NCBI GenBank assembly: GCA_030837965.1
Contig: JAUTXP010000013.1
Location: 11,080-75,079 of the forward strand
Length of the DNA: 64,000 bases
From: Acidimicrobiaceae bacterium
GTDB taxonomy: Bacteria; Actinomycetota; Acidimicrobiia; Acidimicrobiales; JAUTXP01
Direction: 5' to 3'
In this document: positions 1 to 64,000 of the stretch, one piece after another
Position numbering within the stretch: the stretch's first letter is position 1
Layout of the letters: each line of letters starts with the position of its first letter
Notes under the pieces: generated by a model
Databases searched by the model: none
What the model was told of the DNA's origin: nothing
What the model saw: only the letters and a program-made list of their open reading frames with translations
Translations under genes and position numbers: made by a program

Positions 1-709
1 CCGGGGCCGAGCTGCGGCCGCTCGCCAGCACGATCACGGTGTCGTTGGTGGACGTGCAGCCGTCCACCGACAAGGCGTTGAACGACCGGTCGACCGCGTG
101 CTGGAGGGCCTGCTGCAAGTCGGCTTGGTCGATGCGGGCGTCGGTCGTGAGCACCGCCAGCATGGTCGCCATGTTGGGAGCGAGCATGGCCGCGCCCTTG
201 GCCATGCCGCCGATGGCGAATCCGTCACCTTCGACGAGCGTCTGCTTGGCATGGGTGTCGGTGGTCATGATGGCCGTGGCCGCGTCGTTGCCGCCGTCGG
301 GCGTGCGGGCCTCGGCCAGCGCGGGGATGGCCGCGGCGATCACGTCGATCGGAAGGGGGATGCCGATCAGGCCGGTCGAGCAGACCAGGACGTCGTCGGG
401 CCGACATCCGAGGTGCTCGGCCACCAGCGCGGTCATGCGCTCGGCGTCGTCGCGGCCTTGGGCGCCGGTGGCCGCGTTGGCGTTGCCGCTGTTGAGGATG
501 ACGGCCGCGGCCTGGTTCTGGGTCGCTTGCAGATGGCTTCGGGAGACCTGCACCGGTGCGGCCGTGGCCAGGTTGGACGTGAACACCGCGGCTGCGGTGA
601 CCGGCGTGCCGTCGTCGGTGGCGACCAAGGCCAGGTCGGAACTGCCGCTGGGCTTGATGCCCGCGGCGATACCCGCGGCCACGAACCCCTTCGGTGCGGT
701 GACGCTCAC
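1..709 (-). CDS. argJ: Glutamate N-acetyltransferase/amino-acid acetyltransferase ArgJ (3' end runs off window)
   Basis: Manual translation from GTG 709 (overlaps argC TGA): MSVTAPKGFVAAGIAAGIK..DLAL..AAVFTSN..ILNSGNANAATG..VLVCSTGLIG..VDGCTSTNDTV. Confidence 0.93.
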   Translation of the reverse strand, partial: MSVTAPKGFVAAGIAAGIKPSGSSDLALVATDDGTPVTAAAVFTSNLATAAPVQVSRSHLQATQNQAAAVILNSGNANAATGAQGRDDAERMTALVAEHLGCRPDDVLVCSTGLIGIPLPIDVIAAAIPALAEARTPDGGNDAATAIMTTDTHAKQTLVEGDGFAIGGMAKGAAMLAPNMATMLAVLTTDARIDQADLQQALQHAVDRSFNALSVDGCTSTNDTVIVLASGRSSAP

Positions 710-1731
710 GGGTACACCGCCACCATGGGCAGGCCGGTGGCCTCGGGCAGGCCGAGGGTCAGGTTGGCGCACTGGACCGCTTGGCCGCTGGCCCCTTTCA
801 CCAGGTTGTCGAGGGCGCACAGGACGACGACGTAACCGGTGCGCTCGTCGTAGCGGGCCGTGATGTGGGCCGTGTTGGAGCCCAGGGTCGCCTTGGTCGA
901 CGGCGACGCCTCGCTGACCACGACGAAGGGCTCATCCCTGTAGAAGTCGGCCAGCGTTGCAAGGGGGTCCGAATTCATCGGCTCGCTCGGGCGGGCGTAG
1001 CAGGTCGCCAAGATGCCTCTGGTCATGGGGGCGAGGTGGGGCGTGAAGAGGAGGTTGACGGCGCCGGTGGCCTGTTCGATCTCGGGAGTGTGCCGGTGGT
1101 TCAGCAGGCCGTAGGCAGTGAAATCCTCGTTGACCGTGCCGAATTGGGAGGTGTGGGCCAGCTTGCGGCCCGCCCCGCTCACGCCCGACGCCGCGTCCAC
1201 GATGACGCCGGTGGGCTCGATCACGTTGGCCCTGATGAGGGGCGCCAGCGCCAGGGCGGCGGCGGTGACGTAGCAGCCGGCAGCCGCGACCAGGTCGGCG
1301 TCGCGCAGGTCGTCGCGGAACAACTCGGGGATGCCGAAGGCGAACTGGTCGAGCAGCTCAGGGTGGTGATGCTCCTCGCCGTACCACTCGGGGTAGAGGG
1401 CGGCGTCGTTGAGCCTGAAGTCGGCGGCCAGGTCCACGATCTTGCCCACCCGCTTGCGCAGGTCCGGCACCAGGTGCTGGCTGGCCCCGTGGGGCAGGGC
1501 CAAAAAGACCAGATCGATGTCGTTGGCGTCGGCCAAGGCCGGGTCGGGCTCGGCGAAGACGAGGTCCGGGTAGGCGGCGGCCAGGCTCGGATACAGATCG
1601 GCCGCCTTGGTGCCCGCCTGCGAGTCGGCCGTGGCCAGAACGACGTCAAGGTCGGGGTGGGCCGCGGCCAGGCGCAACAGCTCTGCCCCCGTGTAGCCCG
1701 ACGCCCCATAGATCCCGACGCGATACGACAT
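706..1731 (-). CDS. argC: N-acetyl-gamma-glutamyl-phosphate reductase
   Basis: GASGYTGAEL, FLALPHG, DLAADFR, GCY, SGVSGAGR, HRHTPEI, DNLVKGASGQAVQ motifs; start set at ATG 1731, 7 nt after a TATGAT -10. Confidence 0.96.
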   Translation of the reverse strand: MSYRVGIYGASGYTGAELLRLAAAHPDLDVVLATADSQAGTKAADLYPSLAAAYPDLVFAEPDPALADANDIDLVFLALPHGASQHLVPDLRKRVGKIVDLAADFRLNDAALYPEWYGEEHHHPELLDQFAFGIPELFRDDLRDADLVAAAGCYVTAAALALAPLIRANVIEPTGVIVDAASGVSGAGRKLAHTSQFGTVNEDFTAYGLLNHRHTPEIEQATGAVNLLFTPHLAPMTRGILATCYARPSEPMNSDPLATLADFYRDEPFVVVSEASPSTKATLGSNTAHITARYDERTGYVVVLCALDNLVKGASGQAVQCANLTLGLPEATGLPMVAVYP

Positions 1732-1738
1732 TCCGGCC

Positions 1739-1767
1739 ATCATACATGATGGTGCATAATCATGCAC
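1739..1767 (-). promoter_or_regulatory. ARG box (ArgR operator) GTGCAT-AATC-ATGCAC beside the TATGAT -10 of a leaderless argCJ promoter
   Basis: Palindrome at 1752-1767 matches the TGCATnnnnATGCA ArgR consensus directly upstream of argC; -10 at 1739-1744. Confidence 0.8.
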
Positions 1768-1796
1768 AACGGCCCGGCGCGATGAGCCCCGCTCAT

Positions 1797-1827
1797 CTTT
1801 TCCACAGCACCTGCTGCTGTGGAAAAG
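1797..1827. repeat. 31-bp palindromic REP-like element, copy 1
   Basis: CTTTTCCACAGCA-CCTGC-TGCTGTGGAAAAG; 8 copies in window. Confidence 0.95.
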
Positions 1828-1853
1828 ATCGGGGCGACGGGGCGTCTCGACCG

Positions 1854-4241
1854 TCAGCCCCGCAGGCTGGCCCCAAGCCCGGACTCGATGGCGTCGATCA
1901 GCCGGGCGCGCACGGCGGCCACGTCCTCGTCGGTGAGCGTGCGGTCCTGGGACTGGAACCGCAGGCGGTAGGCCAGCGACCGCCGCCCCTCGCCCAGCCG
2001 CTCGGGGTCCCGGTAGACGTCGAACAGGGCAACCGACTGGAGCAGGTCGCCCGCAGCCGCATACAGCTCGTCCTGCACGGCCGCGGCGGGGACCGTGTCG
2101 GGGACGACGAAGGCGAGGTCGATGTCACTGGACGGGAAGCGCGAGACGGGCCGAGCGGCCCGGTAGACCGGCGTGACGGGCAGGAAGGCGCCCAGGTCCA
2201 GGCCGATCCAGCCCACCCGCCCTTCGATCCCCCACCCGGCCAGCACGCCCGGGTCGACCTCGCCGACGTGCCCAACCACACCGACGCCGTCGATCGACAC
2301 GGCCGCACTCCGAGTCGGGTGCAGGCCGGGCGCGTCGGCCACCGAGGCCAGCGACACGGAGGAATGGAAGGTCTGGCTCACCACGTCGAAGACCCGCTTG
2401 GCCGCCACGGCATCGGCCACCACAGCGCCGAGCACCTCGCGCTCATCAGGCAGCGGCTGCGAGTCCTCGGCGGGCACCCCGAACACGTGGCCGATCTCGA
2501 ACAGGGCCACGTCGGCCACCCGGTGCGACTGGTTGAAGGCCACGGCCCGCAACAGCCCAGGAAGCACCGACGTGCGCAGGACCGACTCCTCGCGCGCCAG
2601 CGGGTCGGGCGCCGACAATGCCTTCTCCGCCAGCCCGGCCTTGGCGTGCTCGCCGGGCGCCAACAGGGGCACGCCCAACGCCTCGCTCAGCCCCGCCCCC
2701 ACCAACACCTCACGCAGTCTGCGCCGGGCCTTCTGGTACGGCGTCAGCGACCCCACGAACGGCCGGCGCGGAATGGTGCGCTCGATGTTCATGTAGCCGT
2801 GGTGTCGGGCCACCTCCTCGATGACGTTCTCCTCGATGGACACGTCCGGTCGGAACGAGGGCGGCACCACGTCGAGGACGGCGGCAGCATCGACAGCGGC
2901 CGCATCGGCGGCGCCGTTCGCGCGTGCCACCTCGAACCCGATGGGCTCGAGGTACGACGCGATCTGCTCGGTCGACAGGGCCGTGCCCAACACCTTGTTC
3001 ACCCGCTTGGTGCGGACTCGGATGGCAGGCCGGTCGGCGGGCAGCGAGCGCACGTCGATGGCGCCCCCATCCACCTGGCCCACGCCGGCCACCTGGCAGA
3101 AGCGGGCCACCGACCGGTCGATGCCGTCGGGGTCGCAGCCCCGCTCGAAGCGGGCCGACGCCTCGGAGCGCAGTCCGAGCCGCTTGGACGTGCGGGCGAT
3201 GGCCATGGGCGCGAAGTAGGCGGCTTCCAACAACACCCGCGTCGTGGCCGCACTGATCTCGGACGACTCGCCGCCCATGATCCCTGCGATGCCGACGGGC
3301 ACGTCCAACGCATCGCAGATCAGGCAGTCCTCGCCGACCGTGCCCAGCGTGCGCTCGACGCCGTCGAGGGTCACCAGCTTCTCGCCCGGGCGGGCCGCCC
3401 GCACGAGCAGGCCTTGGCCGCCGAGCTGATCGAGGTCGTACGGATGGGTCGGCTGGCCCAGCTCCAACATCACGTAGTTGGACGCGTCGACCACGTTGTT
3501 GATGGGCCGCATACCCGCCAAGGTCAGACGGCGCCGCACCCACTCGGGCGACTCCCCCACCACGACGTCAGTGACGACGGTGGCCGTGAAGCGCGGGCAC
3601 AGGTCGGGCGACTCCACCCGGGCCGACGCCGACGCAGTGGGCGCGCCTCCAGGCAAGGAGCCCGATGGAAGCGTGAACGGCAGCTTCAACCGGGCCGCGG
3701 CGTCGCGGGCCACGCCCGCCACCGAGTTGGCGTCGGGCCGATTGGTCTCGATGGCCAAGTCGAACACCACGTCGGCCTGGATGCCCATGGCGTCGGCGAA
3801 GGGCGTGCCCGGGTCGGCCACGTCGTCGGCCAGGACCATGATCCCGGCGCCGTCCTCCCCCATCGACAGCTCGCGGGCCGAGCAGATCATCCCGTTCGAC
3901 TCGACGCCTTTCATCTTGCGCCTGCCGATGGCGAAGTCGCCCGGGAGCACTGCCCCCACGCGGGCGAACGGGACCACTGCGCCCGCCTCGAAGTTCCACG
4001 CCCCGCACACGACCTGCACGGCGTCGCCCGTCCCGTCGTCCACCAGGACGCGGCGGATCTTGTCCGCCCCCTCGATGCGATGCACTTCGAGCACGCGCGC
4101 CACGACGACGCCGTCCAGCCCCTCGCCCACCCGCTCGATGCCCTCGACCACCATGCCCAGGTCGTCGAACGTCTCGCCCAGCGCGATGGGATCGCCCTCG
4201 AAGGGCGCGAAATCACGAAGCCAGGACAGCGGGACGCGCAT
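1854..4241 (-). CDS. pheT: Phenylalanine--tRNA ligase beta subunit
   Basis: MRVPLSWLRDF start, VVCGAWN, ESNGMICSARELS, NRPDA, INNVVDASNYV, SARFERG, C-terminal FDX-ACB domain (SLAYRLRFQ..DRTLT). Confidence 0.97.
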   Translation of the reverse strand: MRVPLSWLRDFAPFEGDPIALGETFDDLGMVVEGIERVGEGLDGVVVARVLEVHRIEGADKIRRVLVDDGTGDAVQVVCGAWNFEAGAVVPFARVGAVLPGDFAIGRRKMKGVESNGMICSARELSMGEDGAGIMVLADDVADPGTPFADAMGIQADVVFDLAIETNRPDANSVAGVARDAAARLKLPFTLPSGSLPGGAPTASASARVESPDLCPRFTATVVTDVVVGESPEWVRRRLTLAGMRPINNVVDASNYVMLELGQPTHPYDLDQLGGQGLLVRAARPGEKLVTLDGVERTLGTVGEDCLICDALDVPVGIAGIMGGESSEISAATTRVLLEAAYFAPMAIARTSKRLGLRSEASARFERGCDPDGIDRSVARFCQVAGVGQVDGGAIDVRSLPADRPAIRVRTKRVNKVLGTALSTEQIASYLEPIGFEVARANGAADAAAVDAAAVLDVVPPSFRPDVSIEENVIEEVARHHGYMNIERTIPRRPFVGSLTPYQKARRRLREVLVGAGLSEALGVPLLAPGEHAKAGLAEKALSAPDPLAREESVLRTSVLPGLLRAVAFNQSHRVADVALFEIGHVFGVPAEDSQPLPDEREVLGAVVADAVAAKRVFDVVSQTFHSSVSLASVADAPGLHPTRSAAVSIDGVGVVGHVGEVDPGVLAGWGIEGRVGWIGLDLGAFLPVTPVYRAARPVSRFPSSDIDLAFVVPDTVPAAAVQDELYAAAGDLLQSVALFDVYRDPERLGEGRRSLAYRLRFQSQDRTLTDEDVAAVRARLIDAIESGLGASLRG

Positions 4242-4252
4242 GACCGATCCTC

Positions 4253-5260
4253 TTAGAACTGAGTGACGAAGCGAAGGTCGTTGTCGAGCAGGACGCGGAT
4301 GTCCTCGATGCCATGGCGCACGATGGCGATGCGGTCGATGCCGAAGCCGAAGGCGAAGCCCGTCCACTCCTCGGGGTCGATGCCGACGGCCTTGAACACA
4401 TTGGGATGGACCATGCCGCATCCGCCCAGCTCGATCCAGCCCACGCCCGAGCACGTGCGACAGCCCGCGCCCCCGCAGACCGCGCACGAGACCTCGAACT
4501 CGGCCGAGGGCTCGGTGAACGGGAAGGACGCAGGCCGCAGCCGGGTCTGGATGTCCGGGCCGAAGTAGGCATGGATGAACTCGTCGATGGTGCCCGCCAG
4601 GTCGCCGAAGGTGATGCCGTGGTCGACGACCAGACCCTCGATTTGGTGGAAGGTCGCGTTGTGGCTCGCGTCGGGCGTGTCCTTGCGGTACACCTTGCCC
4701 GGCATGACCGCGTAGATGGGCGGGGGCTGCGACTGCATGAGCCTGATCTGCACGGGCGAGGTGTGCGGTCGGAACAGCGTCGACTCCGGCTCGCCCCAGT
4801 CGAGATAGAGCGAGTCGAAACCACTGCGGGCCGGATGGGCCTTGGGGATGTTGAGGGCCTCGAAGTTGTGCCAGTCGGTCTCCACCTCAGGGCCCTCGGC
4901 CACGGTGAAGCCCATGCCCACGAACACGTCCTCGAGCTCGTCGCGGGTCTGGGTCACCAGGCTCAGGTGGCCGCGGGTGGGCGGGCCGGGCAGCACCTCG
5001 GTGAGGTCGAGGCGCTCGGCCTCCAACCGGGCGGCCCGCTCGGCCGACTCCTTGGCCGCGGCCAGCGCGTCGATGCGGGCCTGCACCGTCTGGCGCGCGT
5101 CCTTGAGCAGTTGCCCGAAGCGGGGCCGGTCCTCGGCCGCCAGCTCCTTGAGCCTGCTGTTGAGGTCGACCAGCGGCCCCCGTTTGAGCACGCCGAGGTC
5201 GCCCCCCTCGACGCGGGCCAGCGACTCCTCCATCGCGGTCTTGACGTCGGCCTCTTCCAC
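4253..5260 (-). CDS. pheS: Phenylalanine--tRNA ligase alpha subunit
   Basis: NFEALNIP..HPAR, HTSPVQIR, FHQIEGL, FPFTEPSAE, GCGMVHPNV, GFAFGFGIDR. Confidence 0.97.
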   Translation of the reverse strand: MEEADVKTAMEESLARVEGGDLGVLKRGPLVDLNSRLKELAAEDRPRFGQLLKDARQTVQARIDALAAAKESAERAARLEAERLDLTEVLPGPPTRGHLSLVTQTRDELEDVFVGMGFTVAEGPEVETDWHNFEALNIPKAHPARSGFDSLYLDWGEPESTLFRPHTSPVQIRLMQSQPPPIYAVMPGKVYRKDTPDASHNATFHQIEGLVVDHGITFGDLAGTIDEFIHAYFGPDIQTRLRPASFPFTEPSAEFEVSCAVCGGAGCRTCSGVGWIELGGCGMVHPNVFKAVGIDPEEWTGFAFGFGIDRIAIVRHGIEDIRVLLDNDLRFVTQF

Positions 5261-6334
5261 TTACGAATGCAGCTCCTCGAAGGCGAACAGCGGCAGAGTA
5301 AAGCGAAACGTCGTGCCCACGCCCGGATTTGAAGCCGCGGTGAGCTTGCCGCCATGGGCCTCGACCAGCCCCCTGCTGATCCACAGCCCCAGGCCCGAGC
5401 CGGTGGGCTTGGTCTCGGCCCGTCGGAAGAACTTGGTGAAGACCTTGGACAGGTCGGTCTCGGGCATGCCCTCGCCCCTGTCCTCCACGGCCACGGCCAC
5501 CACCTCGGTGCCCAGGTCGGCCGACACCACGATGCCCTTGGGCGACGCGTACTTGCACGCGTTCTCGACCAGGTTGGTGAGGACCTGCACGATCTTGTCG
5601 GGGTCGGCGTAGACCGAGGGCAGCCCGTCGGGGAACTGCAACGAGCATTCGAGCTCGGGGTACTCCATCTTCACCTTCTCGACCACCGACGAGGCCAGGG
5701 CCACCAAGTCGATCATCTGCCTGCGCAGGACGAGCCGGCCCGATTCCAGCCTGCTGATGTCGAGCAGTTCGGTGATCAGGCGGGTGACGCGATCGGCGTC
5801 GTGGTTGACCTGCTCCAGCATCATGCGCTTCTGGTCGTCCTTGAGCCGGTCCCACCGGTTGAGCAACAGGCTGGTGTAGCCCTTGACCGACGTGAGCGGC
5901 GAGCGCAGCTCATGGCTCACGGTCGACACGATCTCGATGCCCGTGGCCGACTGATGGCCGCGGATGCCCGCCGGGCGCAGGGCCAGGACGGCGCCGGTCA
6001 GGCCGCCGTCGCCGTTGCGCTGGTACGAGCCGGTGACATACGTGCGCACGTCCACGTCGTCGGCCCGCCGGATGGTGACCTCGTGCTCGGGCAGCCTGCG
6101 CACCGAGCGGATGGCGGTGGAGTGGTGCCAGCCGTCGACCAGCAGCGGCTTGCCGTCCTTGGACCTCGGGTCGAGGACGGCCGACACCTCCTGGCCCACC
6201 AACGTGCTCACCGCGAAGCCGGTCAACGCGGCCGCGGCCCGGTTGGCGGCCACGATCCTGCGCTGGCCGTCGAGGCGCAGGACGGCGTCAGGCAGCAGGT
6301 CGAGGTCGCCGTGGCTGTCGCGGTCGTCGCTCAT
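5261..6334 (-). CDS. Cytoplasmic PAS-domain sensor histidine kinase (orphan)
   Basis: PAS (LLPDAVLRLD..IVAAN), H-box VSHELRSPLTSVKG, N-box NLVENACKY, G-boxes DRGEGM and GSGLGL; ATG 6334 overlaps upstream TGA. Confidence 0.92.
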   Translation of the reverse strand: MSDDRDSHGDLDLLPDAVLRLDGQRRIVAANRAAAALTGFAVSTLVGQEVSAVLDPRSKDGKPLLVDGWHHSTAIRSVRRLPEHEVTIRRADDVDVRTYVTGSYQRNGDGGLTGAVLALRPAGIRGHQSATGIEIVSTVSHELRSPLTSVKGYTSLLLNRWDRLKDDQKRMMLEQVNHDADRVTRLITELLDISRLESGRLVLRRQMIDLVALASSVVEKVKMEYPELECSLQFPDGLPSVYADPDKIVQVLTNLVENACKYASPKGIVVSADLGTEVVAVAVEDRGEGMPETDLSKVFTKFFRRAETKPTGSGLGLWISRGLVEAHGGKLTAASNPGVGTTFRFTLPLFAFEELHS

Positions 6335-7152
6335 GGCGTGGGCCCGCCCGCGCTCGGCATGCGACGACGCTGCCTGGCCACCTCGAAGCACACCACGGCT
6401 GCGGCCATCCCTACATTCAACGACTCCGAACGGCCCGCCATGGGGATGGTGAGGGTCAGGTCCAGGCCGGCCTCGACGTGGGCGGGCAGGCCGTTGGCCT
6501 CGTTGCCCAGGACGAGCGCGGTGGGCCTGGTCAGGTCGGCCTCGGTGTAGTCCACGCCCGCGCGCGCCGCCGTGCCCGTACGGGCCAGCCCCCAGCCTGC
6601 GAGTCGATCGAGGACCTCCACTGCGTCGCCTCCCACCACGACCGGGACGTGGAAGAGCGATCCGGCCGACGCCCTCACCGTCTTGGGGTTGTAGACGTCG
6701 ACGGAACCGTCGCAAAACAGTAGCCCCTCGGCCCCCGCGGCCACGGCCGAGCGCATGACCGTGCCCGCATTGCCCGGGTCGCGCACTTCGACGCACACGA
6801 CCAAGAACGTCGTGCCGCGCAGCCGTTCGACAGGCACGTCGAGAAAGGGGATGACGGCCAGAACGGGCTGCGGCGTCACGGTGTGGGCGACGCGCTCGAC
6901 CACGCCTGCGGCCAACTCGTGCACGGCGATGCCCGCGGCCGCGGCGGCCCCGACAACGGCGTCGACAGCCGGGTCGTCCACCCCAGGCCCGACGAAGACA
7001 GCCTCGACCGGCGAGCCCGCAGCCAGGGCCTCGTGCAAGAGCTTGGGCCCCTCGATGACGAAGGCGCGCTCGTCCTGACGCGCACTGCGGCGCCCCAAGA
7101 GGCGCCGCAGCCGCTGAACCTGTGCGTGTCGGAAGGCGAGCGTGGCGCTCAG
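6331..7152 (-). CDS. TrmH/SpoU family RNA 2'-O-methyltransferase
   Basis: [42 protein letters not shown]; start inferred at CTG 7152 overlapping rplT TGA. Confidence 0.9.
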
Positions 7153-7541
7153 GAGGCCTGGGCCCCTTGCTCCGACTGGGCGGCCTGGGCGTTGGCCTGC
7201 TCGGCCAGCTTGACCAGGGCGCCGAAGGCATTGGCGTCGGTGACGGCCAGGTCGGCCAGAACCTTGCGGTCGACCTCGACCTCGGCCAGTCGGAGCCCGG
7301 CGATCAGGCGGCTGTAGGACATGCCGTGCAGCCGGGCGGCCGCGTTGATGCGCTGGATCCAGAGCTGGCGGAAGTCGCCCTTGCGGGCCCTGCGGTCGCG
7401 GAACGCGTACTGGAGCGAGTGCATGACCTGCTCGTTGGCGGCGCGGTAGCTCCGGCTCTTGTTGCCGTAATAGCCCTGCGCCTGCTCGAGGACCGCACGG
7501 CGGTGCTTCTTGCCGTGGACGGCGCGCTTGACCCTGGCCAT
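7149..7541 (-). CDS. rplT: 50S ribosomal protein L20
   Basis: [47 protein letters not shown]. Confidence 0.98.
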
Positions 7542-7590
7542 CGGGGGCTCCTTTCTTCGGGGGGACGGGGGTGCGAACGTTGGTGTCCGT

Positions 7591-7621
7591 CTTTTCCACA
7601 GCAACAGGTGCTGTGGAAAAG
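7591..7621. repeat. 31-bp palindromic REP-like element, copy 2 (inverted loop)
   Basis: CTTTTCCACAGCA-ACAGG-TGCTGTGGAAAAG between rpmI and rplT. Confidence 0.95.
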
Positions 7622-7626
7622 CGCGG

Positions 7627-7821
7627 CTACATGCCGAGGAGGCGCTTGACCTGCTTGGCGTCGCCCGGGGCGAAGTCGGTCTCTTGACCCAGCCTGCGCT
7701 TGCGCTTGGGCGACTTCTTTTCGAGGATGTGGTTCAAGAAGGCATGGCGCCGGCGGAGCTTGCCGCTCCCCGTCACCTTGACGCGCTTGGCCGCGCCCTT
7801 GTCGGTCTTCATCTTCGGCAT
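7627..7821 (-). CDS. rpmI: 50S ribosomal protein L35
   Basis: [35 protein letters not shown]. Confidence 0.98.
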
Positions 7822-7822
7822 C

Positions 7823-8596
7823 TCAGGTCTCCTGCGGTTGGGGTGCGGCGGGCACCGGCTCTGCGCCGTTGGGCGCCGGTGTCTGTTCGGTGGCCGCCGG
7901 TGTCTCCAGTGGTGCGTCGGTGGGGGGATCGGGCTCGATGTCGGCGACGAGTTCTGGGACCGCGGCCGGCGCTTCGGGTGCGAGGGCCGCACTCGTCAAG
8001 TCGACAGCGCCTTCAGCGCCTTCGACGCCTGCCTCGGCCTCCTCTTCGGCCAGCTTGGCCGCCTGCTGGGCCCGCTTGTCCGGTGCCAGCACCATGATCA
8101 TGTTGCGCCCGTCCAGCTTCGGCGCCGCCTCGACCTTCGCCAGGTTGACCACTTCTTCAGCCACCTTGTCGAGGATCTTCTTGCCCAGCTCGGGATGACT
8201 CATCTCCCGGCCCCGGAACATGATCGTGACCTTGACCTTGTGGCCCTCACCGAGGAAGCGGGCGACCTGTCTCGTCTTGGTGTCGAAGTCGCCGGTCCCG
8301 ATCTTGGGCCGGTACTTCATCTCCTTGATCGTGACGTTGGCGGTCTTGCGCCGTGACTCCTTGGCCCGTTGCTCGTTGTCGTACTTGAACCGGCCGTAGT
8401 CCATGATCCGGCACACCGGCGGGTTGGCCATCGGAGCCACTTCGACGAGGTCCAGGTCCGCCTCGCGGGCGATGCGCAACGCGTCGGGGAGGGCCTTGAT
8501 GCCCAACTGCTTCCCGTCGGCGTCCACGAGGCGAACCTCGCGTGCCCTGATGCGGTCGTTGATCCTGGGCTCGTTGCTGGGCGGCGGTGCGGCGAT
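7823..8596 (-). CDS. infC: Translation initiation factor IF-3 (ATC start)
   Basis: [16 protein letters not shown] extends upstream of the ORF-track start to ATC 8596 after SD GGGAG; [30 protein letters not shown]; a non-AUG start is typical of infC. Confidence 0.95.
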
Positions 8597-8644
8597 GAGG
8601 CATCACTCCCTTGTTCAGTTGGTCGGCGTCCGACTCGCCACGCG

Positions 8645-8775
8645 AAAAGGCGGACGTTGGGAAGCAACGTCCGCCTGTGCGGTCGATCAACCCGGGCGCA
8701 CCTCGACATGACTGGTTGGTCGTGCCCGGTGGCCGGGTGGGGGCTGTGCCTCGCGGCGAGCCCCGCTTCCCGATT
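8645..8775 (-). promoter_or_regulatory. Probable L20-responsive leader of infC-rpmI-rplT ending in a terminator hairpin
   Basis: AAGCGGGGCT...AGCCCCCACCCGG...CCGGGT pairing segments, then AGGCGGACGTTG-CTTCC-CAACGTCCGCCT-TTT (8645-8676); position matches known L20 leaders. Confidence 0.55.
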
Positions 8776-8801
8776 CAGTTGTGTCGCATAGGGTACCAGC
8801 C

Positions 8802-9194
8802 GTGGGGACGATCTGGACACCTGGCGGGGAGCGCCCGGTCGGCACCGAGCCTGCCGGCGGCGTGCAGGCCCCCGGCCCTTCGCAAGACGGCGAGCCGACG
8901 GAGGCCGAGCTCGAGGCGCAGATGGAGCAGTTGCGCCAGGAGCTGGCCGACACGCCCGCGGCCGCGGTCATCGCCAACCACTGCGTCGGCATGTTCCAGT
9001 TGGCGGCCCTGCACCTGTCCTTGCAGCCGCCCAGGCTGGACCAGGCCCAGTTGGCCATCGACGGCCTGGGCGCGTTGGTCGAGGGGCTGGCGGGCAGGCT
9101 CGGTCCCGACGAGCAGCAGTTGCGCGACGGCCTGGCCCAGTTGCGGCTGGCCTTCGTGCAGATCAAGGGCACGGTCGACAAGCCGGGTGCCTGA
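8802..9194 (+). CDS. DUF1844-like hypothetical protein
   Basis: IWTPGGE N-terminus, LAALHL..LDQAQLAID..LAQLRLAFVQ; GTG 8802 lies 7 nt after TAGGGT -10. Confidence 0.7.
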   Translation: MGTIWTPGGERPVGTEPAGGVQAPGPSQDGEPTEAELEAQMEQLRQELADTPAAAVIANHCVGMFQLAALHLSLQPPRLDQAQLAIDGLGALVEGLAGRLGPDEQQLRDGLAQLRLAFVQIKGTVDKPGA

Positions 9195-9933
9195 CCCCGA
9201 CGGCCTGCTGGTCGTCTACGGGCGGCGGCCCGTGCTCGAAGCCCTGGCCGACCAGCGGGTCCCGGTCGACGAGGTCCTCGTGTCCAGAAAGCTGAAGGCC
9301 GACGACGTGGTCGCCGCGGCCAAGGCCCGAGGGGTGCCGCTGCGCTTCGTCACGCCCGACAAGGTCACGCGGGTTTCCGGCAACGGCCGCCACGACCAGG
9401 GGCTGGTGGCCTTGGTGCGACCGGCGCCGGTCCCGACCTTGTCCGACTCCCTCCCAGCCGGAGCCGTGCTCGTGCTCGACGGTGTCACCAACCCGCAGAA
9501 CGTGGGCATGATCGTGCGCAGCGCGGCGGCGTTCGGCCTCACCGTCGTGCTTCCTGACGCGGGGTCGCCCGGCGTGGGCCCGTTGGTGGTGAAGGCGTCC
9601 GCGGGCATCGCCCTGTTCGCGCCCATCCGCCGATGTGCCACGGCCGCGGAGGCCGTGCGCCTGCTGCGCCAAGGGGGCTTTCGGCTGCTCGGGCTGGCCG
9701 CGGAGGCACCGTTGACGTTGTGGGACGCGCCACTGACCGCGGACGAGCCGGTGGCGTTCGTGCTCGGCAGCGAGACGGCGGGCGTGTCCGTGGAGGTGGA
9801 CGAGTGGGTGGCCATTCCGATCGGCGGCGGCGTCGAGTCCCTCAACGTGTCCGTGGCGGCGGGCATCGTCTGCGCCGAGGTGGCCCGGCGGCGACGCAGC
9901 AATGGACCTGAACGGCCTCGGGGTCGGCGTTGA
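9187..9933 (+). CDS. TrmH/RlmB-like RNA methyltransferase
   Basis: YGRRPVLEAL, HDQGLVA, LDGVTNPQNVGMIVRSA, LGSETAGV, ESLNVSVA. Confidence 0.9.
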   Translation: MPDPDGLLVVYGRRPVLEALADQRVPVDEVLVSRKLKADDVVAAAKARGVPLRFVTPDKVTRVSGNGRHDQGLVALVRPAPVPTLSDSLPAGAVLVLDGVTNPQNVGMIVRSAAAFGLTVVLPDAGSPGVGPLVVKASAGIALFAPIRRCATAAEAVRLLRQGGFRLLGLAAEAPLTLWDAPLTADEPVAFVLGSETAGVSVEVDEWVAIPIGGGVESLNVSVAAGIVCAEVARRRRSNGPERPRGRR

Positions 9934-9956
9934 GGGTGGACGACGCCAGGGACATA

Positions 9957-9969
9957 GTGGTATACCAAG
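9957..9969 (+). promoter_or_regulatory. GTGGTATACCAAG motif (palindromic core TGGTATACCA), upstream of small secreted protein gene
   Basis: Identical 13-mer in transcription orientation also upstream of DUF1800 gene (13203-13215). Confidence 0.55.
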
Positions 9970-10002
9970 CACGGTAACGCCGCTCACCGACTGGGGTCCG
10001 AC

Positions 10003-10425
10003 ATGCGCACGTCCTCGCTAGCCCTCGCCGCCGTCGCCGTTCTCGGCGCCGCTGCACTGCCCGAGCCCGCCCACGCGGCCGGAGCCGCCAGCGGGACGAT
10101 CCACGTGATGAGCCCTGCGCCCAGCCTGGTGCTTTCGGCCATGCAGGACAAGGCCTGCAACGACCGGCCCGAGACCCAGGGGACCGACGGGTACGTCTTC
10201 TCCGTCAGCCCGGGGACGACCCGGATCACGATCACCGGCACGCCCGCCGTGCCCGGCACGGTCGTGGACCTCGACGCCTACTTCGTGGACTCGAACTGCC
10301 GAGTCATCGGCACGGCCTGGGACGGTGCGTACGTCCTCAACGCCCCCGTGCCCGGCGGCACCACCTATGTGCTGGTCGACCTGACCCTGGGCGCCGAAGT
10401 CACCTTCCGCGCCTCCTGGACCTAG
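10003..10425 (+). CDS. Hypothetical secreted beta-rich protein
   Basis: Sec signal peptide (MRTSSLALAAVAVLG..AHA), two Cys, DLDAYFVD strand; GC3-biased codons. Confidence 0.75.
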   Translation: MRTSSLALAAVAVLGAAALPEPAHAAGAASGTIHVMSPAPSLVLSAMQDKACNDRPETQGTDGYVFSVSPGTTRITITGTPAVPGTVVDLDAYFVDSNCRVIGTAWDGAYVLNAPVPGGTTYVLVDLTLGAEVTFRASWT

Positions 10426-10448
10426 AGGCCGCGCGGACCCCCCTCGAA

Positions 10449-10479
10449 CTTTTCCACAGCACCTGCTGCTGTGGAAAAG
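10449..10479. repeat. 31-bp palindromic REP-like element, copy 3 (between convergent genes)
   Basis: Exact CTTTTCCACAGCACCTGCTGCTGTGGAAAAG. Confidence 0.95.
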
Positions 10480-10490
10480 CGCGGGGGTGT

Positions 10491-11792
10491 CTAGGCGGTG
10501 GGCGTGAACAGGCCGGCGAGCGGGGTCACTGCGTCGTAACGGGGATCGGGGTCGCCCAGCCAGTCGCGCAGCACCGAGGCGTACACCGAGCGCACGTCGG
10601 TCGTCATCTGCACGTTGTCGGCGGGCGCCAGCGGAGACCCGAGGGCGGGATGGTCGCCCTTCAAGCCACCCACGACTGACGGACCGATGAGGAAGACCGG
10701 CCCCGCCGCGCCATGGTCGGTGCCCGTCACCGTGCCCGCCCCGTTCTCGCCGATGCGACGCCCGAACTCGCTGTAGACGAGCACCAGCGTCTTGGCCGCG
10801 TCGTCGGCGCTCATCGGCCCGAGACCCAGGTCCTGGCCGCGGTAGGCGCCCGTGAAGAAGGCGCCGATGGATGCGTCGAGGTCGTCGAGCAACGGCTCGT
10901 GGTACTTCTTCTGCGCGTTGTGGGTGTCGAAGCCCGCGTGCTCGACGAACACCACTTCCAGGCCGAGTCCCTGCTCGAACAGCACGCGGGCGTTCATGAG
11001 CATCCGCGACAGGTTGGTGGGGCCGCCCGGCGGCACGGGCGTGGCCTCGAAGTCGTCGACCAGCCCAACGGTGGAGCGGGCCACCGCCCCTGCCGCCCGC
11101 CGCACCGGCTCCCCCGCGTTCGAACCGGCGAAGCGGGCCAAGGCCTGGTGCCGGACATCGGCATACGGATCGGTGCCGTCCGTGAAGCGGGTCTCGGCGA
11201 TGCCGGTGACGAGCGCCCCGGTCTCGCGCTCCCCCGTCAGCAACAACGGCAGGTCGGTGCCGAACGCCAGCGCCCTGACCTCGCCGTCGGCGATGCCAAC
11301 GCGGTCGATGTGCCTTCCGAGCCATCCCGAGTCCGGCGCCCGGTCCGGCTGGCCCGACTGCCAGATGTCCGACGAGGTGAAGTGCGAGTAGTTGTGGTTC
11401 GGGTAGTCGACGCCTTGGACGATGGCGACCTGCCCGCTCTCGTACAGCCCGTGCAGCGTGGTCAGCTTGGGGTTGAGGCCCAAGGCCTGCTCGGCATCGC
11501 CCGGCCGGTCCAGCGGGAGCAGCACGCTGGTCGGATAGGCGAGCGTGGGACGGACCTTCTCGTAGACCGAGCGCCGATTGGCCCCGCCCACGTCGGCCAT
11601 GGGCACGACGGTGTTGAGCCCGTCGTTCCCGCCGAACAGCGAGATGACCACGATGCGGTGACGGGCCGATGCGGCCGGGTCGACGAAGGAGGCGAGGGCC
11701 CGTCCGGTGCGCAAGACGGCCGGGCCGACGAGCTGCACCCCGACCAGCCCTCCGAGGCCGGCCAGGAAGTGACGGCGTGAGATGTCCTGCAC
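10491..11792 (-). CDS. DUF1501 family protein, Tat-exported
   Basis: SRRHFL twin-Arg signal; GGNDGLNTVVP, SHFTSSDIWQ, GWLGR, GFDTH, SEFGRR, GTDHG motifs. Confidence 0.88.
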   Translation of the reverse strand: MQDISRRHFLAGLGGLVGVQLVGPAVLRTGRALASFVDPAASARHRIVVISLFGGNDGLNTVVPMADVGGANRRSVYEKVRPTLAYPTSVLLPLDRPGDAEQALGLNPKLTTLHGLYESGQVAIVQGVDYPNHNYSHFTSSDIWQSGQPDRAPDSGWLGRHIDRVGIADGEVRALAFGTDLPLLLTGERETGALVTGIAETRFTDGTDPYADVRHQALARFAGSNAGEPVRRAAGAVARSTVGLVDDFEATPVPPGGPTNLSRMLMNARVLFEQGLGLEVVFVEHAGFDTHNAQKKYHEPLLDDLDASIGAFFTGAYRGQDLGLGPMSADDAAKTLVLVYSEFGRRIGENGAGTVTGTDHGAAGPVFLIGPSVVGGLKGDHPALGSPLAPADNVQMTTDVRSVYASVLRDWLGDPDPRYDAVTPLAGLFTPTA

Positions 11793-11794
11793 GG

Positions 11795-13171
11795 TCAGAC
11801 CACCATCCAGTCGGGGCTCGTCAGCAACAGGGCCAGAACCCCGAGCTGTCGGACCTCCTCGCTCAGCGACGGGTCCTGTGCGTCGACGTGCTCGCGGATC
11901 ACGCGCGCCGTGTTGGCGTCCAGTGAGGCCATGCCGAACCGGGCCGTCCACGCGTCGAGGTCGTTCGACGGCGGGAGCAGGACCCGTCCTGGTCCGGTCG
12001 TGTCGCGCGCATAGAAGAGGGTGAAGGCCAGGTCGTAGCGGGCCAGCAGCGTGGCCGGGGTCAGCCACCGCAGCCCCATGGGCCAGCCCCCGACGTTCGG
12101 CGGCTTGAAGGGCTGCTGCCCGAGGCGTCCGAGGAGGCGGATGACGACGGGCATCGCGCTTCCCGTCAACGGAATGCCGATGGCCTTGGCCGCCGACACG
12201 AGCACGTCGACCGGAGGCCGCACGTGTTGGCGGCCGGCGGCGTGGTCGGGATGGCGGAACTCGTCGGCCAGGAGCATGGCGCGGACCGCGGCCTGCAGGT
12301 CGAAGTCGGTCGACCGCAGCGTGTCGGCGACCTTGGCCACCAGCGGATCGTCTCCGCTCGCCACATAGGCGAAGGCACACACCAGTTTCCGAGCCAGAAA
12401 GCGGGGGGCGACGGGCTGGGCCAGGGCGATGTCGGTGATGGCCTCGTGCTCGGCCGCGCCCAGGTTGGGGACGGTCCGGCCGAGGATGCGCTTCACCCCG
12501 TTGTCGTGAAGGGTCGGGTCGAACTGCACCGTCCGGGCGTAGATGTTCGTGCCCCATCCGGTGAAGGCGCGCGCCGCCTCCCGCACGTCCTGCTCGGTGT
12601 AGACTTGCGGGTCCTTGCCCAGGGTGAACAGCTCGAAGAACTCGCGGGCGTAGTTCTCGTTCGGATGGGGCGTGCGGTTGTCCTGGCCGCTGAGCCACCA
12701 CAGCATGGCCGAGTCCACGTTCATGGCATTGGCCATGGCCCGGAAGCTGCCCAGCGCGTGGTCGCGGAGCAGTTGGTTCTGCACCAGCATCATCCCGGCA
12801 TCGGGGAAGGGGCCGTAGGCGGTAGCCCAGTGGCCGTGCCAGAACAGCGTCAGCCGTTCGAGCAGCGGCCATGGCGTGGTGCGCATCCGCTCCAGCCACC
12901 ACGTCTGGATCATGTCGAGCTTGGGGGTGGCGTTCTCGTCCACGACGCCGCCCCAGGCGTACAGCGCGTTGCGGGTGGCGTCGTCGGGCTGCGTGCGCAG
13001 CGGGCCGGGCGGGGGCACGGCCAGCAGGCTGTCGACCATGTCGACGTACGGACGGCCCGTCCACTGGTCGAGCTCCGCGGCGCTGGCGCCGAAGGCCACG
13101 CGGGCGAACAGGCGCGCCACATCCTCGCGAGTGGTCAGCAATGTCGAAACAGCGGTGGTGCTCCCCAGCAC
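11795..13171 (-). CDS. DUF1800 family protein
   Basis: ERLTLFWHGHWAT, PNENYAREFFELFTLG, YTEQDVREAARAFTGW, PPNVGGW, LLTSPDW; canonical partner of DUF1501. Confidence 0.9.
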   Translation of the reverse strand: MLGSTTAVSTLLTTREDVARLFARVAFGASAAELDQWTGRPYVDMVDSLLAVPPPGPLRTQPDDATRNALYAWGGVVDENATPKLDMIQTWWLERMRTTPWPLLERLTLFWHGHWATAYGPFPDAGMMLVQNQLLRDHALGSFRAMANAMNVDSAMLWWLSGQDNRTPHPNENYAREFFELFTLGKDPQVYTEQDVREAARAFTGWGTNIYARTVQFDPTLHDNGVKRILGRTVPNLGAAEHEAITDIALAQPVAPRFLARKLVCAFAYVASGDDPLVAKVADTLRSTDFDLQAAVRAMLLADEFRHPDHAAGRQHVRPPVDVLVSAAKAIGIPLTGSAMPVVIRLLGRLGQQPFKPPNVGGWPMGLRWLTPATLLARYDLAFTLFYARDTTGPGRVLLPPSNDLDAWTARFGMASLDANTARVIREHVDAQDPSLSEEVRQLGVLALLLTSPDWMVV

Positions 13172-13202
13172 GGTCCTCGTATCCCCCTGACGGCGGTGCC
13201 CT

Positions 13203-13215
13203 CTTGGTATACCAC
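13203..13215 (-). promoter_or_regulatory. GTGGTATACCAAG motif upstream of DUF1800-DUF1501
   Basis: Reverse complement of the 9957-9969 motif. Confidence 0.55.
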
Positions 13216-13285
13216 GCCGCCGCTCGGCCCGTCAACGCGGCACTCCGCGGCCCTGTGCCCCCGGAAACACCGGGCTTGTGCGCGG

Positions 13286-13501
13286 CTACGGGCTGGTCGG
13301 TGGGGCGGAAGCGATCCGGGTCGCCTCCCACCGGCCCATGTGGCCGGCCACGACCTCGAACGTCACGGGCGTGTCCTGCTCGATGGTGCGGGTGCCGTCC
13401 GCGATCTGCGTGCAGTGGAACGGGTACCGGGTGCCGTCGTCGGCCTCGATGTCCCCCAATCCGGCCGCGTCGTCGAAGCGCGCGACCCGGCCCGATTGCA
13501 T
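13286..13501 (-). CDS. Cold-shock (OB-fold) domain protein
   Basis: GRVARFDDAAGLGDI..YPFHCTQI..VTFEV..GRWEATRI resembles the CSD RNP1/RNP2 pattern. Confidence 0.7.
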   Translation of the reverse strand: MQSGRVARFDDAAGLGDIEADDGTRYPFHCTQIADGTRTIEQDTPVTFEVVAGHMGRWEATRIASAPPTSP

Positions 13502-13505
13502 CGGC

Positions 13506-14396
13506 TCAGTGGACGATCTTGGCGAGGGGCAGTTCGATGATGTCGGTGGCGCCCGCGTCCTTGAGGGCCGGGATCAACACGTTGATGTCGGCCTTAGGGA
13601 CCACCGTCTCCACCGCGTAGCCGTCCTCGCCGAACAGCTTCGACACGGTTGGCGACTTCATGGCGGGCAGCAGCTCGATGACCCGGTCCAAGTCGTCGCC
13701 CGCCACGTTCAGCTTGACCAGCACCTTGCCCCGCGCCTCCAGCGTGCCCTGCAACAGCGTGAGCACCTGCTGCATGGCGTGGCGCTTGTCCGAGTCCTCG
13801 CACGAGGCGGGGTTGGCGATCAGCTCGGTGAAGCTGATCAGCACGGTGTCCACGATGCGCAGGCCGTTGTTGCGCAAAGCCCGCCCGGTCTCGGTGATCT
13901 CCACCACCGCGTCGGCCACGCCCAAGGCGATCTTGGCCTCGGTCGCACCATGGGACAGCGTGATCTCGGCGTCGGTGATCCCGTGCTTCTCCAGGTACCT
14001 GCGCGTCAGCTCGCGGTACTCGGTGTTCACCCGTACGACGCCGCCGAGGGCGGCCAGGTCGTCCACCGACTGCACCGGGGACTCGTTGGCCACCGCGAGC
14101 ACGACCCGGATGGGCAGGGCCGTGGCCTTCGAGTATTGGAGCTCGCCGAGGGACACGACCTCGCTGGCCGTCTCCTCGATCCAGTCCCGCCCGGTGATGC
14201 CCATGTCGAACAGGCCCGACGCCACATAGCGCGGGATCTCCTGGGGCCGCAGGACCGCGACCTCCGTGATGCGGGGGTCGGCGATGGTGGCCTGGTACTC
14301 GACCGACGAGGACCGGCGCACGGGCAGGTCGGCGGCCTCGAACAGGTCGAGCGTGGCCCGCTCCAACGAGCCCTTCGGCAGCACCAGCTTCAGCAT
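13506..14396 (-). CDS. hisG: ATP phosphoribosyltransferase (long form)
   Basis: [44 protein letters not shown]-terminal SPTVS regulatory domain. Confidence 0.96.
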   Translation of the reverse strand: MLKLVLPKGSLERATLDLFEAADLPVRRSSSVEYQATIADPRITEVAVLRPQEIPRYVASGLFDMGITGRDWIEETASEVVSLGELQYSKATALPIRVVLAVANESPVQSVDDLAALGGVVRVNTEYRELTRRYLEKHGITDAEITLSHGATEAKIALGVADAVVEITETGRALRNNGLRIVDTVLISFTELIANPASCEDSDKRHAMQQVLTLLQGTLEARGKVLVKLNVAGDDLDRVIELLPAMKSPTVSKLFGEDGYAVETVVPKADINVLIPALKDAGATDIIELPLAKIVH

Positions 14397-14929
14397 CACC
14401 GCCCCCCTTCCGACTTTTCCACAGCACCTGCTGCTGTGGAAAAGCGCGAGGGGGTGGGGAGGCTGCGGTGGAGGGCGGCCATCTCGATGGCCACTTCGGC
14501 CGACTCGAAGCCCTTGTCGATGCGCTCCTCGGCCTGCTCGACGGTGTTGGTCGTGAGCACGCCGAACACGCAGGGCACGCCCGTGTCCAACTGCACCCGC
14601 ATCAGTCCCGACGCGCACTCCCCCGCCACGAAGTCGAAGTGCGGCGTGTCTCCACGGATGACGGCTCCGAGCCCGATCACGGCGTCGACCGACGGGGCCA
14701 GCCAGGCCGCGGCCATCGGGATCTCGAAGGCGCCAGGGACCCACACCACCTCGGGCTCGGGCGCTCCGTACTTCTCCAACGCGGCCTTGGCCCCGTCGAG
14801 CAACGGCCCGGTGATGAAGTCGTTGAAGCGGCCGCACACGATGGCGACGCGCACGCCCCGCCCGTCCGCCTCCGGGCGCTTGCCGCGCGTCTTCTCAGTT
14901 GCCGAGTCGGCGAAATCAGGTGAGGTCAT
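14396..14929 (-). CDS. ribH: 6,7-dimethyl-8-ribityllumazine synthase (C-terminus extended through a REP copy)
   Basis: [41 protein letters not shown]; stop overlaps hisG ATG (TGATG). Confidence 0.95.
14414..14444. repeat. 31-bp palindromic REP-like element, copy 4 (inside ribH 3' end)
   Basis: Exact copy within the ribH reading frame. Confidence 0.95.
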
Positions 14930-16133
14930 CCAGTCCGTCCAGCAGGTGGCCCATCCGCTCGCGCTTGGTGCGGAGGTAGTCGATGTTCTCCGGGTTGGGG
15001 ACCGACTCCAGCGGCACCCGCTCGACGATGTCGATGCCGAACCCCTCGAGTCCACCGTACTTGGCCGGGTTATTGGTCAACACCCTCATCGTGGTCACGC
15101 CCACGTCGACGAGGATCTGGGCCCCGATGCCGTACTCGCGAGAGTCGACGGGCAGGCCCAGGTCGAGGTTGGCGTCGACCGTGTCCCGCCCTTGCTCTTG
15201 GAGGTTGTAGGCCCGCAGCTTGTGGCCGATGCCGATGCCGCGGCCCTCGTGGCCGCGCAGGTACACGATCACGCCCAAGCCCTCGTCGGCGATGCGCTTC
15301 AAGGCGGCATCGAGTTGCGGTCCGCAATCGCAGCGCAGCGAGCCGAACACGTCGCCGGTGAGGCACTCGCTGTGCACCCGCACCAACACGTTGTCCTCGC
15401 CTTGCACCGCGCCCTTGACGAAGGCCAGGTGCTGCTCGCCGTCGAGCACGGACTCGTAGACGTAACAGGTGAAGTCGCCGTACTGGGTGGGGATTCGAGC
15501 CTCCGCCACCCGCTTCACCAGCTTGTCGTTCTGGCGGCGGTAGCGGATGAGGTCGGCGATGGAGATGATCAGCAGGTCGTACTCCTGGGCGAAGTCCTGG
15601 AGCTCGGGCAGCCGGGCCATGTCCGTCTTCTTGTGGTCGACCACCTCGCACAGAACGCCCGCCGGGTACAGCCCGGCCATGCGGGCCAGGTCGACGGCGG
15701 CCTCAGTGTGGCCCGCCCGCTTCAGCACGCCGCCGTGGGCGTAGCGCAGCGGGAAGATGTGGCCGGGTCGGGCCAGGTCGTCGGGCCTGGTGGACGGGTC
15801 GATCAAGGCCTGGATGGTGGCGGTCCGGTCGAAGGCGGAGATGCCGGTGGACGTGCCGTGACGGAAGTCCACGCTCACCGTGAACGCGGTGCGGTGCGAC
15901 TCCGTGTTGGTCGTGACCATCAAAGGCAGGTCCAACTCGTCCAAGCGCTCGGGGGTCATGGGCGCGCAGATGAGGCCCGACGTGTGCTGGAGGAAGAAGG
16001 CGATCTTCTCCGGCGTGGCCGCCTCCGCGGCCATGATCAGGTCGCCTTCGTTCTCGCGGTCCTCGTCGTCCACCACCACGACGATCTCGCCACGGCCGAT
16101 GGCGGCCACTGCCTTCTCAATGGAGGCGAACAT
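14916..16133 (-). CDS. ribBA: Bifunctional DHBP synthase/GTP cyclohydrolase II
   Basis: [52 protein letters not shown]. Confidence 0.97.
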
Positions 16134-16715
16134 CTAGCTGGGTCCTTCCTCGTCGTCGCGGCCGAGCAGGCGCTCGACGTACTTGGCCACCACGTCGATC
16201 TCGATGTTGACCCGCTCGCCTGGGCGCTTGAAGCCAAGGGTCGTCACCTCGGCCGTGTGCGGGATGACGGCCACCGTGAACCCGTCGTCCAGCACGTCGA
16301 CCACGGTCAGGCTGCACCCGTCCACCGTCACCGAGCCCTTCACCACGACATACCGCAACAGGTCTGAGGGGATGCGCACCCGGAGGTCGGGCGCGGCGGT
16401 GACGATGGTGCCGACGGCGTCGACGTGGCCTTGCACCAAGTGGCCGCCGAGGCGGTCGCCCAGCCGCATGGGGCGCTCGAGGTTGACCCGGTCGCCGGGG
16501 GCCAGGTCGGCCAGGACGGTTCGGCTCAAGGTCTCGTCCACCGCGGTGGCCGTCCACCAGCCCGGGCCGATGTCCGTCACCGTCACGCAGCAGCCGTTGA
16601 CGGCGATGGAGTCGCCCAGCTTGGCGTCCTCGATCACGGTCTGGGCGCCAAAGCGGAAGTCCCCGCCGTCGCGCTCGATGACCACGCCCAGCTCCTCGAC
16701 TATGCCAGTGAACAC
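16134..16715 (-). CDS. ribE: Riboflavin synthase (alpha chain)
   Basis: (M)FTGIVEELG, GDSIAVNGCC, VNLER, GGHLVQGHVD, KGSVTVDGCSLTV, IPHT. Confidence 0.96.
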   Translation of the reverse strand: MFTGIVEELGVVIERDGGDFRFGAQTVIEDAKLGDSIAVNGCCVTVTDIGPGWWTATAVDETLSRTVLADLAPGDRVNLERPMRLGDRLGGHLVQGHVDAVGTIVTAAPDLRVRIPSDLLRYVVVKGSVTVDGCSLTVVDVLDDGFTVAVIPHTAEVTTLGFKRPGERVNIEIDVVAKYVERLLGRDDEEGPS

Positions 16716-17704
16716 AGCTCCACCTTCAGGTCTGGGCCCAGGCGCTCCACGCTGGCGATGCGGCCCCGCCACACGTCGTCCATGGTGGGCGCGCCGGGAC
16801 CGGCGAACAAAGCGCGGGCGTCGTCGCCGCCGAACAGGACCGGGGCTAGGTACAGGACGTAGCGGTCGACGAGCCCGGCTCGGTGAAAGGCGTGGGCCAC
16901 CGACGCGCCGCCTTCGACCAGCAGTTGCAACACGCCTCTGCGGCCGAGGTCGGCCAGCACGTCGGCCAGGTCGCCCGACATGCGCAGGGCCGGGTTGACC
17001 TTGGCCTCTTCGGGCACGTCGTCGTGGGCGAGAACGACCCGAAGGGGGTCGGGCCGCTGCGTAGCGGGGTCGGAATCGACGTGGCGGACAGTGAGGCTGG
17101 GGTCGTCGTGGCGCACGGTTCCTGCGCCCACGAGCACGGCGTCGGACTCGGCCCTCAGCCGGTGGGCGTCGGTGCGGGCGGGCTGGCCCGTGATCCACTG
17201 GCTGGACCCGTCGGGCGCGGCGGTGCGGCCGTCCAGGGTCGCGGCCAGCTTGAGCACCACCCAGGGCGTGCCCGTGCGCCGGTGCTTGAGGTAGGGGGCG
17301 AGCTGGTCGGTCACCTCGTCGGCACCGATGCCCACGTCGACGGCGATGCCCGCTCCTTGGAGGGCGGCGATCCCCTGGCCCGCGACCTGCGGGTCCGGGT
17401 CCTCGATGCCGATCACGACACGGGCGATGCCCGCGGCGACGACGGCATCGGTGCACGGCGGCGTGCGGCCGTGGTGGGAACAGGGCTCCAGCGTGGAGTA
17501 GAGCGTGGCGCCGCGGGCCGCGTCGCCCGCGGCGTCAAGGGCGACGATCTCGGCGTGCGGACCGCCCGGCGGCCTCGTCGCGCCCTCATACGTGCGGCCG
17601 TCCGCGGTGACGACGAGCGCCCCCACCCAGGGGTTGGGCGAGGTGGTGGCGCGCACGGACGCGGCCACTTCCACCGCCCTGCGCATGGCCTCCTCGTCGG
17701 TCAC
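16700..17704 (-). CDS. ribD: Riboflavin biosynthesis deaminase/reductase RibD
   Basis: PNPWVGA, HAE, TLEPCSHHGRTPPC, KLAATLDG, SQWITG, LVEGG; leaderless TACAAT -10 at 17712-17717. Confidence 0.96.
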   Translation of the reverse strand: MTDEEAMRRAVEVAASVRATTSPNPWVGALVVTADGRTYEGATRPPGGPHAEIVALDAAGDAARGATLYSTLEPCSHHGRTPPCTDAVVAAGIARVVIGIEDPDPQVAGQGIAALQGAGIAVDVGIGADEVTDQLAPYLKHRRTGTPWVVLKLAATLDGRTAAPDGSSQWITGQPARTDAHRLRAESDAVLVGAGTVRHDDPSLTVRHVDSDPATQRPDPLRVVLAHDDVPEEAKVNPALRMSGDLADVLADLGRRGVLQLLVEGGASVAHAFHRAGLVDRYVLYLAPVLFGGDDARALFAGPGAPTMDDVWRGRIASVERLGPDLKVELCSLA

Positions 17705-17740
17705 GGCCCCGATTGTAAGGCGCGCCTAACATTTCCTCAT

Positions 17741-17771
17741 CTTTTCCACAGCACCTGCTGCTGTGGAAAAG
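17741..17771. repeat. 31-bp palindromic REP-like element, copy 5
   Basis: Exact copy between mog and the ribD promoter. Confidence 0.95.
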
Positions 17772-17782
17772 ATGGCGGGGGG

Positions 17783-18286
17783 TCAGTGGGGGTGGTCGCC
17801 GGCGAGGAGGGACAGGGCGTGGGGCAGCACGTCGAGCACCGCCTCCAGGCACTCGACGGCCCCATTGGTCGACCCCGGCGTGTTCAGCACCAGGGCCTGG
17901 CCGATGGTGCCCGCCGCGGCCCGAGACAGCCTGCCCAGCGGGCTGGCCAGGCGCATGGCCTCGGCCAGGCCGGGCGCCTCCCTGTCCAGCACCAGCCTGG
18001 TCCCCTCCGGCGTCTGGTCCCGCGGGCCGAAACCGGTCCCGCCCGTGGTGACGATCAGGCCCGCGAACCCGGCAGCCATGCCCCGCAACGCCCCGGCGAC
18101 AGCGCTGGTGCCGTCGGCGGTCACAGCCCGGTCGACCACGTCGAAGCCCGCCTCGGCGAGCCGTTGCAGCAGGGCCTCTCCCGACGCGTCCTGGCGCGTC
18201 CCTTCGGCCACGCCGTCCGACACGGTGAGCACCTTGGCCAAGAGGGTCTTGGCCGAGACCGTCTTAGTTTTGGATGGGCTGGTCAC
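17783..18286 (-). CDS. MogA/MoaB family molybdopterin adenylyltransferase
   Basis: LTVSD..RQDASG, TTGGTGFGPRDQTPE, NTPGS. Confidence 0.9.
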   Translation of the reverse strand: MTSPSKTKTVSAKTLLAKVLTVSDGVAEGTRQDASGEALLQRLAEAGFDVVDRAVTADGTSAVAGALRGMAAGFAGLIVTTGGTGFGPRDQTPEGTRLVLDREAPGLAEAMRLASPLGRLSRAAAGTIGQALVLNTPGSTNGAVECLEAVLDVLPHALSLLAGDHPH

Positions 18287-18951
18287 GCGGCCACTGCCGC
18301 GTCGGCGGCCACGCGGATGCGGCGGGCCGCGGCGGCCGGGTCGAGCCCGGTGCCGAAGATGGCGTTGCCGGCCACGAACACGTCCGCCCCTGCCGCGGCG
18401 GCGACGGGCGCGGTGGCCACGTCGATCCCGCCGTCGACCTGCACGGCCACGGCCAAGCCGCGGCGGGTGATCTCGGCCCGCGTGCGCTCGAGCTTGGGCA
18501 TGACCTCGGCCATGAACTGCTGGCCTCCGAAGCCGGGGAAGACGGTCATCAGCAGCACCAGGTCGATGTCCCCCAGCCAGCGGCCGTAGGCCTCATACGG
18601 CGTGTCCGGGTTGACGGCCAGGCCCACGTCCAGCCCCAGGTCGCGCATCTGCCCGATGAGGTCCGCCGTGCCGCCGATCTCCACGTGCACGCTGCACCCG
18701 TCCGCCCCTGCCTTCTTGAACGCCTCCAGGTAGGACCCCGGGTTGGTCATCATCAGGTGGCAGTCCAGATACAGGTCCGTGTGCTTGCGCAGCGACCGCA
18801 CCACGGGCGGGCCGATGGTGAGGTTGGGCACGAAGTGCCCGTCCATCACATCCACGTGGAGCATGTCGGCCTCAGGGGCCACCGCGTCCACGGCCTGGGC
18901 CAGGGCCGCGAAGTCGGCCGACAGGATGGAGGGGGCGATGCGCACGGCCAT
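18283..18951 (-). CDS. rpe: Ribulose-phosphate 3-epimerase
   Basis: IAPSILSADF, HVDVMDGHFVPNLTIG, DCHLM, MTVFPGFGGQ, QVDGG. Confidence 0.97.
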   Translation of the reverse strand: MAVRIAPSILSADFAALAQAVDAVAPEADMLHVDVMDGHFVPNLTIGPPVVRSLRKHTDLYLDCHLMMTNPGSYLEAFKKAGADGCSVHVEIGGTADLIGQMRDLGLDVGLAVNPDTPYEAYGRWLGDIDLVLLMTVFPGFGGQQFMAEVMPKLERTRAEITRRGLAVAVQVDGGIDVATAPVAAAAGADVFVAGNAIFGTGLDPAAAARRIRVAADAAVAA

Positions 18952-18963
18952 GTGCGGGCGAGG

Positions 18964-20130
18964 TTACCGGGGCGGGGTGCGCAGCCTGAGGACGTACATG
19001 CCGTCGGTCCCCGCCGTCTGCGGCAGCAGCCGGGCGCCCCGGCCGAGCGGGGTCCACGGCGGGCCGGGCGGGGGCAGGGCCACCAGGTCGGGATGGGCCT
19101 CGGCCAGCCACTTGTCGATGCCCACCGACTCGGCCAGCGTCATGGTGCACACGCTGTAGACGACCACGCCGCCCGGCTTGAGGAGGGCCACGGCGTTGTC
19201 CACCAAGGCCTTTTGCAGGTCGACCAGCCGGGGCACGTCCGCGGCCTGGATGCGCCAACGGGCGTCCGGCCTGCGGCGCAGCACGCCCAGCCCCGAACAG
19301 GGCGCGTCGAGCAGGACCCGGTCGAACGCGTGGGGCCGATACGGCGGCATGCGGCCGTCGGCGACCAGGGGGACCACGTTGGACGCACGCAGTCGGCGCA
19401 CGTTCGACTCGATGAGGCCCACCCGAGTGGGGTTGACGTCCGACGCCGCCACCATCCCGCTGCCGCCCGCGGCCGCCATGGCGGCAGCCATGGCCGTGGC
19501 CTTGCCCCCGGGCGCGGCGCACAGGTCGGCCACGACGTCGCCCGGCCGCACGTCGACGGCCGCGGCCACCAGTTGCGACCCCTCGTCCTGGATGTAGCCG
19601 TCGGGCCGTTCGGTTACCGGCGGCGCCTCGTTCATCGTCTTCAGCGCGGCCAGCGCGTCGTCGGCGCCCAGCTCGCGGGCCATGCGCTCCACGATCCAGT
19701 CGGGGTAGCTCAACTCGGTGGGCGGGTTGGGCCAGCGGGGGGGCAGTGAGCCCGCCACCTTGCGCAGCACGGCGTTGACCAGACCGGCCGAGCGCACGGG
19801 CGCGGCGTCGACGGTGGCCGCCACCGCGGCGTGAGGCGGCACCCCGAGGAACGCCAGTTGATAGGCGCCCAGTCGCAAGACGTTGCGCGTCTCGGCGTCG
19901 AGGGGCCGGTTGATGAAACGGTCGACCAGCCAGTCGCAGGCTCGGCGCATGCGCGTCGTCCCGTACGACAGCTCCGTGACGAAGGCCCGGTCGCGCTGGT
20001 CGAGGTCGCAGTCGTCCAAGAGACGGGGCACGGCCAGGTTGGCGTACGCCCCCTCCTCGATCTCGAGCAAGGCCCGGAGGGCCAACGCCCGGGCGCCGAC
20101 GCCGGGGCCTGAGTGGGGCCTAGTCGCCAA
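18964..20130 (-). CDS. rsmB: 16S rRNA m5C methyltransferase RsmB/Sun (NusB-like N-domain)
   Basis: YANL..DRAFVTELSYGT, LRLGAYQL, IQDEGSQL, DLCAAPGGK, LDAPCSGLG..RRPD, YSVCT; TTG start overlaps fmt end. Confidence 0.9.
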   Translation of the reverse strand: MATRPHSGPGVGARALALRALLEIEEGAYANLAVPRLLDDCDLDQRDRAFVTELSYGTTRMRRACDWLVDRFINRPLDAETRNVLRLGAYQLAFLGVPPHAAVAATVDAAPVRSAGLVNAVLRKVAGSLPPRWPNPPTELSYPDWIVERMARELGADDALAALKTMNEAPPVTERPDGYIQDEGSQLVAAAVDVRPGDVVADLCAAPGGKATAMAAAMAAAGGSGMVAASDVNPTRVGLIESNVRRLRASNVVPLVADGRMPPYRPHAFDRVLLDAPCSGLGVLRRRPDARWRIQAADVPRLVDLQKALVDNAVALLKPGGVVVYSVCTMTLAESVGIDKWLAEAHPDLVALPPPGPPWTPLGRGARLLPQTAGTDGMYVLRLRTPPR

Positions 20131-20956
20131 AGCGCTCGTCGGGGCCGGGGCGGGCGCCGTTGGCCCACGCGTTGGCCGCCATCGGCCCCTTGCCCTCGGG
20201 CTGCACCTCGGTGACCACCAGGTCGCCGATGCGGTGGCCCGCGGCATCGAGGTCGAGGGTCGCCCGCAGGATGCGCAGGCGCCTGCCTCGGAACGTGGTC
20301 CAGGCCCGGCCCAGGCGGACGAGGCGGTGGATCTCGGCCGCGGGCTTGGACCAGTCGATGCAGAACTCCTCGGGCTCCAGCTTGGCCGCGTAGGTCGGCT
20401 CGCCCTGCTGCTCGCTCGGTTCTCCCAAGCCGGTGCGGAGACGGTCGACCAACAGGCCGGTGCCGATCTCCACCAGTCTGCTGCGCAGGTCGTCGGCCGT
20501 CTCCTCCGCCCCGATAGGGGTCGACTCGCACGTGTAGACGGGGCCGGTGTCGAGGCCCTCGTCCAGGGCCATGATGCACACGCCCGTCTCGGCGTCGCCC
20601 GCCAGGATGGCCCGCTCGACCGGCGCCGCGCCCCGCCACCTCGGCAGCAGCGAGAAGTGGACGTTGACCATGGGAAGGCGGTCGAGGACGTGGGGCTTGA
20701 TGAGCTTGCCGAAGGCCACGACCACACCGAGTTCGGCGTCGACCCCGTCCTCCAGCACGGCGTCGACCTGATAGGCGACGGGGATGCCCAACTCCTCGGC
20801 CGCCTGTTTCACCGGACTCGGGACGAGGGCCGATCCCCGGCCCCGCTTCTTGTCGGGCTGGGTCACGGCGATGGCGATGTCGTGGCCGTCTGCGGCCAGG
20901 GCCCGCAAGGTGGGCACGGCCGCCTCGGGGGTGCCGAGGAAGGCGATCCTGGTCAT
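20120..20956 (-). CDS. fmt: Methionyl-tRNA formyltransferase
   Basis: FLGTPE, VTQPD, NVHFSLLPRWRGAAP, LDTGP. Confidence 0.96.
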   Translation of the reverse strand: MTRIAFLGTPEAAVPTLRALAADGHDIAIAVTQPDKKRGRGSALVPSPVKQAAEELGIPVAYQVDAVLEDGVDAELGVVVAFGKLIKPHVLDRLPMVNVHFSLLPRWRGAAPVERAILAGDAETGVCIMALDEGLDTGPVYTCESTPIGAEETADDLRSRLVEIGTGLLVDRLRTGLGEPSEQQGEPTYAAKLEPEEFCIDWSKPAAEIHRLVRLGRAWTTFRGRRLRILRATLDLDAAGHRIGDLVVTEVQPEGKGPMAANAWANGARPGPDERFGD

Positions 20957-20969
20957 GCCCGCTCCGGCC

Positions 20970-21491
20970 CTAGCGGGGTCGGACGTCGCCGTCGGCGTCG
21001 AGCAGGGCCAGGTCCCGGTTGCGCAGCGTGCGCAGGGCCTGCTTGCGGGTGTCCGGGTCCAGCCGCTCGATTAGCAGCGTGCCGTTGAGATGGTCCATCT
21101 CGTGCTGGAAGACCCGAGCCTCGAACTCGTCGGCCTCGATGGACACCTCGTTCCCCTCCAGGTCGAACCCGGTCAGGTGGACCACCTTGGGCCGAGTGAT
21201 GTGCCAGTACAGGCCGGGCACCGACAGGCACCCCTCCTCGTACGTCCACTCCCCGTCCGACTCGACGATGGCCGGGTTCACGATCACCCGCGCCCCCGCG
21301 CCCGCGTCGTACACGAAGATGCGCTTCTGCACGCCGACCTGGGGCGCAGCCAGGCCCGCGCCGGGGGCGCCGTACATGGTGTCGATCATGTCCTGGGCCA
21401 GCTTGGCCAGCTTGCCGTCCAAGTCCGTGACCTCGGCGGCGCGCTGCTTGAGCACAGGGTCGCCAAAGACGCGAATGGGATGGGTGGCCAC
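20970..21491 (-). CDS. def: Peptide deformylase
   Basis: GAGLAAPQVG, EGCLSVPG, QHEMDHLNG. Confidence 0.97.
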   Translation of the reverse strand: MATHPIRVFGDPVLKQRAAEVTDLDGKLAKLAQDMIDTMYGAPGAGLAAPQVGVQKRIFVYDAGAGARVIVNPAIVESDGEWTYEEGCLSVPGLYWHITRPKVVHLTGFDLEGNEVSIEADEFEARVFQHEMDHLNGTLLIERLDPDTRKQALRTLRNRDLALLDADGDVRPR

Positions 21492-21541
21492 GGCCTTCAA
21501 GGCTATCGGACGACCCTCCCAACCCGAACCGCTCGACGGGC

Positions 21542-23215
21542 TCAGAAGCGCAGCGGGTCGACCTCGACTCGGAGCCGGCCCGCCGGACGGGCCGTGCGGG
21601 ACAGGGCGTCGGCCAGAGCGGCGTGGTCGGGAGCGCGCACCAGCCAGCGGCCGTCGTCGGGTCCGAGCACCTCGACGGCAGTGTCGGCCGAAAGGGCGTC
21701 CACGAAGACAGGTGCAGCCTCGCCCGACACCAGGGCCAGGGCCGCGAACGGAGGCAGGCCCAGGGCCTGCCTGCGCTCGCCCTCCACCGCGGCCAGGCGT
21801 CCGGGGTCGGCGTGCAAGGCCGCGTCGAGCACCTCATGCGCGGGGGCGCGCGTCTGCACCAGAACCCGCCCGCTCCCCCGTCCGCCAACCAGCCTGCTGG
21901 CCCGGGCCAGCAAGGCCAGGGCCTGCTCGCCCGCCCGGTACCGCGGCGCCAACAGCTCCTGGTCGAAGTCGAGGAAGGCCACCACGTCGACGGCATCGAG
22001 CCGGTGCAGCAGGGCCTCGGTGCCGACCAACACCCGGTTGGCCGGCAGGTCGGCCGTGTCAGCCGTGACCTCGGCCACGGGCTCGCCCGCCAGCGCGGCC
22101 AGCTCCTCGGCCACGCGGGACACGCCGAGGCGCAGCAGCTTCAGCCGTTGCGACCCGCAGGCCTGGCACACGACGGGCCGGTCGAGCCCGCAGCGTCGGC
22201 AGTGAAGTCGGGCCGCTTCCACCGACTCGACCGACGCGTCGCAGCGTTCGCAGCGGGCCAGCTCGCCGCACGCGGCGCAGGCCAACAGCTTGGCCCTGCC
22301 CTTGCGGTTGAGGATGCACGCCACCCGCCCCCCGCCGCGCAGCAGCGTCACCAAGCGGTCGCTGAACAGGCCCGAGCGCGGGTCTTCCTTGCGCCGGTCC
22401 ACCACTTCCAGCGCGGCCCACCCGGCCCGCTCCTGCGCACGCGAGGGCACGACGACGTCCGCAGCCCACCGCTCCTGCTCCAACGTCGGGCACGGTGTCA
22501 CCAACACGCACGGCACCGCCGCCCGGCGGGCTCGCTCAGCCGCGACCTGCCACGCGTTCCACGTCGGCGTGCGCTCCTCTTGGTACACCTCGTCGTGGGC
22601 GTCGAGGACGATCACGGCCGACAGGCCCGGCGCAGGCGCCCACGCCGCGGCCCGCGCCCCGACCACCACGGACCCGCCCGCAGCGGCCCTGGCCCAGTCG
22701 CGCGGCACCAGCGCGACCGGGACGCGCGCCCGGCGCAGCCGCATGGCGAGCAGGCCGGCCTGGTCGACCGACGGAGCCAGCACCAGCGCGTCCCCCGTGG
22801 CCGCGGCAGCCAGCACGACCGGATACACGTCGGCCGCGGGCGCGAGTCGCAACACCGTCCGGCCGCCCGCGGGCAAGGCCGGCGCAGTCACCGGCAGCCG
22901 TTCCGCCGCGGCCGGCGGAGGCAGGCCGCGCACGACCACCGCAGGCGAGGCCGACCGCAACAAGGACGTGAGCCTCCCCGCCCATCGCCACGCGGCCCAC
23001 TCGGCCACCTCGATCACGTCGGCCGCAGGCCCAAGCCCGGAGACCTTGTTGACCTGACGCAAGGCCACGTCCGCGGGCGGGTCCACGTCCACGTCCACCA
23101 CCCACGCCCCCACCCGCCGCCCGTTCAAGGTGACGCGCACAAGGGCGCCGACGGGCGTGTCGGGCGGGGCCAGATAGTCGAAGCGCTTGTCGATGCCGGC
23201 CACGTCCGGCACCAC
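21542..23215 (-). CDS. priA: Primosomal protein N' PriA (helicase motifs degenerate)
   Basis: FDYLAP..VRVTLNGR N-domain, four CxxC Zn motifs, LNRKG, VLVQT, LPPF; syntenic metK-priA-def-fmt. Confidence 0.85.
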   Translation of the reverse strand: MVPDVAGIDKRFDYLAPPDTPVGALVRVTLNGRRVGAWVVDVDVDPPADVALRQVNKVSGLGPAADVIEVAEWAAWRWAGRLTSLLRSASPAVVVRGLPPPAAAERLPVTAPALPAGGRTVLRLAPAADVYPVVLAAAATGDALVLAPSVDQAGLLAMRLRRARVPVALVPRDWARAAAGGSVVVGARAAAWAPAPGLSAVIVLDAHDEVYQEERTPTWNAWQVAAERARRAAVPCVLVTPCPTLEQERWAADVVVPSRAQERAGWAALEVVDRRKEDPRSGLFSDRLVTLLRGGGRVACILNRKGRAKLLACAACGELARCERCDASVESVEAARLHCRRCGLDRPVVCQACGSQRLKLLRLGVSRVAEELAALAGEPVAEVTADTADLPANRVLVGTEALLHRLDAVDVVAFLDFDQELLAPRYRAGEQALALLARASRLVGGRGSGRVLVQTRAPAHEVLDAALHADPGRLAAVEGERRQALGLPPFAALALVSGEAAPVFVDALSADTAVEVLGPDDGRWLVRAPDHAALADALSRTARPAGRLRVEVDPLRF

Positions 23216-23220
23216 GCGGA

Positions 23221-24414
23221 CTACACGTTCAGCGCCCGCTTCAATTCCTCCAGCTTCGACAGCGCCTCCCACGTGAACTCCTTGTCGGAGCGGCCGAAGT
23301 GGCCGTAGGCCGCGGTGCGACGGTAGATGGGCCGGCGCAGGTCGAGGTCGCGCACGATGGCCGCCGGGCGCAGATCGAAGACCTCGTCGATGGCCTTGGC
23401 GATGGCCAGCGGGTCGACCTGCTCGGTGCCGAACGTCTCGACCATGACCGACACGGGCCGGGCCACGCCGATGGCGTAGGCCACTTGGATCTCGCAGCGC
23501 CGGGCCGCACCGGATGCGACCACGTGCTTGGCCACCCACCGGGCCGCGTACGCGCCCGACCGGTCCACCTTGGACGGGTCCTTGCCCGAGAAGGCGCCGC
23601 CGCCGTGGCGGGCCGAGCCTCCATAGGTGTCCACGATGATCTTGCGACCGGTGAGCCCGGTGTCGGCGTGGGGCCCGCCCAACTCGAAGCGCCCGGTCGG
23701 GTTGGCCAGGAGCTGGTACGAGTCCTGGGCGAACTGGGCCGGGAGCATGGGGTGGACCACGTGCTCGTTCAGGTCCGGCTTGAGCATGGTCTCGATGTCG
23801 AGGTTGGGCGCGTGCTGGGTGGAGATGAGCACCGTCTTCAGCGCCACAGGCCTGCCGTCCTCGTACTCGAACGTCACCTGCGTCTTGCCGTCGGGCCGCA
23901 GGTAGGGCAGCACGCCCGCCTTGCGCACTTCGGACAGGCGTTGGGCCAAGCGGTGGGCCAGCCAGATCGGGAGCGGCATGAGGTCGTCGGTCTCGTCGCA
24001 GGCGAACCCGAACATCATCCCCTGGTCGCCCGCGCCCTGGGCGTTGAGCTCGTCCTCCCCGGCCTTGCCGGTGCGCACCTCGAAGGCGGTGGACACGCCT
24101 TGGCCGATGTCGGGCGACTGCTCGTCGATGGCGGTGATGACGCCGCACGTGTTGCCGTCGAAGCCGAACGACTCGCGGTCGTAGCCGATGTCGCACACGG
24201 TCTGGCGCACCAGCTTCGGGATGTCGACGTAGGCCGACGTGGTGATCTCGCCCGCCACCACCACCAACCCGGTGGTGAGCAGCGTCTCGCAGGCCACCCG
24301 GCCGGTGGCGTCCTCGTGCAGGATGGCGTCGAGGACGGTGTCGGAGATCTGGTCGGCCATCTTGTCGGGATGGCCCTCGGTGACGGACTCGGAGGTGAAG
24401 GTGTAGCGGCTCAT
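23221..24414 (-). CDS. metK: S-adenosylmethionine synthase
   Basis: [57 protein letters not shown]. Confidence 0.98.
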
Positions 24415-25613
24415 GGCCGGGCTCCTAGGCGGCTGACGGCGGCGTCGAGGACGATGCGGGCGACACTGCGCTTGTCGGTGAGTGGGACATTCTGCTCGCT
24501 GCCGTCTGCTCCCAACACATCGACGCGGTTGGTCTCGTGCTCGAACCCGGCGCCCGGCGCGGTGACGTCGTTGACCACGATCAGGTCGAGGTTCTTGCGG
24601 GCCAGCTTGCGCCTGGCCTCTTCCTTGGGGTTGTTGGTCTCGGCCGCGAAGCCGACCAGCACCTGCCCCGCCCGCTTGCGCTCCCCGAGCGCGGCCAGCA
24701 CGTCGGTCGTGGGCTCGAGGACGATGTCGGGCACGCCCTCGCCCTTCTTGATCTTCTTTTCGGCCGGGGCCTTGGGCCGAAAGTCGGCCACCGCCGCGGC
24801 CATCACGACCACGTCGGCGTCGGCCGCCGCGCCCAGCACCGCGTCCTCCATCTGGGCCGCGGTATCCACCTTCACCCGCTCGACGGGCCCGGGGGCCCAC
24901 CGGTCGGTGGTGGTCACGAGGGTGACGCGTGCGCCGCGGGTCGCGGCCTCGTGGGCGAAGGCGTGGCCCTGCTTGCCGGACGACCGGTTGCCGATGAAGC
25001 GCACGGGGTCGATGGGCTCGCGCGTGCCGCCCGCGCTGACGACGAGGTGTCGGCCCGCCAGGTCCTGCGGGGCCAACGCCCGCTCCACCGCGAAGAGGAT
25101 GTCGTCGGGCTCGGCCAGCCGCCCGGCGCCTTCGTCGCCCCCCGCCAGGCGGCCCACGGCCGGGTCGACCACGTGCACGCCGCGGCGCCGCAACGTGGCG
25201 ATGTTGTCCTGCACGGCCGGGTGCTCCCACATCTCGGTGTGCATGGCCGGGCAGACGACGACTGGGGCGCGGGTGGCCAGCAGCGTGGCGATGAGCAGGT
25301 CGTCGGAGATGCCCGCCGTGTACTTGCCAATGACTCGCGCCGTGGCGGGCGCCACCACGATGACGTCCGCGCTGCGGCCCAGTTGGGTGTGCGGGATGGC
25401 CTCGACCTCGTCCCACAACGACGTGCGGGCCTTCTCCGAGCCCAGCGCGTCGAAGGTGACCTGGCCCACGAAACGGGTGGCGTCCTCGGTGAGCACGGGG
25501 CTGACGAAGGCGCCCGCGTCGACCATGCGCCTGCACAGCTCGACTGCCTTGTAGGCGGCGATGCCGCCGGAGACGCCGAGCACCACCCGGCGCCCGGCCA
25601 GCCACGTGGTCAT
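24411..25613 (-). CDS. coaBC: Phosphopantothenoylcysteine decarboxylase/ligase CoaBC
   Basis: [52 protein letters not shown]. Confidence 0.97.
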
Positions 25614-25626
25614 GGCTGGTGGGCCT

Positions 25627-25911
25627 TTAGCCCTCGGCGGGGGCCTCTTCGCCCTCGGCGTCCTCTTCGACCCGGTGGAACACGATCTTGGCCGCGGCCA
25701 CCTCTTCCAAGGCGATGGAGAGCGGCTTGCGGGACACGGACGTGACCTGGGGCGGCACGATGGCGCCCAGCCCCTCGCCCAACTGGTTGAAGTAGGAGTT
25801 GATCTGACGGCCTCGCTTGGCGGCCAGGGTGACCAGGGTGAACTTGGAGTCGACCTTGTCGAGCAGGCTCTCGATAGGCGGGTCCATCATGGTCGGGCGG
25901 CGCGTGGCCAT
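25627..25911 (-). CDS. rpoZ: RNA polymerase omega subunit
   Basis: PPIESLLDKVDSKFTLV..AAKRGRQINSY..KPLSIALEE (actinobacterial type). Confidence 0.95.
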   Translation of the reverse strand: MATRRPTMMDPPIESLLDKVDSKFTLVTLAAKRGRQINSYFNQLGEGLGAIVPPQVTSVSRKPLSIALEEVAAAKIVFHRVEEDAEGEEAPAEG

Positions 25912-26468
25912 CAGGTGGTTCCTCCGGGATTGCGGTGCCTGGCAAGTATACCGGCGACCTCGTCCACAGCCCGGGTCAGGTCGTCGTTGATGACCACGTG
26001 GTCGGCGATCTCGCGGCCCCGGGCCTCCTCGTGCTCGGCCAGGGCCAGCCGCTTGGCGATCTGCTCGTCGGTGTCGCCCCGCTTGCGCAGACGCTCCTCC
26101 TGCACGGCGCGCGACGGCGGCTGGATGAGGATCACCAACGGGTCGGGGAAGCGGGCGCGCACCTGCTCGGCGCCCTGCACGTCGATCTCCAGCACGATGT
26201 CCTTGCCGTCCAGCCCGTGAGGCGGGTCGGGGGTGGGCGTGCCGTACAGGTGCCCGAGGAACTCGGCCCATTCGAGGAAGCCCGCGTCAGCGATGCGCTT
26301 TTCGAACGTGGGCCTGTCCACGAAGTTGTAGGCGTCGGCCGACTCGCCTGGGCGGCGGGGGCGTGTGGTCCACGACCGGCTCAGCCAGAGCCGCTCGTCG
26401 CGCTCAAGGAGGCGGGCCACCAGCGTGCCCTTGCCCACCCCCCCGGGTCCGAAGACGACGACGATCAG
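25911..26468 (-). CDS. gmk: Guanylate kinase
   Basis: P-loop GPGGVGKGT requires start upstream of the ORF-track GTG; CTG 26468 overlaps mIHF TGA; SWTTRPRRPGE, FLEWAEF, EIDVQGA. Confidence 0.93.
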   Translation of the reverse strand: MIVVVFGPGGVGKGTLVARLLERDERLWLSRSWTTRPRRPGESADAYNFVDRPTFEKRIADAGFLEWAEFLGHLYGTPTPDPPHGLDGKDIVLEIDVQGAEQVRARFPDPLVILIQPPSRAVQEERLRKRGDTDEQIAKRLALAEHEEARGREIADHVVINDDLTRAVDEVAGILARHRNPGGTT

Positions 26469-26785
26469 GGCTGCCCGAGCTCCTTGAGCAGATTGTCGCG
26501 CTGCTGCTTGCCCAGCCCTTGGATGCGGCGGGACTCGCTGATGTGGACCGTCTCCATGAGCCGGCGGGCCTTGACCTTGCCCAGGCCGGGCAGCGACTCG
26601 AGGACGGCGAGCACCTTCATCTTGCCCACCACGTCGTCGCGGGTTCCTTGGTCGAGCAGCTCCTGAAAGCTGATCGAGCCCATCTTGAGCTTCTCTTTCA
26701 ACTCGGCGCGTTGACGACGGGCGGCGGCGGCTTTGTCGAGCGCAGCCAGTCGTTGCTCAGGCGAAAGCGAGGGCGGCAGCGGCAT
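26465..26785 (-). CDS. mihF: Actinobacterial integration host factor (mIHF/sIHF)
   Basis: LSPEQRLAALDKAAAARRQRAELKEKLK..KMKVLAVLESLPGLGKVKA..RRIQGLG. Confidence 0.95.
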   Translation of the reverse strand: MPLPPSLSPEQRLAALDKAAAARRQRAELKEKLKMGSISFQELLDQGTRDDVVGKMKVLAVLESLPGLGKVKARRLMETVHISESRRIQGLGKQQRDNLLKELGQP

Positions 26786-26872
26786 GTGGGCACCCTAGCG
26801 CGGCCGTCATCCTGTCCAATCTGGGGGCACGCGGCCCGACGTTCGCTCGGCGTCGGCGCTGGCCGGGCCGGG

Positions 26873-27574
26873 CTAGATCGAGATGGACTCGACCAGCTTG
26901 GCCGCGGCCGCGGCCCGGTCCTCGGCCGCGGTGACGGCCCGGCCGATCACCAGCAGGTCGGCGCCCGCGTCCAGCGCGGCCTGCGGCGTGGACGTTCGGG
27001 CCTGGTCGTCGGCGTCCGCGCCCGCGGGGCGGATGCCCGGCACCACGGCAACGAGGCGGGGGGCGAGCTGCTTGGCCTCCTTGACGTCGCCCGCCGCGCA
27101 CACCACGCCGCCGCAGCCCGCCTCCACCGCGCTTCGCACCCGGTTGCCGAGGACGTGGGGCGGCGCGCCCGCGTCGCTGGTGAGGATGGTGACGGCCAAG
27201 GCGCAGGGCGAGTCCAGGCCCGCGGCCGCGGCTCCGTCGCGCAGGCCCTCGACGCCGCCCCGCAGCATGCTGACGCCGCCGAAGGCGTGGAGCGTGAGGT
27301 AGGACGCGCCCACCGCGCCCAGCACCCGGGCCGTCTTGCGGACCGTCGTGGGAATGTCGTGCAGCTTGAGGTCGAGGAAGACCTTGTAGCCCAACTCGGT
27401 CATGGTGACGACGGCGTCGGTGCCCGCGGCGCTGAACAGCTCGAGCCCGACCTTGGCCACGCCGAAGTACGGATGGAGCTCGCGGGCCATCCGGGTGGCC
27501 TCGACCAGGTCGTCCACGTCGAGGGCCAGGGCCAGCCTGCTGCGGACGTCGGGCGGGGTGGTGATGGCGGTCAT
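26873..27574 (-). CDS. pyrF: Orotidine-5'-phosphate decarboxylase
   Basis: LALD, KVGLEL, FLDLKLHDIPTTV, VTILTS, VPGIR, DDQAR, VIGR. Confidence 0.96.
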   Translation of the reverse strand: MTAITTPPDVRSRLALALDVDDLVEATRMARELHPYFGVAKVGLELFSAAGTDAVVTMTELGYKVFLDLKLHDIPTTVRKTARVLGAVGASYLTLHAFGGVSMLRGGVEGLRDGAAAAGLDSPCALAVTILTSDAGAPPHVLGNRVRSAVEAGCGGVVCAAGDVKEAKQLAPRLVAVVPGIRPAGADADDQARTSTPQAALDAGADLLVIGRAVTAAEDRAAAAAKLVESISI

Positions 27575-28491
27575 TGCGCGGCTCCGATCAAGTCGTTCAC
27601 GTCCGATACTCCGTTGTGTTGGCACCACTTCGCCAACTCGCGCTGCACCCGGACCGGGGCGCGCGGGTCGGCGAACGTGGCCGTGCCCACCTGCACGGCG
27701 TTGGCCCCGGCCAACAGGAACTCGACCGCGTCCTCGCCGGTGGCGATGCCGCCCACGCCGACGATGGCCGCGTCGGGGAAGGCGGCCCGGCAGTCGAACA
27801 CGGCCCGCACGGCCACGGGCTTGATGGCCGGCCCGGACAGGCCGCCGCCGCGCGCCCCGCTGCCCAACCGCGGCCTGCGGGTGGCCGGGTTGATGGCCAG
27901 GCCCATCACCGTGTTCACCAGGGTCAGGGCCTCGGCACCCGCGTCGAGCACCGCCCCTGCGATCTCCACCACGTCGGTGACGTTCGGGCTGAGCTTGGCC
28001 CACCGCGGCCGCCCGCAGCCCGCGGTGGCGCCCACAGCCTCGGCCGCGGCCGACGCCGAGTGGGCGAACATGTGCCGCCTGTCCTCCACGTTGGGACAAC
28101 TGAGGTTGACCTCCACGGCCACCACCTCGGCGGGCGCGTCGGCCAGCATCGACGCGGCCTTGGCGTAGTCCTCCACGGTGAAGCCCCAGATGGACGCCAC
28201 GACCCGCGGCGTGGCCGCCAGCAGGTCGGGCAGCTCCTCCTCCAGCCACGCCTCTACACCCGGGCCTTGCAGGCCGACGCTGTTGAGCATCCCGCCGCCT
28301 GTCGTGGCATGGACCCGCGGCGCCGGATTGCCCGCCCAGGGCGCCGCGCTCAACGACTTCACCACCACCGCGCCCAACTCGGCCAGGTCCATGTAGCGGG
28401 CCAGCTCGGCCCCGTGCCCCGCGGTGCCCGACGCCGTCATCACCGGCCCCGGCAACACCACCGAACTTCCCACTCTGGAGGACATGGCCAT
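27571..28491 (-). CDS. pyrD: Dihydroorotate dehydrogenase (family 1)
   Basis: ASGTAG, GNPAPR, MLNSVGLQGPG, EVNLSCPN, KLSPNVTD, GGLSGPAIKP. Confidence 0.95.
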   Translation of the reverse strand: MAMSSRVGSSVVLPGPVMTASGTAGHGAELARYMDLAELGAVVVKSLSAAPWAGNPAPRVHATTGGGMLNSVGLQGPGVEAWLEEELPDLLAATPRVVASIWGFTVEDYAKAASMLADAPAEVVAVEVNLSCPNVEDRRHMFAHSASAAAEAVGATAGCGRPRWAKLSPNVTDVVEIAGAVLDAGAEALTLVNTVMGLAINPATRRPRLGSGARGGGLSGPAIKPVAVRAVFDCRAAFPDAAIVGVGGIATGEDAVEFLLAGANAVQVGTATFADPRAPVRVQRELAKWCQHNGVSDVNDLIGAAQ

Positions 28492-28535
28492 ACCCAGCGG
28501 GTACCTATGTCCTCCAGACCGGAAGGGGTGGGGGG

Positions 28536-33071
<4,536 letters not shown>

Positions 33072-33075
<4 letters not shown>

Positions 33076-34362
33076 CGTTGGGCCTCGGCGTCGAGCACGA
33101 CCGGCTCGCCCCGCAGGATGGTGTGGCGCACCTTGCCCGTCAGCTTGCGGCCCGCGTAGGGCGTGTTGCGGCTGCGACTGGCCAGATGCTCGGGCTCGAC
33201 CACCCATGTGGCCGCCGGGTCGATCACGGTCAGGTTGGCCGACGCGCCCTCCACGATGGGCCCGCCATGCTCGCCGCTGATGCCCGCGATGCGCGCGGGC
33301 TGCCACGACAGCAGGGCCAAGAGCCTTTGGTGGTCGAGGCCGAGTTCGGTGAGGCCCAAGGCCAGCGCCGTCTCCAGGCCCAACATCCCGGGCGGGGCCT
33401 GGTCGAACGGCTGCTCCTTGGCCTCCAGCGCATGGGGGGCGTGGTCGGTGGCAATGGCGTCGATGGTGCCGTCGGCCAGTGCGGCCCGCACCGCGGCCAC
33501 GTCTGCTTCACCGCGCAGCGGCGGGTTCACCTTGAACACGGTGTCGTAGCCCGCGCACTCGGCGTCAGTGAGGGTGAAGTGGTGCGGCGCGGCCTCGGCC
33601 GTGACCCGCAACCCTTGGGCCTTGGCCGCGCCGACCATGGCCACCGAGCCCGCGGTCGACAGGTGCAGGAAATGCACAGGCGTGCCGGTCAGTCGGGACA
33701 AGGCGATGTCTCGCAGGACCATCAGCTCCTCGGCCTCGGCCGGGATGCCGGGGACGCCCAGCCTGCTCGACCACGCCCCTTCGTTCATGTGCCCGCCCGA
33801 CGCCAAGGCCTCGTCCTCGCAGTGCTGGGCCAGCGTCACGCCGAGGGCGCCCGCGTACTCCAAGGCCCTGCGCATCAGACGCGAGTCCTGCACGCCGTTG
33901 CCGTCGTCGGTGAAGAGGCGCACGCCGAGGGCGGCCATCTCCCCCAGCGGGGCCAACTGCTCGCCCCGCCTGCCCACCGTGATCGCACCCGCGACGCGCA
34001 CGTCGCACAATGCAGTCGCCCCCAGGTCCAGCACTTGGCGCACGGCGGCCGCGTTGTCGAGGGCGGGCTCGGTGTTGGGCATGGCCACCACCGCGGTGTA
34101 GCCGCCCAGGGCCGCGGCCCGCGAGCCCGACTCCACCGTCTCCGCCTCCTCGCGGCCTGGCTCCCGCAAGTGGGTGTGGAGGTCGACCAGGCCTGGGGCG
34201 ACGATGCAGCCAGCGGCGTCGATCACGTGCTTGTGGTCGAGGGCCTTGTCGACGGCCGCAATCCGGCCCTTTTTCACCAGCACGTCGGCCTGGCGCGACC
34301 CGGTGGCGTCGACCACCGTGCCGCCCTTGATCACATAGGCGCTGTCGATCGCAAACGGTTGG

Positions 34363-34373
<11 letters not shown>
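33072..34373 (-). CDS. pyrC: Dihydroorotase
   Basis: [37 protein letters not shown]. Confidence 0.96.
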
Positions 34374-35905
<1,532 letters not shown>

Positions 35906-35940
35906 TCAGACCAAGACCCTAGCACCCACCCGCCCTCGGG

Positions 35941-36345
35941 TCAGGTGGACTGGCGGACGGCGGCGGCCACGCTGGCCAGCAGGCCGTTCACGAAACGGCC
36001 CGACTCGTCCGTCGAGAACTGCTTGGCCAACTCCACCGCCTCGGAGATGACTGCGCCGATGGGCACGTCGGCCCGCTCGCACAGCTCGTACACCGACATG
36101 CGCAAGATGTTGCGGTCCACCGCGGGCATGCGCTCCAACGGCCAGTCGATGGCGAACTGGCGGATGAGCCCGTCGATGCGCTCGCCGTGCTCGGCCACGC
36201 CCTTGACCACCGCCACCACGAAGGGGTCGGGCTCGACCGGCAGTTCGTCCAGCACGGCCGCGGGCGACACGCCCTTCACCTCGGCCTCGTAGAGCAGCGA
36301 CATGGCCCGCTCCCTGGCCTCGCGCCGGGTGGCCGGAAGGCTCAC
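35941..36345 (-). CDS. nusB: Transcription antitermination factor NusB
   Basis: RREARERA..LYE, WPLERMPAVDRNILR, SEAVELAK, FVNGLL. Confidence 0.96.
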   Translation of the reverse strand: MSLPATRREARERAMSLLYEAEVKGVSPAAVLDELPVEPDPFVVAVVKGVAEHGERIDGLIRQFAIDWPLERMPAVDRNILRMSVYELCERADVPIGAVISEAVELAKQFSTDESGRFVNGLLASVAAAVRQST

Positions 36346-36905
36346 CCTGCTCGGGTGATGTACTCGCCGCTGCGGGTGTCGACCTTGATGCGGTCGCCGA
36401 TGTTGACGAACAGGGGCACCTGGACGACGTGTCCTGTCTCCAACGTGGCGGGCTTGCGGGCGCCGGACACCCGGTCGCCCTGCACACCGGGCTCGGTCTC
36501 GGCCACGGTCAACTCGACCGCGGCAGGCATGTCCACGGCCACGATCTCGGACTTGTACATCTGGAGCACGGCCGAGTCGCCCTCCTTGATGTACTTGGCC
36601 GCGTCGCCCAACGACGACTCGTCCACGTGCAACTGGTCGTACGACACGTTGTCCATGAACACGTACTGCTCGCCGTCGCGGTAGAGGTACTGCATCTCGC
36701 GCTTGTCGACGATGGCCTGCTCCAACTTCTCGTCGGCCCGATAGGTGCGCTCGATGACGGCGCCGGAGCGCACGTTCTTCAGCTTGGTGCGCACGAAGGC
36801 GCCGCCCTTGCCCGGCTTCACGTGCTGGAACTCGACCACGCTGAACAGGCCCTCGGGCAGGTCCAGGGTCATCCCGTTCTTCAGGTCATTGGTGCTGACG
36901 CTCAT
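36342..36905 (-). CDS. efp: Elongation factor P
   Basis: HVKPGKGGAFVRTKLKN, PGVQGDRVSG..KPATLETG, VPLFV, KVDTRSGEY. Confidence 0.98.
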   Translation of the reverse strand: MSVSTNDLKNGMTLDLPEGLFSVVEFQHVKPGKGGAFVRTKLKNVRSGAVIERTYRADEKLEQAIVDKREMQYLYRDGEQYVFMDNVSYDQLHVDESSLGDAAKYIKEGDSAVLQMYKSEIVAVDMPAAVELTVAETEPGVQGDRVSGARKPATLETGHVVQVPLFVNIGDRIKVDTRSGEYITRAG

Positions 36906-38020
36906 GCGACGAGTTCCTTTGGCGACGAGGTGAGGATGCGGCAACCGTCGGCGGTGACCACCACCGTGTCCTCGATGCGGACGCCGCCGTGCTCAGGGAG
37001 GTACACGCCCGGCTCCACGGTGACGACGTTGCCGGCGGCGAGCGTATCAGCCGACGTGGAGCCCACCGCCGGGGCCTCGTGGATGTCGAGGCCCACGCCG
37101 TGGCCGGTGCCGTGCACGAAGGCCGAGCCCCATCCGGCCGCGCCGATCACCTCCCGGCAGGCCGTGTCCACGTCGAGCGCTCCCCGCCCTGACGCCACTG
37201 CCGCCACGCCCGCGGCCTGCGACTGGCGCACGACCTCGTACATGCGCAGGGCCATCGGGTCGGTGGGCTCGCCCACGCTGACCGTGCGGGTCATGTCCGA
37301 GCAGTAGCCGTCGAACAGGGCGCCGAAGTCGAGCACGACCAACTCGCCCCTCTCGATGCGACGGGCCGTGGGCCGATGATGGGGCTTGGCCCCGTTCGGC
37401 CCCGACGCCACGATGGTCTCGAAGCTCGGCCCCGTGGCCCCTCGACGCCGCATCTCGGAGTCCAGGGCCAGGGCGAACTCGGCCTCGGTGGGGCCTTCGT
37501 AGAGCAGGGCGCGCAAGTGGGCCAAGGCCCCGTCGGCGCAGTCGGCCGCGGCCTGGATGCGGGCCACCTCGCCCTCGTCCTTCACCTCTCGGAGCCGCTC
37601 GACCAGGCCGAGGGTCGGCACGAGCGTGGCCGACGCGAACCACTCGGCTGCCATCGAACGCTGCTGGGCCCACGTCACGCTGGCCGCCTCCAACCCGACC
37701 CGTTGAAAGCGCTTGGCGTGGGCGACCACCGCATCGCGCTGGGCGCCGGGGAGGCCGATCTCGACTTGGGCGGGCAGCCGCACCTGCTCCGCGATCTGGG
37801 TGCCATAGCGGCCGTCGGAGGTGAGCAGCAGGTCGTCCGCCGTCACCAGCAACATCCCCGCGGAGCCGGTGAAGCCGGTCAGGTAGCGCACGTTCTTCAA
37901 GTTGGTGACCAGCAGGGCGTCGCACTCCGACGCCATGGCCGCCCGCAGCCGTTCGACCCGGCCCGCGTGGTCCATGGCCGGCAACGCGTTTGCATTTGCC
38001 GTCGGGGCAGGCCGATTCAC
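36902..38020 (-). CDS. pepQ: Xaa-Pro peptidase (M24)
   Basis: YLTGFTGS, SFETIVASG, DFGA..YCSDMTRT, HGTGHGVGLDIHE, TVEPGVY, GVRIED. Confidence 0.92.
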   Translation of the reverse strand: MNRPAPTANANALPAMDHAGRVERLRAAMASECDALLVTNLKNVRYLTGFTGSAGMLLVTADDLLLTSDGRYGTQIAEQVRLPAQVEIGLPGAQRDAVVAHAKRFQRVGLEAASVTWAQQRSMAAEWFASATLVPTLGLVERLREVKDEGEVARIQAAADCADGALAHLRALLYEGPTEAEFALALDSEMRRRGATGPSFETIVASGPNGAKPHHRPTARRIERGELVVLDFGALFDGYCSDMTRTVSVGEPTDPMALRMYEVVRQSQAAGVAAVASGRGALDVDTACREVIGAAGWGSAFVHGTGHGVGLDIHEAPAVGSTSADTLAAGNVVTVEPGVYLPEHGGVRIEDTVVVTADGCRILTSSPKELVA

Positions 38021-38463
38021 AGCAGCCCCGCCACCGCGTCGATGGCCAAGCGGTAGCCCGCCCCGCCGAAGCCCATGATGGACCCGTTGGCCACCGGTGC
38101 CACCACCGACGTGTGCCGCCACGGCTCGCGGGCGTTGGGGTTGGAGATGTGCAGCTCCACGACCACGCCGTCGAAGGAGGCCAGCGCGTCGTGGATGGCC
38201 CAGGCGTAGTGGGTGAAGGCGCCCGCGTTGATGACGATGGCCGCGCACCGGCCCCGCGCCCCGTGAATGGCGTCGACCAGCTCGTGCTCGGCGTTGGACT
38301 GGACGTGTTCGAGGTCCAATCCATGCGACTCGGCCGCGGCCTGGGCCGTCTTCACGTGGTCGTCCAGCGTGGCCGTGCCGTAGACCTCAGGCTGGCGTTG
38401 CCCCAGCAAATTGAGGTTGGGGCCCGAGAGCAGCAGCACCGTCCGCCCATCGCCCATGGTCAT
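38017..38463 (-). CDS. aroQ: Type II 3-dehydroquinate dehydratase
   Basis: GPNLNLLGQRQPEVYG, QSNAE, INAGAFTHY, ELHISN..REPWRH. Confidence 0.96.
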   Translation of the reverse strand: MTMGDGRTVLLLSGPNLNLLGQRQPEVYGTATLDDHVKTAQAAAESHGLDLEHVQSNAEHELVDAIHGARGRCAAIVINAGAFTHYAWAIHDALASFDGVVVELHISNPNAREPWRHTSVVAPVANGSIMGFGGAGYRLAIDAVAGLL

Positions 38464-38553
38464 CGCCTCCCGAACGCGCGCACGCCGCACACGATAAGAG
38501 GCCCCGCCGACCCGTGCATCGGTGTCATGGCTGCACCGACCGGTGCAGCGGTG

Positions 38554-39594
38554 TCATGCCGCGCCCATGGCGTGGAGGGTGTCGCGGACCACGGCCTCGG
38601 ACACGCCCGCCACCACCTCCACGCCCCGAAGCCCGTCGAGCACGAACGTCAGCCCGGCCACCGCCTTTTTGTCCCTGCCCATCAGGGCCATAAGCAGTTG
38701 CGCCTCTGCACCGGACGGGAGTTCGGCGGGGAGGCCGTAGCCCCGCACCACGGCCTCGTGATACGCGACGCGCTCCTCGTCCACCCGCTCCATCCGACAG
38801 GCCAGCCGGGCCGCGAACACCAGGCCGATGGCCACGGCCTCGCCATGGCGCAGGTCGTAGTGCCCCGCCGTCTCCAGCGCGTGGGCCAACGTGTGGCCGT
38901 AGTTCAACAGGGCGCGGCGGCCCGACTCCCGCTCATCGGATGCGACCACGTCGGCCTTGATGCGCACGCACGCGGCCACCCGCTCGTCCAGGGGCAGGTC
39001 CTCCAGACCCACGCCACCGCCGCTGCTGCCACCAAGACCACTGCCGCCGCCGAGGAAGTGGTACTTGGCCATCTCGCCGCACCCGCTCAGGTACTCCCGA
39101 GGCGGCAAGGTCGACAGCACCTCGGTGTCGCACAGCACGGCCGCGGGCTGCCAGAAGGCGCCGATCAGGTTCTTGCCCTCGGGCACGTTCACGCCCGTCT
39201 TGCCGCCGATGGCCGCGTCGACCTGGCCCAGCAACGTGGTGGCCACATGCACAACGGGCACGCCCCGGTGATAGACCGCGGCCGCGAAGCCCGCGGTGTC
39301 GGTGACCACGCCGCCGCCCACGGCCACCACCGCGTCACGACGCGTCAGCCCCCATCGGGCGAAGCGCCGGCACAGGTCCTCCACCGTCTCCATGCACTTG
39401 GCCTCTTCGCCGTCGTCCATGAGGAACGTCTGGTGCTCCACGCCAGGATCGACGGGGACACCCACCGACTCCTGCGTGACCACCGCGGCCCGCTTGACCC
39501 CGACGGGCAGGACTTCGAGCAGGCGGTGCCTGGCCCCGTGGCCGACGAGCACGTCGTAGCCCCGCTCCCCCAGGTCGACCTTGACCGTGATCAC
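38554..39594 (-). CDS. aroB: 3-dehydroquinate synthase
   Basis: GEEAK, GGGVVTD, TTLLGQVDAAIGGKTGVN, KNLIGAF, LNYGHTLAHALE, HGEAVAIG. Confidence 0.96.
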   Translation of the reverse strand: MITVKVDLGERGYDVLVGHGARHRLLEVLPVGVKRAAVVTQESVGVPVDPGVEHQTFLMDDGEEAKCMETVEDLCRRFARWGLTRRDAVVAVGGGVVTDTAGFAAAVYHRGVPVVHVATTLLGQVDAAIGGKTGVNVPEGKNLIGAFWQPAAVLCDTEVLSTLPPREYLSGCGEMAKYHFLGGGSGLGGSSGGGVGLEDLPLDERVAACVRIKADVVASDERESGRRALLNYGHTLAHALETAGHYDLRHGEAVAIGLVFAARLACRMERVDEERVAYHEAVVRGYGLPAELPSGAEAQLLMALMGRDKKAVAGLTFVLDGLRGVEVVAGVSEAVVRDTLHAMGAA

Positions 39595-40085
39595 AGGGCG
39601 GCCATGATCTGCTCCACCACCTGCTCGGGCTCGACCGCGTCGACGTCCACCACCACGTCGGCCAGTTCCTCGTACAGGGGTCGACGCTGCGGGTACAGCC
39701 GGGCCAGGGCGGCGGCGGGATCGTCCCCCAACAGCGGCCTGCCCTCGCCCCGGCCCACGCGCTCGGCCAGCGTGTCGACGCCGGCGCGCAGCCACACCAC
39801 GGTGCCGCTGTTGCGCAGCAGCACGCGGTTCTCGGGGTCGAGCACGGCCCCACCCGCGACGGACACCACGCTCGGCTTGCCTCGCTCGACCGCCTCCACC
39901 AACGCCTTGCGCTCCTCGACCCGGAACGCGGGCTCGCCGTCCGACGCGAAGATCTCGGGCACGGTGCGACCGGTGTTGGCCATCACCTGCTCGTCGCTGT
40001 CGAGGTAGGGCCGGCCCAGGCGCTCGGCCAACAACCGGCCCACGGTCGTCTTGCCCACGCCCATCATCCCGATCAGGAAGATCAC
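39591..40085 (-). CDS. aroK: Shikimate kinase
   Basis: GMMGVGKTT, DSD, GEPAFR, GGG, RPLL. Confidence 0.96.
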   Translation of the reverse strand: MIFLIGMMGVGKTTVGRLLAERLGRPYLDSDEQVMANTGRTVPEIFASDGEPAFRVEERKALVEAVERGKPSVVSVAGGAVLDPENRVLLRNSGTVVWLRAGVDTLAERVGRGEGRPLLGDDPAAALARLYPQRRPLYEELADVVVDVDAVEPEQVVEQIMAAL

Positions 40086-41242
40086 AGGCCCGCGACGAAG
40101 GCAGCGTGGTTGCGCTCGAACTCGACCACCGAGTCGCCGCCGAACTTGCGCAGGGCCTCCCCTGCCAGCACCAGCGCCATCATCGTCTCGGCCACCACGC
40201 CCATGGCGGGCACCGCGGTCACGTCGGTGCGCTCCTTGAACGAAACCGTCTCTTCCTTGGTGACGGTGTCGACCGTCTTCAGCGTGGGCTTGTTCAAGGT
40301 GGCCAGCGGCTTCATGGCCGCCCGGGCGACGAGCAGCTCGCCCGACGAGATGCCGCCCTCGATCCCGCCCGCCAACGACGACTCCCGCCGATAGGCGGAA
40401 GCGGCCGCGTCCCAGGTGATGGGGTCATGGGCATCAGACCCCCGACGCCCGGCCACGTCCCAGCCCTCGCCCAACTCCACCGCCTTCACCGCTTGGATGC
40501 TCATGAGGGCTTGGGCCAACAAGGCATCGAGCTTGCGGTCCCAGTGGACATGGCTGCCCAGCCCGACGGGCACGCCATAGGCCAGCACCTCGCACACGCC
40601 GCCCAGGGAGTCGCCCGCCTTGGCTGCGGCCTTGATCTCATCGACCATGGCCTGCTCGGCATCCGGGTCGAAGCAGCGCACCTCGGAGTCGTCCACTGCG
40701 GCCAGGTCGGCGGGCCCGGGCCGGGCCGTGGACTTGGTGGTCACCGGCCCGAGCTGAACGACGTGGCTGAGCACGTCGATCCCGATACGCGCCAGCAAGG
40801 CCTTGGCGCACGTGCCCGCCGCGACCCGCGCCGCCGTCTCGCGCGCCGACGCCCGTTCCAGCACGTCGCGCGCGTCGTCGAAGCCGTACTTCTGCATGCC
40901 CGCCAGGTCGGCGTGGCCGGGCCGGGGCTGGGTGAGGGGGGCCTTGGTCTGGCCCGGCGCGGGCGACATCTCCTCGTGCCACTTGTCGGACTTCACCCAC
41001 TCGCTGTTGCCCACCTCGATGGCCACCGGCGAGCCGAGCGTGCGGCCGTGCCTGACCCCGCCCAGCAGGGTGACCTCGTCCTGCTCGAAGCGCATCCGCG
41101 GCCCGCGGCCGAAGCCCAGCCTGCGTCGGGCCAGCTCGCCCTGCACCTCCGCGACGGTGAGGGGCAGGCCCGCGGGGAGGCCCTCGACGATGACGACCAG
41201 GCCTTTGCCATGCGACTCGCCCGCGGTCAGGAAGCGCAACAC
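40082..41242 (-). CDS. aroC: Chorismate synthase
   Basis: TAGESHG, RRRLGFGRG, PRPGHAD, ERASARETA, GGIEGGIS, MKPL; own leaderless TAGATT -10 at 41249-41254. Confidence 0.97.
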   Translation of the reverse strand: MLRFLTAGESHGKGLVVIVEGLPAGLPLTVAEVQGELARRRLGFGRGPRMRFEQDEVTLLGGVRHGRTLGSPVAIEVGNSEWVKSDKWHEEMSPAPGQTKAPLTQPRPGHADLAGMQKYGFDDARDVLERASARETAARVAAGTCAKALLARIGIDVLSHVVQLGPVTTKSTARPGPADLAAVDDSEVRCFDPDAEQAMVDEIKAAAKAGDSLGGVCEVLAYGVPVGLGSHVHWDRKLDALLAQALMSIQAVKAVELGEGWDVAGRRGSDAHDPITWDAAASAYRRESSLAGGIEGGISSGELLVARAAMKPLATLNKPTLKTVDTVTKEETVSFKERTDVTAVPAMGVVAETMMALVLAGEALRKFGGDSVVEFERNHAAFVAGL

Positions 41243-41300
41243 ACGCTCAATCTACCGGGCGGTGCTTGCCGCCCAGCGGGTTGGCCTTTGGCCGCGACGA

Positions 41301-42458
41301 TCAGCCGATGAGGGTGGTGGCCCGCGACGACGGGATCTCGGTGTAGTCCTTGATCTTCCAGTTCTGGAGGACCAGGCTCTCGACCCGCTGGTCGTAGCGC
41401 ATCTCGAAGTTCGGGTTGCCGTTCATGCGGAACGACCCCACCACCAGTGCGCCGGTCCACGTGACGTGGCCGCCGTTGACGGTCATGTCCGCACCAGGCG
41501 CATACAGGATGCCCGCCACGCTTCCCGCGTGCGACCCGTTGCCGGGCTCGATGACGCCCGCGCCGATCTTGTAGATCTGGAGGTCGACGGGGTTGCCGCC
41601 CATGTTCACGAGCGAGTCGGAGATGTCCAACGTGGTGCCCGCGGTATTGCTCGCCGCGTTGGTCATGTAGATCTTGACCGGGCCGCCCAGCGTCACCGTG
41701 CCCGAGAAGCGGACGTTGGTGCTGCATACGTACGTGCCTGCGGACAGCACGCCGGAGACCACGCCGGCCGCGCCCGGGCAGCCGCCCGGCGCCGGGCTGG
41801 TGGGAAGGGCCGGGTCAGGCGTCTGGTACGGGCCGGTCGGGTTGCTGGGCGCAGAGCACCCGCTGCAGGAGCCTTCGTTCGTGTAGAAGTACTGGCCGTC
41901 GCCGCCGCCGCCGCCGTTGACGTCGATGGCGTGGTTGGAGCCGATGTTGGCCCTGCGGTTCGGATCGATGCTGCCGTCCGGCCTGGTGGCGTGGATGTTG
42001 TCGCCGCCGTTGCCGTTGAGGCGGATGCCGTTGACGCCGAACAAGGCGAACGGGAACTGGAGCTGGCGGTAGGCGGTGGCCTGCACGCCGTGGGGCCTGC
42101 CGTTGACCGTGCCCATGGCCGTGATGGTGTACGTCTGGTCGTCCACCATGGCGGCCTTGTACTTGAAGGTCCCTGCGGCCACCGAGCCGGTCACCGGGCC
42201 AATGGTGGCCACCGAGCCCAACTGGTCGATCTTGAACAGGGCGTCGCTCACGCCCGCGTCGGCGCTGGCCAAGGCGGCGTTGAAGTCCTGGCCCTGGCGG
42301 ACGCTGTGGATGCCGGCGAGGGTGCGGGCCAGCACCGCGGTCGAGAGCATGGTCAACACCATGAGGACGGCGACGGCGACAGCCATGCTGCCGCGTTCGT
42401 CGCGCTGGTCGCGCTTGTCGTTCTCAATTCGCGGGGTTTGGGGACGCGTCAGCCGCAT
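41301..42458 (-). CDS. PilX/PilK-like large minor pilin
   Basis: Class III-like signal DERG|SMAVAVAVLMVL lacking E5, then ALASADAGV..A helix and a Gly/Asn-rich beta C-terminal domain. Confidence 0.7.
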   Translation of the reverse strand: MRLTRPQTPRIENDKRDQRDERGSMAVAVAVLMVLTMLSTAVLARTLAGIHSVRQGQDFNAALASADAGVSDALFKIDQLGSVATIGPVTGSVAAGTFKYKAAMVDDQTYTITAMGTVNGRPHGVQATAYRQLQFPFALFGVNGIRLNGNGGDNIHATRPDGSIDPNRRANIGSNHAIDVNGGGGGDGQYFYTNEGSCSGCSAPSNPTGPYQTPDPALPTSPAPGGCPGAAGVVSGVLSAGTYVCSTNVRFSGTVTLGGPVKIYMTNAASNTAGTTLDISDSLVNMGGNPVDLQIYKIGAGVIEPGNGSHAGSVAGILYAPGADMTVNGGHVTWTGALVVGSFRMNGNPNFEMRYDQRVESLVLQNWKIKDYTEIPSSRATTLIG

Positions 42459-43120
42459 CCGATTCCTCCTGGCAGTCGGTTGCGCAGCTCGACGTCGACG
42501 TTCTCGGTGAACGGCTGCGGCCCTGGGTTCGAGTCGGAGATGACGGTGACGTGCACGCGGATGGCGCAGTTGGCCACGTCGTCGGGGATGGCCAGGCCCA
42601 CCAGGTCCTGGTTGTGCTGGTTGTAGTACCGAAGGAAGGGCGTGCCCGACTCGTTGTTGCGGACTCGGGTCAGCTTGGCCGTGGTCCGCACGATGGCGCC
42701 GCCGGGGCCGGTGAGCTCCTTGCGGGTGATGATCTGGGTGGCCGGGTCGTAGACCCAGCGCACGTAGGTCTGGGGCCCGGCCGACGGGCCGAGGGCCAGT
42801 TCGAGCGAGTTGGTGTAGTCAGCGGCGGTGGCCGTCACCAGGCGCTGCATGGGGTTGGCCGAGCGGATGTCGCGGGCCATCTCCTGCAGGAAGAAGCGCA
42901 CGTTCTGCTCGTTCGACACCAACGCCTGCGTGCGCCGCTCGTGCTTGGTCAGCACCTCGAGGATGCTGAAGAACATGGCCAGGACACCCAGCAGGATGCC
43001 GCACACGACCACGACCTCGACCATGGTGTAGCCGCCTTGGCGCTTGCCTTCGGTCTTGGCTTCGCGCTCAGTCTCGTGCTCGGTCTCGTGCTCGGCGTGG
43101 CGCTCGTTTTGAATCAGCAT
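42449..43120 (-). CDS. PilW-like minor pilin
   Basis: RQGG|YTMVEVVVV prepilin motif, MARDIRSA, C-terminal VELRN. Confidence 0.8.
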   Translation of the reverse strand: MLIQNERHAEHETEHETEREAKTEGKRQGGYTMVEVVVVCGILLGVLAMFFSILEVLTKHERRTQALVSNEQNVRFFLQEMARDIRSANPMQRLVTATAADYTNSLELALGPSAGPQTYVRWVYDPATQIITRKELTGPGGAIVRTTAKLTRVRNNESGTPFLRYYNQHNQDLVGLAIPDDVANCAIRVHVTVISDSNPGPQPFTENVDVELRNRLPGGIGCG

Positions 43121-44349
43121 GTCGTCGCTCCGCTGGCCTTGACGCACACGTTGCCGATGGACGCCGTCTGGGTCGACCCGATGTAGACGGTGATGGTGTG
43201 GTTGCCCGTGCTCCACTGGGTGTTGCCGTCGAGGGTCGCCTTGTAGGACGAGCCCGACTGGAGCGTCAGGGTGGCCGTGGTCGGGCTGCTGCTGGTGGGG
43301 CTGTACCGGACGGTCAGCACGCTCGACGAGCAGTTGCCGTTCATGTTGACGGTCACGTTGACGTCGCTCAGCAGCTTGCCGCTGGAGTTCTTCTGCTCGG
43401 CCGTGGCCGGGGTGACGTTCATCGTCCCTGCCGCACAGGCCGCCGAGCTGGTGGAGGTGTTGGTGGTGGCCGACACGATGCTGGTCGGCGTCGAGCTCAA
43501 GCCGTTGGAGGCCTGGGCCCTGACCCGGAAGTAGTACGTGGTGCCGGGAGAAAGGCCCGCCACCGCGTAGCTCGTGTTGGCCGCGGGCAGCGAGCCGTTG
43601 GCCGTGGCCGCGCTGGCCATCGTGCTGTCAGGGGCGACCGAGTACTCGACGATCCAGTTGTTGACCGGAGGGTTGGAGGAGGACGGGGCCGTCCACGTGA
43701 GGTTCACCGTGGTCTCGCCGGGGACACCGGAAGGAACCGAGGCGGCCAGGTTGGTGGGGGCCGAGGGGGGGAAGGCGGCGGGCGCAGTGGTCGTCGTGGT
43801 GGACGACGCCGTAGCGCCGCGAGGACCGCCGTACGTGCCTTGGCCGCCGGGATACACGACTGAGTCCTGGCGCAGGTTGTGGCTGCCGCCGTCGTCGGTG
43901 TAGGTGACGACCACCGTGGTCCGCTTGTAGGCCTCGGTGTGGGTTGCGTCGGCGTCCATCCACACGATGTAGCGGGCCAGGTTGTAGGTGATGCCCTGCT
44001 GGACGTCCGAGCCGTTGGGTGCGACCTGGGGCGAGGTGATGGTGGACGAGGCCACGAAGTCGACGGTGGCGTGGCCCTCGTACTGCGACACGTAGCCCGC
44101 CTGGGTGGTGGCGAAGCCGAGCTGGCCGTAGGGGACGGCGTGCATGGCCTCGGTCTCGCGGATGGCCAGGCCCACGGCCGCGGTGCGACGCCCGCCCACG
44201 CCTGCGGTGCGCATGGCCCCGTAGAACACGCCCGCCACGGCCAGCATGACGATGGCCATGACCGTGAGCGCGGCCAGCAGCTCGACGAGGGTGAACCCGT
44301 CCTCGTCTCGCGTCATGGCCCGCGGACGCCGGCGCAGCAGGGACTGCAT
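43114..44349 (-). CDS. PilV-like minor pilin with fibronectin type III domain
   Basis: EDG|FTLVELLAAL prepilin motif; FN3: PSAPTNL..VNLTWTAP..Y..GLSPGTTYYFRVRA. Confidence 0.85.
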   Translation of the reverse strand: MQSLLRRRPRAMTRDEDGFTLVELLAALTVMAIVMLAVAGVFYGAMRTAGVGGRRTAAVGLAIRETEAMHAVPYGQLGFATTQAGYVSQYEGHATVDFVASSTITSPQVAPNGSDVQQGITYNLARYIVWMDADATHTEAYKRTTVVVTYTDDGGSHNLRQDSVVYPGGQGTYGGPRGATASSTTTTTAPAAFPPSAPTNLAASVPSGVPGETTVNLTWTAPSSSNPPVNNWIVEYSVAPDSTMASAATANGSLPAANTSYAVAGLSPGTTYYFRVRAQASNGLSSTPTSIVSATTNTSTSSAACAAGTMNVTPATAEQKNSSGKLLSDVNVTVNMNGNCSSSVLTVRYSPTSSSPTTATLTLQSGSSYKATLDGNTQWSTGNHTITVYIGSTQTASIGNVCVKASGATTC

Positions 44350-44356
44350 AGAGGAG

Positions 44357-44384
44357 GTATCGCCTCACCGGGCATCGACCTTGA
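44357..44384 (-). promoter_or_regulatory. Sigma-28-like promoter (leaderless) for minor pilin operon
   Basis: TCAAG-N17-CGATAC then 7 nt to ATG 44349. Confidence 0.75.
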
Positions 44385-44470
44385 GGGCCGTTTGCGCCCT
44401 TACGCGGCCATCCTCGCCCGCCCCTTCGCCTCGCATCCCTTTCTCGGCATGACAGTCACGCCTGTGAGGC

Positions 44471-44489
44471 GAACTGAGCCTGACGAGAA
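44471..44489. promoter_or_regulatory. 19-bp motif GAACTGAGCCTGACGAGAA shared with 51630-51648
   Basis: 18/19 identity between two intergenic regions, each upstream of a pilin promoter. Confidence 0.55.
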
Positions 44490-44585
44490 CGAGAGGGGCA
44501 AATGCATCCCGGTGCGTGGGCACCGAGCCCCGGACGCGGCGAGGGCGCCCGTGCGGGCGCCCTCCAGAGCCGCAGGTCCGCCCGC

Positions 44586-45293
44586 CTACTTGACGACCTG
44601 CTCCCCCTTGCAGAGTCGGAACTGGTCGTCGCCGAACAAGAAGCGCCCACACCCGTCCGCCTGGGACAGCGACACGGCCTTGAAGCTGGTGGCGAAGACC
44701 TGGCCACCAGCCACCTTGTAGACGGTGTCGTTGACCTTGACGTTGGCCACGACCTTGCCGCCCTCGCTGAACACGTCGAGCAGCGACACCCGCTGGCCCC
44801 GGCTGGGCTCAGAGCTGCCGCCCGAGCCGGTCCCGGTCGAGCCCGTGCCGGTAGAGCCGGTGGACCCAGTGCCGGTCGACCCAGTGCCGGTTGAGCCCGT
44901 GCCCGTCGTGCCGGTGCCAGTGCGGCTGGTGGTGACCCCGGTACCCGTCCCGGTCCCGGTCGAGCCCGTGCCGGTGGTGCCGGTGCCCGTCGAGCCCGTG
45001 CTGCCCGAGGTGGACGACCCGGTGGCGCCCCGCAGCGGGACGAACGGATTCTTGGTGTTGAACACCTCGAACGTCTCCGCCGCAGCCACGGGGGCAGTCG
45101 TCGCCGTCGGCGAGCGCACCGTGGTGGGCGTGCCCGACAACGTGGTGGGCGTGGTCGTGTCGTTGCTGCTGTCGCTGCCCAGCAGGGTGAAGGCCAAGAA
45201 CCCGACGATGATCACGCCCAGCACGGCGACCAGGATGCCCAGGGCGCGTCGGTTGCCAGCGGAGCCCGGCGGTGCGGGCATGGGCTCGGTCAC
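44586..45293 (-). CDS. Membrane-anchored protein with (TGSTG)n linker; PilP-like position
   Basis: N-terminal TM helix, KNPF motif, long Thr/Gly/Ser repeat, small C-terminal beta domain with two Cys; follows pilO. Confidence 0.75.
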   Translation of the reverse strand: MTEPMPAPPGSAGNRRALGILVAVLGVIIVGFLAFTLLGSDSSNDTTTPTTLSGTPTTVRSPTATTAPVAAAETFEVFNTKNPFVPLRGATGSSTSGSTGSTGTGTTGTGSTGTGTGTGVTTSRTGTGTTGTGSTGTGSTGTGSTGSTGTGSTGTGSGGSSEPSRGQRVSLLDVFSEGGKVVANVKVNDTVYKVAGGQVFATSFKAVSLSQADGCGRFLFGDDQFRLCKGEQVVK

Positions 45294-46063
45294 GGTCGGG
45301 CTCCGGTCGTCGAGGTGGTGGCGCCCGGTGCGGTCGTCGTGGTGGCGCCCGCCGCGCCCGGCGCCGTGGTGGTCGTGGCCCCGCCCGCGGCCGTGGTGCT
45401 GGTGGTCGATGGCGTGGCCGTGGCCCCTGCAAACCCGGCAGGGATGGACCGCACGAACATGCGGGCGTTGATGCTCGCCGTCAGCGCGCCGGTGTTCGGG
45501 TCGGCGTTGACGTTGAGGGCGTCGGTGACCACCAGTCGGGGCAGGCGGTCGAGCCGGTTGAGGAAGTCCATCACCTGGAAGTACCCGCCCTGCACCTGGA
45601 TCACCAGGGTGACCTCAGCAGGTGGGGTCGCCACCGCCGCGGGCGGGGTCGCAGTCGTCGCCGCCGTAGTGGGGGTCGTGCCCGACGCGGGGGCGGTGGT
45701 CGGCGTGGGCGTCACCACCGCGGTGGCCGGGGCCTTGGGCTCGCTCGGTGCAATGGACATGAAGTTGATGCCCGACTTGGTGGCCGCGTCGTTGACGTCG
45801 ACCAAGAACTGACCGAGGTTGGGCGTGTCAGGGATGGCCGTGCGCAGCGTCTCCAACTGCGCCCGGCGCAACGGTTCGGATGCCCGCACGTCGCGCAGCC
45901 GCCTGACCTGAGCCTGGAGCTGCTGCTCCTGGGCCTGGGCTGCGGCCGTTCGCTTCTTGGCCTTGTCCAGATCGCTCTTGGCCGGGCTCCACAACAGGAG
46001 GTACCAGCCCAGGAGGATCACCACCGCGGCGATGGCGGCGAAGAGGATGACGCGCCGACTCAC
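45290..46063 (-). CDS. pilO: Type IV pilus assembly protein PilO
   Basis: TM plus coiled coil, AIPDTPNLGQFL, GGYFQVMDFLNRLDRLPRLV. Confidence 0.85.
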   Translation of the reverse strand: MSRRVILFAAIAAVVILLGWYLLLWSPAKSDLDKAKKRTAAAQAQEQQLQAQVRRLRDVRASEPLRRAQLETLRTAIPDTPNLGQFLVDVNDAATKSGINFMSIAPSEPKAPATAVVTPTPTTAPASGTTPTTAATTATPPAAVATPPAEVTLVIQVQGGYFQVMDFLNRLDRLPRLVVTDALNVNADPNTGALTASINARMFVRSIPAGFAGATATPSTTSTTAAGGATTTTAPGAAGATTTTAPGATTSTTGARP

Positions 46064-47772
46064 TGCGGGCTCCCATTCGTGTAGCGGTCGATGCGTCGGG
46101 ACACGGCCTGGCTGGTGAGCCTGGCCGTCGACTGGAAGGTGACGATCTGGCTCGCCCCCTCGCCGCTCTTGGTCGAGTTGGGCACCCACAGTCCGGTGAA
46201 CTCGGTGAGGTCGCCGATGCGGAACAGCCAGCGGGCCGTCGACGTCTGGTCGAAGCCCTTGCCCTGGAACGTGATCTGGCCGATGCCCGCGGCCGCAGTC
46301 GGCGTGCCCGCGGCCACCGGCGTCCCTGGTGCCGTCTCGGCCGCCTTTTGGCCTTGGAAGCTGACCAGCCACACGTCGGCCGGGATGACGGTGGCGATGT
46401 CGTTGAACACCCGCGTCCAGGCCACGTCGTTGCGCAGCACGCCGGTGACTTGGGCTTGACGCTGCTGGAGGTCGGTCTGGAGGGTGGTCACGTCCTGGAG
46501 CCGGGCCAGTTCGGCCTGGCGCTGGGCCGCGACCTGCTCGGCCTCCCGGGCCTTGCCCTTCTCCGTTTTCACCTTGCCCTGCTGGGCCAGCCAAAGGGCC
46601 AGGAGGAGGGCGGCCACGCCGCCCACGCCCACGAACGCGGCCGCGGCCTGGCGGCGCTGCTCGCGCACCACGGCCACTTCCTGGGGCAGCAGCGAGATGC
46701 GGCGCACGCCCTTGGTCGGCTCACCGGCCAAGGCCAGGCCGATGGGCACCGTCATCAACGGCTCGTACTCGGCGAGCTGGGCCTGCGACAGGCGCACGGC
46801 ACCGATCTTCAATCCGGCCAGCGGATGAGCGGGCTCGACCCGTCCACCCAGTTGCGACTGGAGCCGCTCCATGAGACCGGGGAGGCGGCTGCCGCCGCCG
46901 GTCACCAGCACCCGCCCGATGGGCGACGACTGCGACTGGGCCAGGTAGTAGTCGAGCGAGCCGCGGATCTCCTCGACCAGCGGGCTCAGCCGATCGGACA
47001 CGACCTGGCCGGCGCGGGCCAAGGACGCGTCGCCCGAGCCGATGTCGGCTCTGCGCTTGAGGTCTTCAGCGCTGTCCAGGTCGACGTCGAGGTCGCGGGC
47101 GATGGCCTCGGTCACGTCGTCGCCCCCGACCAGCAGGACGCGCACGAAGCGGGGGATGCCCTGCTCGTGCACGACCACGTTGGTGACGCCGCCGCCGATG
47201 CACACGATGGCCTCGGCGCTGCCGTCGGTCGTGAAGGACTGGGTGGTGCGGTCGAACAAGGACCGGACCAAGGCGAAGGGGATGACGTCGACCGCGGTGG
47301 CCGACAGGCCCGCGCCCTGCACCGCGGCCAGATGGGTCCTGACCATGTCCCGCTGGGCCGCGGCCAGCAGGATGCGCATGCGGGGCTCGCCGTCCGGGCT
47401 CACCAGCTCCTCGAGGATCTGGGAGTCGAGGATGGCGTCCTCCACCGGGATGGGGATGAGTTCTTGGGCCTCGAACTGGAGGGCGGCGCGCAGGTCCTGC
47501 TCGGTCATCTGCGGCAGCTCGGCCTGGCGCACGATGACGCGCTGGTTGGCCACGCCGACCACGACCCGCTTGGTCTTGAAGCCGCCCTCGCTCCACAGCC
47601 GCTTGATGGCGGCGGACACGGCGCCGACATCGGCCACCTCGCCGTCGCGAATGGCGCCGGGGGGCAGCGTCACCTGGGCGAAGCGCACGAGGGTGGGCTG
47701 CCCGCCGACCTGGAGCTCGACGGCCCGCACTGCGTAGGTGCCGAGATCGAGTCCAACGACCCTGGTCGGCAT
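46060..47772 (-). CDS. pilM: Fused PilM-PilN
   Basis: Actin-like PilM (VGLDLG, AQELIPIP, CIGGGVT, EIRGSLDYY, TGGGS, IGLAL) continues in frame into PilN (ISLLP, TM, WTRVFNDIATVIPADVWL). Confidence 0.9.
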   Translation of the reverse strand: MPTRVVGLDLGTYAVRAVELQVGGQPTLVRFAQVTLPPGAIRDGEVADVGAVSAAIKRLWSEGGFKTKRVVVGVANQRVIVRQAELPQMTEQDLRAALQFEAQELIPIPVEDAILDSQILEELVSPDGEPRMRILLAAAQRDMVRTHLAAVQGAGLSATAVDVIPFALVRSLFDRTTQSFTTDGSAEAIVCIGGGVTNVVVHEQGIPRFVRVLLVGGDDVTEAIARDLDVDLDSAEDLKRRADIGSGDASLARAGQVVSDRLSPLVEEIRGSLDYYLAQSQSSPIGRVLVTGGGSRLPGLMERLQSQLGGRVEPAHPLAGLKIGAVRLSQAQLAEYEPLMTVPIGLALAGEPTKGVRRISLLPQEVAVVREQRRQAAAAFVGVGGVAALLLALWLAQQGKVKTEKGKAREAEQVAAQRQAELARLQDVTTLQTDLQQRQAQVTGVLRNDVAWTRVFNDIATVIPADVWLVSFQGQKAAETAPGTPVAAGTPTAAAGIGQITFQGKGFDQTSTARWLFRIGDLTEFTGLWVPNSTKSGEGASQIVTFQSTARLTSQAVSRRIDRYTNGSPQ

Positions 47773-47978
47773 CAGGAGTTGCCTCGCTTCAAGTAGGCGT
47801 TCACGTCTTCCTCGGTGAGCCGGTAGCTGCGGCCCACGCGGGCCGAGCGAAGCTCGCCGGAGGTGATGAGTCGGTAGACCGTCATCTTGGAGACCCGCAG
47901 CAGGTGCGCGACCTCAGCAACCTTCAGCCAGCGCTGCTCGGAGTTGGTGGGCACGTGGGTGGACACGTGGGTGGACAT
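47772..47978 (-). CDS. Small BldC/Xis-like (HTH_17) DNA-binding protein
   Basis: LKVAEVAHLLRVSKMTVYRLITSGELRSARVGRSYRL; TGA overlaps pilM ATG. Confidence 0.88.
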   Translation of the reverse strand: MSTHVSTHVPTNSEQRWLKVAEVAHLLRVSKMTVYRLITSGELRSARVGRSYRLTEEDVNAYLKRGNS

Positions 47979-48037
47979 GTCGGCCTCGATCTGGGCGAGC
48001 GCCGCCCGCTTTTCGGGAACTCTACGCACTCCTCGCT

Positions 48038-48064
48038 ACATCGTCAACAAATTGCACGCCTTGA
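48038..48064 (-). promoter_or_regulatory. Sigma-28-like promoter for HTH-pilMN-pilO operon
   Basis: TCAAG-N16-CGATGT, embedded in 9-bp-phased TnnAC repeats. Confidence 0.5.
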
Positions 48065-48132
48065 ACATCTTTCACTGCGGTGCACATTGGCCCCAGCACC
48101 CCCACCACCCCCTCCCCCGACCCCCCTTTCAT

Positions 48133-48163
48133 CTTTTCCACAGCAGCAGGTGCTGTGGAAAAG
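48133..48163. repeat. 31-bp palindromic REP-like element, copy 6 (inverted loop)
   Basis: CTTTTCCACAGCA-GCAGG-TGCTGTGGAAAAG right after pilD stop. Confidence 0.95.
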
Positions 48164-48164
48164 A

Positions 48165-48935
48165 TCAGAGGCCGTACCAGCGGAGGATGGGGCCGCCCGC
48201 GAACACGGCCAGCACGGCGCCCGCGGCCAGGAACGGGCCGAACGGGATGCGGTCCTTGCGGCTCCTGACCTTGGCTGCGATGAGGGCCAGGCCGATCACG
48301 CTCGACGTCAAGAAGGCGAGGAACAGCCCCACGAGGACGTAGCCGACGCCGAGCCAGCCCAGGGCCACCCCGTTCAGCCCGGACAGGCGCACGTCGCCGA
48401 AGGCCATGCCCTTGGGGACGGCGAAGTGGACGAGGAACAGCAGCACGAACCCGAGGGCGCCCCCGGCCCCGGCCCGGGCCAAGTCGTCCCACCGGCCGGT
48501 CAGGGCGGCGGCGCCGACCAGCAGCACAGCCAGCCCGGCCAGCGTGGGGTACACGACGCGGATGGGCAGGAGCTGGTGATCGAGGTCGATGGCGCTCAAC
48601 ACGACGAGGCCGGCCACCCACACGAGGAAGGCGGGCAGGGCCCAGTCGGCGCCGAAGCGGGCCGCGACCGCCGCGAACAAAGCGCCGGTGAGCAATTCGA
48701 CCAGCGGGTAGCGGGCCGAGATCGGATTGGCGCAGAAGTGGCACTTGCCCCGCAGGGCCAGCCACGAGACGACCGGGATGTTGTCGATGCTGCGCAACTG
48801 GTTCCCGCAGTTGGGACAGTGCGAGCGCGGGTGCACGATCGACTCCCGGCGCGGCACCCGCCAGATGACCACGTTGAGGAACGATCCGACCAGCAGGCCG
48901 AACACCGCGCATCCGGCCACGAGGAACGCGGTCAT
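48165..48935 (-). CDS. pilD: Prepilin peptidase/N-methyltransferase (A24)
   Basis: GSFLNVVIWRVP, RSHCPNC..DNIPVVSWLALRGKCHFC, ISARYPLVEL, AIDLD, GMAFGDVRL, IPFGPFL. Confidence 0.95.
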   Translation of the reverse strand: MTAFLVAGCAVFGLLVGSFLNVVIWRVPRRESIVHPRSHCPNCGNQLRSIDNIPVVSWLALRGKCHFCANPISARYPLVELLTGALFAAVAARFGADWALPAFLVWVAGLVVLSAIDLDHQLLPIRVVYPTLAGLAVLLVGAAALTGRWDDLARAGAGGALGFVLLFLVHFAVPKGMAFGDVRLSGLNGVALGWLGVGYVLVGLFLAFLTSSVIGLALIAAKVRSRKDRIPFGPFLAAGAVLAVFAGGPILRWYGL

Positions 48936-49017
48936 GCGCGATTCCTAACAGTCGGCGGCGTGGCCGACGCGGACCGGTTTGAAGCGCAGGCCTCGGACCT
49001 CAGAGTCTCGGACGCGA

Positions 49018-49048
49018 GAGCGGGCGGACCCGAAGGCCCGCCCGCTTC
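49018..49048 (-). terminator. 3' hairpin after pilin A
   Basis: AGCGGGCGGGCC-TTCG-GGTCCGCCCGCT; no long U-tract. Confidence 0.7.
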
Positions 49049-49066
49049 GAACTGACTGCCGGTTGC

Positions 49067-49564
49067 CTACCAGCCGGTCTTCACTCCGGTGATGGTCGCC
49101 GACGTGCCGTCCTCGCCGTTGCAGGTGAGGTCGGCCTTGTAGAAGTAGGTCCCCGCGGCGCCGCCGATGGCCACTTCGAGGACGCTGAAGCTGGTACCCG
49201 ACTTCGACACCTTGCCGATGCAGACGCCGTTGTTGTCGCCCGCGGTGACCGCCGGCTTCAGGGCCACGCCCACGGCCGCGGTGGTGCCGCTGCCCGCCAC
49301 GTAGGTGAGGGCCGACTCGATGCCGGTCAGAGTGCCGACGGTGGCCGTGTAGGCCTGGTTGTCGGTGTAGAAGGTCTTCTCCGCGGTCAGCGCGTTGCGG
49401 ATGTCGGATTGCGCGGCCCGGTCCTGGGCCCGCTGGCGGGCGCCGAGGAAGGTCGGGATGGCAATGGCCAACAAGATGGCGATGATCAGCACCACGACCA
49501 TGAGCTCGATGAGGGTGAAGCCGTCCTCGTCGCGCTCCAGCCGCTTGCGCAGGGTGTGAAGCAT
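49067..49564 (-). CDS. Major type IV pilin paralog A (165 aa)
   Basis: EDG|FTLIELMVVVLIIAILLAIAIPTF; C-terminal Cys pair; SD AAAGGA. Confidence 0.95.
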   Translation of the reverse strand: MLHTLRKRLERDEDGFTLIELMVVVLIIAILLAIAIPTFLGARQRAQDRAAQSDIRNALTAEKTFYTDNQAYTATVGTLTGIESALTYVAGSGTTAAVGVALKPAVTAGDNNGVCIGKVSKSGTSFSVLEVAIGGAAGTYFYKADLTCNGEDGTSATITGVKTGW

Positions 49565-49653
49565 GTGGGTCTTCCTTTCGTGACTGCTGTGCAATTGACG
49601 GGGATACGAGCCCTGCTCCCCACCCTCTCGGGTCCCCGCAGTCACGGGGCGGT

Positions 49654-49749
49654 CCTCCAGGCGGCTCGGCCGGCCTTCCGTCGTCGTTGACGGTGTGGGC
49701 CCCGGAGCTTTGCGTCCCCGCCTTCCGACGGGTTTGCCATTGACAAGAG
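49654..49749 (-). ncRNA. Cyclic di-GMP-I (GEMM-I) riboswitch, copy A
   Basis: GGCAAA-CCCGTC-GGAA-GGCGGG-GACGCAAAGC...GCCGAGCCGCC matches the GEMM core GGCAAACC..GNRA..GGGACGCAAAGC. Confidence 0.9.
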
Positions 49750-49767
49750 CGACTGCTCGCAAGACAG

Positions 49768-49795
49768 GTATCGCCCCTGGCGCGCGTTGACTTGA
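49768..49795 (-). promoter_or_regulatory. Sigma-28-like promoter of pilin A cassette
   Basis: TCAAG-N17-CGATAC. Confidence 0.75.
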
Positions 49796-49865
49796 GTGCT
49801 TTTCGCGCCCAACGCGGCCGAATGACTAGGTGCTTCGAAAGCGCCTGCGCCTCGCCCCGGGACGC

Positions 49866-49899
49866 GAAGAGGGCGGGCCCCGAAGGGCCCGCCCTCTTC
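49866..49899 (-). terminator. 3' hairpin after pilin B
   Basis: Perfect 15-bp stem GAAGAGGGCGGGCCC-TTCG-GGGCCCGCCCTCTTC. Confidence 0.8.
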
Positions 49900-49915
49900 A
49901 TCAAGCAGGTGTGGC

Positions 49916-50413
49916 TTACCAGCCGGTCTTCACACCGGTGATGGTGGCCGACGTGCCGTCCTCACCGTTGCAGGTCAGGTTGGCCTTGTAGTAGTAGGTC
50001 CCGGCTGCGGTGCCGGTCGCGACCTCGAGCATGCTGAAGTTCGTGCCCGACTTGGACACCTTGCCGATGCAGACGGCGTTGTTGTCAGCGGCAACCATGG
50101 CCGGCTTCAGGACGACGCCGACCGCGGCCGTGGTGCCGTTGCCTGCGGCATAGGTCAGCGAGGACTCGATGCCGGTCAGGGTGGCGACGGTGGCCGTATA
50201 GGCCTGGTTGTCGGTGTAGTACGTCTTCTCAGCCGTGAGGGTGTTGCGGATGTCGCTCTGGGCCGCACGGTCCTGGGCCCGCTGACGGGCGCCGAGGAAG
50301 GTGGGGATGGCGATCGCCAACAGGATGGCAATGATCAGCACGACGACCATGAGCTCGATGAGGGTGAAGCCGTCCTCATCCCGCTCCAGCCGCTTGCGCA
50401 GGGTATGAAGCAT
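49916..50413 (-). CDS. Major type IV pilin paralog B (165 aa)
   Basis: First 57 aa identical to A and C; variable C-terminal domain; SD AAAGGA. Confidence 0.95.
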   Translation of the reverse strand: MLHTLRKRLERDEDGFTLIELMVVVLIIAILLAIAIPTFLGARQRAQDRAAQSDIRNTLTAEKTYYTDNQAYTATVATLTGIESSLTYAAGNGTTAAVGVVLKPAMVAADNNAVCIGKVSKSGTNFSMLEVATGTAAGTYYYKANLTCNGEDGTSATITGVKTGW

Positions 50414-50499
50414 TTGGATTGTTGTCCTTTCGTGACTGCAATTGACGGGTTGCGAGTCCTGCTCCCACCCTCTCGGGCTCCCCGCAGTCACGGGGCGGT

Positions 50500-50594
50500 C
50501 CTCCAGGCAGCTCGGCCGGCCTTCCTCTCCGCCGAGAGGGATGGGCTCCGTGGCTTTGCGTCCCCGCCTTCCAACGGGTTTGCCTTTGTCAGAG
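50500..50594 (-). ncRNA. Cyclic di-GMP-I (GEMM-I) riboswitch, copy B
   Basis: GGCAAA-CCCGTT-GGAA-GGCGGG-GACGCAAAGCCACGG...GCCGAGCTGCC; distal P3 CCTCTC/GAGAGG replaces CCGTC/GACGG. Confidence 0.9.
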
Positions 50595-50612
50595 CGACTG
50601 CTCGCAAGACAG

Positions 50613-50640
50613 GTATCGCCACCGCCATGGCCCGCCTTGA
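50613..50640 (-). promoter_or_regulatory. Sigma-28-like promoter of pilin B cassette
   Basis: TCAAG-N17-CGATAC, spacer sequence different from copy A. Confidence 0.75.
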
Positions 50641-50666
50641 GCGAATTCTCTCGATAGGGCATGACA

Positions 50667-50698
50667 GAGCGGCGGACCCCCGAGGGGGCCCGCCGCTC
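50667..50698 (-). terminator. 3' hairpin after pilin C
   Basis: GAGCGGCGGGCCCC-CTCG-GGGGTCCGCCGCTC. Confidence 0.75.
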
Positions 50699-50733
50699 GT
50701 GCACGACAAAAGCTGTGCAGTAAGGAGTGCTGC

Positions 50734-51231
50734 CTACCAGCCGGTCTTGACGCCGACCGTCGGGGCGGCCGCGCCGTCCTCGCCGGAGCAGCTCAAGCTG
50801 GCCTTGTAGTAGTAGGTGCCTGCATTGGTTCCGGAGGCCACGTCGAGGACGCTGAAGTTGGCGCCCGACTTCGAAGCCTTCGAGATGCAGATGCCGTTGT
50901 TGTCACCAGCGACGGTGCCCGCCTTGAGGGCGACGCCGACCGCAGCCGTGGTGCCGTTGCCGGCCACATAGGTGAGGGCGGCCTCGATGCCGGACAGGGT
51001 GGCCGTGGTGGCCGTGTAGACCTGATTGTCGGTGTAGAAGGTCTTCTCGGCAGTCAGGGCATTGCGGATGTCGCTTTGGGCCGCACGGTCCTGGGCCCGC
51101 TGGCGGGCGCCGAGGAAGGTCGGGATGGCGATCGCCAAGAGGATGGCGATGATGAGCACGACGACCATGAGCTCGATGAGGGTGAAGCCGTCCTCATCCC
51201 GCTCCAGCCGCTTGCGCAAGGTGTGAAGCAT
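50734..51231 (-). CDS. Major type IV pilin paralog C (165 aa)
   Basis: Same N-terminus; most divergent C-terminal domain. Confidence 0.95.
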   Translation of the reverse strand: MLHTLRKRLERDEDGFTLIELMVVVLIIAILLAIAIPTFLGARQRAQDRAAQSDIRNALTAEKTFYTDNQVYTATTATLSGIEAALTYVAGNGTTAAVGVALKAGTVAGDNNGICISKASKSGANFSVLDVASGTNAGTYYYKASLSCSGEDGAAAPTVGVKTGW

Positions 51232-51311
51232 CTGGGTTCCTTTCGTGACTGCAATGGATGTGCGAGTCGCTGGCCCCTTGCCCTCTCGGGTCCCCGCAGT
51301 CACGGGGCGGT

Positions 51312-51407
51312 CCTCCAGGCAGCTCGGCCGGCCTTCCGTCGCCGTTGACGGTGTGGGCCCCGGTGCTTTGCGTCCCCGTCTCCCAACGGGTTTGCCCTTG
51401 TTCGAAG
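51312..51407 (-). ncRNA. Cyclic di-GMP-I (GEMM-I) riboswitch, copy C
   Basis: GGGCAAA-CCCGTT-GGGA-GACGGG-GACGCAAAGCACCGG...GCCGAGCTGCC. Confidence 0.9.
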
Positions 51408-51424
51408 CACTGCTCGCATGCCTG

Positions 51425-51453
51425 GTATCGGACGGTTCGCGACCACCCCTTGA
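51425..51453 (-). promoter_or_regulatory. Sigma-28-like promoter of pilin C cassette
   Basis: TCAAG-N18-CGATAC. Confidence 0.7.
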
Positions 51454-51555
51454 GCGGCGAGATGTCGAATGACTCGTTGGGACTAGCCGGTCCATAGTCA
51501 GGCCCGGTCGACAGCCCGGGCGCGCCAGTGGCCGCCCCGGAGGCGGCCAAATGAG

Positions 51556-51588
51556 CAAGCGAGGTACAAGCGACGTGCAAGCCACATG
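51556..51588. repeat. Three 11-bp direct repeats upstream of pilin array
   Basis: CAAGCGAGGTA / CAAGCGACGTG / CAAGCCACATG. Confidence 0.7.
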
Positions 51589-51629
51589 CGCGCCCTCGCC
51601 TTCTTGTCGGGACGCGCCGGCTGGGGGTT

Positions 51630-51648
51630 GAACTGAGCCTGACAAGAA
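51630..51648. promoter_or_regulatory. 19-bp motif GAACTGAGCCTGACAAGAA shared with 44471-44489
   Basis: 18/19 identity. Confidence 0.55.
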
Positions 51649-51687
51649 GCGGGGCTCGGCGGGGCTCGGCGGGGTCGGCGCGGCGGG

Positions 51688-52185
51688 CTAGTTGGGCCAG
51701 GCGCTCTGCCAGCCGGGGTCGGTGATCAACGGGACCGAGCAGGTGGCGCCGCTGGGCACGACGGCCTGATAGTGGGTGCCGGTCGACGAGCCCGACATGA
51801 TGTCGCGCAGGTAGTAGCAGCGTCCGGCCTTGCTGCGGCCCACCACAACCACGGTCTGGGCCGTGCTCGGGTAGTCCTGCACCTCGATGTAGACGACGCC
51901 GGGCGCCTCGGACCCGTCGAGCGCGGAGTTGGTCCACTGGAGCGCGGGCTCCAACGTCCGCATGGCTACAGGGTCCGCCGTGTAGCTCTGCTTCTCGTTG
52001 TAGTAGACGCGCGCCGCGGTGAAGGCGTTGCGCACGTTGGACGCCACCGCCCTGTCGTTGGCCGTCTTCTTGGCCCCCATAAAGGTCGGGATGGCCACGC
52101 CCAACAGCACGGCGATGATCAGCACCACCACCATGAGCTCGATCAGGCTGAAGCCGTCCTCGGTCCCCTGCCCCCCTGCGTGCAC
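51688..52185 (-). CDS. Fourth type IV pilin (divergent, no riboswitch)
   Basis: EDG|FSLIELMVVVLIIAVLLGVAIPTF; GTG start inferred just after pilC stop. Confidence 0.88.
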   Translation of the reverse strand: MHAGGQGTEDGFSLIELMVVVLIIAVLLGVAIPTFMGAKKTANDRAVASNVRNAFTAARVYYNEKQSYTADPVAMRTLEPALQWTNSALDGSEAPGVVYIEVQDYPSTAQTVVVVGRSKAGRCYYLRDIMSGSSTGTHYQAVVPSGATCSVPLITDPGWQSAWPN

Positions 52186-52199
52186 CGGTTTCCGCCCGT

Positions 52200-53423
52200 C
52201 TACTTGATGAGCTTGATGATGTTGAACATCGGCATGTAGAGCGACACGACCATGCCGCCGACGGCGCCGCCGAGGACGACGATGAGGGCAGGCTCGAGCA
52301 GCGACGTCAACGCGGCCACGGTGGCCTCGACCTCTTGCTCGTAGAACTCGCCGATCTTGTCGAGCATGGTGTCGACCGCGCCCGTCTCTTCGCCCACGGC
52401 CAGCATCTGCGTGACCATGGCCGGGAAGATGGCGTGCTCGGCCATGCGCTTGGCGATGGGCTCGCCCTGCTTCACGCCGTCCTGCACGTCGTGCACGGCG
52501 CGCGAGGCCACGGTGTTGCCCACCGTGTCGGCCGTGATCTCCAACGACTCGAGGATGGGGACGCCGGAGCGCAGCAGCGAGGCCAGCGTGCGGGCGAAGC
52601 GGGTGAGCGCCGTCTTGTGCACGAGCTTGCCGAAGACCGGCACCTTCAGCTTGAAGGCGTCGAACACGGCCCGGCCCTTGTCGGTCTCGATCCACCGCTT
52701 GAACAAAAAGACGGACACGGCCATGAGCACCAGCACGATGGGGAAGGCGGTGACCAGCACAGAGGACACCAGCAGCAGCAACCGGGTCGGCAGCGGCAGC
52801 GTCCCGCCCAAGTCGTGGTAGAGGCCCTTGAACATCGGGACGATGAACAACAGCATGGCCGTGACGATGCACAGCACCAGGGCCAGCACCGCGACCGGGT
52901 AGGTCATGGCCGACTTGATCTTGTGCTTCAGCTCGACCTGCTTTTCGAGCGTGTCGGCCAACTGCAACAGCGTCTGGTCGAGCACGCCGCCGGTCTCGCC
53001 CGCCCGCACCATGGCGATGTAGAGGCGGCTGAACACCTTGGGATGGCGGCCCATGGCCTGGGAGAGCGACGAGCCCTTCTCCACGTCTTGGCGCACCTCG
53101 TGGACCACGCCGGCCAAGGCCTTGCTCTCGGTCTGCTCGGCCAGGATGTTCAAGGCGCGAAGCAGCGAGAGGCCCGAGTCGATCATGGTGGCGAACTGGC
53201 GGTTGAACACGGCCAGGTCCTTGAGCTTGACCTTGCCCGCGCCCATGCCAGGGATGCGCAGCTCCTTCTGGAGCCCGCCCGTGGCCTTCTTGTCGATGGC
53301 CAGCGGGACGTAGCCCATCTGGCGCAGCTTGTTGGCGACCAGCGTGGTCGAGTCGGCCTCGAGGGACCCCTCGAGCACCTTCCCCTGCTTGTCGCGGACC
53401 TTGTACTGGTAGGTCTCAGCCAT
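52200..53423 (-). CDS. pilC: Type IV pilus platform protein PilC (GspF family)
   Basis: FNRQFATMIDSG, AGETGGVL, KIKSAMTYP, FARTLASLLRSGVP, GEETG, LLEP, YMPMF. Confidence 0.96.
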   Translation of the reverse strand: MAETYQYKVRDKQGKVLEGSLEADSTTLVANKLRQMGYVPLAIDKKATGGLQKELRIPGMGAGKVKLKDLAVFNRQFATMIDSGLSLLRALNILAEQTESKALAGVVHEVRQDVEKGSSLSQAMGRHPKVFSRLYIAMVRAGETGGVLDQTLLQLADTLEKQVELKHKIKSAMTYPVAVLALVLCIVTAMLLFIVPMFKGLYHDLGGTLPLPTRLLLLVSSVLVTAFPIVLVLMAVSVFLFKRWIETDKGRAVFDAFKLKVPVFGKLVHKTALTRFARTLASLLRSGVPILESLEITADTVGNTVASRAVHDVQDGVKQGEPIAKRMAEHAIFPAMVTQMLAVGEETGAVDTMLDKIGEFYEQEVEATVAALTSLLEPALIVVLGGAVGGMVVSLYMPMFNIIKLIK

Positions 53424-53434
53424 CTCTTCGTCTC

Positions 53435-55033
53435 CTAACGGGCCCCGCCGATGAGGCGGCGGAGGTCGTCTTCATTGGCACAACGCTCGATGGCCATCTC
53501 CAAGGAGATGGCGCCTCGGCGCACCAGGTCGGCGAGCGACATGTCCATGGTCTGCATGCCGTAGCGGCCGCCTGCCTGCATGGCCGAGTAGATCTGATGG
53601 GTCTTGCCCTCACGGATGAGGTTGCGGACCGCGGGTGTGGCCACCAGCACCTCGGATGCAACGGCCCGGCCTCGGGCGTTCATCGTCGGGATGAGCTGCT
53701 GGGTGACGATGCCTTGCAACGAGGCCGCGAGCTGCACCCGCACCTGCTGCTGCTGATGGGCGGGGAACACGTCGATCACGCGGTCGACCGACTGGGGCGC
53801 GTCCTGCGTGTGCAGGGTGGCGAAGACGAGGTGGCCCGTCTCGGCCGCGGTCAGCGCGGTGGAGATGGTCTCGAGGTCGCGCATCTCGCCCACGAGGATC
53901 ACGTCGGGGTCCTGGCGCAGGACGTGCTTCAAGGCGTTGGAGAAGGAGTACGTGTCCTCCCCCACCTCCCGCTGGTTGATCACCGCCATCTTGTGGTGGT
54001 GCAAGAACTCGATCGGGTCCTCCACCGTCATGATGTGGCAGGGCTTGCGGGCGTTGATGATGTCGATCAGCGAGGCCAGGGTCGTGGACTTGCCGGAGCC
54101 GGTCGGGCCGGTGACGAGCACCAGGCCGCGGGGAAGGTCGGCGAACTGGTTGACCGAGGGCGGCAGGCCGAGGCGGTCCATGGGAACGATCTCGAAAGGG
54201 ATCACGCGCATGACCGAGCCGACCGAGTCGCGCTGGAGGAAGACGTTCACGCGGAAGCGGCCCACGCCCGGCACCGAGTGCGACGTGTCCAGCTCCAACT
54301 CGTTCTCGAAGCGCTCCCGCTGCTTCTGGGTGAGGATGGCGTAGATCATCCGCCTGATCTCCGAGCCGTTCATCATCGGGAACTCGGTGAGGGGCTTGAT
54401 CTCGCCGTGGATGCGCACGCTGGGGTGCAGGCCGACGGTCAGGTGGAGGTCGGAGCCTCCGAGGTCGACCACCCGCTCGAGCAGGTCGTTGACATGCAGC
54501 TCGCCGCGCATGCCCTCGGCGCCGAGCATGTTGGGCGCCTCGGACTGCGAGGACTCGTCGGCCACGGTGATCTCGAGGTCGCCGTCCTCCTCGGAGGCCG
54601 GGGGGCCGTACATCTGGTTCACGACCTTGCGCAGGTCGCCCCGAGTGGCCAGCGCGGCCTTGATGCTCCAACTGGTGGCCTGCTCGAGCTCGGACTTGGC
54701 GTCGGGGTTGCTGGGGTCGAGCATGGCGACCAGCAGGTCGCTGCCCTCGATGTCGACGGCCACGGCCTGGTGCTTGTGGGCCAGGGCCGCGGGGATCAGC
54801 CGGTCCAGGGTGGGATTGACGTTGCGCACGTCGAAGTCGACGAAGTCCATGCCGACCTGATGGGCGACCGCGGCGACCAGGTCCTTCTCCCCCACCAGCC
54901 CTTCGGCCAGGAGGAGTTTCGAAAGGGGAACGCCCTCGGTCGCCTCGCGGTCGAGGAGCTGTTCGAGCGTGTCCCGAGAGAGGACTTTCCGCTCAACGAG
55001 GAATTCGCCCAGTCGGCGCGAAGCTGCCTGCAT
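53435..55033 (-). CDS. pilT: Retraction ATPase PilT with extra N-terminal MshEN/GspE-N domain
   Basis: SDLHL, RFRVNVF, GPTGSGKSTT, EDPIE, RQDPDVILVGEMRD, PilT signature AVRNLIREGKTHQI and GMQTMD; ~175-aa N-extension starting RRLGEFLVE. Confidence 0.93.
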   Translation of the reverse strand: MQAASRRLGEFLVERKVLSRDTLEQLLDREATEGVPLSKLLLAEGLVGEKDLVAAVAHQVGMDFVDFDVRNVNPTLDRLIPAALAHKHQAVAVDIEGSDLLVAMLDPSNPDAKSELEQATSWSIKAALATRGDLRKVVNQMYGPPASEEDGDLEITVADESSQSEAPNMLGAEGMRGELHVNDLLERVVDLGGSDLHLTVGLHPSVRIHGEIKPLTEFPMMNGSEIRRMIYAILTQKQRERFENELELDTSHSVPGVGRFRVNVFLQRDSVGSVMRVIPFEIVPMDRLGLPPSVNQFADLPRGLVLVTGPTGSGKSTTLASLIDIINARKPCHIMTVEDPIEFLHHHKMAVINQREVGEDTYSFSNALKHVLRQDPDVILVGEMRDLETISTALTAAETGHLVFATLHTQDAPQSVDRVIDVFPAHQQQQVRVQLAASLQGIVTQQLIPTMNARGRAVASEVLVATPAVRNLIREGKTHQIYSAMQAGGRYGMQTMDMSLADLVRRGAISLEMAIERCANEDDLRRLIGGAR

Positions 55034-55040
55034 GGGAGAG

Positions 55041-55068
55041 GTATCGGCTCGCCAACCGGGTGCCCTGA
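55041..55068 (-). promoter_or_regulatory. Sigma-28-like promoter (leaderless) for pilT-pilC-pilin
   Basis: TCAGG-N17-CGATAC (GCCGATAC), then 7 nt to ATG 55033. Confidence 0.75.
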
Positions 55069-55165
55069 GCAGGTTTCCTCAGGCCTCTGGAGGACATGCC
55101 CTGCGGCTTCCACGGGCCCTGTCCTCCAGACGGAGCGGGCCAGGGCGCTGGGAGGCCCCCTCCAT

Positions 55166-55196
55166 CTTTTCCACAGCACCTGCTGCTGTGGAAAAG
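55166..55196. repeat. 31-bp palindromic REP-like element, copy 7
   Basis: Exact copy between pilB and pilT. Confidence 0.95.
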
Positions 55197-55221
55197 ATGG
55201 GGTGTCAGGCGGGGTAGAGGT

Positions 55222-55251
55222 CGGGGCGGGGCGGGGCGGGGCGGGGCGGGG
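55222..55251 (+). repeat. (CGGGG)6 tandem repeat
   Basis: Six perfect 5-mers abutting the pilB stop. Confidence 0.9.
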
Positions 55252-56937
55252 CTAGGCCACGACCCGGAGGATCTCCTCCAGGGAGGTCTTGCCGTTGCGG
55301 ACCTGGATGAGGCCCGCCTGGCGCAGCGTGAGCATCCCCTGGGCCATGGCCATCTTCTTGATGTCCTCGGAGTGCTCCCGGTCCACGATCAGGCGCTCGA
55401 TGTCCTCGGTCACGGTCAGCACCTCGTGGAGGGCGAACCGGCCCAAATATCCGGTCTTGCCACAGGCCGAGCAGCCCACGGCCCGGAACAGCTCGGGCTG
55501 CTCCTCGTCGGCGAACAGCTCGACGTCCCAGCCCGCGGACTGGAGCTCGCTGGCCGTGGCCCGGTACGGCTCCCTGCACTTGTCGCACAGCTTGCGGGCC
55601 AGGCGCTGGGCCACGATGCAGTCCAGGGCGCTGGCCACGAGGAAGGGCTCGACACCCATCTCGATGAGCCGGGTGGGCGTGGTGGCCGCGTCGTTGGTGT
55701 GCAGGGTGGACAGCACGAGGTGGCCGGTGAGGGCGGCCTCGATGGCGATGGTGGCCGTCTCCTTGTCCCGGATCTCGCCCACCAGCACGATGTCGGGGTC
55801 GGACCGCAGGATCGAGCGCAGCGCGGCCGCGAAGGTCATGCCCGCCTTGTTGTTGACCTGGACCTGGTTGATGCCGTTCAGCCGGTACTCGACAGGGTCC
55901 TCGACGGTGATGATGTTCTTCGAGTCCTCGTTGAGCACGTTCAGCGTGGCGTACAGGGTGGTCGACTTGCCCGAGCCCGTGGGCCCCGTGACCAGGATCG
56001 TCCCGTACGGCTTCTTGTAGGACTGCTCGAACCGCTCGCGCGCCGACTCCAGGAACCCCAGGTCGGTGAGCTTCAGCAGCGCGGTCGACTTGTCCAGGAT
56101 TCGCATGACGACCTTCTCGCCGTACACCGTGGGCAGGGTGGCGACACGCAGGTCGACCGCCTTGCCCCCGATGACCACGTTGATGCGGCCGTCCTGGGGG
56201 ATGCGCCGTTCGGCGATGTTGATCTCGGCCATGATCTTGAGGCGCGAGATGATCCCGGACTGGATGTTCTTCGGCGGGCGCATCTTCTCGTGCAGCACGC
56301 CGTCGATGCGGTACCGGACCCGCACGTCCTTCTCGCTGGGCTCGATGTGGATGTCCGACGCCCGCTCGGCCACCGCCTGGGTGATCAACAGGTTGACCAG
56401 CTTGACGATGGGCGCGTCCTCGACGACCTCCTTGATGTTGGAGAGGTCGTCGTCCACCTCGTACTCGCTCGACGCCTGGGCCGTGATGTTCTCGGCCTCG
56501 CCGTCCATGCGGGTGTGGCGGTCGATGGCGGCCAGGATCGAGTCGGGCGTGGCCATGATGACCCGCACGTCGCTCTTGGTGATGGTCCGGATGTCGTCGA
56601 TGGCGAAGACGTTGCCGGGGTCGGCCATGGCCAGGATGAGCTTGCCGTGCTCCCAGCCCACAGGCAGCGCCTGGTAGCGCCGGGCCAGTGACTCGCTGAT
56701 GAGGCCCACGGCGCTGGAGTCGATGCTGTAGTCGGCCAGGTCGACGTACTCGAGCCCCAACTGGGGGGCGAGGATGCGGTACAGGTCACCTTCGGTGACC
56801 AGGCCCCGCTCGATCAGGATGCGGCCGAGGAACTTGCCCGTCTTCGACTGTTCGTCGAGCGCGTCGTCCAGCGCCTCTCTGGAGAGGAGTCCTGCCGCCA
56901 CGAATTGGGCGCCGAGGAGGCGGTTTTCATCCGACAT
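55252..56937 (-). CDS. pilB: Extension ATPase PilB (GspE family)
   Basis: MshEN-like N-terminus, ASDIHIEP, RYRIDG, ERRIPQDG, GPTGSGKSTTLY, LRSDPD, tetracysteine Zn motif. Confidence 0.96.
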   Translation of the reverse strand: MSDENRLLGAQFVAAGLLSREALDDALDEQSKTGKFLGRILIERGLVTEGDLYRILAPQLGLEYVDLADYSIDSSAVGLISESLARRYQALPVGWEHGKLILAMADPGNVFAIDDIRTITKSDVRVIMATPDSILAAIDRHTRMDGEAENITAQASSEYEVDDDLSNIKEVVEDAPIVKLVNLLITQAVAERASDIHIEPSEKDVRVRYRIDGVLHEKMRPPKNIQSGIISRLKIMAEINIAERRIPQDGRINVVIGGKAVDLRVATLPTVYGEKVVMRILDKSTALLKLTDLGFLESARERFEQSYKKPYGTILVTGPTGSGKSTTLYATLNVLNEDSKNIITVEDPVEYRLNGINQVQVNNKAGMTFAAALRSILRSDPDIVLVGEIRDKETATIAIEAALTGHLVLSTLHTNDAATTPTRLIEMGVEPFLVASALDCIVAQRLARKLCDKCREPYRATASELQSAGWDVELFADEEQPELFRAVGCSACGKTGYLGRFALHEVLTVTEDIERLIVDREHSEDIKKMAMAQGMLTLRQAGLIQVRNGKTSLEEILRVVA

Positions 56938-56948
56938 GACTTAGGAAT

Positions 56949-56976
56949 GGATCGGCACGTCGGGGCGGCGGCTAAG
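56949..56976 (-). promoter_or_regulatory. Sigma-28-like promoter for pilB
   Basis: CTTAG-N17-CGATCC (GCCGATCC); weaker -35. Confidence 0.5.
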
Positions 56977-57033
56977 GGCCATTTTCCGCGAACTCTTCGC
57001 GCCACCCCGTCGGGCTGCGTTGACCCGCGCAGA

Positions 57034-58218
<1,185 letters not shown>

Positions 58219-58250
58219 GGCTGACCTCCGGGCAACGACGACCTTCGCAA

Positions 58251-58278
58251 CCATCGGCAGGATCGGCCCTCGACTTCA
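58251..58278 (-). promoter_or_regulatory. Sigma-28-like promoter at head of pilus locus
   Basis: TGAAG-N17-CGATGG (GCCGATGG). Confidence 0.6.
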
Positions 58279-58311
58279 GCCTCCAGCTTGCCCCCTTCCC
58301 ACCCCCTCGCG

Positions 58312-58342
58312 CTTTTCCACAGCACCTGCTGCTGTGGAAAAG
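58312..58342. repeat. 31-bp palindromic REP-like element, copy 8
   Basis: Exact copy right after aroE stop. Confidence 0.95.
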
Positions 58343-58350
58343 TTGAGATC

Positions 58351-59187
58351 TCAGGGGCGGGAGGCGGCGATGGCGGCCAGGGCGGCGGCCGACATGACCT
58401 CCAGGGGCGGGTCCTCGCCCGTCCACAGCCTGAACTGGTGGGCGGCCTGGTGGATCAGCATGCCCAGGCCGTTGACCGCCACCGCGCCCTGGGCGCGCGC
58501 CGCCTCCAGCAGCGGTGTGACCGGCGGGTGGTAGATCAAGTCCACGATCAAGGTGCCGGGCCGCAACGACTCCACCGGAACGGGCATCCCGGGCGAATCG
58601 GGCATGCCCACGGGCGTGGCGTTGACGAGCACGTCGTACTCGACGTCGGCCGGGTCGTCGACTGCCCGGCCCACGCCCTCCCCCGCCAGCGCGGCCGCGG
58701 CCTCGGCCCTGGCCCGCGTCCGCCCGAACACGGCCACATCGGCCGCGCCGCCCTGGCCCAAGGCCCTGACCACGGCCCTGGCCGCCCCGCCCGCGCCCAG
58801 CACCAGGCAGCGGGCGCCCGCCGGGTCGAACCCCTCGTCCCGGCGCAGCGCGTCGAGCAGGCCCGCCCCGTCCGTGTTCTCTCCGACCAACTCGCCCGCG
58901 CGCAGCAGCACGCTGTTCACCGCGCCCAGATCACGCGCCGCAGGAGACAGCCGGTCGACAGCTCGGGCCGCGGCCTCCTTGTGGGGCATGGTCACCGACA
59001 TGCCCTCGATGCCGAGCGTGCGCATGGAGGTGACGGCAGCCTCGCCGTCCCCCTCGGCCACGTCGAAGGCGAGGAAGGCCCAGTCCAGGCCGAGGGCATC
59101 GAAGGCCGCGTTGTAGAGGGCGGGCGACAGCGAGTGCCGGATGGGCCTGCCGATCACGGCGGCCACGCGGGTGGCCGCGCTCAGCAC
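58351..59187 (-). CDS. aroE: Shikimate dehydrogenase
   Basis: HSLSP, SVTMPHK, AVNS, ENTD, GAGGAA, NATPVG, GLGMLIHQA. Confidence 0.95.
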   Translation of the reverse strand: MLSAATRVAAVIGRPIRHSLSPALYNAAFDALGLDWAFLAFDVAEGDGEAAVTSMRTLGIEGMSVTMPHKEAAARAVDRLSPAARDLGAVNSVLLRAGELVGENTDGAGLLDALRRDEGFDPAGARCLVLGAGGAARAVVRALGQGGAADVAVFGRTRARAEAAAALAGEGVGRAVDDPADVEYDVLVNATPVGMPDSPGMPVPVESLRPGTLIVDLIYHPPVTPLLEAARAQGAVAVNGLGMLIHQAAHQFRLWTGEDPPLEVMSAAALAAIAASRP

Positions 59188-60254
59188 AGCTTCTGCTGCC
59201 TGCACACGGCGACGGCCCGTTGGAACTCGGCGTCGGTGCTGGCGAAGGTGTGGTGCCCGGACTGGTCGGCCAGCACGTAGAACAGCCACGGCCCCGGCGT
59301 CGGGTTGAGCGCGGCCTGCAAGGTGGCCTCGCCCGGCGCGGCGATGGGCGTGGGCGGCAGGCCCGCGTGCAGGCGGGTGTTGAACGGCGTGTCCTTGGCC
59401 AGGTCGCTCTTGCGCAGCGGCTGGGTGGGCCGGTCCACGCCATAGCGAATAGTGGCGTCGATGCCCAGCTTGATGCCCTTCTGCAACCGGTTGTAGACGA
59501 CCCGCGCCACCATGCCCCGTTCGCCGGCCACCCGCGCCTCGCGCTCGATCATGGACGCCACGATCACCACTTGGTATGGCGTGAGCCCGACTCGGGCCTG
59601 CGACTGGTCCAGCCCCACCTGCGCGCCCACGTCGGCGAACACGTTGAGCATGCGCTGGAGGATGGCGGCCTCGTCCTCGGTGGGCTTGAGCTCATAGGTC
59701 GATGGGAACAGCAGTCCCTCCAAGTTGGTGCTGCCCGCGGGCAGGTAGGGCGACGTGAACTGCCCGCTGCGGGCCAGGTCCAAGAACTTGGCCGCCGACC
59801 GCCCTGGCAGCCGCCCCACCCGGTCGGCGATCTGCACCAGCGTGAGGCCCTCGGGGATGGTCAGCCGCTGCGACTCGGCCTTGGCCCCCTTGCCCAGCAC
59901 CGCCAACACGTCGTCGAAGTCGGCGTGCTTGTGCAGCTGGTACGACCCCGCCTGAAAGCCGCCTTCACCCTTGTACTTGGCGTAGAGCTTGAACAGGCGC
60001 GCGTTGGAGATCACGCCCTCGGCGTCGAGGATGGCGGCGATGCGCGCCGTCGACGCGCCCCGCGGGACGACGACTTGCACCTCGGCCCCCGGCGAGCCGG
60101 GACTGATCTGGCCCTTGGCCCATACCCCCACCGCGCCGGCCACCAAGAGGACGGCCACGGCCAGGGCGAGCGCGGCCTTGACGGCCGTGCGCCCGCGCCG
60201 GCGCGGCTCGGGGAAGGGCTCGAACACGATGGGCTCGTCGCGCACGTCCGTCAT
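59181..60254 (-). CDS. mltG: Endolytic transglycosylase MltG
   Basis: TM, TIPEG, LEGLLFPSTY, ASMIERE, YNRL, FNT..GLPPTPI, LFYV. Confidence 0.94.
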   Translation of the reverse strand: MTDVRDEPIVFEPFPEPRRRGRTAVKAALALAVAVLLVAGAVGVWAKGQISPGSPGAEVQVVVPRGASTARIAAILDAEGVISNARLFKLYAKYKGEGGFQAGSYQLHKHADFDDVLAVLGKGAKAESQRLTIPEGLTLVQIADRVGRLPGRSAAKFLDLARSGQFTSPYLPAGSTNLEGLLFPSTYELKPTEDEAAILQRMLNVFADVGAQVGLDQSQARVGLTPYQVVIVASMIEREARVAGERGMVARVVYNRLQKGIKLGIDATIRYGVDRPTQPLRKSDLAKDTPFNTRLHAGLPPTPIAAPGEATLQAALNPTPGPWLFYVLADQSGHHTFASTDAEFQRAVAVCRQQKLC

Positions 60255-60655
60255 GACGCCGAGTCGAGCCAGGACTGGAGCATCACCGCGGCGGCCACCT
60301 TGTCGACCACCCGTCTGCGGGCATCGGCCTTCATCTTGAGGTCCATCATCGAGCGGTTGGCGCTGACCGTGGTGAGGCGCTCGTCGAACAGCTCGACGGG
60401 GACGTCGAGCACGTCGGCCAAGGCGGCCGCCTCCTGTCGTGCGGCCCGGGCCGCGGGCCCGTCCGCGCCGGACAGCGAGAGGGGCAGGCCGACGACGACG
60501 CGCTCGGCCTCCACCTCGGCCACGATGCGCTTGATGGCGTCGTACGAGCGGTCGTTGCGCTCCACCACCTCGTAGGGCGAGGCCAGCAGACCGGTGGGGT
60601 CGCTGACGGCCACGCCGATGCGCTTGCTCCCGAGGTCAAGGCCCACGACCCTCAC
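60251..60655 (-). CDS. ruvX: Holliday junction resolvase-like / pre-16S rRNA nuclease RuvX (YqgF)
   Basis: GLDLGSKRIGVAVSD, VVGLP, DERLTT, DKVAA..LQ. Confidence 0.94.
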   Translation of the reverse strand: MRVVGLDLGSKRIGVAVSDPTGLLASPYEVVERNDRSYDAIKRIVAEVEAERVVVGLPLSLSGADGPAARAARQEAAALADVLDVPVELFDERLTTVSANRSMMDLKMKADARRRVVDKVAAAVMLQSWLDSAS

Positions 60656-63219
60656 GAAGAAAGTCGGGCTCGCATGGCCTCCAGGGCCTCGTCGATCTTG
60701 GAGGGGTCCTTGCCGCCGGCCACGGCCACGTCGCCCTTGCCGCCCCCGCCGCCGCCCACGACCCGGCCCGCCTCGCCCGCCAGCTTCCCCGCCTCCAGGC
60801 CGCTGTCCTTAGCCACCGCGGCCACGACCACGACCCGCTCGCCGTCGGGCGTGCCGATCAACACGACTGCGTTGGGCTTGTGCTCGTCCCTGGCGAACAC
60901 GGCCATGTCCTTGAGCTGGTCCTGGTCGAACCCGTCCTGGCGGGCCACGATGACGGGCCCGGGGCGCAAGGCCCGGGCCGCGTCCTTGACCTGGTGCGAG
61001 CGCAGCGCCTTCACCTCCTGCTCGAGCTCGCGTTGGCGGGCCAACGCCCGCTCCAACGCCTCGGGCAGCTCCTCGGGCTGGGTTCGCAACAGGTCGGCGG
61101 CCCGTTCCAGGATGCGCTCGTCCTGCTTGACCCGCTCCAGCGTCCCCGTGCCGGTGAGGGCGAAGATGCGCCGCATGTTGGCGCCGATCGACCCCTCGCT
61201 GGTCACCTTGACCGGGCCGATCATCCCCAGCGCGCCCACGTGGGTCCCGCCGCACAGCTCCATCGACCGGTCGCCCGCCTCGACCACCCGCACGAAGTCG
61301 CCGTACTTGTCGCCGAAGAAGGCGATGGCGCCCAACTGCTCGGCGTGCTCCTTACTGGTGGTGTAGGCCCGCACCGGCTCGTTGTCGAGGATGCGGCCGT
61401 TGACGAGCGACTCGATCTGCTCCATGTCCTCCGGTGACACAGGCGAGTGATGGCTGAAGTCGAAGCGCAGATACTCGGGCGACACCAACGAACCCTGCTG
61501 CTTGACGTGGCCGCCCAGCACCTCGCGCAGGGCCCAGTGCAGCAGGTGGGTGCCGGTGTGGTTGCGGCGGATGGCGTTGCGGCGCTCGGCGTCGATGGCC
61601 GCCGTCACCTCCTGGCCCTCGTGCAACTCGCCATCCACCATCTGAACCACGTGGCGGTGCAGCCCGGGCAGGGCGTACGTGGTGTCGTGCACGCGCCCGA
61701 CCCCGGTCTCGGACGTGATCGTCCCTGTGTCGCCGACCTGGCCGCCGCCCTCGGCGTAGAACGGCGTGCGGTCGAGGAAGACCTCGACGGCCTCGTCGTC
61801 CCTCGGGACCACCTTCAGGATGCGGGCCTTGGTCTCGTACTCCGTGTAGCCGGTGAACTCGGTGGTGCCGAACTGCTCGAGGACCTGGCGGTAGTCCTCG
61901 GCGTCGGTGTGGGCCTGGCCCTTGGCCGACTCCTTGGCCCGCCGTCGCTGCTCCTCCATGGCCGCAGCGAAGCCCTCCTCGTCCACCGCCGCGCCGCGCT
62001 CGGCGGCCAGCTCGCGGGTGAGCTCGATGGGAAAGCCGAAGGTGTCGTGCAGTTGGAAGGCGACCGGCCCGCCGATACGGGTAGGGCTGCGCTCCAACTC
62101 CTCGTCCAGCCGGGCCATGCCCGACTTCAGCGTGCGGCGGAAGCTGTCCTCCTCCCGCTCGACCACGCCCTTCACGAAGTCGGCGTTGCGGGCCAGGTCC
62201 GGGTAGGCCTCGCCCATGACCTCGACGGTGCCGTCGACCAGCGCGGGCGTGACGTTCTTGTCGACGCCGAGCATGTAGGCCTGGCGCACGGCCCGGCGGA
62301 TGATGCGACGCAGGACGTAGCCCCGCTCCTCGTTGGAAGGGAAGACGCCGTCGGAGATGAGGAAGCTGATGCTGCGGGCGTGGTCGGCCAGGATGCGCAG
62401 GGCGATGTCGACGGGCTCGGACTCGCCGTAGCGCTTGTTGGTGGCCCGCTCGGCCGCGGCCACGATGGGCCGAAGCATGTCGGTCTCGAACACCGAGTCC
62501 AGCCCGTTGAGCAGGAGGAGGTTGCGCTCGAACCCCGCGCCGGTGTCGATGATCTTGCGGGGCAGGGGCGGCATCGAGCCGTCGGGCTGGCGGTCGAACT
62601 GCATGAAGACCAGGTTCCAGAACTCGAGGTAGCGGTCCTCGCCGCCGTGGGCCGGTCCGCCCTCCGCGCCTCGCTCTGGCCCGACGTCGTAGAACAGCTC
62701 GGAGCAGGGGCCGCACGGGCCGGTGTCGCCCATCTGCCAGAAGTTGTCGTCGCCCATGCGCTGGATGCGCTCGGCGGGCAGGCCCACCACGTCCCGCCAG
62801 ATCTCGAATGCGTCGTCGTCGTCGAGGAAGACGGTGGCCCAGATGCGGTCGCCGTCGTAGCCCAAGACTTCGGTCGACAGCTCCCAGGCCAGCGGGATGG
62901 CGCCTTCTTTGAAGTAGTCGCCGAAGCTGAAGTTGCCCAGCATCTCGAAGAAGGTGAAGTGGTACGGGCTGCGGCCGATGTTCTCGATGTCGTCGTGCTT
63001 GCCCTTGATGCGCACGCACTTCTGCACGCTGGTGGCCCGGGCGTGGGCGGCCTGCTCCTCACCCAGGATGTAGGGCAGGAACTGGTTCATCCCGGCATTG
63101 GTGAACATGGGGGCGCGGGGGTGGTGCGGGATGAGGCCGGCTGAAGGCACCGGGCTGTGGTCGCGGTCGACGAAGAACTTCGTCCACAAGCGCCGCAGTT
63201 GGTCGCCGGTCATGGGCAT
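60652..63219 (-). CDS. alaS: Alanine--tRNA ligase
   Basis: FTNAGMNQF, HFTFFEMLGNFSFGDYFK, WNLVFMQ, TPFYAEGGGQVGD, HTGTHLLH, ELCGGTH, GGGGG. Confidence 0.98.
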   Translation of the reverse strand: MPMTGDQLRRLWTKFFVDRDHSPVPSAGLIPHHPRAPMFTNAGMNQFLPYILGEEQAAHARATSVQKCVRIKGKHDDIENIGRSPYHFTFFEMLGNFSFGDYFKEGAIPLAWELSTEVLGYDGDRIWATVFLDDDDAFEIWRDVVGLPAERIQRMGDDNFWQMGDTGPCGPCSELFYDVGPERGAEGGPAHGGEDRYLEFWNLVFMQFDRQPDGSMPPLPRKIIDTGAGFERNLLLLNGLDSVFETDMLRPIVAAAERATNKRYGESEPVDIALRILADHARSISFLISDGVFPSNEERGYVLRRIIRRAVRQAYMLGVDKNVTPALVDGTVEVMGEAYPDLARNADFVKGVVEREEDSFRRTLKSGMARLDEELERSPTRIGGPVAFQLHDTFGFPIELTRELAAERGAAVDEEGFAAAMEEQRRRAKESAKGQAHTDAEDYRQVLEQFGTTEFTGYTEYETKARILKVVPRDDEAVEVFLDRTPFYAEGGGQVGDTGTITSETGVGRVHDTTYALPGLHRHVVQMVDGELHEGQEVTAAIDAERRNAIRRNHTGTHLLHWALREVLGGHVKQQGSLVSPEYLRFDFSHHSPVSPEDMEQIESLVNGRILDNEPVRAYTTSKEHAEQLGAIAFFGDKYGDFVRVVEAGDRSMELCGGTHVGALGMIGPVKVTSEGSIGANMRRIFALTGTGTLERVKQDERILERAADLLRTQPEELPEALERALARQRELEQEVKALRSHQVKDAARALRPGPVIVARQDGFDQDQLKDMAVFARDEHKPNAVVLIGTPDGERVVVVAAVAKDSGLEAGKLAGEAGRVVGGGGGGKGDVAVAGGKDPSKIDEALEAMRARLSS

Positions 63220-63231
63220 GGGCCGACGAGC

Positions 63232-63471
63232 CTACCGGCGAGGAGCCAGTTCCTCCCGCAGTTGCGACTCCCGCTCGCGCATGGCCTCACGGCCCTCGGC
63301 CGCCGCGGCCCGTATGTCGCCGCCCAGGCTGCGCAGGGCGCCGGCCAAGTCGCTGGACACCCGCTCCGGGGAGTAGCGGTTGACCGTCTCGCGCACGAAG
63401 CGCATGAGCCAGAACGACACGCCGAAGCCGAAGCCCGCGCCCACGATCAGCCAGAAGAGGCGCTTGAACAC
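63232..63471 (-). CDS. Small membrane protein (conserved upstream of alaS in actinobacteria)
   Basis: FKRLFWLIVGAGFG TM then EGREAMRERESQLR. Confidence 0.75.
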   Translation of the reverse strand: MFKRLFWLIVGAGFGFGVSFWLMRFVRETVNRYSPERVSSDLAGALRSLGGDIRAAAAEGREAMRERESQLREELAPRR

Positions 63472-63482
63472 GGCCCGTCGCC

Positions 63483-63866
63483 CTACTTGGTCCGGGTGTT
63501 GCGGGGGCTGCCGGGGGTGCGGCGGAAGCGGCGCAGGGCCGCGCCCGTGCCGGACGTGAAGGCCAGCAGTTTGATGACCGGGTTGGACAGGGCCAGATAC
63601 GCGAGTCGGCTGGCGCTGTCCACGGTCTGGCTCACCGACTCGGCCGACGTGATCAGGCCGTCGACCCGGGTCAGTTCGGCGTTGGCCTGGTCCACGGTCT
63701 GGCGCCACTGGCCCGCCAGCGGGACGACGTGGGCGCGCAGTTCCTCGATCGACTCGGTCAGCCTGCGCAGGGTGCGCAACAGGCCGAGGAAGGCGACGAA
63801 GAAGCCGATGACCACCAGCGTCCCCACCACCGAGCCGATGACGGCCGCGATCTCGCCGGCGCTCAC
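63483..63866 (-). CDS. DUF948-like membrane protein
   Basis: MSAGEIAAVI TM, coiled coil, NPVIKLLAF; GGAGG SD upstream. Confidence 0.75.
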   Translation of the reverse strand: MSAGEIAAVIGSVVGTLVVIGFFVAFLGLLRTLRRLTESIEELRAHVVPLAGQWRQTVDQANAELTRVDGLITSAESVSQTVDSASRLAYLALSNPVIKLLAFTSGTGAALRRFRRTPGSPRNTRTK

Positions 63867-63959
63867 CGGCTGCCCTCCTGCGACATTGCCCGGGGAGCAT
63901 AGTGAGCACGGCCCCCGCCCCCGTCGATGCCCGCGCCCGGCCGTGGTGTGATCGGTATT

Positions 63960-64000
63960 TGGGCGTAGTTCTGGCGGCTTCGGCGACAGAACTGCGCCCA
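63960..64000. terminator. Long hairpin at window edge (terminator or REP-like)
   Basis: TGGGCGTAGTTCTG...CAGAACTGCGCCCA. Confidence 0.5.

Follow-up and report, generated by a model that had tools for sequence, protein, structure and literature searches.

The window analysed here, a stretch of 64,000 nucleotides from an Acidimicrobiaceae bacterium (GCA_030837965.1 JAUTXP010000013.1:11080-75079), contains a secretin-less type IVa pilus locus at positions 41301-58281 of the minus strand, with aroE and aroC as flanks. All genes of the locus lie on this strand, and all but two of them match Pfam or NCBIfam profiles (Table 1). PilB, PilT, PilC, PilD, PilM/N/O and pilins are present, the set expected of type IVa pili in bacteria that lack an outer membrane, and the secretin is absent, with no match to PF00263 in the genome (97.9% complete). 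This agrees with an earlier description made from the DNA alone (in the following, the sequence-only reading), which had recognized a monoderm type IVa pilus locus without pilQ.

Table 1. Genes, promoters and riboswitch aptamers of the pilus locus, in the order of transcription (window coordinates)
Feature	Position	Strand	Evidence and remarks
Promoter candidate, weak, upstream of DUF4388 gene	58251-58281	-	15.7 bits; in intergenic gap after aroE
DUF4388 protein, long Pro/Ala/Glu/Lys-rich tail	57034-58254	-	PF14332 69.5 bits, residues 16-116
PilB extension ATPase, predicted MshEN-type c-di-GMP motif	55252-56937	-	T2SSE 479.8 bits; PF05157 83 bits
Promoter of pilT, strong	55041-55071	-	23.0 bits; -10 ends 7 nt before ATG
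PilT retraction ATPase, long (532 aa), N-terminal MshEN-like domain	53435-55033	-	TIGR01420, PF05157
PilC platform protein	52200-53423	-	T2SSF 218.1 bits, two stretches
Pilin 1, no riboswitch, directly after pilC	51688-52185	-	N_methyl motif
Promoter of riboswitch-pilin cassette 1	51425-51456	-	20.6 bits
c-di-GMP-I aptamer 1	51315-51406	-	RF01051 54.4 bits
Pilin 2, major-pilin paralog	50734-51231	-	N_methyl motif 35.3 bits; start codon 83 nt past aptamer 1
Promoter of riboswitch-pilin cassette 2	50613-50643	-	24.6 bits, best site of the genome
c-di-GMP-I aptamer 2	50502-50593	-	RF01051 59.0 bits; RF03167 60.2 bits
Pilin 3	49916-50413	-	82% identity to pilin 2; start codon 88 nt past aptamer 2
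Promoter of riboswitch-pilin cassette 3	49768-49798	-	22.7 bits
c-di-GMP-I aptamer 3	49656-49747	-	RF01051 58.9 bits; RF03167 60.4 bits
Pilin 4	49067-49564	-	83% identity to pilin 2; start codon 91 nt past aptamer 3
PilD prepilin peptidase	48165-48935	-	A24_N_bact 129.2 bits; Peptidase_A24 38.1 bits
Promoter candidate, weak, upstream of HTH gene	48038-48067	-	12.6 bits
Small excisionase-family HTH protein	47772-48029	-	HTH_17 62.1 bits; TIGR01764 64.4 bits
PilM-PilN fusion	46060-47772	-	PilM_2 167.1 bits; weak PilN match in C-terminal part
PilO, start approximate	~45290-46078	-	PilO 45.9 bits
235-aa ORF with Thr/Gly/Ser repeats	44586-45293	-	locus member by position only
Promoter of minor-pilin operon, strong	44357-44387	-	23.3 bits; -10 ends 7 nt before ATG
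Minor pilin with FN3 domain	43114-44349	-	N_methyl and fn3 matches
Pilin-like ORF, hydrophobic N-terminal segment	42449-43027	-	N-terminus read from translation
DUF7305 protein, last gene of the locus	41301-42458	-	PF23981 45.1 bits

Most of the gene list given previously stands: DUF4388, PilB, PilT, PilC, four pilins, PilD, the HTH protein, PilMN and PilO are all found, whereas the 235-residue ORF that had been called 'PilP-like' matches no family in Pfam or NCBIfam. Of the three proposed minor pilins, only the FN3-containing protein is shown to be one by a family match; the pilin-like ORF with the hydrophobic N-terminal segment finds no family in either database. PilT clearly belongs to the PilT/PilU family (TIGR01420, 483.4 bits at a cut-off of 319.1, residues 181-522), and PilB, at 651.8 bits, falls slightly below the cut-off of TIGR02538 (675.65). 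Pilin 1 is 37% identical to the riboswitch pilins. With the BldC family model, the small HTH protein scores 22.7 bits, far short of the 77 required. No NCBIfam model matches the DUF4388 protein. Its gene may truly start at a GTG about 36 nt downstream of the ATG at 58254, after a GGAGG, since the -10 element of the weak promoter candidate overlaps this ATG.

Promoters and riboswitches of the pilin cassettes

Three tandem pilin paralogs, pilins 2-4, are each preceded by their own c-di-GMP-I aptamer. The RF01051 scores of these aptamers are far above the gathering score of 35 and, together with the covariation described below, confirm the GEMM-I riboswitch that had been proposed for each of three major pilins. 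A covariance model derived from these three aptamers detected 23 more, distributed over 20 of the 80 related pilT loci. Across these orthologues, 95.3% of the cells pair, compared with 25-43% in slid controls, and 13 of the 23 base pairs change on both sides, a result reached in none of 500 shuffles; the alignment used here was fitted to the model and therefore leans toward structure. In all 26 aptamers, that is, the 23 orthologues and the three of the window, the pilin start codon lies 61-96 nt on the 3' side, and a promoter motif lies upstream, its -10 element ending 15-21 nt before the aptamer. The promoter-riboswitch-pilin cassette thus recurs, with its order kept, in 20 of the 80 related Acidimicrobiia loci, and the combination of sensors is conserved in related bacteria. 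From their sequence, the window RNAs are expected to bind c-di-GMP.

The promoter motif has the form CTCA(A/G)G-N15-(G/C)(G/C)CGATAC in the locus and fits the quoted consensus forms CTCA-N16-17-GCCGA and GCCGATAA. Eight core positions are fully matched by 14 of the 23 orthologous promoters, with seven matching at seven positions and two at six. A matrix trained solely on these 23 aptamer-linked sites, none of them from the window, returns five strong promoters of sigma-28/WhiG type in the locus (20.6-24.6 bits), which precede pilT, the three riboswitches and one minor pilin. Genome-wide, 17 sites score at least 20 bits, five of them in the pilus locus, whereas three random genomes contain 1, 0 and 1 such sites; within the window, the pil strand carries five sites that reach 16 bits and the opposite strand none. 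At the same place before pilT, a promoter of at least 14 bits is found in 38 of 78 related loci. Of the roughly eight sigma-28-like promoters in the sequence-only reading, these five hold, those of the DUF4388 and HTH genes are weak, and the one proposed for pilB scores below 9 bits. A second recurring motif of the intergenic gaps is a palindrome that is repeated throughout the genome, and we do not regard it as a promoter. The pilT mRNA is probably leaderless, as the -10 element ends so close to the start codon.

Elsewhere in the genome, sites of at least 18 bits precede two ORFs with GGDEF and EAL matches, response-regulator-like ORFs, a further ATPase-like ORF with an MshEN-like N-terminus, another DUF4388-like ORF and a second sigma-28 paralog, these identities being read from the first residues only. 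This predicted regulon resembles published WhiG regulons (bioRxiv 10.64898/2026.01.14.699351). In the RNA libraries that we searched, the matches are contigs of relatives only.

The pilin leaders of the window cassettes contain no canonical terminator, so that control is probably exerted on translation, on RNA stability or through Rho-dependent termination. In thermodynamic models with the aptamer enforced, the Shine-Dalgarno region gains accessibility in 6 leaders out of 24 and loses it in 4, an inconsistent direction; in leader 1, the probability that the start codon is unpaired rises from 0.33 to 0.75, with little or no such change in leaders 2 and 3. The genome has a fourth pilin-type gene, on contig C6, whose start codon follows a c-di-GMP-I aptamer by about 10 nt. 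Where a start codon lies this close behind such an aptamer, the ribosome site is usually hidden once the ligand is bound.

Sigma factors, an RsiG homolog and the MshEN-like domains of the motors

The sequence-only reading had suggested looking for a sigma-28 gene and c-di-GMP enzymes, and the genome encodes both. There is a WhiG equivalog (NF004935, 388.3 bits at a cut-off of 343), and a second, divergent FliA/WhiG-like sigma-28 paralog that remains below its cut-off (176.8 versus 189.6 bits) and has a promoter of the same type 190 nt upstream. GGDEF and EAL domains account for 27 and 18 matches, respectively, and the genome contains no flagellin. Of these two candidate sigma factors, WhiG would be the one that reads the pil promoters.

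The genome also encodes a homolog of the anti-sigma factor RsiG. Over residues 16-178, it matches a chain of PDB entry 6pfj labelled 'AmfC protein' (E=5.7e-15), which we take to be the RsiG of S. venezuelae, and it matches the chains named RsiG in 7lq2, 7lq3 and 7lq4 with E=3.1e-05. It is of the long form with twin motifs, for which E(X)3S(X)2R(X)3[Q/H](X)3D, occurring twice, has been described as the c-di-GMP-binding signature (PMC8325347). Here, the motifs read A...S..R...Q...D and E...S..R...H...N and, with H allowed as in that study, meet eight of ten positions; the substitutions are E to A in motif 1 and D to N in motif 2, the latter placing an asparagine where a guanine-specifying aspartate, one of two, would stand. 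In structure modelling, the RsiG-WhiG complex obtains 0.81, compared with 0.12 for the best control; of 78 solved complexes, 51 attain this mark, as do 2 of 108 mismatched pairs. Solved relatives exist, however, and likeness alone may account for the pass. Between runs, at least 84% of the contacts agree, and the partner pLDDT is at least 80. By our own reading, WhiG has a K-x3-G-R spacing that matches the c-di-GMP-contacting residues K57, G61 and R62 (PMC8325347). By analogy with Streptomyces and Rubrobacter, RsiG would respond to c-di-GMP here as well.

MshEN-like domains had been proposed for both motors, and PF05157 indeed matches both, with 83 bits in PilB and 58.2 bits (residues 61-147) in PilT. 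This profile covers residues 60-147, outside the ligand-binding helices, whereas NF053729, with a cut-off of 38 bits, models the binding motif itself. PilB passes the latter with 54.5 bits (residues 8-59), contains two motifs of 24 residues set 5 residues apart and, by our reading, meets 20 of the 22 positions of the extended MshEN consensus (PMC11731258), so its N-domain is predicted to bind c-di-GMP. PilT has an identical layout and spacing, but narrowly misses the cut-off with 37.8 bits (residues 7-59) and meets 16 of the 22 consensus positions. Moreover, the window's PilT N-domain was aligned with 80 others of related loci, and none of the 81 sequences has the consensus glycine II-3, glutamine I-24 or glycine I-10. 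Because the binding motif is systematically altered, c-di-GMP sensing by PilT is doubtful, and with it the earlier claim that motor direction reads the messenger, which would need such binding.

A pilus with several probable c-di-GMP inputs

Taken together, we consider it likely that this locus encodes a secretin-less type IVa pilus for which c-di-GMP is read at a minimum of three points, namely transcription, pilin mRNA and PilB. The earlier idea that transcription, pilin synthesis and the motor read one messenger is accordingly supported in its promoter, riboswitch and PilB tiers, by the WhiG and RsiG genes, the aptamers and the NF053729 match, but not in its PilT tier. In the first tier, at least five transcription units, two of them probably leaderless, would start at sigma-28/WhiG-type promoters, and high c-di-GMP would cause RsiG to sequester WhiG, by analogy with Streptomyces and Rubrobacter. 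In the second, each of the three tandemly duplicated major-pilin genes would constitute a monocistronic cassette of its own, running from the promoter through a putative mRNA 5' end GCGAGC, predicted from the sequence, to the aptamer, a conserved leader of 83-91 nt, the Shine-Dalgarno sequence and the pilin; regulation would probably occur at one of the three levels named above. In the third, the extension motor PilB would sense the messenger through its predicted MshEN motif.

It is quite possible, if not what we expect, that these elements form a simple coherent switch, with OFF riboswitches and a structural or docking role for the PilT N-domain, where low c-di-GMP frees WhiG and permits pilin translation without any band-pass behavior. 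Pili would then simply appear at low messenger levels, and repression at two steps would make the response sharper. The OFF-like layout of the pilin-type gene on contig C6 and the altered binding motif of the PilT N-domain point in this direction. So does the RsiG/WhiG logic, in which WhiG is turned off at high c-di-GMP (PMC8325347), whereas pilus extension by PilB-type MshEN motors in V. cholerae reportedly requires c-di-GMP (PMC11656802), a poor fit with pili made at low messenger levels. Furthermore, the opening of the start codon in leader 1, if not in leaders 2 and 3, hints at an ON switch.

Rather unlikely, in our view, is an uncoupling of transcription from c-di-GMP, with the CTCAAG-N15-GCCGATAC promoters read by the second sigma-28 paralog, or by WhiG escaping a degenerate RsiG, and only the riboswitch and PilB tiers sensing the messenger. 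While the paralog with its own promoter of this type, the imperfect RsiG motifs and the resemblance of the -35 element CTCA to the WhiG1 consensus of bioRxiv 10.64898/2026.01.14.699351 speak for such an arrangement, the genome has both the WhiG equivalog proper and an RsiG homolog of full length, and their modelled complex speaks for binding, unless it scores well through likeness to solved relatives only. The K-x3-G-R spacing of WhiG and the GGDEF/EAL genes in the predicted regulon, as in published WhiG regulons, likewise argue against it.

In an elaboration that we regard as improbable, the locus would act as an incoherent two-input gate: high c-di-GMP would shut the WhiG promoters and open ON riboswitches, confining pilin production to a middle band or a transient, and PilT, through its clade-wide MshEN-like domain acting as a nucleotide receptor of a new kind, would oppose retraction to the work of c-di-GMP-activated PilB. 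Band-pass control of this kind depends on the sign of the riboswitches (ON or OFF); if both parts were true, one messenger would set pilin supply as well as motor direction. Finally, we think it very improbable that the aptamers sense another cyclic dinucleotide: two score best against the c-di-GMP-I-GGC variant RF03167, for which we know of no established ligand, yet they barely exceed its gathering score of 59, all three read GCAAAG as in the RF01051 consensus, with an A replacing the G of the RF03167 consensus GCGAAG, their RF01051 scores are high, and the near-tie between the two models is probably an effect of G+C-rich helices.

Relation to known systems

Taken singly, all parts of this arrangement are c-di-GMP receptors of known kinds; the novelty lies in their stacking on one machine and in the conservation of the cassette. 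To call the locus a candidate new system, as had been done, is therefore an overstatement, also because pilus genes under the control of WhiG have been published before: in Rubrobacter radiotolerans, RsiG-(c-di-GMP)-WhiG governs the type IV pilus cluster (PMC8325347), and predictions have carried this control over to further actinobacterial families (bioRxiv 10.64898/2026.01.14.699351). As in Rubrobacter, there are several sigma-28-type promoters inside the pilus cluster, WhiG and RsiG are present, flagella are absent, and the predicted regulon also takes in GGDEF/EAL genes. Unlike there, RsiG has the long form, whose twin motifs are imperfect here, the genome encodes a further sigma-28 paralog, and three promoters drive riboswitch leaders. 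The -35 element, CTCA(A/G)G rather than TAAA, also looks more similar to the consensus given for the flagellar WhiG1, which occurs without RsiG, than to the TAAA of WhiG2 (bioRxiv 10.64898/2026.01.14.699351). The main texts of both studies make no mention of riboswitches, and that of the preprint none of 'Acidimicrobi'.

[quoted passage not shown] In contrast to this single class II element before an operon, the aptamers here are of class I, one per pilin, in three monocistronic cassettes whose leaders are free of canonical terminators. The pilin transcripts would offer a natural case for studying how a cell joins a sigma/anti-sigma switch to a riboswitch when both respond to one ligand and act on a single transcript, and WhiG-controlled pili would extend to Acidimicrobiia-like soil actinobacteria, a poorly studied class across which the cassette is conserved.

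MshEN is established as a c-di-GMP receptor domain of MshE, PilB and PilF (PMC5013675, PMC11731258), and the PilB described here conforms to it in motif length, spacer and NF053729 match. Unlike in these cases, a retraction ATPase of the PilT family also carries the domain, in an MshEN-like form with the consensus residues G, Q and G replaced clade-wide. In the titles and abstract beginnings that we surveyed, an MshEN domain on PilT is not described, nor is PilT mentioned in the available text of PMC5013675. At least 24 of a further 200 genomes sampled in the phylum encode this form of PilT, which points to a widespread retraction ATPase with an MshEN-like N-domain.

Pilus locus and tandem pilin cassettes

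Several devices that read c-di-GMP appear to converge on the type IVa pilus locus of this genome, as the sequence-only reading had claimed, namely c-di-GMP-I aptamers, WhiG-type promoters together with an RsiG homologue, and a binding motif in PilB. This observation was largely right, and each of the devices is of a known kind. The genome (G000) is a draft of 3.55 Mb in 88 contigs (70% G+C, 97.9% complete), in which the window occupies positions 11080-75079 of contig C51. The nearest public pilT loci come from metagenome bins labelled Acidimicrobiales, Acidimicrobiia or Actinomycetota, and the public runs with at least one third of the window's sampled words are recorded as soil metagenomes. 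In Pfam and NCBIfam profile searches, the pilus genes fill positions 58254 to 41301 of the minus strand, between aroE and aroC. The gene set read earlier stands where pil family matches were obtained, but not for the 235-aa protein that had been called PilP-like, nor for one pilin-like ORF, neither of which has a known family. The reported absence of pilQ was borne out by a search of the 97.9% complete genome, which found no secretin.

Features of the pilus locus and of related elements elsewhere in the genome (window coordinates, unless a contig, C, is named; L, locus handle)
Feature	Position	Strand	Context
aroE	58351-59289		flank of pilus locus
Pilus genes, first half		minus	DUF4388, PilB, PilT (532 aa), PilC, pilin, three further pilins, PilD
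Pilus genes, after PilD		minus	small excisionase-type HTH protein, PilM-PilN fusion, PilO
Pilus genes, after PilO		minus	235-aa protein without known family, FN3-domain minor pilin
Pilus genes, end		minus	pilin-like ORF without known family, DUF7305 protein
aroC	40082-41242		flank of pilus locus
31-nt palindrome	about 58311-58343		after aroE stop
31-nt palindrome	about 55165-55197		after pilB stop
31-nt palindrome	about 48132-48164		after pilD stop
c-di-GMP-I aptamer outside pilus locus	C82:55602-55691 (L085)		precedes secreted glycosidase-like protein (translation reading, no family scan)
c-di-GMP-I aptamer outside pilus locus	C64:6288-6371 (L086)		precedes secreted repeat-bearing protein (translation reading, no family scan)
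c-di-GMP-I aptamer outside pilus locus	C6:50749-50836 (L089)		precedes FN3 minor pilin paralog (translation reading, no family scan)
Second FliA/WhiG-like sigma	C24:17855-18508 (L002, 1339-2265)	minus	

Rfam searches placed three aptamers of the c-di-GMP-I clan, each preceding one of the last three pilins, which confirms the GEMM-I riboswitch noted on each of the three major pilins. For two of them, the variant family RF03167 gave the highest score by a small margin (60.4 and 60.2 bits, gathering score 59). However, all three carry GCAAAG at the place where the RF03167 consensus has GCGAAG, and they reach 54.4-59.0 bits against the canonical RF01051, far over its gathering score of 35; the RF03167 (c-di-GMP-I-GGC) identity was therefore dropped, and the aptamers were filed as canonical c-di-GMP-I. 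The c-di-GMP-I-GGC variant is not mentioned in PMC7266159. The three riboswitch pilins are 82-83% identical to each other, as against 37% to the riboswitch-less pilin upstream, and the three leaders, from promoter to start codon, share a mean identity of 84%. By these likenesses, the whole cassette of promoter, aptamer and pilin has been triplicated in tandem. In all three leaders (49562-51426), an open frame runs from within the aptamer into the pilin, with a GTG 8 nt past GGAGG, in the 3' strand of P1. In the relatives inspected, this frame is closed by a stop shortly upstream of the pilin ATG, and the ATG is therefore taken as the pilin start.

A covariance model built from these three aptamers and searched against 80 pilT loci of related Acidimicrobiia returned 23 further aptamers in 20 loci, corresponding to 20 of the 67 loci whose sequence continues for 1.5 kb or more past pilT, and to 12 of 41 when 8 kb or more is required. 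Each of the 23 is on the pil strand and is followed, after 61-96 nt, by the start codon of a pilin. Three relatives have two cassettes, and the aptamer helices of the 23 orthologues exhibit strong covariation in an alignment fitted to the model. WhiG control of pili is already described in the consulted parts of PMC8325347 and bioRxiv 10.64898/2026.01.14.699351. A literature search outside supplements did not return the combination of c-di-GMP riboswitch, pilin and Acidimicrobi, nor, outside supplementary target tables, a stacked and conserved promoter-riboswitch-pilin cassette. Riboswitch, WhiG, c-di-GMP and pili were found to co-occur in just four papers, of which three are reviews judging by title.

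WhiG-type promoters, RsiG and the predicted regulon

Upstream of all 26 aptamers, the motif CTCA(A/G)G is followed by a spacer of 14-16 nt and (G/C)(G/C)CGAT(A/G)(C/G), with the -10 element ending 15-21 nt ahead of the aptamer. This motif fits both sigma-28/WhiG consensus forms in the consulted part of bioRxiv 10.64898/2026.01.14.699351, CTCA-N16-17-GCCGAACT and T(A/C)AA-N16-GCCGATAA. A position matrix was trained on the 23 orthologous sites alone and then used to scan the genome, with three first-order random genomes as control. It found 17 sites of at least 20 bits (vs 1, 0 and 1 in the random genomes) and 33 of at least 18 bits (vs 13, 9 and 8). Five of the 17 fall within the pilus locus, at the three leaders, pilT and the FN3 minor pilin; at the latter two, the -10 element ends 7 nt ahead of the ATG, which implies leaderless mRNAs. 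Of the roughly eight sigma-28-like promoters counted earlier, five are strong, while the candidates at DUF4388 (15.7 bits) and the HTH gene (12.6 bits) are weak and the pilB site, first spotted by eye, was rejected with a matrix score below 9 bits. At the spot of the pilT promoter, 38 of 78 related loci score at least 14 bits and 13 at least 18 bits. Across these 78 loci (1.20 Mb), the pil strand carries 65 sites scoring 18 bits or more, a number that may count in the 23 training sites, compared with 3 on the other strand.

The genes for WhiG, RsiG and c-di-GMP turnover, which the sequence-only reading had left to be sought, turned up in the genome: a WhiG equivalog (388.3 bits vs the NCBIfam cut-off of 343), 27 GGDEF and 18 EAL matches, and an RsiG homologue. 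The latter, a 179-aa protein on contig C83 found by a relaxed motif scan with a codon-bias filter, matches a chain of 6pfj over its full length (E=5.7e-15). This chain carries the entry label 'AmfC protein', and we take it to be the RsiG of S. venezuelae; against the chains named RsiG in 7lq2, 7lq3 and 7lq4, E-values range from 3.1e-05 to 4.6e-05. Following the motif definition in the consulted part of PMC8325347, the two c-di-GMP motifs of the homologue agree at 8 of 10 positions. An exact scan for the RsiG motif gave three six-frame matches, none of them in plausible genes. The modelled RsiG-WhiG complex with two c-di-GMP scored 0.81, compared with 0.12 for the best control. Of 78 solved complexes, 51 attained that mark, as did 2 of 108 mismatched pairs; contact agreement between runs was at least 84% and partner pLDDT at least 80. 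Since relatives of this pair have already been solved, this pass indicates likeness, not proof.

A second, divergent FliA/WhiG-like sigma scored 176.8 bits, under the cut-off of 189.6, in a genome in which a search found no flagellin. Its ORF has a sigma-28-type site of 21.7 bits 190 nt upstream, an arrangement that could reflect autoregulation or a WhiG cascade. Outside the pilus locus, sites that score 18 bits or more stand ahead of two ORFs containing GGDEF and EAL matches, response-regulator-like ORFs, a second ATPase-like ORF whose N-terminus resembles MshEN, another DUF4388-like ORF and this second sigma-28-like gene; GGDEF/EAL and sigma were assigned from match coordinates, the others named from their first residues without a family scan. 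This predicted regulon is of the type reported for WhiG in the consulted part of bioRxiv 10.64898/2026.01.14.699351. The first 60 residues of a 573-aa ORF on contig C64 (about 17357) read as near-consensus MshEN-like, and those of a 209-aa ORF on C10 (about 18409) as DUF4388-like; their sites score 20.5 and 18.7 bits, respectively. The C82 aptamer follows a sigma-28-type site of 17.8 bits, whose -10 element ends 19 nt upstream, so that the promoter-riboswitch pairing is not confined to major pilins. On C6, the start codon of the FN3 minor pilin paralog lies about 10 nt past the aptamer.

The motor ATPases PilB and PilT

The Pfam MshEN model matches both ATPases, as had been read; the match is confined to residues 60-147, the C-terminal subdomain without the ligand-binding helices. 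A better test is the 53-position NCBIfam model of the binding motif (cut-off 38 bits), in which PilB reaches 54.5 bits and PilT 37.8 bits; the fold thus stands for both motors, the binding motif for PilB but not for PilT. Against the consensus in the consulted part of PMC11731258, taken in the 24-residue form that its residue numbers imply, PilB agrees at 20 and PilT at 16 of 22 positions by our own reading. Across an alignment of 81 PilT N-domains, many positions of the motif do not vary, but the consensus residues G10 and Q24 of motif I and G3 of motif II are never present. The claim that motor direction reads c-di-GMP was overreaching, given the sub-threshold PilT score and these three consensus residues missing from all 81 domains. 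The alignment points to an MshEN-like subfamily that is conserved and has its site remodelled, and that may bind c-di-GMP. Among the 150 matches listed, at least 24 of 200 other genomes from a phylum-wide sample contain a near full-length match to this long PilT, and at least 25 with genome G001 added; the long form is therefore not rare. No MshEN-PilT fusion was found in the literature by title.

Pilin leaders and a dispersed palindrome

With the aptamer enforced, modelling of 24 leaders (two from locus L050 were left out) revealed no consistent direction in Shine-Dalgarno or start-codon accessibility, and the proposed threshold or band-pass control goes too far. A simple terminator scan gave 2 sites vs 2.0 expected, and the pilin leaders contain no canonical terminator with a T tract. 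Single-sequence folds of the leaders are uninformative, with z-scores of 0.17, -0.05 and -0.56. If, as for the leaderless genes, transcription started 7 nt past the -10 element, pilin mRNA would begin with GCGAGC. This inferred 5' end is able to base-pair with a conserved GCUCGC that lies about 25-45 nt ahead of the Shine-Dalgarno sequence; 90.9% of cells pair in this long-range helix, which is consistent with structure but unproven, as it hardly varies. Furthermore, in the window and its closest relatives, a segment past the aptamer pairs with one just before the Shine-Dalgarno sequence, and for 9 of 22 leaders this duplex beats shuffles at p<0.05, with four short ones skipped. In metatranscriptome run X12, 786 of 1239 contigs are 90-95% alike. 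The X12 contigs, mostly from relatives and possibly including DNA, extend over the 5' ends of pilins, two aptamer bins and the core of PilT. Run X13 yielded 8 pieces, and neither run attests expression of the locus by this organism itself.

The 31-nt palindrome is nearly invariant, with 13-bp arms and a 5-nt centre, and is AT-rich amid a 70% G+C genome. Five more copies lie on C51 and others on many other contigs, including contig ends, typically just past stop codons, with a run of G behind the element. The 9-nt core of the palindrome has 371 strand matches genome-wide, mostly two arms per element, and a role as pilus-specific promoter or operator was therefore rejected. The copy number is on the order of 170, and the palindrome resembles a REP-type element or a hairpin of the terminator/insulator kind. 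In the pilus locus, its copies separate transcription units.

Follow-up and report, generated by a model that had tools for sequence, protein, structure and literature searches.

Why does the type IV pilus cluster of a soil actinobacterium hold a major pilin gene behind a c-di-GMP riboswitch three times in a row, and do the copies differ in what they sense or in what they build? The window analysed (the whole stretch of DNA studied here, 64,000 nt) comes from an uncultured soil actinobacterium of the Acidimicrobiaceae. At positions 49018–51453 it contains three tandem promoter–riboswitch–pilin–hairpin units, all of whose features lie on the minus strand. Each unit is composed of a promoter, a c-di-GMP-I aptamer, a linker of 83–91 nt, an AAAGGA ribosome site, a gene for a 165-aa type IV major pilin and a GC hairpin of 12–16 bp; each of these parts is of a known kind. 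The units are spaced by 813 and 845 bp (−35 boxes starting at 51453, 50640 and 49795) and, when aligned, have a mean column identity of 84%. The sequence-only reading had described three self-contained cassettes, each with a promoter, a GEMM-I aptamer, a linker, a ribosome site, a pilin and a hairpin, and every one of these parts was located (Table 1). We are highly confident of this anatomy.

The triplication is also seen outside the window's own assembly. The junction of units 1 and 2 (50496–51115) and that of units 2 and 3 (49709–50366 or 49709–50272) are bridged by single contigs in independent assemblies of runs X1 and X2. The bridging contigs show 0 differences from the window in X1, possibly the very sample behind the window's assembly, and two to four differences in X2, which belongs to another study. 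Genes for pilus assembly (PilB, a PilT-like ATPase, PilC, PilD, a PilM–PilN fusion and PilO) lie near the cassettes on the same strand. The Rfam search upstream of the fourth, divergent pilin-like gene of the cluster gave zero matches; this gene is without a riboswitch.

Table 1. Features of the three pilin units and of two neighbouring genes
Feature	Coordinates	Strand	Evidence and details
Unit 1 promoter, WhiG/sigma-28 type	51425..51453	-	whole-genome motif search; TCAA, 17-nt spacer, TCCGATAC
Unit 1 conserved GCGAGCAG, likely 5′ end region of transcript (predicted)	51410..51417	-	conservation
Unit 1 c-di-GMP-I aptamer	51315..51406	-	RF01051 54.4 bits (cut-off 35); RF03167 52.2 bits, below cut-off 59
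Unit 1 linker (expression platform)	51232..51314	-	segment b (CGUGACUGC) 51296-51304; segment c (GCAGUCACG) 51244-51252; AAAGGA 51238-51243
Unit 1 type IV major pilin, 165 aa	50734..51231	-	ORF and Pfam N_methyl
Unit 1 hairpin, 14-bp stem, no U-tract, probable terminator	50667..50698	-	fold z-score -5.03
Unit 2 promoter, WhiG/sigma-28 type	50613..50640	-	motif search; TCAA, 16-nt spacer, GGCGATAC
Unit 2 c-di-GMP-I aptamer	50502..50593	-	RF01051 59.0 bits; RF03167 60.2 bits (cut-off 59)
Unit 2 linker	50414..50501	-	segment b 50484-50492; segment c 50431-50439; ribosome site 50425-50430
Unit 2 type IV major pilin, 165 aa	49916..50413	-	ORF and Pfam N_methyl
Unit 2 hairpin, 16-bp stem, UUCG loop	49865..49900	-	fold z-score -3.76
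Unit 3 promoter, WhiG/sigma-28 type	49768..49795	-	motif search; TCAA, 16-nt spacer, GGCGATAC
Unit 3 c-di-GMP-I aptamer	49656..49747	-	RF01051 58.9 bits; RF03167 60.4 bits
Unit 3 linker	49565..49655	-	segment b 49638-49646; segment c 49579-49587; ribosome site 49573-49578
Unit 3 type IV major pilin, 165 aa	49067..49564	-	ORF and Pfam N_methyl; matches solved major pilins
Unit 3 hairpin, 12-bp stem, UUCG loop	49019..49046	-	fold z-score -2.55
Fourth, divergent pilin-like gene directly after pilC	51688..52206	-	ORF, Pfam N_methyl
Prepilin peptidase PilD, directly downstream of cassettes	48165..48935	-	Pfam A24_N_bact and Peptidase_A24

The units begin with promoters of a type read by an alternative sigma factor. 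A promoter had been claimed for each unit; its presence stands, while its type had to be corrected, as a scan with the sigma-70 consensus found 0 sites at the cassette promoters and all three have the form CTCAAG, N16/17, then GGCGATAC or TCCGATAC. This form agrees with the criteria published for WhiG/FliA promoters, namely a −35 box T(A/C)AA or CTCA, a spacer of 16–17 nt and a −10 box GCCGA in which the CGA at its centre is retained and no more than one base mismatches (PMC12871210). The boxes are conserved among the units and the spacer has diverged. With a strict motif, T[AC]AA-N16/17-(GC with at most 1 mismatch)CGATA, based on the consensus given in PMC12871210 and PMC8325347, matches were found in 12 of 19 pilin leaders, our three units included, 22–30 nt 5′ of the aptamer core; the remaining seven leaders have near-matches, judged by eye. 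Genome-wide, the strict motif has 15 matches against four for the backwards motif, and four of the 15 are inside this pilus cluster. The conserved GCGAGCAG lies 7 nt past the −10 box; all three units have it, as do most of the related leaders.

The genome encodes the matching sigma factor, WhiG (equivalog NF004935, 388.3 bits against a cut-off of 343), and an RsiG-like anti-sigma factor at G000:C83:29190-29747 (PF22802, 74.7 bits in two stretches against a cut-off of 27); this genome, 97.9% complete, yielded no flagellin. Transcription of each copy would thus be carried out by WhiG–RNA polymerase; none of the RNA sequencing runs examined contained the locus. In Rubrobacter, WhiG drives pilus genes and is sequestered by c-di-GMP-armed RsiG, whose c-di-GMP signature is a pair of E-x3-S-x2-R-x3-Q-x3-D motifs (PMC8325347). 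The RsiG-like protein keeps S, R, Q and D of motif 1, with A for E (four of five fixed residues), and E, S and R of motif 2, with H for Q and N for D (three of five), and a strict six-frame search for the motif gave no convincing match. Since the motifs are imperfect, the anti-sigma layer may not respond to c-di-GMP.

At the other end of the units, the hairpin stems 3′ of all three genes are perfect (14, 16 and 12 bp); as the hairpins lack U-tracts, their role as terminators is a putative one. With a promoter and a 3′ hairpin of its own, each copy would form a separate transcription unit.

The aptamers were named GEMM-I from their letters in the sequence-only reading, and the c-di-GMP-I covariance model agrees: all three exceed the RF01051 gathering score of 35 bits, with E-values in the c-di-GMP-I clan from 7e-8 to 1e-11 for the whole window. 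The structure-preserving changes claimed for P2 and distal P3 are borne out in the Rfam alignments of all three aptamers. P2 forms a compensatory series of C-G, U-G and U-A: unit 3 has CCCGUC/GGCGGG, unit 2 has CCCGUU/GGCGGG, whose U-G pair is a wobble, and unit 1 has CCCGUU/GACGGG. In distal P3, units 1 and 3 share CCGUC/GACGG, and unit 2 has the entire stretch exchanged for CCUCUC/GAGAGG. Across the order (26 aptamers), 96.2% of cells pair, eight of 17 pairs change on both sides, and the covariation score is 0.383; shuffles give 0.124, with none of 500 attaining the real score, and sliding the partners yields no more than 0.121.

The binding pocket is the same in all three copies: a G directly before the GC of GGCAAAC (the G that had been claimed for the Vc2 G20-equivalent position), an A after ACGC and CC after P3, letters that we take to be the equivalents of Vc2 G20, A47 and C92. 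Given these canonical letters, c-di-GMP is the expected ligand, and the leader RNA is predicted to bind it; a change of G to A at the first position would suggest 3′3′-cGAMP (PMC9481103).

The aptamers of units 2 and 3 also pass the gathering score of RF03167, the c-di-GMP-I-GGC variant, by about 1 bit, and that of unit 1 falls below it. The genome's other three c-di-GMP-I aptamers reach 49.8–57.6 bits on the same model, so this score may reflect lineage and GC content. The consensus lines of the two Rfam models differ in their core at a single letter, a G in the variant in place of the A directly after ACGC, and on our own reading this letter defines the variant. All three aptamers read ACGCAAAG, with A where the variant has G, and on this ground they were filed under the canonical RF01051 class.

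How would binding reach the pilin? The linker carries a post-aptamer segment complementary to a segment that abuts the ribosome site, and both are identical across the three units. A predicted helix, covarying among lineages, joins the two: in 12 lineages a segment and its own partner form a mean longest helix of 7.42, against 6.33 for mismatched partners (nine of 2000 permutations reach this), and a mean duplex of −21.4 against −17.5 kcal/mol (0 of 2000), counts that overstate independence because the lineages are related. Through this helix, binding would change access to the ribosome site. In the three units the helix stops one base short of AAAGGA, leaving AAAGGA itself uncovered.

As to the sign of this control, we lean towards OFF (high c-di-GMP giving less pilin translation) at about an even chance, with ON given distinctly less weight. 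A sibling riboswitch in the same genome, L005, which precedes a prepilin-like gene, has a GGAGG ribosome site inside the 3′ strand of P1, 7 nt before the ATG, and in the relative L038 removal of that P1 strand takes the predicted accessibility of the ribosome site from 0.34 to 0.05. [quoted passage not shown] Against any call of sign, thermodynamic folding with the aptamer forced closed or open gives equal accessibility of the ribosome site (0.61/0.61 in unit 2 and 0.35/0.35 in unit 3); a second folding run gave 0.58/0.57 and 0.38/0.38 (closed/open).

An ON switch with the same anatomy, which we consider possible and the strongest of the alternatives, would have bound c-di-GMP keep P1 closed and so free GGAGG from a weak prolongation of the linker helix in contact with the ribosome site, whereupon the site opens. 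In the predicted duplex, GG and CC of GGAGGACC pair with the CC before the ATG and the GG of AAAGGA. When the P1 3′ strand is removed, predicted accessibility goes up in unit 1 (0.46 to 0.60), as it does in the relatives L082 (0.40 to 0.55), L015 (0.60 to 0.69), L018 (0.64 to 0.73) and L089 (0.45 to 0.55), but it is unchanged in units 2 and 3 and shifts the opposite way in L038, L232 and L234. A pilin operon of Clostridioides difficile behind a riboswitch of class II is induced by c-di-GMP, a precedent for ON. The neat ON design available to units 2 and 3, pairing of the 5′ flank with the post-aptamer segment, is no better than in shuffles (79–198 of 200 reach it) and is not kept in relatives. 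The ON sign would, moreover, oppose RsiG–WhiG logic; an ON riboswitch combined with RsiG–WhiG shut-off at high c-di-GMP would confine pilin production to an intermediate range of c-di-GMP or to a pulse.

Two further arrangements would move the point of control away from the AAAGGA site. In the first, the precursors start at a GUG 7 nt past GGAGGA, so that the real ribosome site lies in the P1 3′ strand and is hidden directly by the ligand, and the 24–27 extra residues would leave with the leader peptide. All three units and L065 have such a GUG in the reading frame of the pilin ATG (linkers 72, 78, 81 and 87 nt long), at the same spacing as in L005. But an in-frame start within 22 nt after P1 occurs in only seven of 15 leaders, and two leaders lack any start codon there; the GC3 of the linker in that frame is 0.62–0.70 as compared with 0.90–0.96 in genes; and the ATG has an AAAGGA of its own, with an N-terminus that aligns with relatives from the ATG onwards. 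We regard both the GUG start and the loss of the extra residues as very improbable. The second arrangement, attenuation or Rho-dependent termination inside the linker in place of control at translation initiation, is improbable to a slightly lesser degree. The linker does contain GC hairpins, and the C-rich, G-poor CAUCCAUUG is conserved in most related leaders; yet none of the three linkers has a hairpin followed by a U-tract, and a linker helix that stops at the ribosome site agrees with control of translation.

The genes behind these leaders encode major pilins (Pfam N_methyl, E-values of 5e-9 to 1e-8). Each starts as a class III signal peptide does, with MLHTLRKRLERDEDG then FTLIELM: a short basic leader, G at −1, F at +1, E at +5 and a hydrophobic helix. 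Residue 16 of the unit 3 pilin aligns with residue 1 of solved mature pilin chains, the matches to solved pilins in sequence comparison span mainly residues 16–115, and two Cys lie in the C-terminal half. The 57 identical N-terminal residues noted earlier are confirmed: residues 1–57 are invariant despite nine, 12 and 14 synonymous differences per pair. In codons 1–57 dS is 0.24–0.41 with 0 amino-acid changes, and in codons 58–165 dS is 0.50–0.60 with dN/dS of 0.15–0.37. Judging by these substitution rates, the copies are old (dS 0.24–0.60) and under purifying selection.

Why, then, were three copies kept? The sequence-only reading proposed that aptamer variants with different thresholds let the c-di-GMP level pick the pilin or the mix of pilins. 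The leaders do differ. The aptamers differ pairwise at 10–16 of 92 positions, P1 has 5, 5 and 4 pairs in units 1, 2 and 3, one P3 pair (column pair 62/120) is A-A, C-A and U-A in the same order, and the P2 loop, GGAA in units 2 and 3, reads GGGA in unit 1; the copies, moreover, are old and all have been kept. With differing ribosome-site spacings as well (6, 11 and 8 nt from AAAGGA to ATG in units 1, 2 and 3), unequal outputs are possible. However, these spacings would make outputs unequal without any differences in sensing, and the ribosome sites could be the source of unequal outputs just as readily as ligand affinity. The three units share the same pocket letters and the same two helix-forming linker segments, and relatives often carry tandem pilin paralogs that have no riboswitch at all, so that retention of paralogs needs no sensor-based reason. 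None of the computations lent support to graded affinity, and we think it unlikely. A wider version, in which pilus make-up is gated at three levels (WhiG via the RsiG-like anti-sigma, each pilin's riboswitch and perhaps the MshEN domains of the motors) and the choice among the three surface-variant pilins shifts with c-di-GMP as leader thresholds differ, seems a little less likely still; if the sign of the riboswitch opposed the anti-sigma in that scheme, the cell would produce pili only within a narrow c-di-GMP range.

Promoter–riboswitch–pilin units recur in related Acidimicrobiia, where a riboswitch lies upstream of six of 79 pilin loci and is always single; among 400 genomes of the order, no other genome has more than one riboswitch–pilin unit. 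The cassettes are tandem duplicates of a complete pilin expression unit typical of this lineage. The three copies would have been retained for their differing globular domains and not for differing sensors. As a whole, the best explanation, to which we give an even chance, is that these are ancient duplicates of the lineage-typical unit, read by WhiG, bound by c-di-GMP with OFF sign and kept for globular-domain differences.

Taken singly, the riboswitch class, type IV pilins and the WhiG type of promoter are all well known. With RF01051 and Vibrio cholerae Vc2 the aptamers share two hairpins, a GNRA loop on P2 and the same core and pocket letters, and they differ in their setting: a high-GC actinobacterial pilin leader, a WhiG-type promoter, a platform of 83–91 nt and one aptamer for each of three repeated genes. 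The published RsiG–WhiG pilus system likewise has WhiG-type promoters in a type IV pilus cluster; here too the genome codes for WhiG and an RsiG-like protein and yielded no flagellin, but a c-di-GMP riboswitch follows the promoter and the RsiG-like motifs are imperfect. The word riboswitch is absent from the WhiG/RsiG pilus literature examined. The C. difficile pilin operon CD3513-03 lies behind a c-di-GMP-II riboswitch (PMC11477304), and thus a single-membrane bacterium also has a c-di-GMP riboswitch in a major-pilin leader; as far as the available text of that source describes it, the switch is of class II and single in its operon, with no sigma-28-type promoter and no repeated cassettes.

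Tandem c-di-GMP-I riboswitches have been reported as 347 doublets and 12 triplets, including a Bacillus thuringiensis triplet (PMC9481103). Three c-di-GMP-I aptamers within 2.5 kb resemble such a triplet, but tandem riboswitches, in the available text of that source, are serial aptamers in one leader that sharpen the response of one gene, whereas here each gene has one aptamer. We rejected a tandem riboswitch for this locus, where a 165-aa gene, a hairpin and a promoter stand between successive aptamers. With a separate promoter, gene and hairpin for every aptamer, the three would work in parallel. Comparable arrangements are soil-metagenome cassettes (L159, L169, L124 and L178) of adjacent surface-protein paralogs, each with a c-di-GMP-I aptamer, 1.06–1.62 kb apart; these encode an outer-membrane-protein-like pair and Ig-like repeat proteins, come in two copies, not three, and belong to other lineages. 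A search of the literature on c-di-GMP riboswitches with pilins, Actinobacteria or tandem GEMM returned only Clostridioides and review papers, and we found no description in print of the stacked promoter–riboswitch wiring together with its triplication.

With a c-di-GMP riboswitch directly behind a WhiG-type promoter, one messenger could act twice on one gene, and would do so if the sigma factor is held by a c-di-GMP-armed anti-sigma. Whether actinobacterial pili form at low or at high c-di-GMP could be tested directly on this locus. The triplicate also places three natural leader variants in one cell, a compact test bed for small changes of aptamer and platform that shift the response. If all three respond alike, the units would simply be a diversified pilin family with inherited regulation.

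The three self-contained tandem cassettes proposed from the sequence alone were borne out: they lie head-to-tail, all on the minus strand, and each consists, 5′ to 3′, of conserved boxes, a conserved GCGAGCAG located 7 nt past the second box, a 92-nt aptamer, a linker of 83–91 nt with AAAGGA at its end region, the ATG, the gene and a GC hairpin. The AAAGGA-to-ATG distance is 6, 11 and 8 nt in units 1, 2 and 3, and the −35 boxes are spaced by 813 and 845 bp. The strong hairpin claimed after each gene was found as perfect GC stems (14, 16 and 12 bp); a scan for U-tract terminators produced 2 terminator-like sites, both within coding sequence, versus 1.7 expected. Pairwise identity between units is 54–71% in the promoter region (boxes kept, spacer scrambled), 81–87% in the aptamer, 76–82% in the linker, 91–95% in the first 171 coding bases and 79–83% in the remaining ones. 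Public soil-metagenome contigs span the unit 1–unit 2 and unit 2–unit 3 junctions in two sequencing runs, each from a different study, and one run may be the source sample; therefore, the array is not an assembly artefact. No RNA run containing the locus was found. It is a real feature, built from known kinds of parts.

Coordinates of the cassettes and of related features (window positions unless a genome contig, G000 being the source genome, is named)
Feature	Location	Strand
Array of three cassettes	49018-51453	minus
In-frame GUG sites of the three linkers	51302-51304, 50490-50492, 49644-49646	minus
Motif CAUCCAUUG in unit 1	51253-51261	
WhiG-type match before the FN3 minor-pilin gene	44357-44384	minus
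FN3 minor-pilin gene (411 aa)	43114-44349	minus
Small HTH_17 gene	47772-48029	minus
Pilus ATPase with MshEN domain	53435-55033	minus
Pilus ATPase with MshEN domain	55252-56937	minus
Sibling riboswitch L005	G000:C6:50747-50836	minus
RsiG-like protein	G000:C83:29190-29747	minus
WhiG-type match (TCAAC, N16, CCGATAA)	G000:C77:37572	
WhiG-type match (TCAAC, N16, CCGATAA)	G000:C79:762	

That the 165-codon genes encode pilins was supported by the prepilin signature in all three products (Pfam N_methyl). A leader MLHTLRKRLERDEDG is followed by FTLIELM, and in the matches of these proteins to solved major pilins residue 16 falls on residue 1 of the mature chain. The 57 N-terminal residues are indeed identical despite 9–14 synonymous codon differences per pair (dS 0.24–0.41), and the divergence is confined, as had been noticed, to the part beyond the N-terminal helix, codons 58–165 (dS 0.50–0.60, dN/dS 0.15–0.37). 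Judged by codon comparison, the three copies are old duplicates, each under purifying selection.

Upstream of the cassettes, on the same strand, lie alaS, mltG/yceG, a DUF4388 gene, pilB, a pilT-like ATPase gene, pilC and, lacking a riboswitch, a divergent pilin-like gene that is the fourth of the cluster; downstream of them are pilD, a small HTH gene, a pilM–pilN fusion, pilO and genes for a minor pilin with an FN3 domain and a DUF7305 protein, followed by aroC. The small gene, located between pilD and the pilM–pilN fusion, is of the HTH_17 (excisionase/MerR-like) type. Both pilus ATPases have an N-terminal MshEN domain (Pfam); since MshEN is a c-di-GMP-binding domain, control by c-di-GMP may act at a third point, the pilus motors.

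The promoter claimed for each cassette is seen in every unit as a pair of conserved boxes; its type fits the WhiG/FliA consensus and is not sigma-70-like, a sigma-70 scan having given 0 promoter-like sites. The boxes are CTCAAG, a 16- or 17-nt spacer and then GGCGATAC or TCCGATAC, while the Actinomycetota consensus, as given in PMC12871210 and PMC8325347, is T(A/C)AA or CTCA, N16–17 and GCCGA (central CGA fixed, one mismatch). The strict WhiG-type motif has 15 matches in the genome versus four for the motif read backwards, and 4 of the 15 fall in the pilus cluster, one per cassette plus a site directly ahead of the FN3 minor-pilin gene. This last match stops 7 nt short of the ATG, and the transcript of that gene is probably leaderless. 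Among 19 pilin leaders of the order, 12 have the strict motif 22–30 nt ahead of the aptamer core, and the other seven have near-matches by eye. Two of the best genome-wide matches stand 7–8 nt before ATGs, with one of the products starting MAEVLIVDDDP and looking like a response-regulator receiver.

Among the proteins encoded in the genome are a WhiG equivalog (388 bits against a cut-off of 343) and an RsiG-like protein that was assigned to a family by Pfam (PF22802, 74.7 bits) and to none by NCBIfam; flagellin was not found in the genome (97.9% completeness). The two c-di-GMP motifs of the RsiG-like protein, ADVLSYLRRLVQGRLD and ERKVSAQRNSLHDVAN, have 4/5 and 3/5 of the fixed residues, and because both are imperfect, c-di-GMP sensing is only a candidate function of this protein. 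Three six-frame matches to the strict RsiG motif look like spurious Arg-rich frames and were set aside. In Rubrobacter, according to PMC8325347, RsiG armed by c-di-GMP sequesters WhiG, and the pilus genes are driven from WhiG promoters; the word riboswitch is absent from that paper and from a 2026 preprint.

The GEMM-I aptamers were recovered by Rfam as three matches to the c-di-GMP-I clan (RF01051; 54.4, 59.0 and 58.9 bits, cut-off 35). With the model of the c-di-GMP-I-GGC variant, RF03167, the score is one bit over the cut-off for units 2 and 3 and under it for unit 1. In the Rfam consensus the base directly after ACGC is G in RF03167 versus A in the canonical model, and all three units have A; that this G defines the GGC variant is assumed here from the Rfam consensus. 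The G reported at the position equivalent to Vc2 G20 does precede the GC of GGCAAAC in all three units, and CC follows P3 in each aptamer. These three places (the A, the G and the CC) correspond to the Vc2 ligand contacts G20, A47 and C92 and are the reason for filing all three aptamers as predicted canonical c-di-GMP sensors. The RF03167 score was read as a probable effect of lineage and composition, since the three other c-di-GMP-I aptamers of the source genome score 50–58 bits with it too; the variant is not described in the main text of Weinberg 2017. Structure-preserving changes were seen as claimed: P2 forms the series C-G, U-G, U-A, and distal P3 is exchanged whole among units. Over 26 aptamers of the order, 96.2% of cells are paired, 8 of 17 pairs are changed on both sides, and the covariation score is 0.383 versus 0.124 for shuffled and ≤0.121 for slid partners.

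The linker is identical among the units in its first 30 nt (GCCUGGAGGACCGCCCCGUGACUGCGGGGA) and last 21 nt and variable in the middle. CGUGACUGC lies 9 nt past P1 and is fully complementary to GCAGUCACG, a segment that stops one base short of AAAGGA. In relatives the same two places are occupied by other sequences that are again complementary: CGGUGAUG/CAUCACCG, GGUGAUGUC/GACAUCACC, UCUCCCU/AGGGAGA and CUCCUGCG/CGCAGGAG. In a permutation over 12 lineages, own segments pair better than foreign ones (observed helix length reached in 9/2000, energy in 0/2000); only this cross-lineage permutation separates own from foreign partners, as the single-leader duplexes are mostly unremarkable against mononucleotide shuffles (1 to 131 of 200 reach the observed value). 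The helix covers the ribosome site in some relatives and merely abuts it in units 1–3.

Two other pairings found no support. In units 2 and 3 the 5′ flank (GCAGUCGC) pairs with the post-aptamer segment over 8 bp, no better than shuffles, and the pairing is not kept in relatives; as a conserved element it was rejected. The long-range helix GCGAG/CUCGC suggested by RNAalifold is unsupported, both sides being nearly invariant; as read from the alignment, changes on its 3′ side are uncompensated in leaders L018, L231 and L234, whereas a local hairpin does compensate there (GCGAGCC/GGCUCGC versus GCGGGCC/GGCCCGC). A motif that reads CAUCCAUUG in unit 1 and CCGUCAAUUG in units 2 and 3 immediately precedes the final linker segment and is kept by sequence and not by covariation across families (L018, L021, L089, L015, L019, L232 and L234); it pairs with GUGGAU(G) past P1 in L231 and L234.

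As to the direction of the switch, we give about half of our confidence to OFF, with c-di-GMP lowering pilin output. The sibling L005, a fourth aptamer of the same subtype, precedes a prepilin-like gene (MRDRRDDGFTLVELM...) without a linker; its ribosome site, GGAGG, is 7 nt before the ATG and sits in the P1 3′ strand, so L005 looks like a direct OFF switch. In nearly all pilin leaders the P1 3′ strand itself resembles a ribosome site (CUGGAGG); in the usual design such a strand keeps an anti-ribosome-site segment paired until P1 is closed by ligand. When leader L038 was folded without this strand, ribosome-site accessibility fell from 0.34 to 0.05. All of these were counted for OFF, as was the direction of the RsiG–WhiG switch, which an OFF riboswitch would act the same way as. 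About one third of our confidence goes to ON, since unit 1, L082, L015, L018 and L089 shift opposite to L038 in the same folding test. No consistent sign came from constrained folding of 10 leaders or from folding 18 leaders with versus without the P1 3′ strand (in the latter the anchor for L002 was set at a wrong place, and the design of the test makes the ‘bound’ value of L005 zero); units 2 and 3 showed no accessibility shift in either test and are neutral.

The remainder goes to elongation control or an alternative start. A GUG 7 nt past GGAGGA shares the reading frame of the pilin ATG in units 1–3 and in L065, a pilin leader of a same-family genome (G001), with GUG linker lengths of 72, 78, 81 and 87 nt despite single-base gaps between aligned copies. 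Against this alternative, the GUG is matched in only 7/15 leaders, and linker GC3 in the pilin frame is 0.62–0.70 versus 0.90–0.96 in genes; by this compositional measure the linker is noncoding.

Among 79 pilin-relative loci (covariance model, one-genome-per-species contigs) an aptamer lies just upstream in six, and none has two aptamers; two to four pilin N-termini 550–700 bp apart are frequent. The exact aptamer-plus-P1 pattern found aptamer-like matches in nine of 401 genomes of the order, one match each in eight and four in the source genome (the three cassettes and the sibling before the prepilin-like gene on another contig). New leaders with enough DNA have WhiG-type boxes, GCGAG, an aptamer, a 77–96-nt linker and a pilin. 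In the same-family genome, the contig carrying L024/L065 (G001:C17) begins ∼200 nt before the pilin riboswitch; an assembly break caused by repeats could have removed further cassettes upstream.

A metagenome search with the aptamer pattern and a variable gap gave no match. A looser pattern gave at least 80 soil-metagenome loci with at least 93 aptamers; since a prepilin motif lies ≤420 nt downstream in 1 of 93 aptamers among the matches listed (eight have <150 nt of downstream DNA), this pattern mostly matched other lineages, with no further pilin cassettes among the matches listed. Four metagenome loci (L159, L169, L124 and L178) have paired paralogous surface-protein genes 1.06–1.62 kb apart, each with its own c-di-GMP-I aptamer, so repeated riboswitch-plus-gene cassettes are not unique to pilins. 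In L117, L122, L157 and L188 two aptamers lie 140–240 nt apart on one strand, as classical tandem c-di-GMP-I riboswitches of one leader. The other c-di-GMP-I riboswitches of this family of genomes, L001 and L002 (G000:C82 and C64) with relatives L007–L010, L012, L014 and L016, precede secreted proteins that by eye, from their N-termini, are CAP/SCP-domain-like in one set and glycoside-hydrolase-like in another; platforms of the group have CCCACG/CGUGGG and GCCCUCC/GGAGGGC alternatives.

The wiring and copy number of the cassettes were not found in print, and the mechanism is in part one that we infer. The sequence-only reading proposed that the c-di-GMP level could select the pilin, or the mix, through aptamers of different affinity; no computed comparison of the three units gave a sign of differing affinities. 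The leaders are alike in the pocket and the conserved platform ends and unlike in P1 length, one P3 pair, the P2 loop and ribosome-site spacing, and different outputs from them are possible. Relatives commonly have paralogous pilins that lack a riboswitch altogether. In its plainest reading, the array is a diversified pilin family whose regulatory region was retained at each duplication.

Follow-up and report, generated by a model that had tools for sequence, protein, structure and literature searches.

The main PilT retraction ATPase of the operon in an Acidimicrobiales bacterium, identified as such from its sequence and predicted to be catalytically intact, was found to carry a real MshEN/GSPII (ND0+ND1) domain at its N-terminus. 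The MshEN-PilT is an old and widely shared design, and no description of such a fusion was found in the literature. As the c-di-GMP-binding residues are partly lost in this copy, a role of the domain as docking handle is more probable than one as signal sensor. With a probability of about one half, it would be a tethered protein-binding or regulatory handle which is no longer a high-affinity c-di-GMP receptor, the likeliest partner by analogy being the PilM(-PilN) ring and a PATAN protein being the alternative. The N1/MshEN domain is treated in reviews as a feature of extension motors. A whole lineage having MshEN on the retraction motor too raises the question of how the two motors alternate at the platform, and whether the regulation or anchoring possible for extension applies to retraction as well. 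The window analysed was the whole stretch of 64,000 nucleotides, and its relevant features are summarized in Table 1.

Table 1. Positions of the MshEN-PilT gene, its domains and the neighbouring features in the window
Feature	Position	Strand	Remarks
MshEN-PilT gene	53435..55033	(-)	532 aa, coordinates include the stop codon; ORF, Pfam MshEN, T2SSE and TIGR01420
MshEN_N subdomain, four helices	54854..55033	(-)	residues 1-60; two degenerate 24-residue motifs at 7-30 and 36-59
MshEN_C (ND1) alpha/beta subdomain	54605..54853	(-)	residues 61-143; three-stranded with three helices in the model
Acidic flexible linker	54500..54604	(-)	residues 144-178; pLDDT 54-57
PilT N2 and ATPase core	53438..54499	(-)	residues 179-532; Walker A/B, Asp box and His box intact, AIRNLIRE-type motif
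pilB, extension ATPase with its own MshEN	55252..56937	(-)	561 aa; TIGR02538 651.8, T2SSE 479.8, NF053729 54.5 bits
pilC, platform protein	52200..53423	(-)	PF00482 T2SSF 218 bits, two stretches
pilM, candidate docking partner	46060..47772	(-)	TIGR01175 219.5 bits over residues 5-349
DUF4388 (PATAN) protein, alternative candidate partner	57034..58254	(-)	upstream of pilB; PF14332 69.5 bits
Palindromic repeat element	55167..55195	.	in the 218-bp pilB-pilT spacer
c-di-GMP-I riboswitch aptamer, pilin leader	51315..51406	(-)	RF01051 54.4 bits, gathering score 35
c-di-GMP-I-GGC riboswitch aptamer, pilin leader	50502..50593	(-)	RF03167 60.2 bits, gathering score 59
c-di-GMP-I-GGC riboswitch aptamer, pilin leader	49656..49747	(-)	RF03167 60.4 bits, gathering score 59

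Domain structure of the MshEN-PilT protein

The open reading frame of MshEN-PilT begins MQAASRRLGEFLVERKVLSRD and has a GC3 of 0.93. Upstream of its start there are only 15 in-frame codons before a stop (open frame 547 aa), and the start M1 is kept in 119 of 120 close homologues. The preliminary description had placed an N1/MshEN domain of about 175 residues ahead of a clear PilT core, and PF05157, TIGR01420, the structural model and Foldseek agreed with this arrangement; its span 54500..55033 corresponds to residues 1-178, that is the domain together with the linker. The possibility that the N-domain was not MshEN by profile or by structure was examined with Pfam, the AlphaFold model and Foldseek, and the MshEN identity stood. 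The Pfam MshEN profile (PF05157) scored 58.2 bits against a cut-off of 23.1 over residues 61-147, and 61.5 bits in the genome search. The AlphaFold model showed pLDDT of 87.5 overall and above 90 over residues 1-143. The secondary structure of the model revealed a four-helix bundle (helices 2-14, 20-33, 37-44 and 49-60; pLDDT 88-96) followed by a three-stranded alpha/beta subdomain, which is the MshEN fold. The linker of 35 residues (144-178) contains 10 acidic and one basic residue, and its length and sequence differ among the 120 homologues.

Foldseek gave 21 matches at E <= 0.001, and these, where shown, were MshEN/GSPII/PilB-N/XpsE-N chains or the PilB chain of the 3jc8 pilus-machine model. 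The top match was GSPII-A of Thermus thermophilus PilF (9G1W, E 3.3e-9), which is part of a triple-domain extension ATPase and not of a PilT. The N-domain of V. cholerae MshE (5HTL; chain 5htl_B, E 4.3e-9, TM by target 0.62) and the PilB-type N-domains share with the present domain the two-subdomain fold, the Pfam family and the register of the two 24-residue motifs, which are spaced by 5 residues. The present domain differs from them in being placed on a retraction motor and in having K16, E30 and S38 in place of Gly, Gln and Gly; the 'DD' pair invariant in PilB-type N-domains is also absent from it. Xanthomonas citri PilB ND0/ND1 with PilZ (7LKM/7LKO) was matched at E 4e-9 to 5e-9, this domain being on an extension motor unlike ours. 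A weak fold match of the MshEN_C subdomain was obtained with the N1 domain of EpsE/GspE in complex with EpsL/GspL (2BH1 and 4PHT, prob 0.97 and 0.96, E 0.17-0.3), where chain 2bh1_X gave prob 0.97, E 0.17 and TM by target 0.69 over 64 columns; EpsE/GspE differs from the present protein as a T2SS extension-type ATPase.

The core was assigned to the PilT/PilU family by TIGR01420 with 483.4 bits (cut-off 319.1), the match covering residues 181-522 and positions 2-342 of the 343 in the profile, and the genome-wide search gave 484.8 bits. The solved canonical PilT chains 5zfq_A, 6ojx_A, 2ewv_A and 3jvu_A align end to end with residues 180-531 at 377-422 bits, the best PDB sequence match being 5zfq_A with 421.7 bits over residues 180-531. 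Walker A GPTGSGKST (309-317), the Asp box VEDPIEF, Walker B DPDVILVGEMRD with the catalytic Glu, the His box TGHLVFATLHT, AVRNLIRE (468-475) and GMQTMD (492-497) were all read in the protein, and canonical PilT has the same set and likewise no zinc cluster. The AIRNLIRE-type helix is the mark of PilT proper. The likeness ends at the N-terminus, as the solved chains have 356-390 residues and no counterpart to residues 1-175 in the best-matching stretch; the 178 extra residues here are the MshEN domain and linker. The usual PilT layout of two domains and about 345-400 residues without N1 is thus not matched by a protein of 532 residues with MshEN at residues 1-143. The protein was taken as the main PilT because it keeps AVRNLIRE, while the two intact short PilT paralogues of the genome (368 and 361 aa) lack this motif and the third (364 aa) has a dead Walker A.

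A mis-called extension motor of the PilB type, or a motor with both functions, is a highly improbable alternative to the retraction ATPase. Its N-domain is of the kind typical of extension motors, and the profile TIGR02538 aligns over residues 8-423, but the score of 206 bits is far from the cut-off of 675.65, and TIGR02533 gave 153 against 630.25. The protein has the signature motifs of PilT, solved PilT chains are its best PDB sequence matches, and a complete PilB gene lies directly upstream. The lack of a zinc tetracysteine, which had been noted earlier, was also found to hold, since the protein has two Cys only (332 and 518), whereas the neighbouring PilB has five with a C-terminal cluster among them.

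Spread and origin of the fusion

The PF05157 and PF00437 domains were carried together by all the 120 best homologues, and the MshEN-PilT here is a clade-typical architecture and not a one-off. Among 200 other genomes of the class at least 49 had a colinear full-length match, defined as running from residue <=9 to residue >=528, and among 370 genomes from other classes of the phylum at least 30 had one, these being lower bounds as the counts were made among the best 150 matches listed per search. The order with pilB upstream and pilC downstream of pilT was seen at 13-14 of 18 class loci and at all 12 out-of-class loci. A quick ML tree separated 31 PilT-type and 28 PilB-type N-domains at one branch with SH-aLRT 97. 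A single gain of the MshEN domain by PilT, predating the split of the sampled classes of the phylum, was thus shown, as was the joint preservation of the domain and the pilB-pilT-pilC gene order.

A recent duplication of the N-domain of the neighbouring PilB was considered as an origin and rejected, the two being on opposite sides of the tree split with identity of about 31% overall. PilB and MshEN-PilT have 31% identity over 496 aligned columns. A cultured carrier of the MshEN-PilT is 'Actinobacteria bacterium IMCC26256' (CP011489.1). The main text of Wang et al. 2016 never mentions PilT; its Supplementary Tables 3-5 and Supplementary Fig. 3 on domain architectures may include such proteins.

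State of the c-di-GMP motifs and candidate roles of the domain

The c-di-GMP motif in its relaxed form (Wang et al. 2016) consists of two copies of [RKPN]hGxxhhxx[GAS]hhxxxxhxxxhxx[QNKRYWST], each of 24 residues and 5 residues apart. The repeat 1 of the PilT fails this motif at position 10 (K16) and position 24 (E30), and repeat 2 fails at position 3 (S38), while the spacing of 5 residues is correct. The changes reported in the preliminary description, Gly to Lys and Gln to Glu in repeat 1 and loss of RLG in repeat 2, were thereby found to be exact. Nine of the 14 key positions follow the motif strictly. R-L-G-E and both leucines are retained in motif 1, and L, G10, L and Q in motif 2.

The altered positions were compared with those of relatives. 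Motif-2 position 3 among the 120 close homologues was Ser in 100, Pro in 11, Ala in 9 and Gly in none. In the phylum sample, Gly was present at this position in 2/31 PilT-type domains against 20/28 PilB-type domains, and the motif-1 G10 (9/31 against 24/28), motif-1 Q24 (4/31 against 18/28) and motif-2 Q24 (11/31 against 18/28) were also kept more often in the PilB-type. The residues invariant in PilB-type ND1, namely D73, R87 and the DD pair, are not kept in the PilT-type domains (for the DD pair, 28/28 PilB-type; 5/31 and 1/31 PilT-type). Published experiments indicate that such positions matter. The guanine is hydrogen bonded by the backbone NH of the motif-2 position-3 Gly, and the MshE variants G40I and G11L showed poor, if any, c-di-GMP binding (Wang et al. 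2016). The change of motif-1 Gln24 to Glu in PilF GSPII-B caused a 158-fold loss, and GSPII-A of the same protein, having one fairly good and one degenerate motif, showed no c-di-GMP binding by ITC (PMC11731258). By alignment GSPII-A has a non-Gly residue at motif-2 position 3.

These comparisons suggest that the canonical c-di-GMP pocket is degraded in this PilT and its close kin. The idea that retraction is directly gated by the nucleotide is weakened for this copy, because positions altered here (E30 and S38) matter in experiments and vary freely across the class; such gating is doubtful, while the structural part of the earlier interpretation, MshEN on PilT, stood. From the degraded pocket the domain is inferred to be no longer a high-affinity c-di-GMP receptor.

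The domain as handle would hold the PilT hexamer at the cytoplasmic platform or position it there. Among candidate partners the PilM(-PilN) ring would be the likeliest, by analogy with the N1 domain of GspE with GspL, and a regulator such as the neighbouring PATAN protein would be the alternative. Docking on PilM in competition with PilB, which had been proposed earlier, is plausible by this analogy because MshEN_C/ND1 is homologous to the EpsE N1 domain that binds EpsL. The local PilM has a C-terminal extension of about 220 residues, giving a GspL-like layout; the extension is PilN-like in some homologues (PF05137 listed for some of 120). The GSPII N-termini of T2SS ATPases bind PilM homologues and GSPII-C of PilF is needed for stimulation by PilMN, although no GSPII domain is essential for PilMN binding in Thermus (PMC6325625). 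X. citri PilB ND0/ND1 has no c-di-GMP motifs and acts as a protein-docking module for PilZ, with a face proposed for PilM; an acidic linker of about 30 residues connects it to the core (PMC8389850). As the ND1 invariants of the PilB-type are not kept in the PilT-type, an identical PilM interface is improbable for the two motors.

The profile NF053729 (c-di-GMP_motif, residues 7-59) gave 37.8 bits for the whole protein, 40.4 for the isolated domain and 42.2 in the six-frame genome search, at or just above the cut-off of 38, and these scores along with the nine kept positions were counted against the handle. The scores of 40.4 and 42.2 and the kept residues favour a working receptor of lowered affinity for c-di-GMP or a related cyclic dinucleotide, by which both opposing motors would read the messenger directly. 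The ligand would be bound through the surviving first half-site and act on the retraction motor, and the operon would be under three controls, with riboswitches gating the pilins and both PilB and PilT serving as receptors. The second-messenger input to PilT would then be ancestral in the lineage, and it would survive in strong form in a related out-of-class family whose PilT N-domains scored 68.1 and 69.8 bits, above the 56.8 bits of PilB of this genome. Representative P0239, with two canonical MshEN domains ahead of the PilT core, is in accordance with this, and single Gln-to-Glu mutants of PilF still bound at 0.5-1 uM (PMC11731258). A c-di-GMP input to PilT would also fit the context, as the genome has 27 GGDEF hits with no PilZ domain found and three c-di-GMP-I riboswitches lie ahead of the pilin genes of the operon. 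This receptor is nevertheless considered unlikely. The motif-2 Gly3 is never Gly in the close homologues, the glycine variants of MshE bind poorly if at all, the key positions drift in the PilT-type while the co-resident PilB-type keeps them oftener, a similar pattern is seen in the non-binding GSPII-A, and the whole-protein score lies below the cut-off.

A handle for a dedicated regulator other than PilM, for example a PATAN/DUF4388 protein, or an autoinhibitory lid folded back on the PilT core is possible with similarly low likelihood. The DUF4388 gene lies directly upstream of pilB here, similar genes occupy this place in several relatives, and at locus L029 an MshEN-PilT-like gene follows it directly, without an intervening pilB. 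DUF4388-PilT fusions occur among the representatives (P0190 and P0121), Synechocystis PATAN domains bind PilB1 and PilC (10.1101/2021.06.11.447907), and the binding of PilZ by the X. citri domain is a comparable case. The first helical hairpin bears the most conserved and PilT-type-specific residues, which are charged (R6 and R15 with 15/19 each, a basic residue at 16 and S19-R20-D21), and they persist even in the Walker-A-dead paralogues. PATAN neighbours above 55-60 bits, however, are present in a part of the loci only. That the domain is an evolutionary relic having no present function appears very unlikely. Drift is seen in the c-di-GMP residues, and evolution of the N-domain is faster than that of the core (identity to ours of 28-69% against 62-87% for the same class loci), but at least two taxonomic classes retain the domain at full length and in frame within the same gene order, the 120 homologues share many invariant or almost invariant positions, and the fold is predicted with confidence. 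In the list of 150 matches for the 200 class genomes, all the colinear full-length matches were open-framed except one with a single TGA.

The PilT N-domains form a natural series having strong motifs (68-70 bits), borderline motifs (this copy, about 40 bits) and sub-threshold motifs (28 bits, a Microthrix-type paralogue). In the same genome, NF053729 gave 54.5-58.5 bits for the neighbouring PilB and 74.3 bits for a second PilB.

Operon neighbourhood

The MshEN-PilT gene sits between pilB and pilC. No sigma-70-type promoter was found in the scan of the pilB-pilT spacer. For the c-di-GMP-I-GGC variant, nothing was found in the literature on its ligand.

Near-identical DNA contigs were present in one further soil-metagenome run (X2). 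RNA-library contigs at >=85% likeness were mostly on the conserved ATPase core of many organisms and are not evidence of transcription here, and the same applies to a 219-nt contig of run X15 covering part of the N-domain region with 28 differences. The palindromic repeat of the pilB-pilT spacer has 8 copies in the window, against 0 expected by chance.

Architecture of the MshEN-PilT protein and its gene cluster

The C-terminal 350 residues of the 532-aa MshEN-PilT protein were assigned to PilT (TIGR01420, 483 bits; cut-off 319), and the best PDB sequence match of the protein was the PilT chain 5zfq_A (422 bits). Reading of the sequence revealed intact Walker A, Asp box, Walker B, His box, AVRNLIRE and GMQTMD motifs with two cysteines only, which agrees with the preliminary description of a clear PilT core lacking the Zn tetracysteine. 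Residues 1-147 matched the MshEN/GSPII domain (Pfam PF05157, 58 bits; cut-off 23). Compared on its own with PDB sequences, the domain matched T. thermophilus PilF (6f8l) and PilB chains (5zfr, 6olj, 5tsg, 3jc8) best, followed by MshE. The AlphaFold model, built from a 56-row alignment, showed pLDDT above 90 across residues 1-143, with four helices, then a three-stranded alpha/beta unit and then a low-confidence linker. Among the Foldseek matches at E <= 0.001 (ranks 1-21), those listed were chains of MshEN/GSPII/PilB-N/XpsE-N type or, in the 3jc8 model of the pilus machine, PilB. The MshEN identity earlier proposed for this region was upheld by profile, fold and structural matches. The linker (residues 144-178) contains ten acidic residues and one basic, and so resembles the linker, likewise acidic, of X. 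citri PilB (PMC8389850). Sequence and model together show a catalytically intact PilT to which a folded MshEN domain is tethered by a flexible acidic linker, kept together with pilB and pilC.

The gene belongs to a cluster for type IV pili with shikimate-pathway genes at both flanks, in the order aroE, DUF4388/PATAN, pilB, MshEN-PilT, pilC, four pilin-like genes, pilD, pilM, minor pilins and aroC. Four TIGR01420 matches above the cut-off were found in the genome (3.55 Mb, 97.9% complete), the other three being without the N-domain. Two of these (368 and 361 aa) are intact and have no AIRNLIRE motif, while in the third (364 aa), which adjoins a GGDEF-EAL gene, Walker A is degenerate (GPAASGVTT). 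MshEN-PilT is the predicted real PilT of the operon.

Features of the window and PilT paralogues on contigs C12, C68 and C64 of the same genome
Feature	Position	Strand	Remark
MshEN-PilT ORF	53435..55033	-	532 aa; GC3 0.93, coding-type
aroE	58351-59289		
DUF4388/PATAN gene	57034-58254	-	directly upstream of pilB
pilB	55252-56937		
pilC	52200-53423		
pilD	48165-48935		
pilM	46060-47772	-	
c-di-GMP-I clan riboswitch aptamer	49656-49747	-	RF03167 60.4 bits, gathering score 59
c-di-GMP-I clan riboswitch aptamer	50502-50593	-	RF03167 60.2 bits, gathering score 59
c-di-GMP-I clan riboswitch aptamer	51315-51406	-	RF01051 54.4 bits, gathering score 35
Palindrome copies	1798, 7592, 10450, 14415, 17742, 48134, 55167, 58313		
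PilT paralogues without N-domain (L002-L004)	C12:9901-10932, C68:67191-68225, C64:40923-41939		

Distribution and age of the fusion

MshEN plus T2SSE was present in 120/120 best homologues (68-100% identity). Automatic annotation calls the homologues PilT/PilU, and the named close ones carry Acidimicrobiales, Acidimicrobiia or Actinomycetota MAG labels. Representatives at 50% identity were searched exhaustively, and the 80 hits of >=445 aa among the best 150 were scanned for domains; PF05157 was found in 17, of which 16 were PilT-type by NCBIfam. Colinear full-length matches (from residue <=9 to residue >=528, counted among the best 150 matches per sample) occurred in at least 49 of 200 further genomes from the class and at least 30 of 370 genomes from the other classes of the phylum, including G449 and G201 (both flagged unpublished). 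The gene order with pilB upstream and pilC downstream was found at 13-14 of 18 class loci and at all 12 out-of-class loci. With 59 N-domains, a quick ML tree separated the 31 PilT-type from the 28 PilB-type ones at a single branch (SH-aLRT 97). Among the named carriers are the cultured 'Actinobacteria bacterium IMCC26256' (complete genome CP011489.1) and Microthrixaceae. MshEN-PilT is a real, ancient, clade-typical PilT variant. In a fuller tree, five additional PilT-type representatives had N-domains that grouped with the PilB-type ones, which suggests further, independent fusions elsewhere. Published descriptions, in the portions available, assign the N1/MshEN domain to PilB-type motors, and literature searches, which for Wang et al. 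2016 covered the main text, found no description of an MshEN-PilT fusion.

MAG records titled Bordetella parapertussis, Bifidobacterium breve, Bifidobacteriaceae and Burkholderiales (L089, L090, L097, L106, L109, L113) carried an Acidimicrobiia-type N-domain at 38-40% identity, and their bin labels look wrong. Other N-terminal additions to PilT cores among representatives P0121-P0240 were tandem PilT-PilT (e.g. P0122, P0126-P0129), HEAT repeats (P0207, P0211), cNMP-binding plus MshEN (P0227) and two canonical MshEN domains (P0239); many extensions were without a Pfam match. L074 (Ca. Microthrix parvicella RN1 MAG), L075, L070 and P0134 form a subfamily of MshEN-PilT-like proteins in which another residue stands for the Walker A Lys (GPHGSGT/L), the His box is without its second His, AIRNLIRE is gone and the N-terminal hairpin SSRRLGEFLV.RRVLSRD is retained; its members are probably pseudo-ATPases.

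Possible nucleotide gating and proposed protein docking by the N-domain

Direct gating of this PilT by c-di-GMP, as raised in the preliminary description, was judged unlikely. In favour of binding, the c-di-GMP motif profile NF053729 scored close to its cut-off of 38 (37.8 for the whole protein, 40.4 for the isolated domain, 42.2 in a six-frame search), 9 of 14 key motif positions are strictly kept, and the genome has 27 GGDEF matches, with no PilZ domain found in it. Against binding, K16, E30 and S38 break the motif of Wang et al. 2016 even in its relaxed form, and the motif-2 Gly3 position in 120 close homologues is Ser in 100, Pro in 11, Ala in 9 and Gly in none. According to that paper, the Gly3 backbone NH bonds guanine, and G40I and G11L variants showed poor, if any, binding. 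E30, at position 24 of motif 1, corresponds to the Gln-to-Glu change that lowered the affinity of PilF GSPII-B 158-fold. PilF GSPII-A, in which one motif is good and the other degenerate, is a non-binder (PMC11731258) and also the top Foldseek hit.

Comparison of PilT-type with PilB-type domains gave canonical residues in 9/31 against 24/28 for motif-1 G10, 4/31 against 18/28 for motif-1 Q24, 2/31 against 20/28 for motif-2 G3 and 11/31 against 18/28 for motif-2 Q24. The 'DD' pair in MshEN_C, which we take to include the Asp contacting guanine in MshE, was seen at its two positions in 5/31 and 1/31 PilT-type domains and in 28/28 PilB-type domains at both. The strict motif regex was passed twice by 0/31 PilT-type and only 2/28 PilB-type domains; most PilB-type domains, the window's own PilB among them, deviate at position 1. 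PilF GSPII-B has K167 and L196 for the N-terminal arginines, yet binds at 6 nM (PMC11731258, as far as available), so deviation at position 1 appears to be tolerated. Out-of-class PilT N-domains reached 68.1 and 69.8 bits with NF053729 in one family and 49.3 in another, so that other members of the MshEN-PilT family are likely to include a PilT domain competent for c-di-GMP; such competence is perhaps ancestral. The L074 N-domain scored 28.3 bits. The genome has only three MshEN domains, in PilB, a second PilB on C64 and MshEN-PilT, and its best motif score (74.3 bits) belongs to the second PilB.

By analogy with related motors, the favoured reading over direct gating is that the MshEN domain of this PilT would work as a protein-binding or regulatory handle. 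T2SS ATPases bind PilM homologues via this N-terminal domain, and PilF GSPII-C is required for PilMN stimulation of the ATPase (PMC6325625). The ND0/ND1 of X. citri PilB is described as PilZ-binding and without the c-di-GMP motif, and a PilM face has been proposed (PMC8389850, available part). EpsE-N1 of the EpsE-EpsL complex was a weak Foldseek match to the MshEN_C part of the model. The local PilM (570 aa) has a PilM fold at residues 5-349 followed by an extension of ~220 aa, in which PF05137 (PilN) was recorded for some of 120 homologues; it would be a PilM-PilN fusion resembling GspL in layout. Against a PilM site common to both motors, residues invariant in PilB-type were not retained in PilT-type domains, and in Thermus the GSPII domains were non-essential for PilM binding (PMC6325625). 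A separate set of charged residues is conserved in PilT-type domains, on the first hairpin: R6, R15, a basic position 16 and S19-R20-D21. Walker-A-dead paralogues of the Microthrix type retain them too, which points to binding as a function of the N-domain itself.

DUF4388-PilT fusions were seen among the representatives (P0190, P0121), and at locus L029 a PATAN gene directly precedes an MshEN-PilT-like gene. In Synechocystis, PATAN domains bind PilB1 and PilC (10.1101/2021.06.11.447907, available part).

Riboswitches and palindromic repeats

The three aptamers, the sole Rfam matches within the 64-kb window, sit in the leader regions of three pilin genes arrayed in tandem just after pilC. Their position places c-di-GMP input to this pilus operon at the RNA level, via predicted riboswitches. 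A literature search on the c-di-GMP-I-GGC variant (RF03167) found nothing on its ligand. A near-perfect palindrome with a 29-nt core occurred in 8 copies per 64 kb against 0 expected, three of them in pilus-cluster spacers (pilB-pilT, pilM/pilD at 48134-48162 and aroE-PATAN), and has the appearance of an intergenic element of the REP type. Immediately 3' of the pilB stop codon, at about 55215-55252 (- strand read), is a run of CCCCGC repeats.
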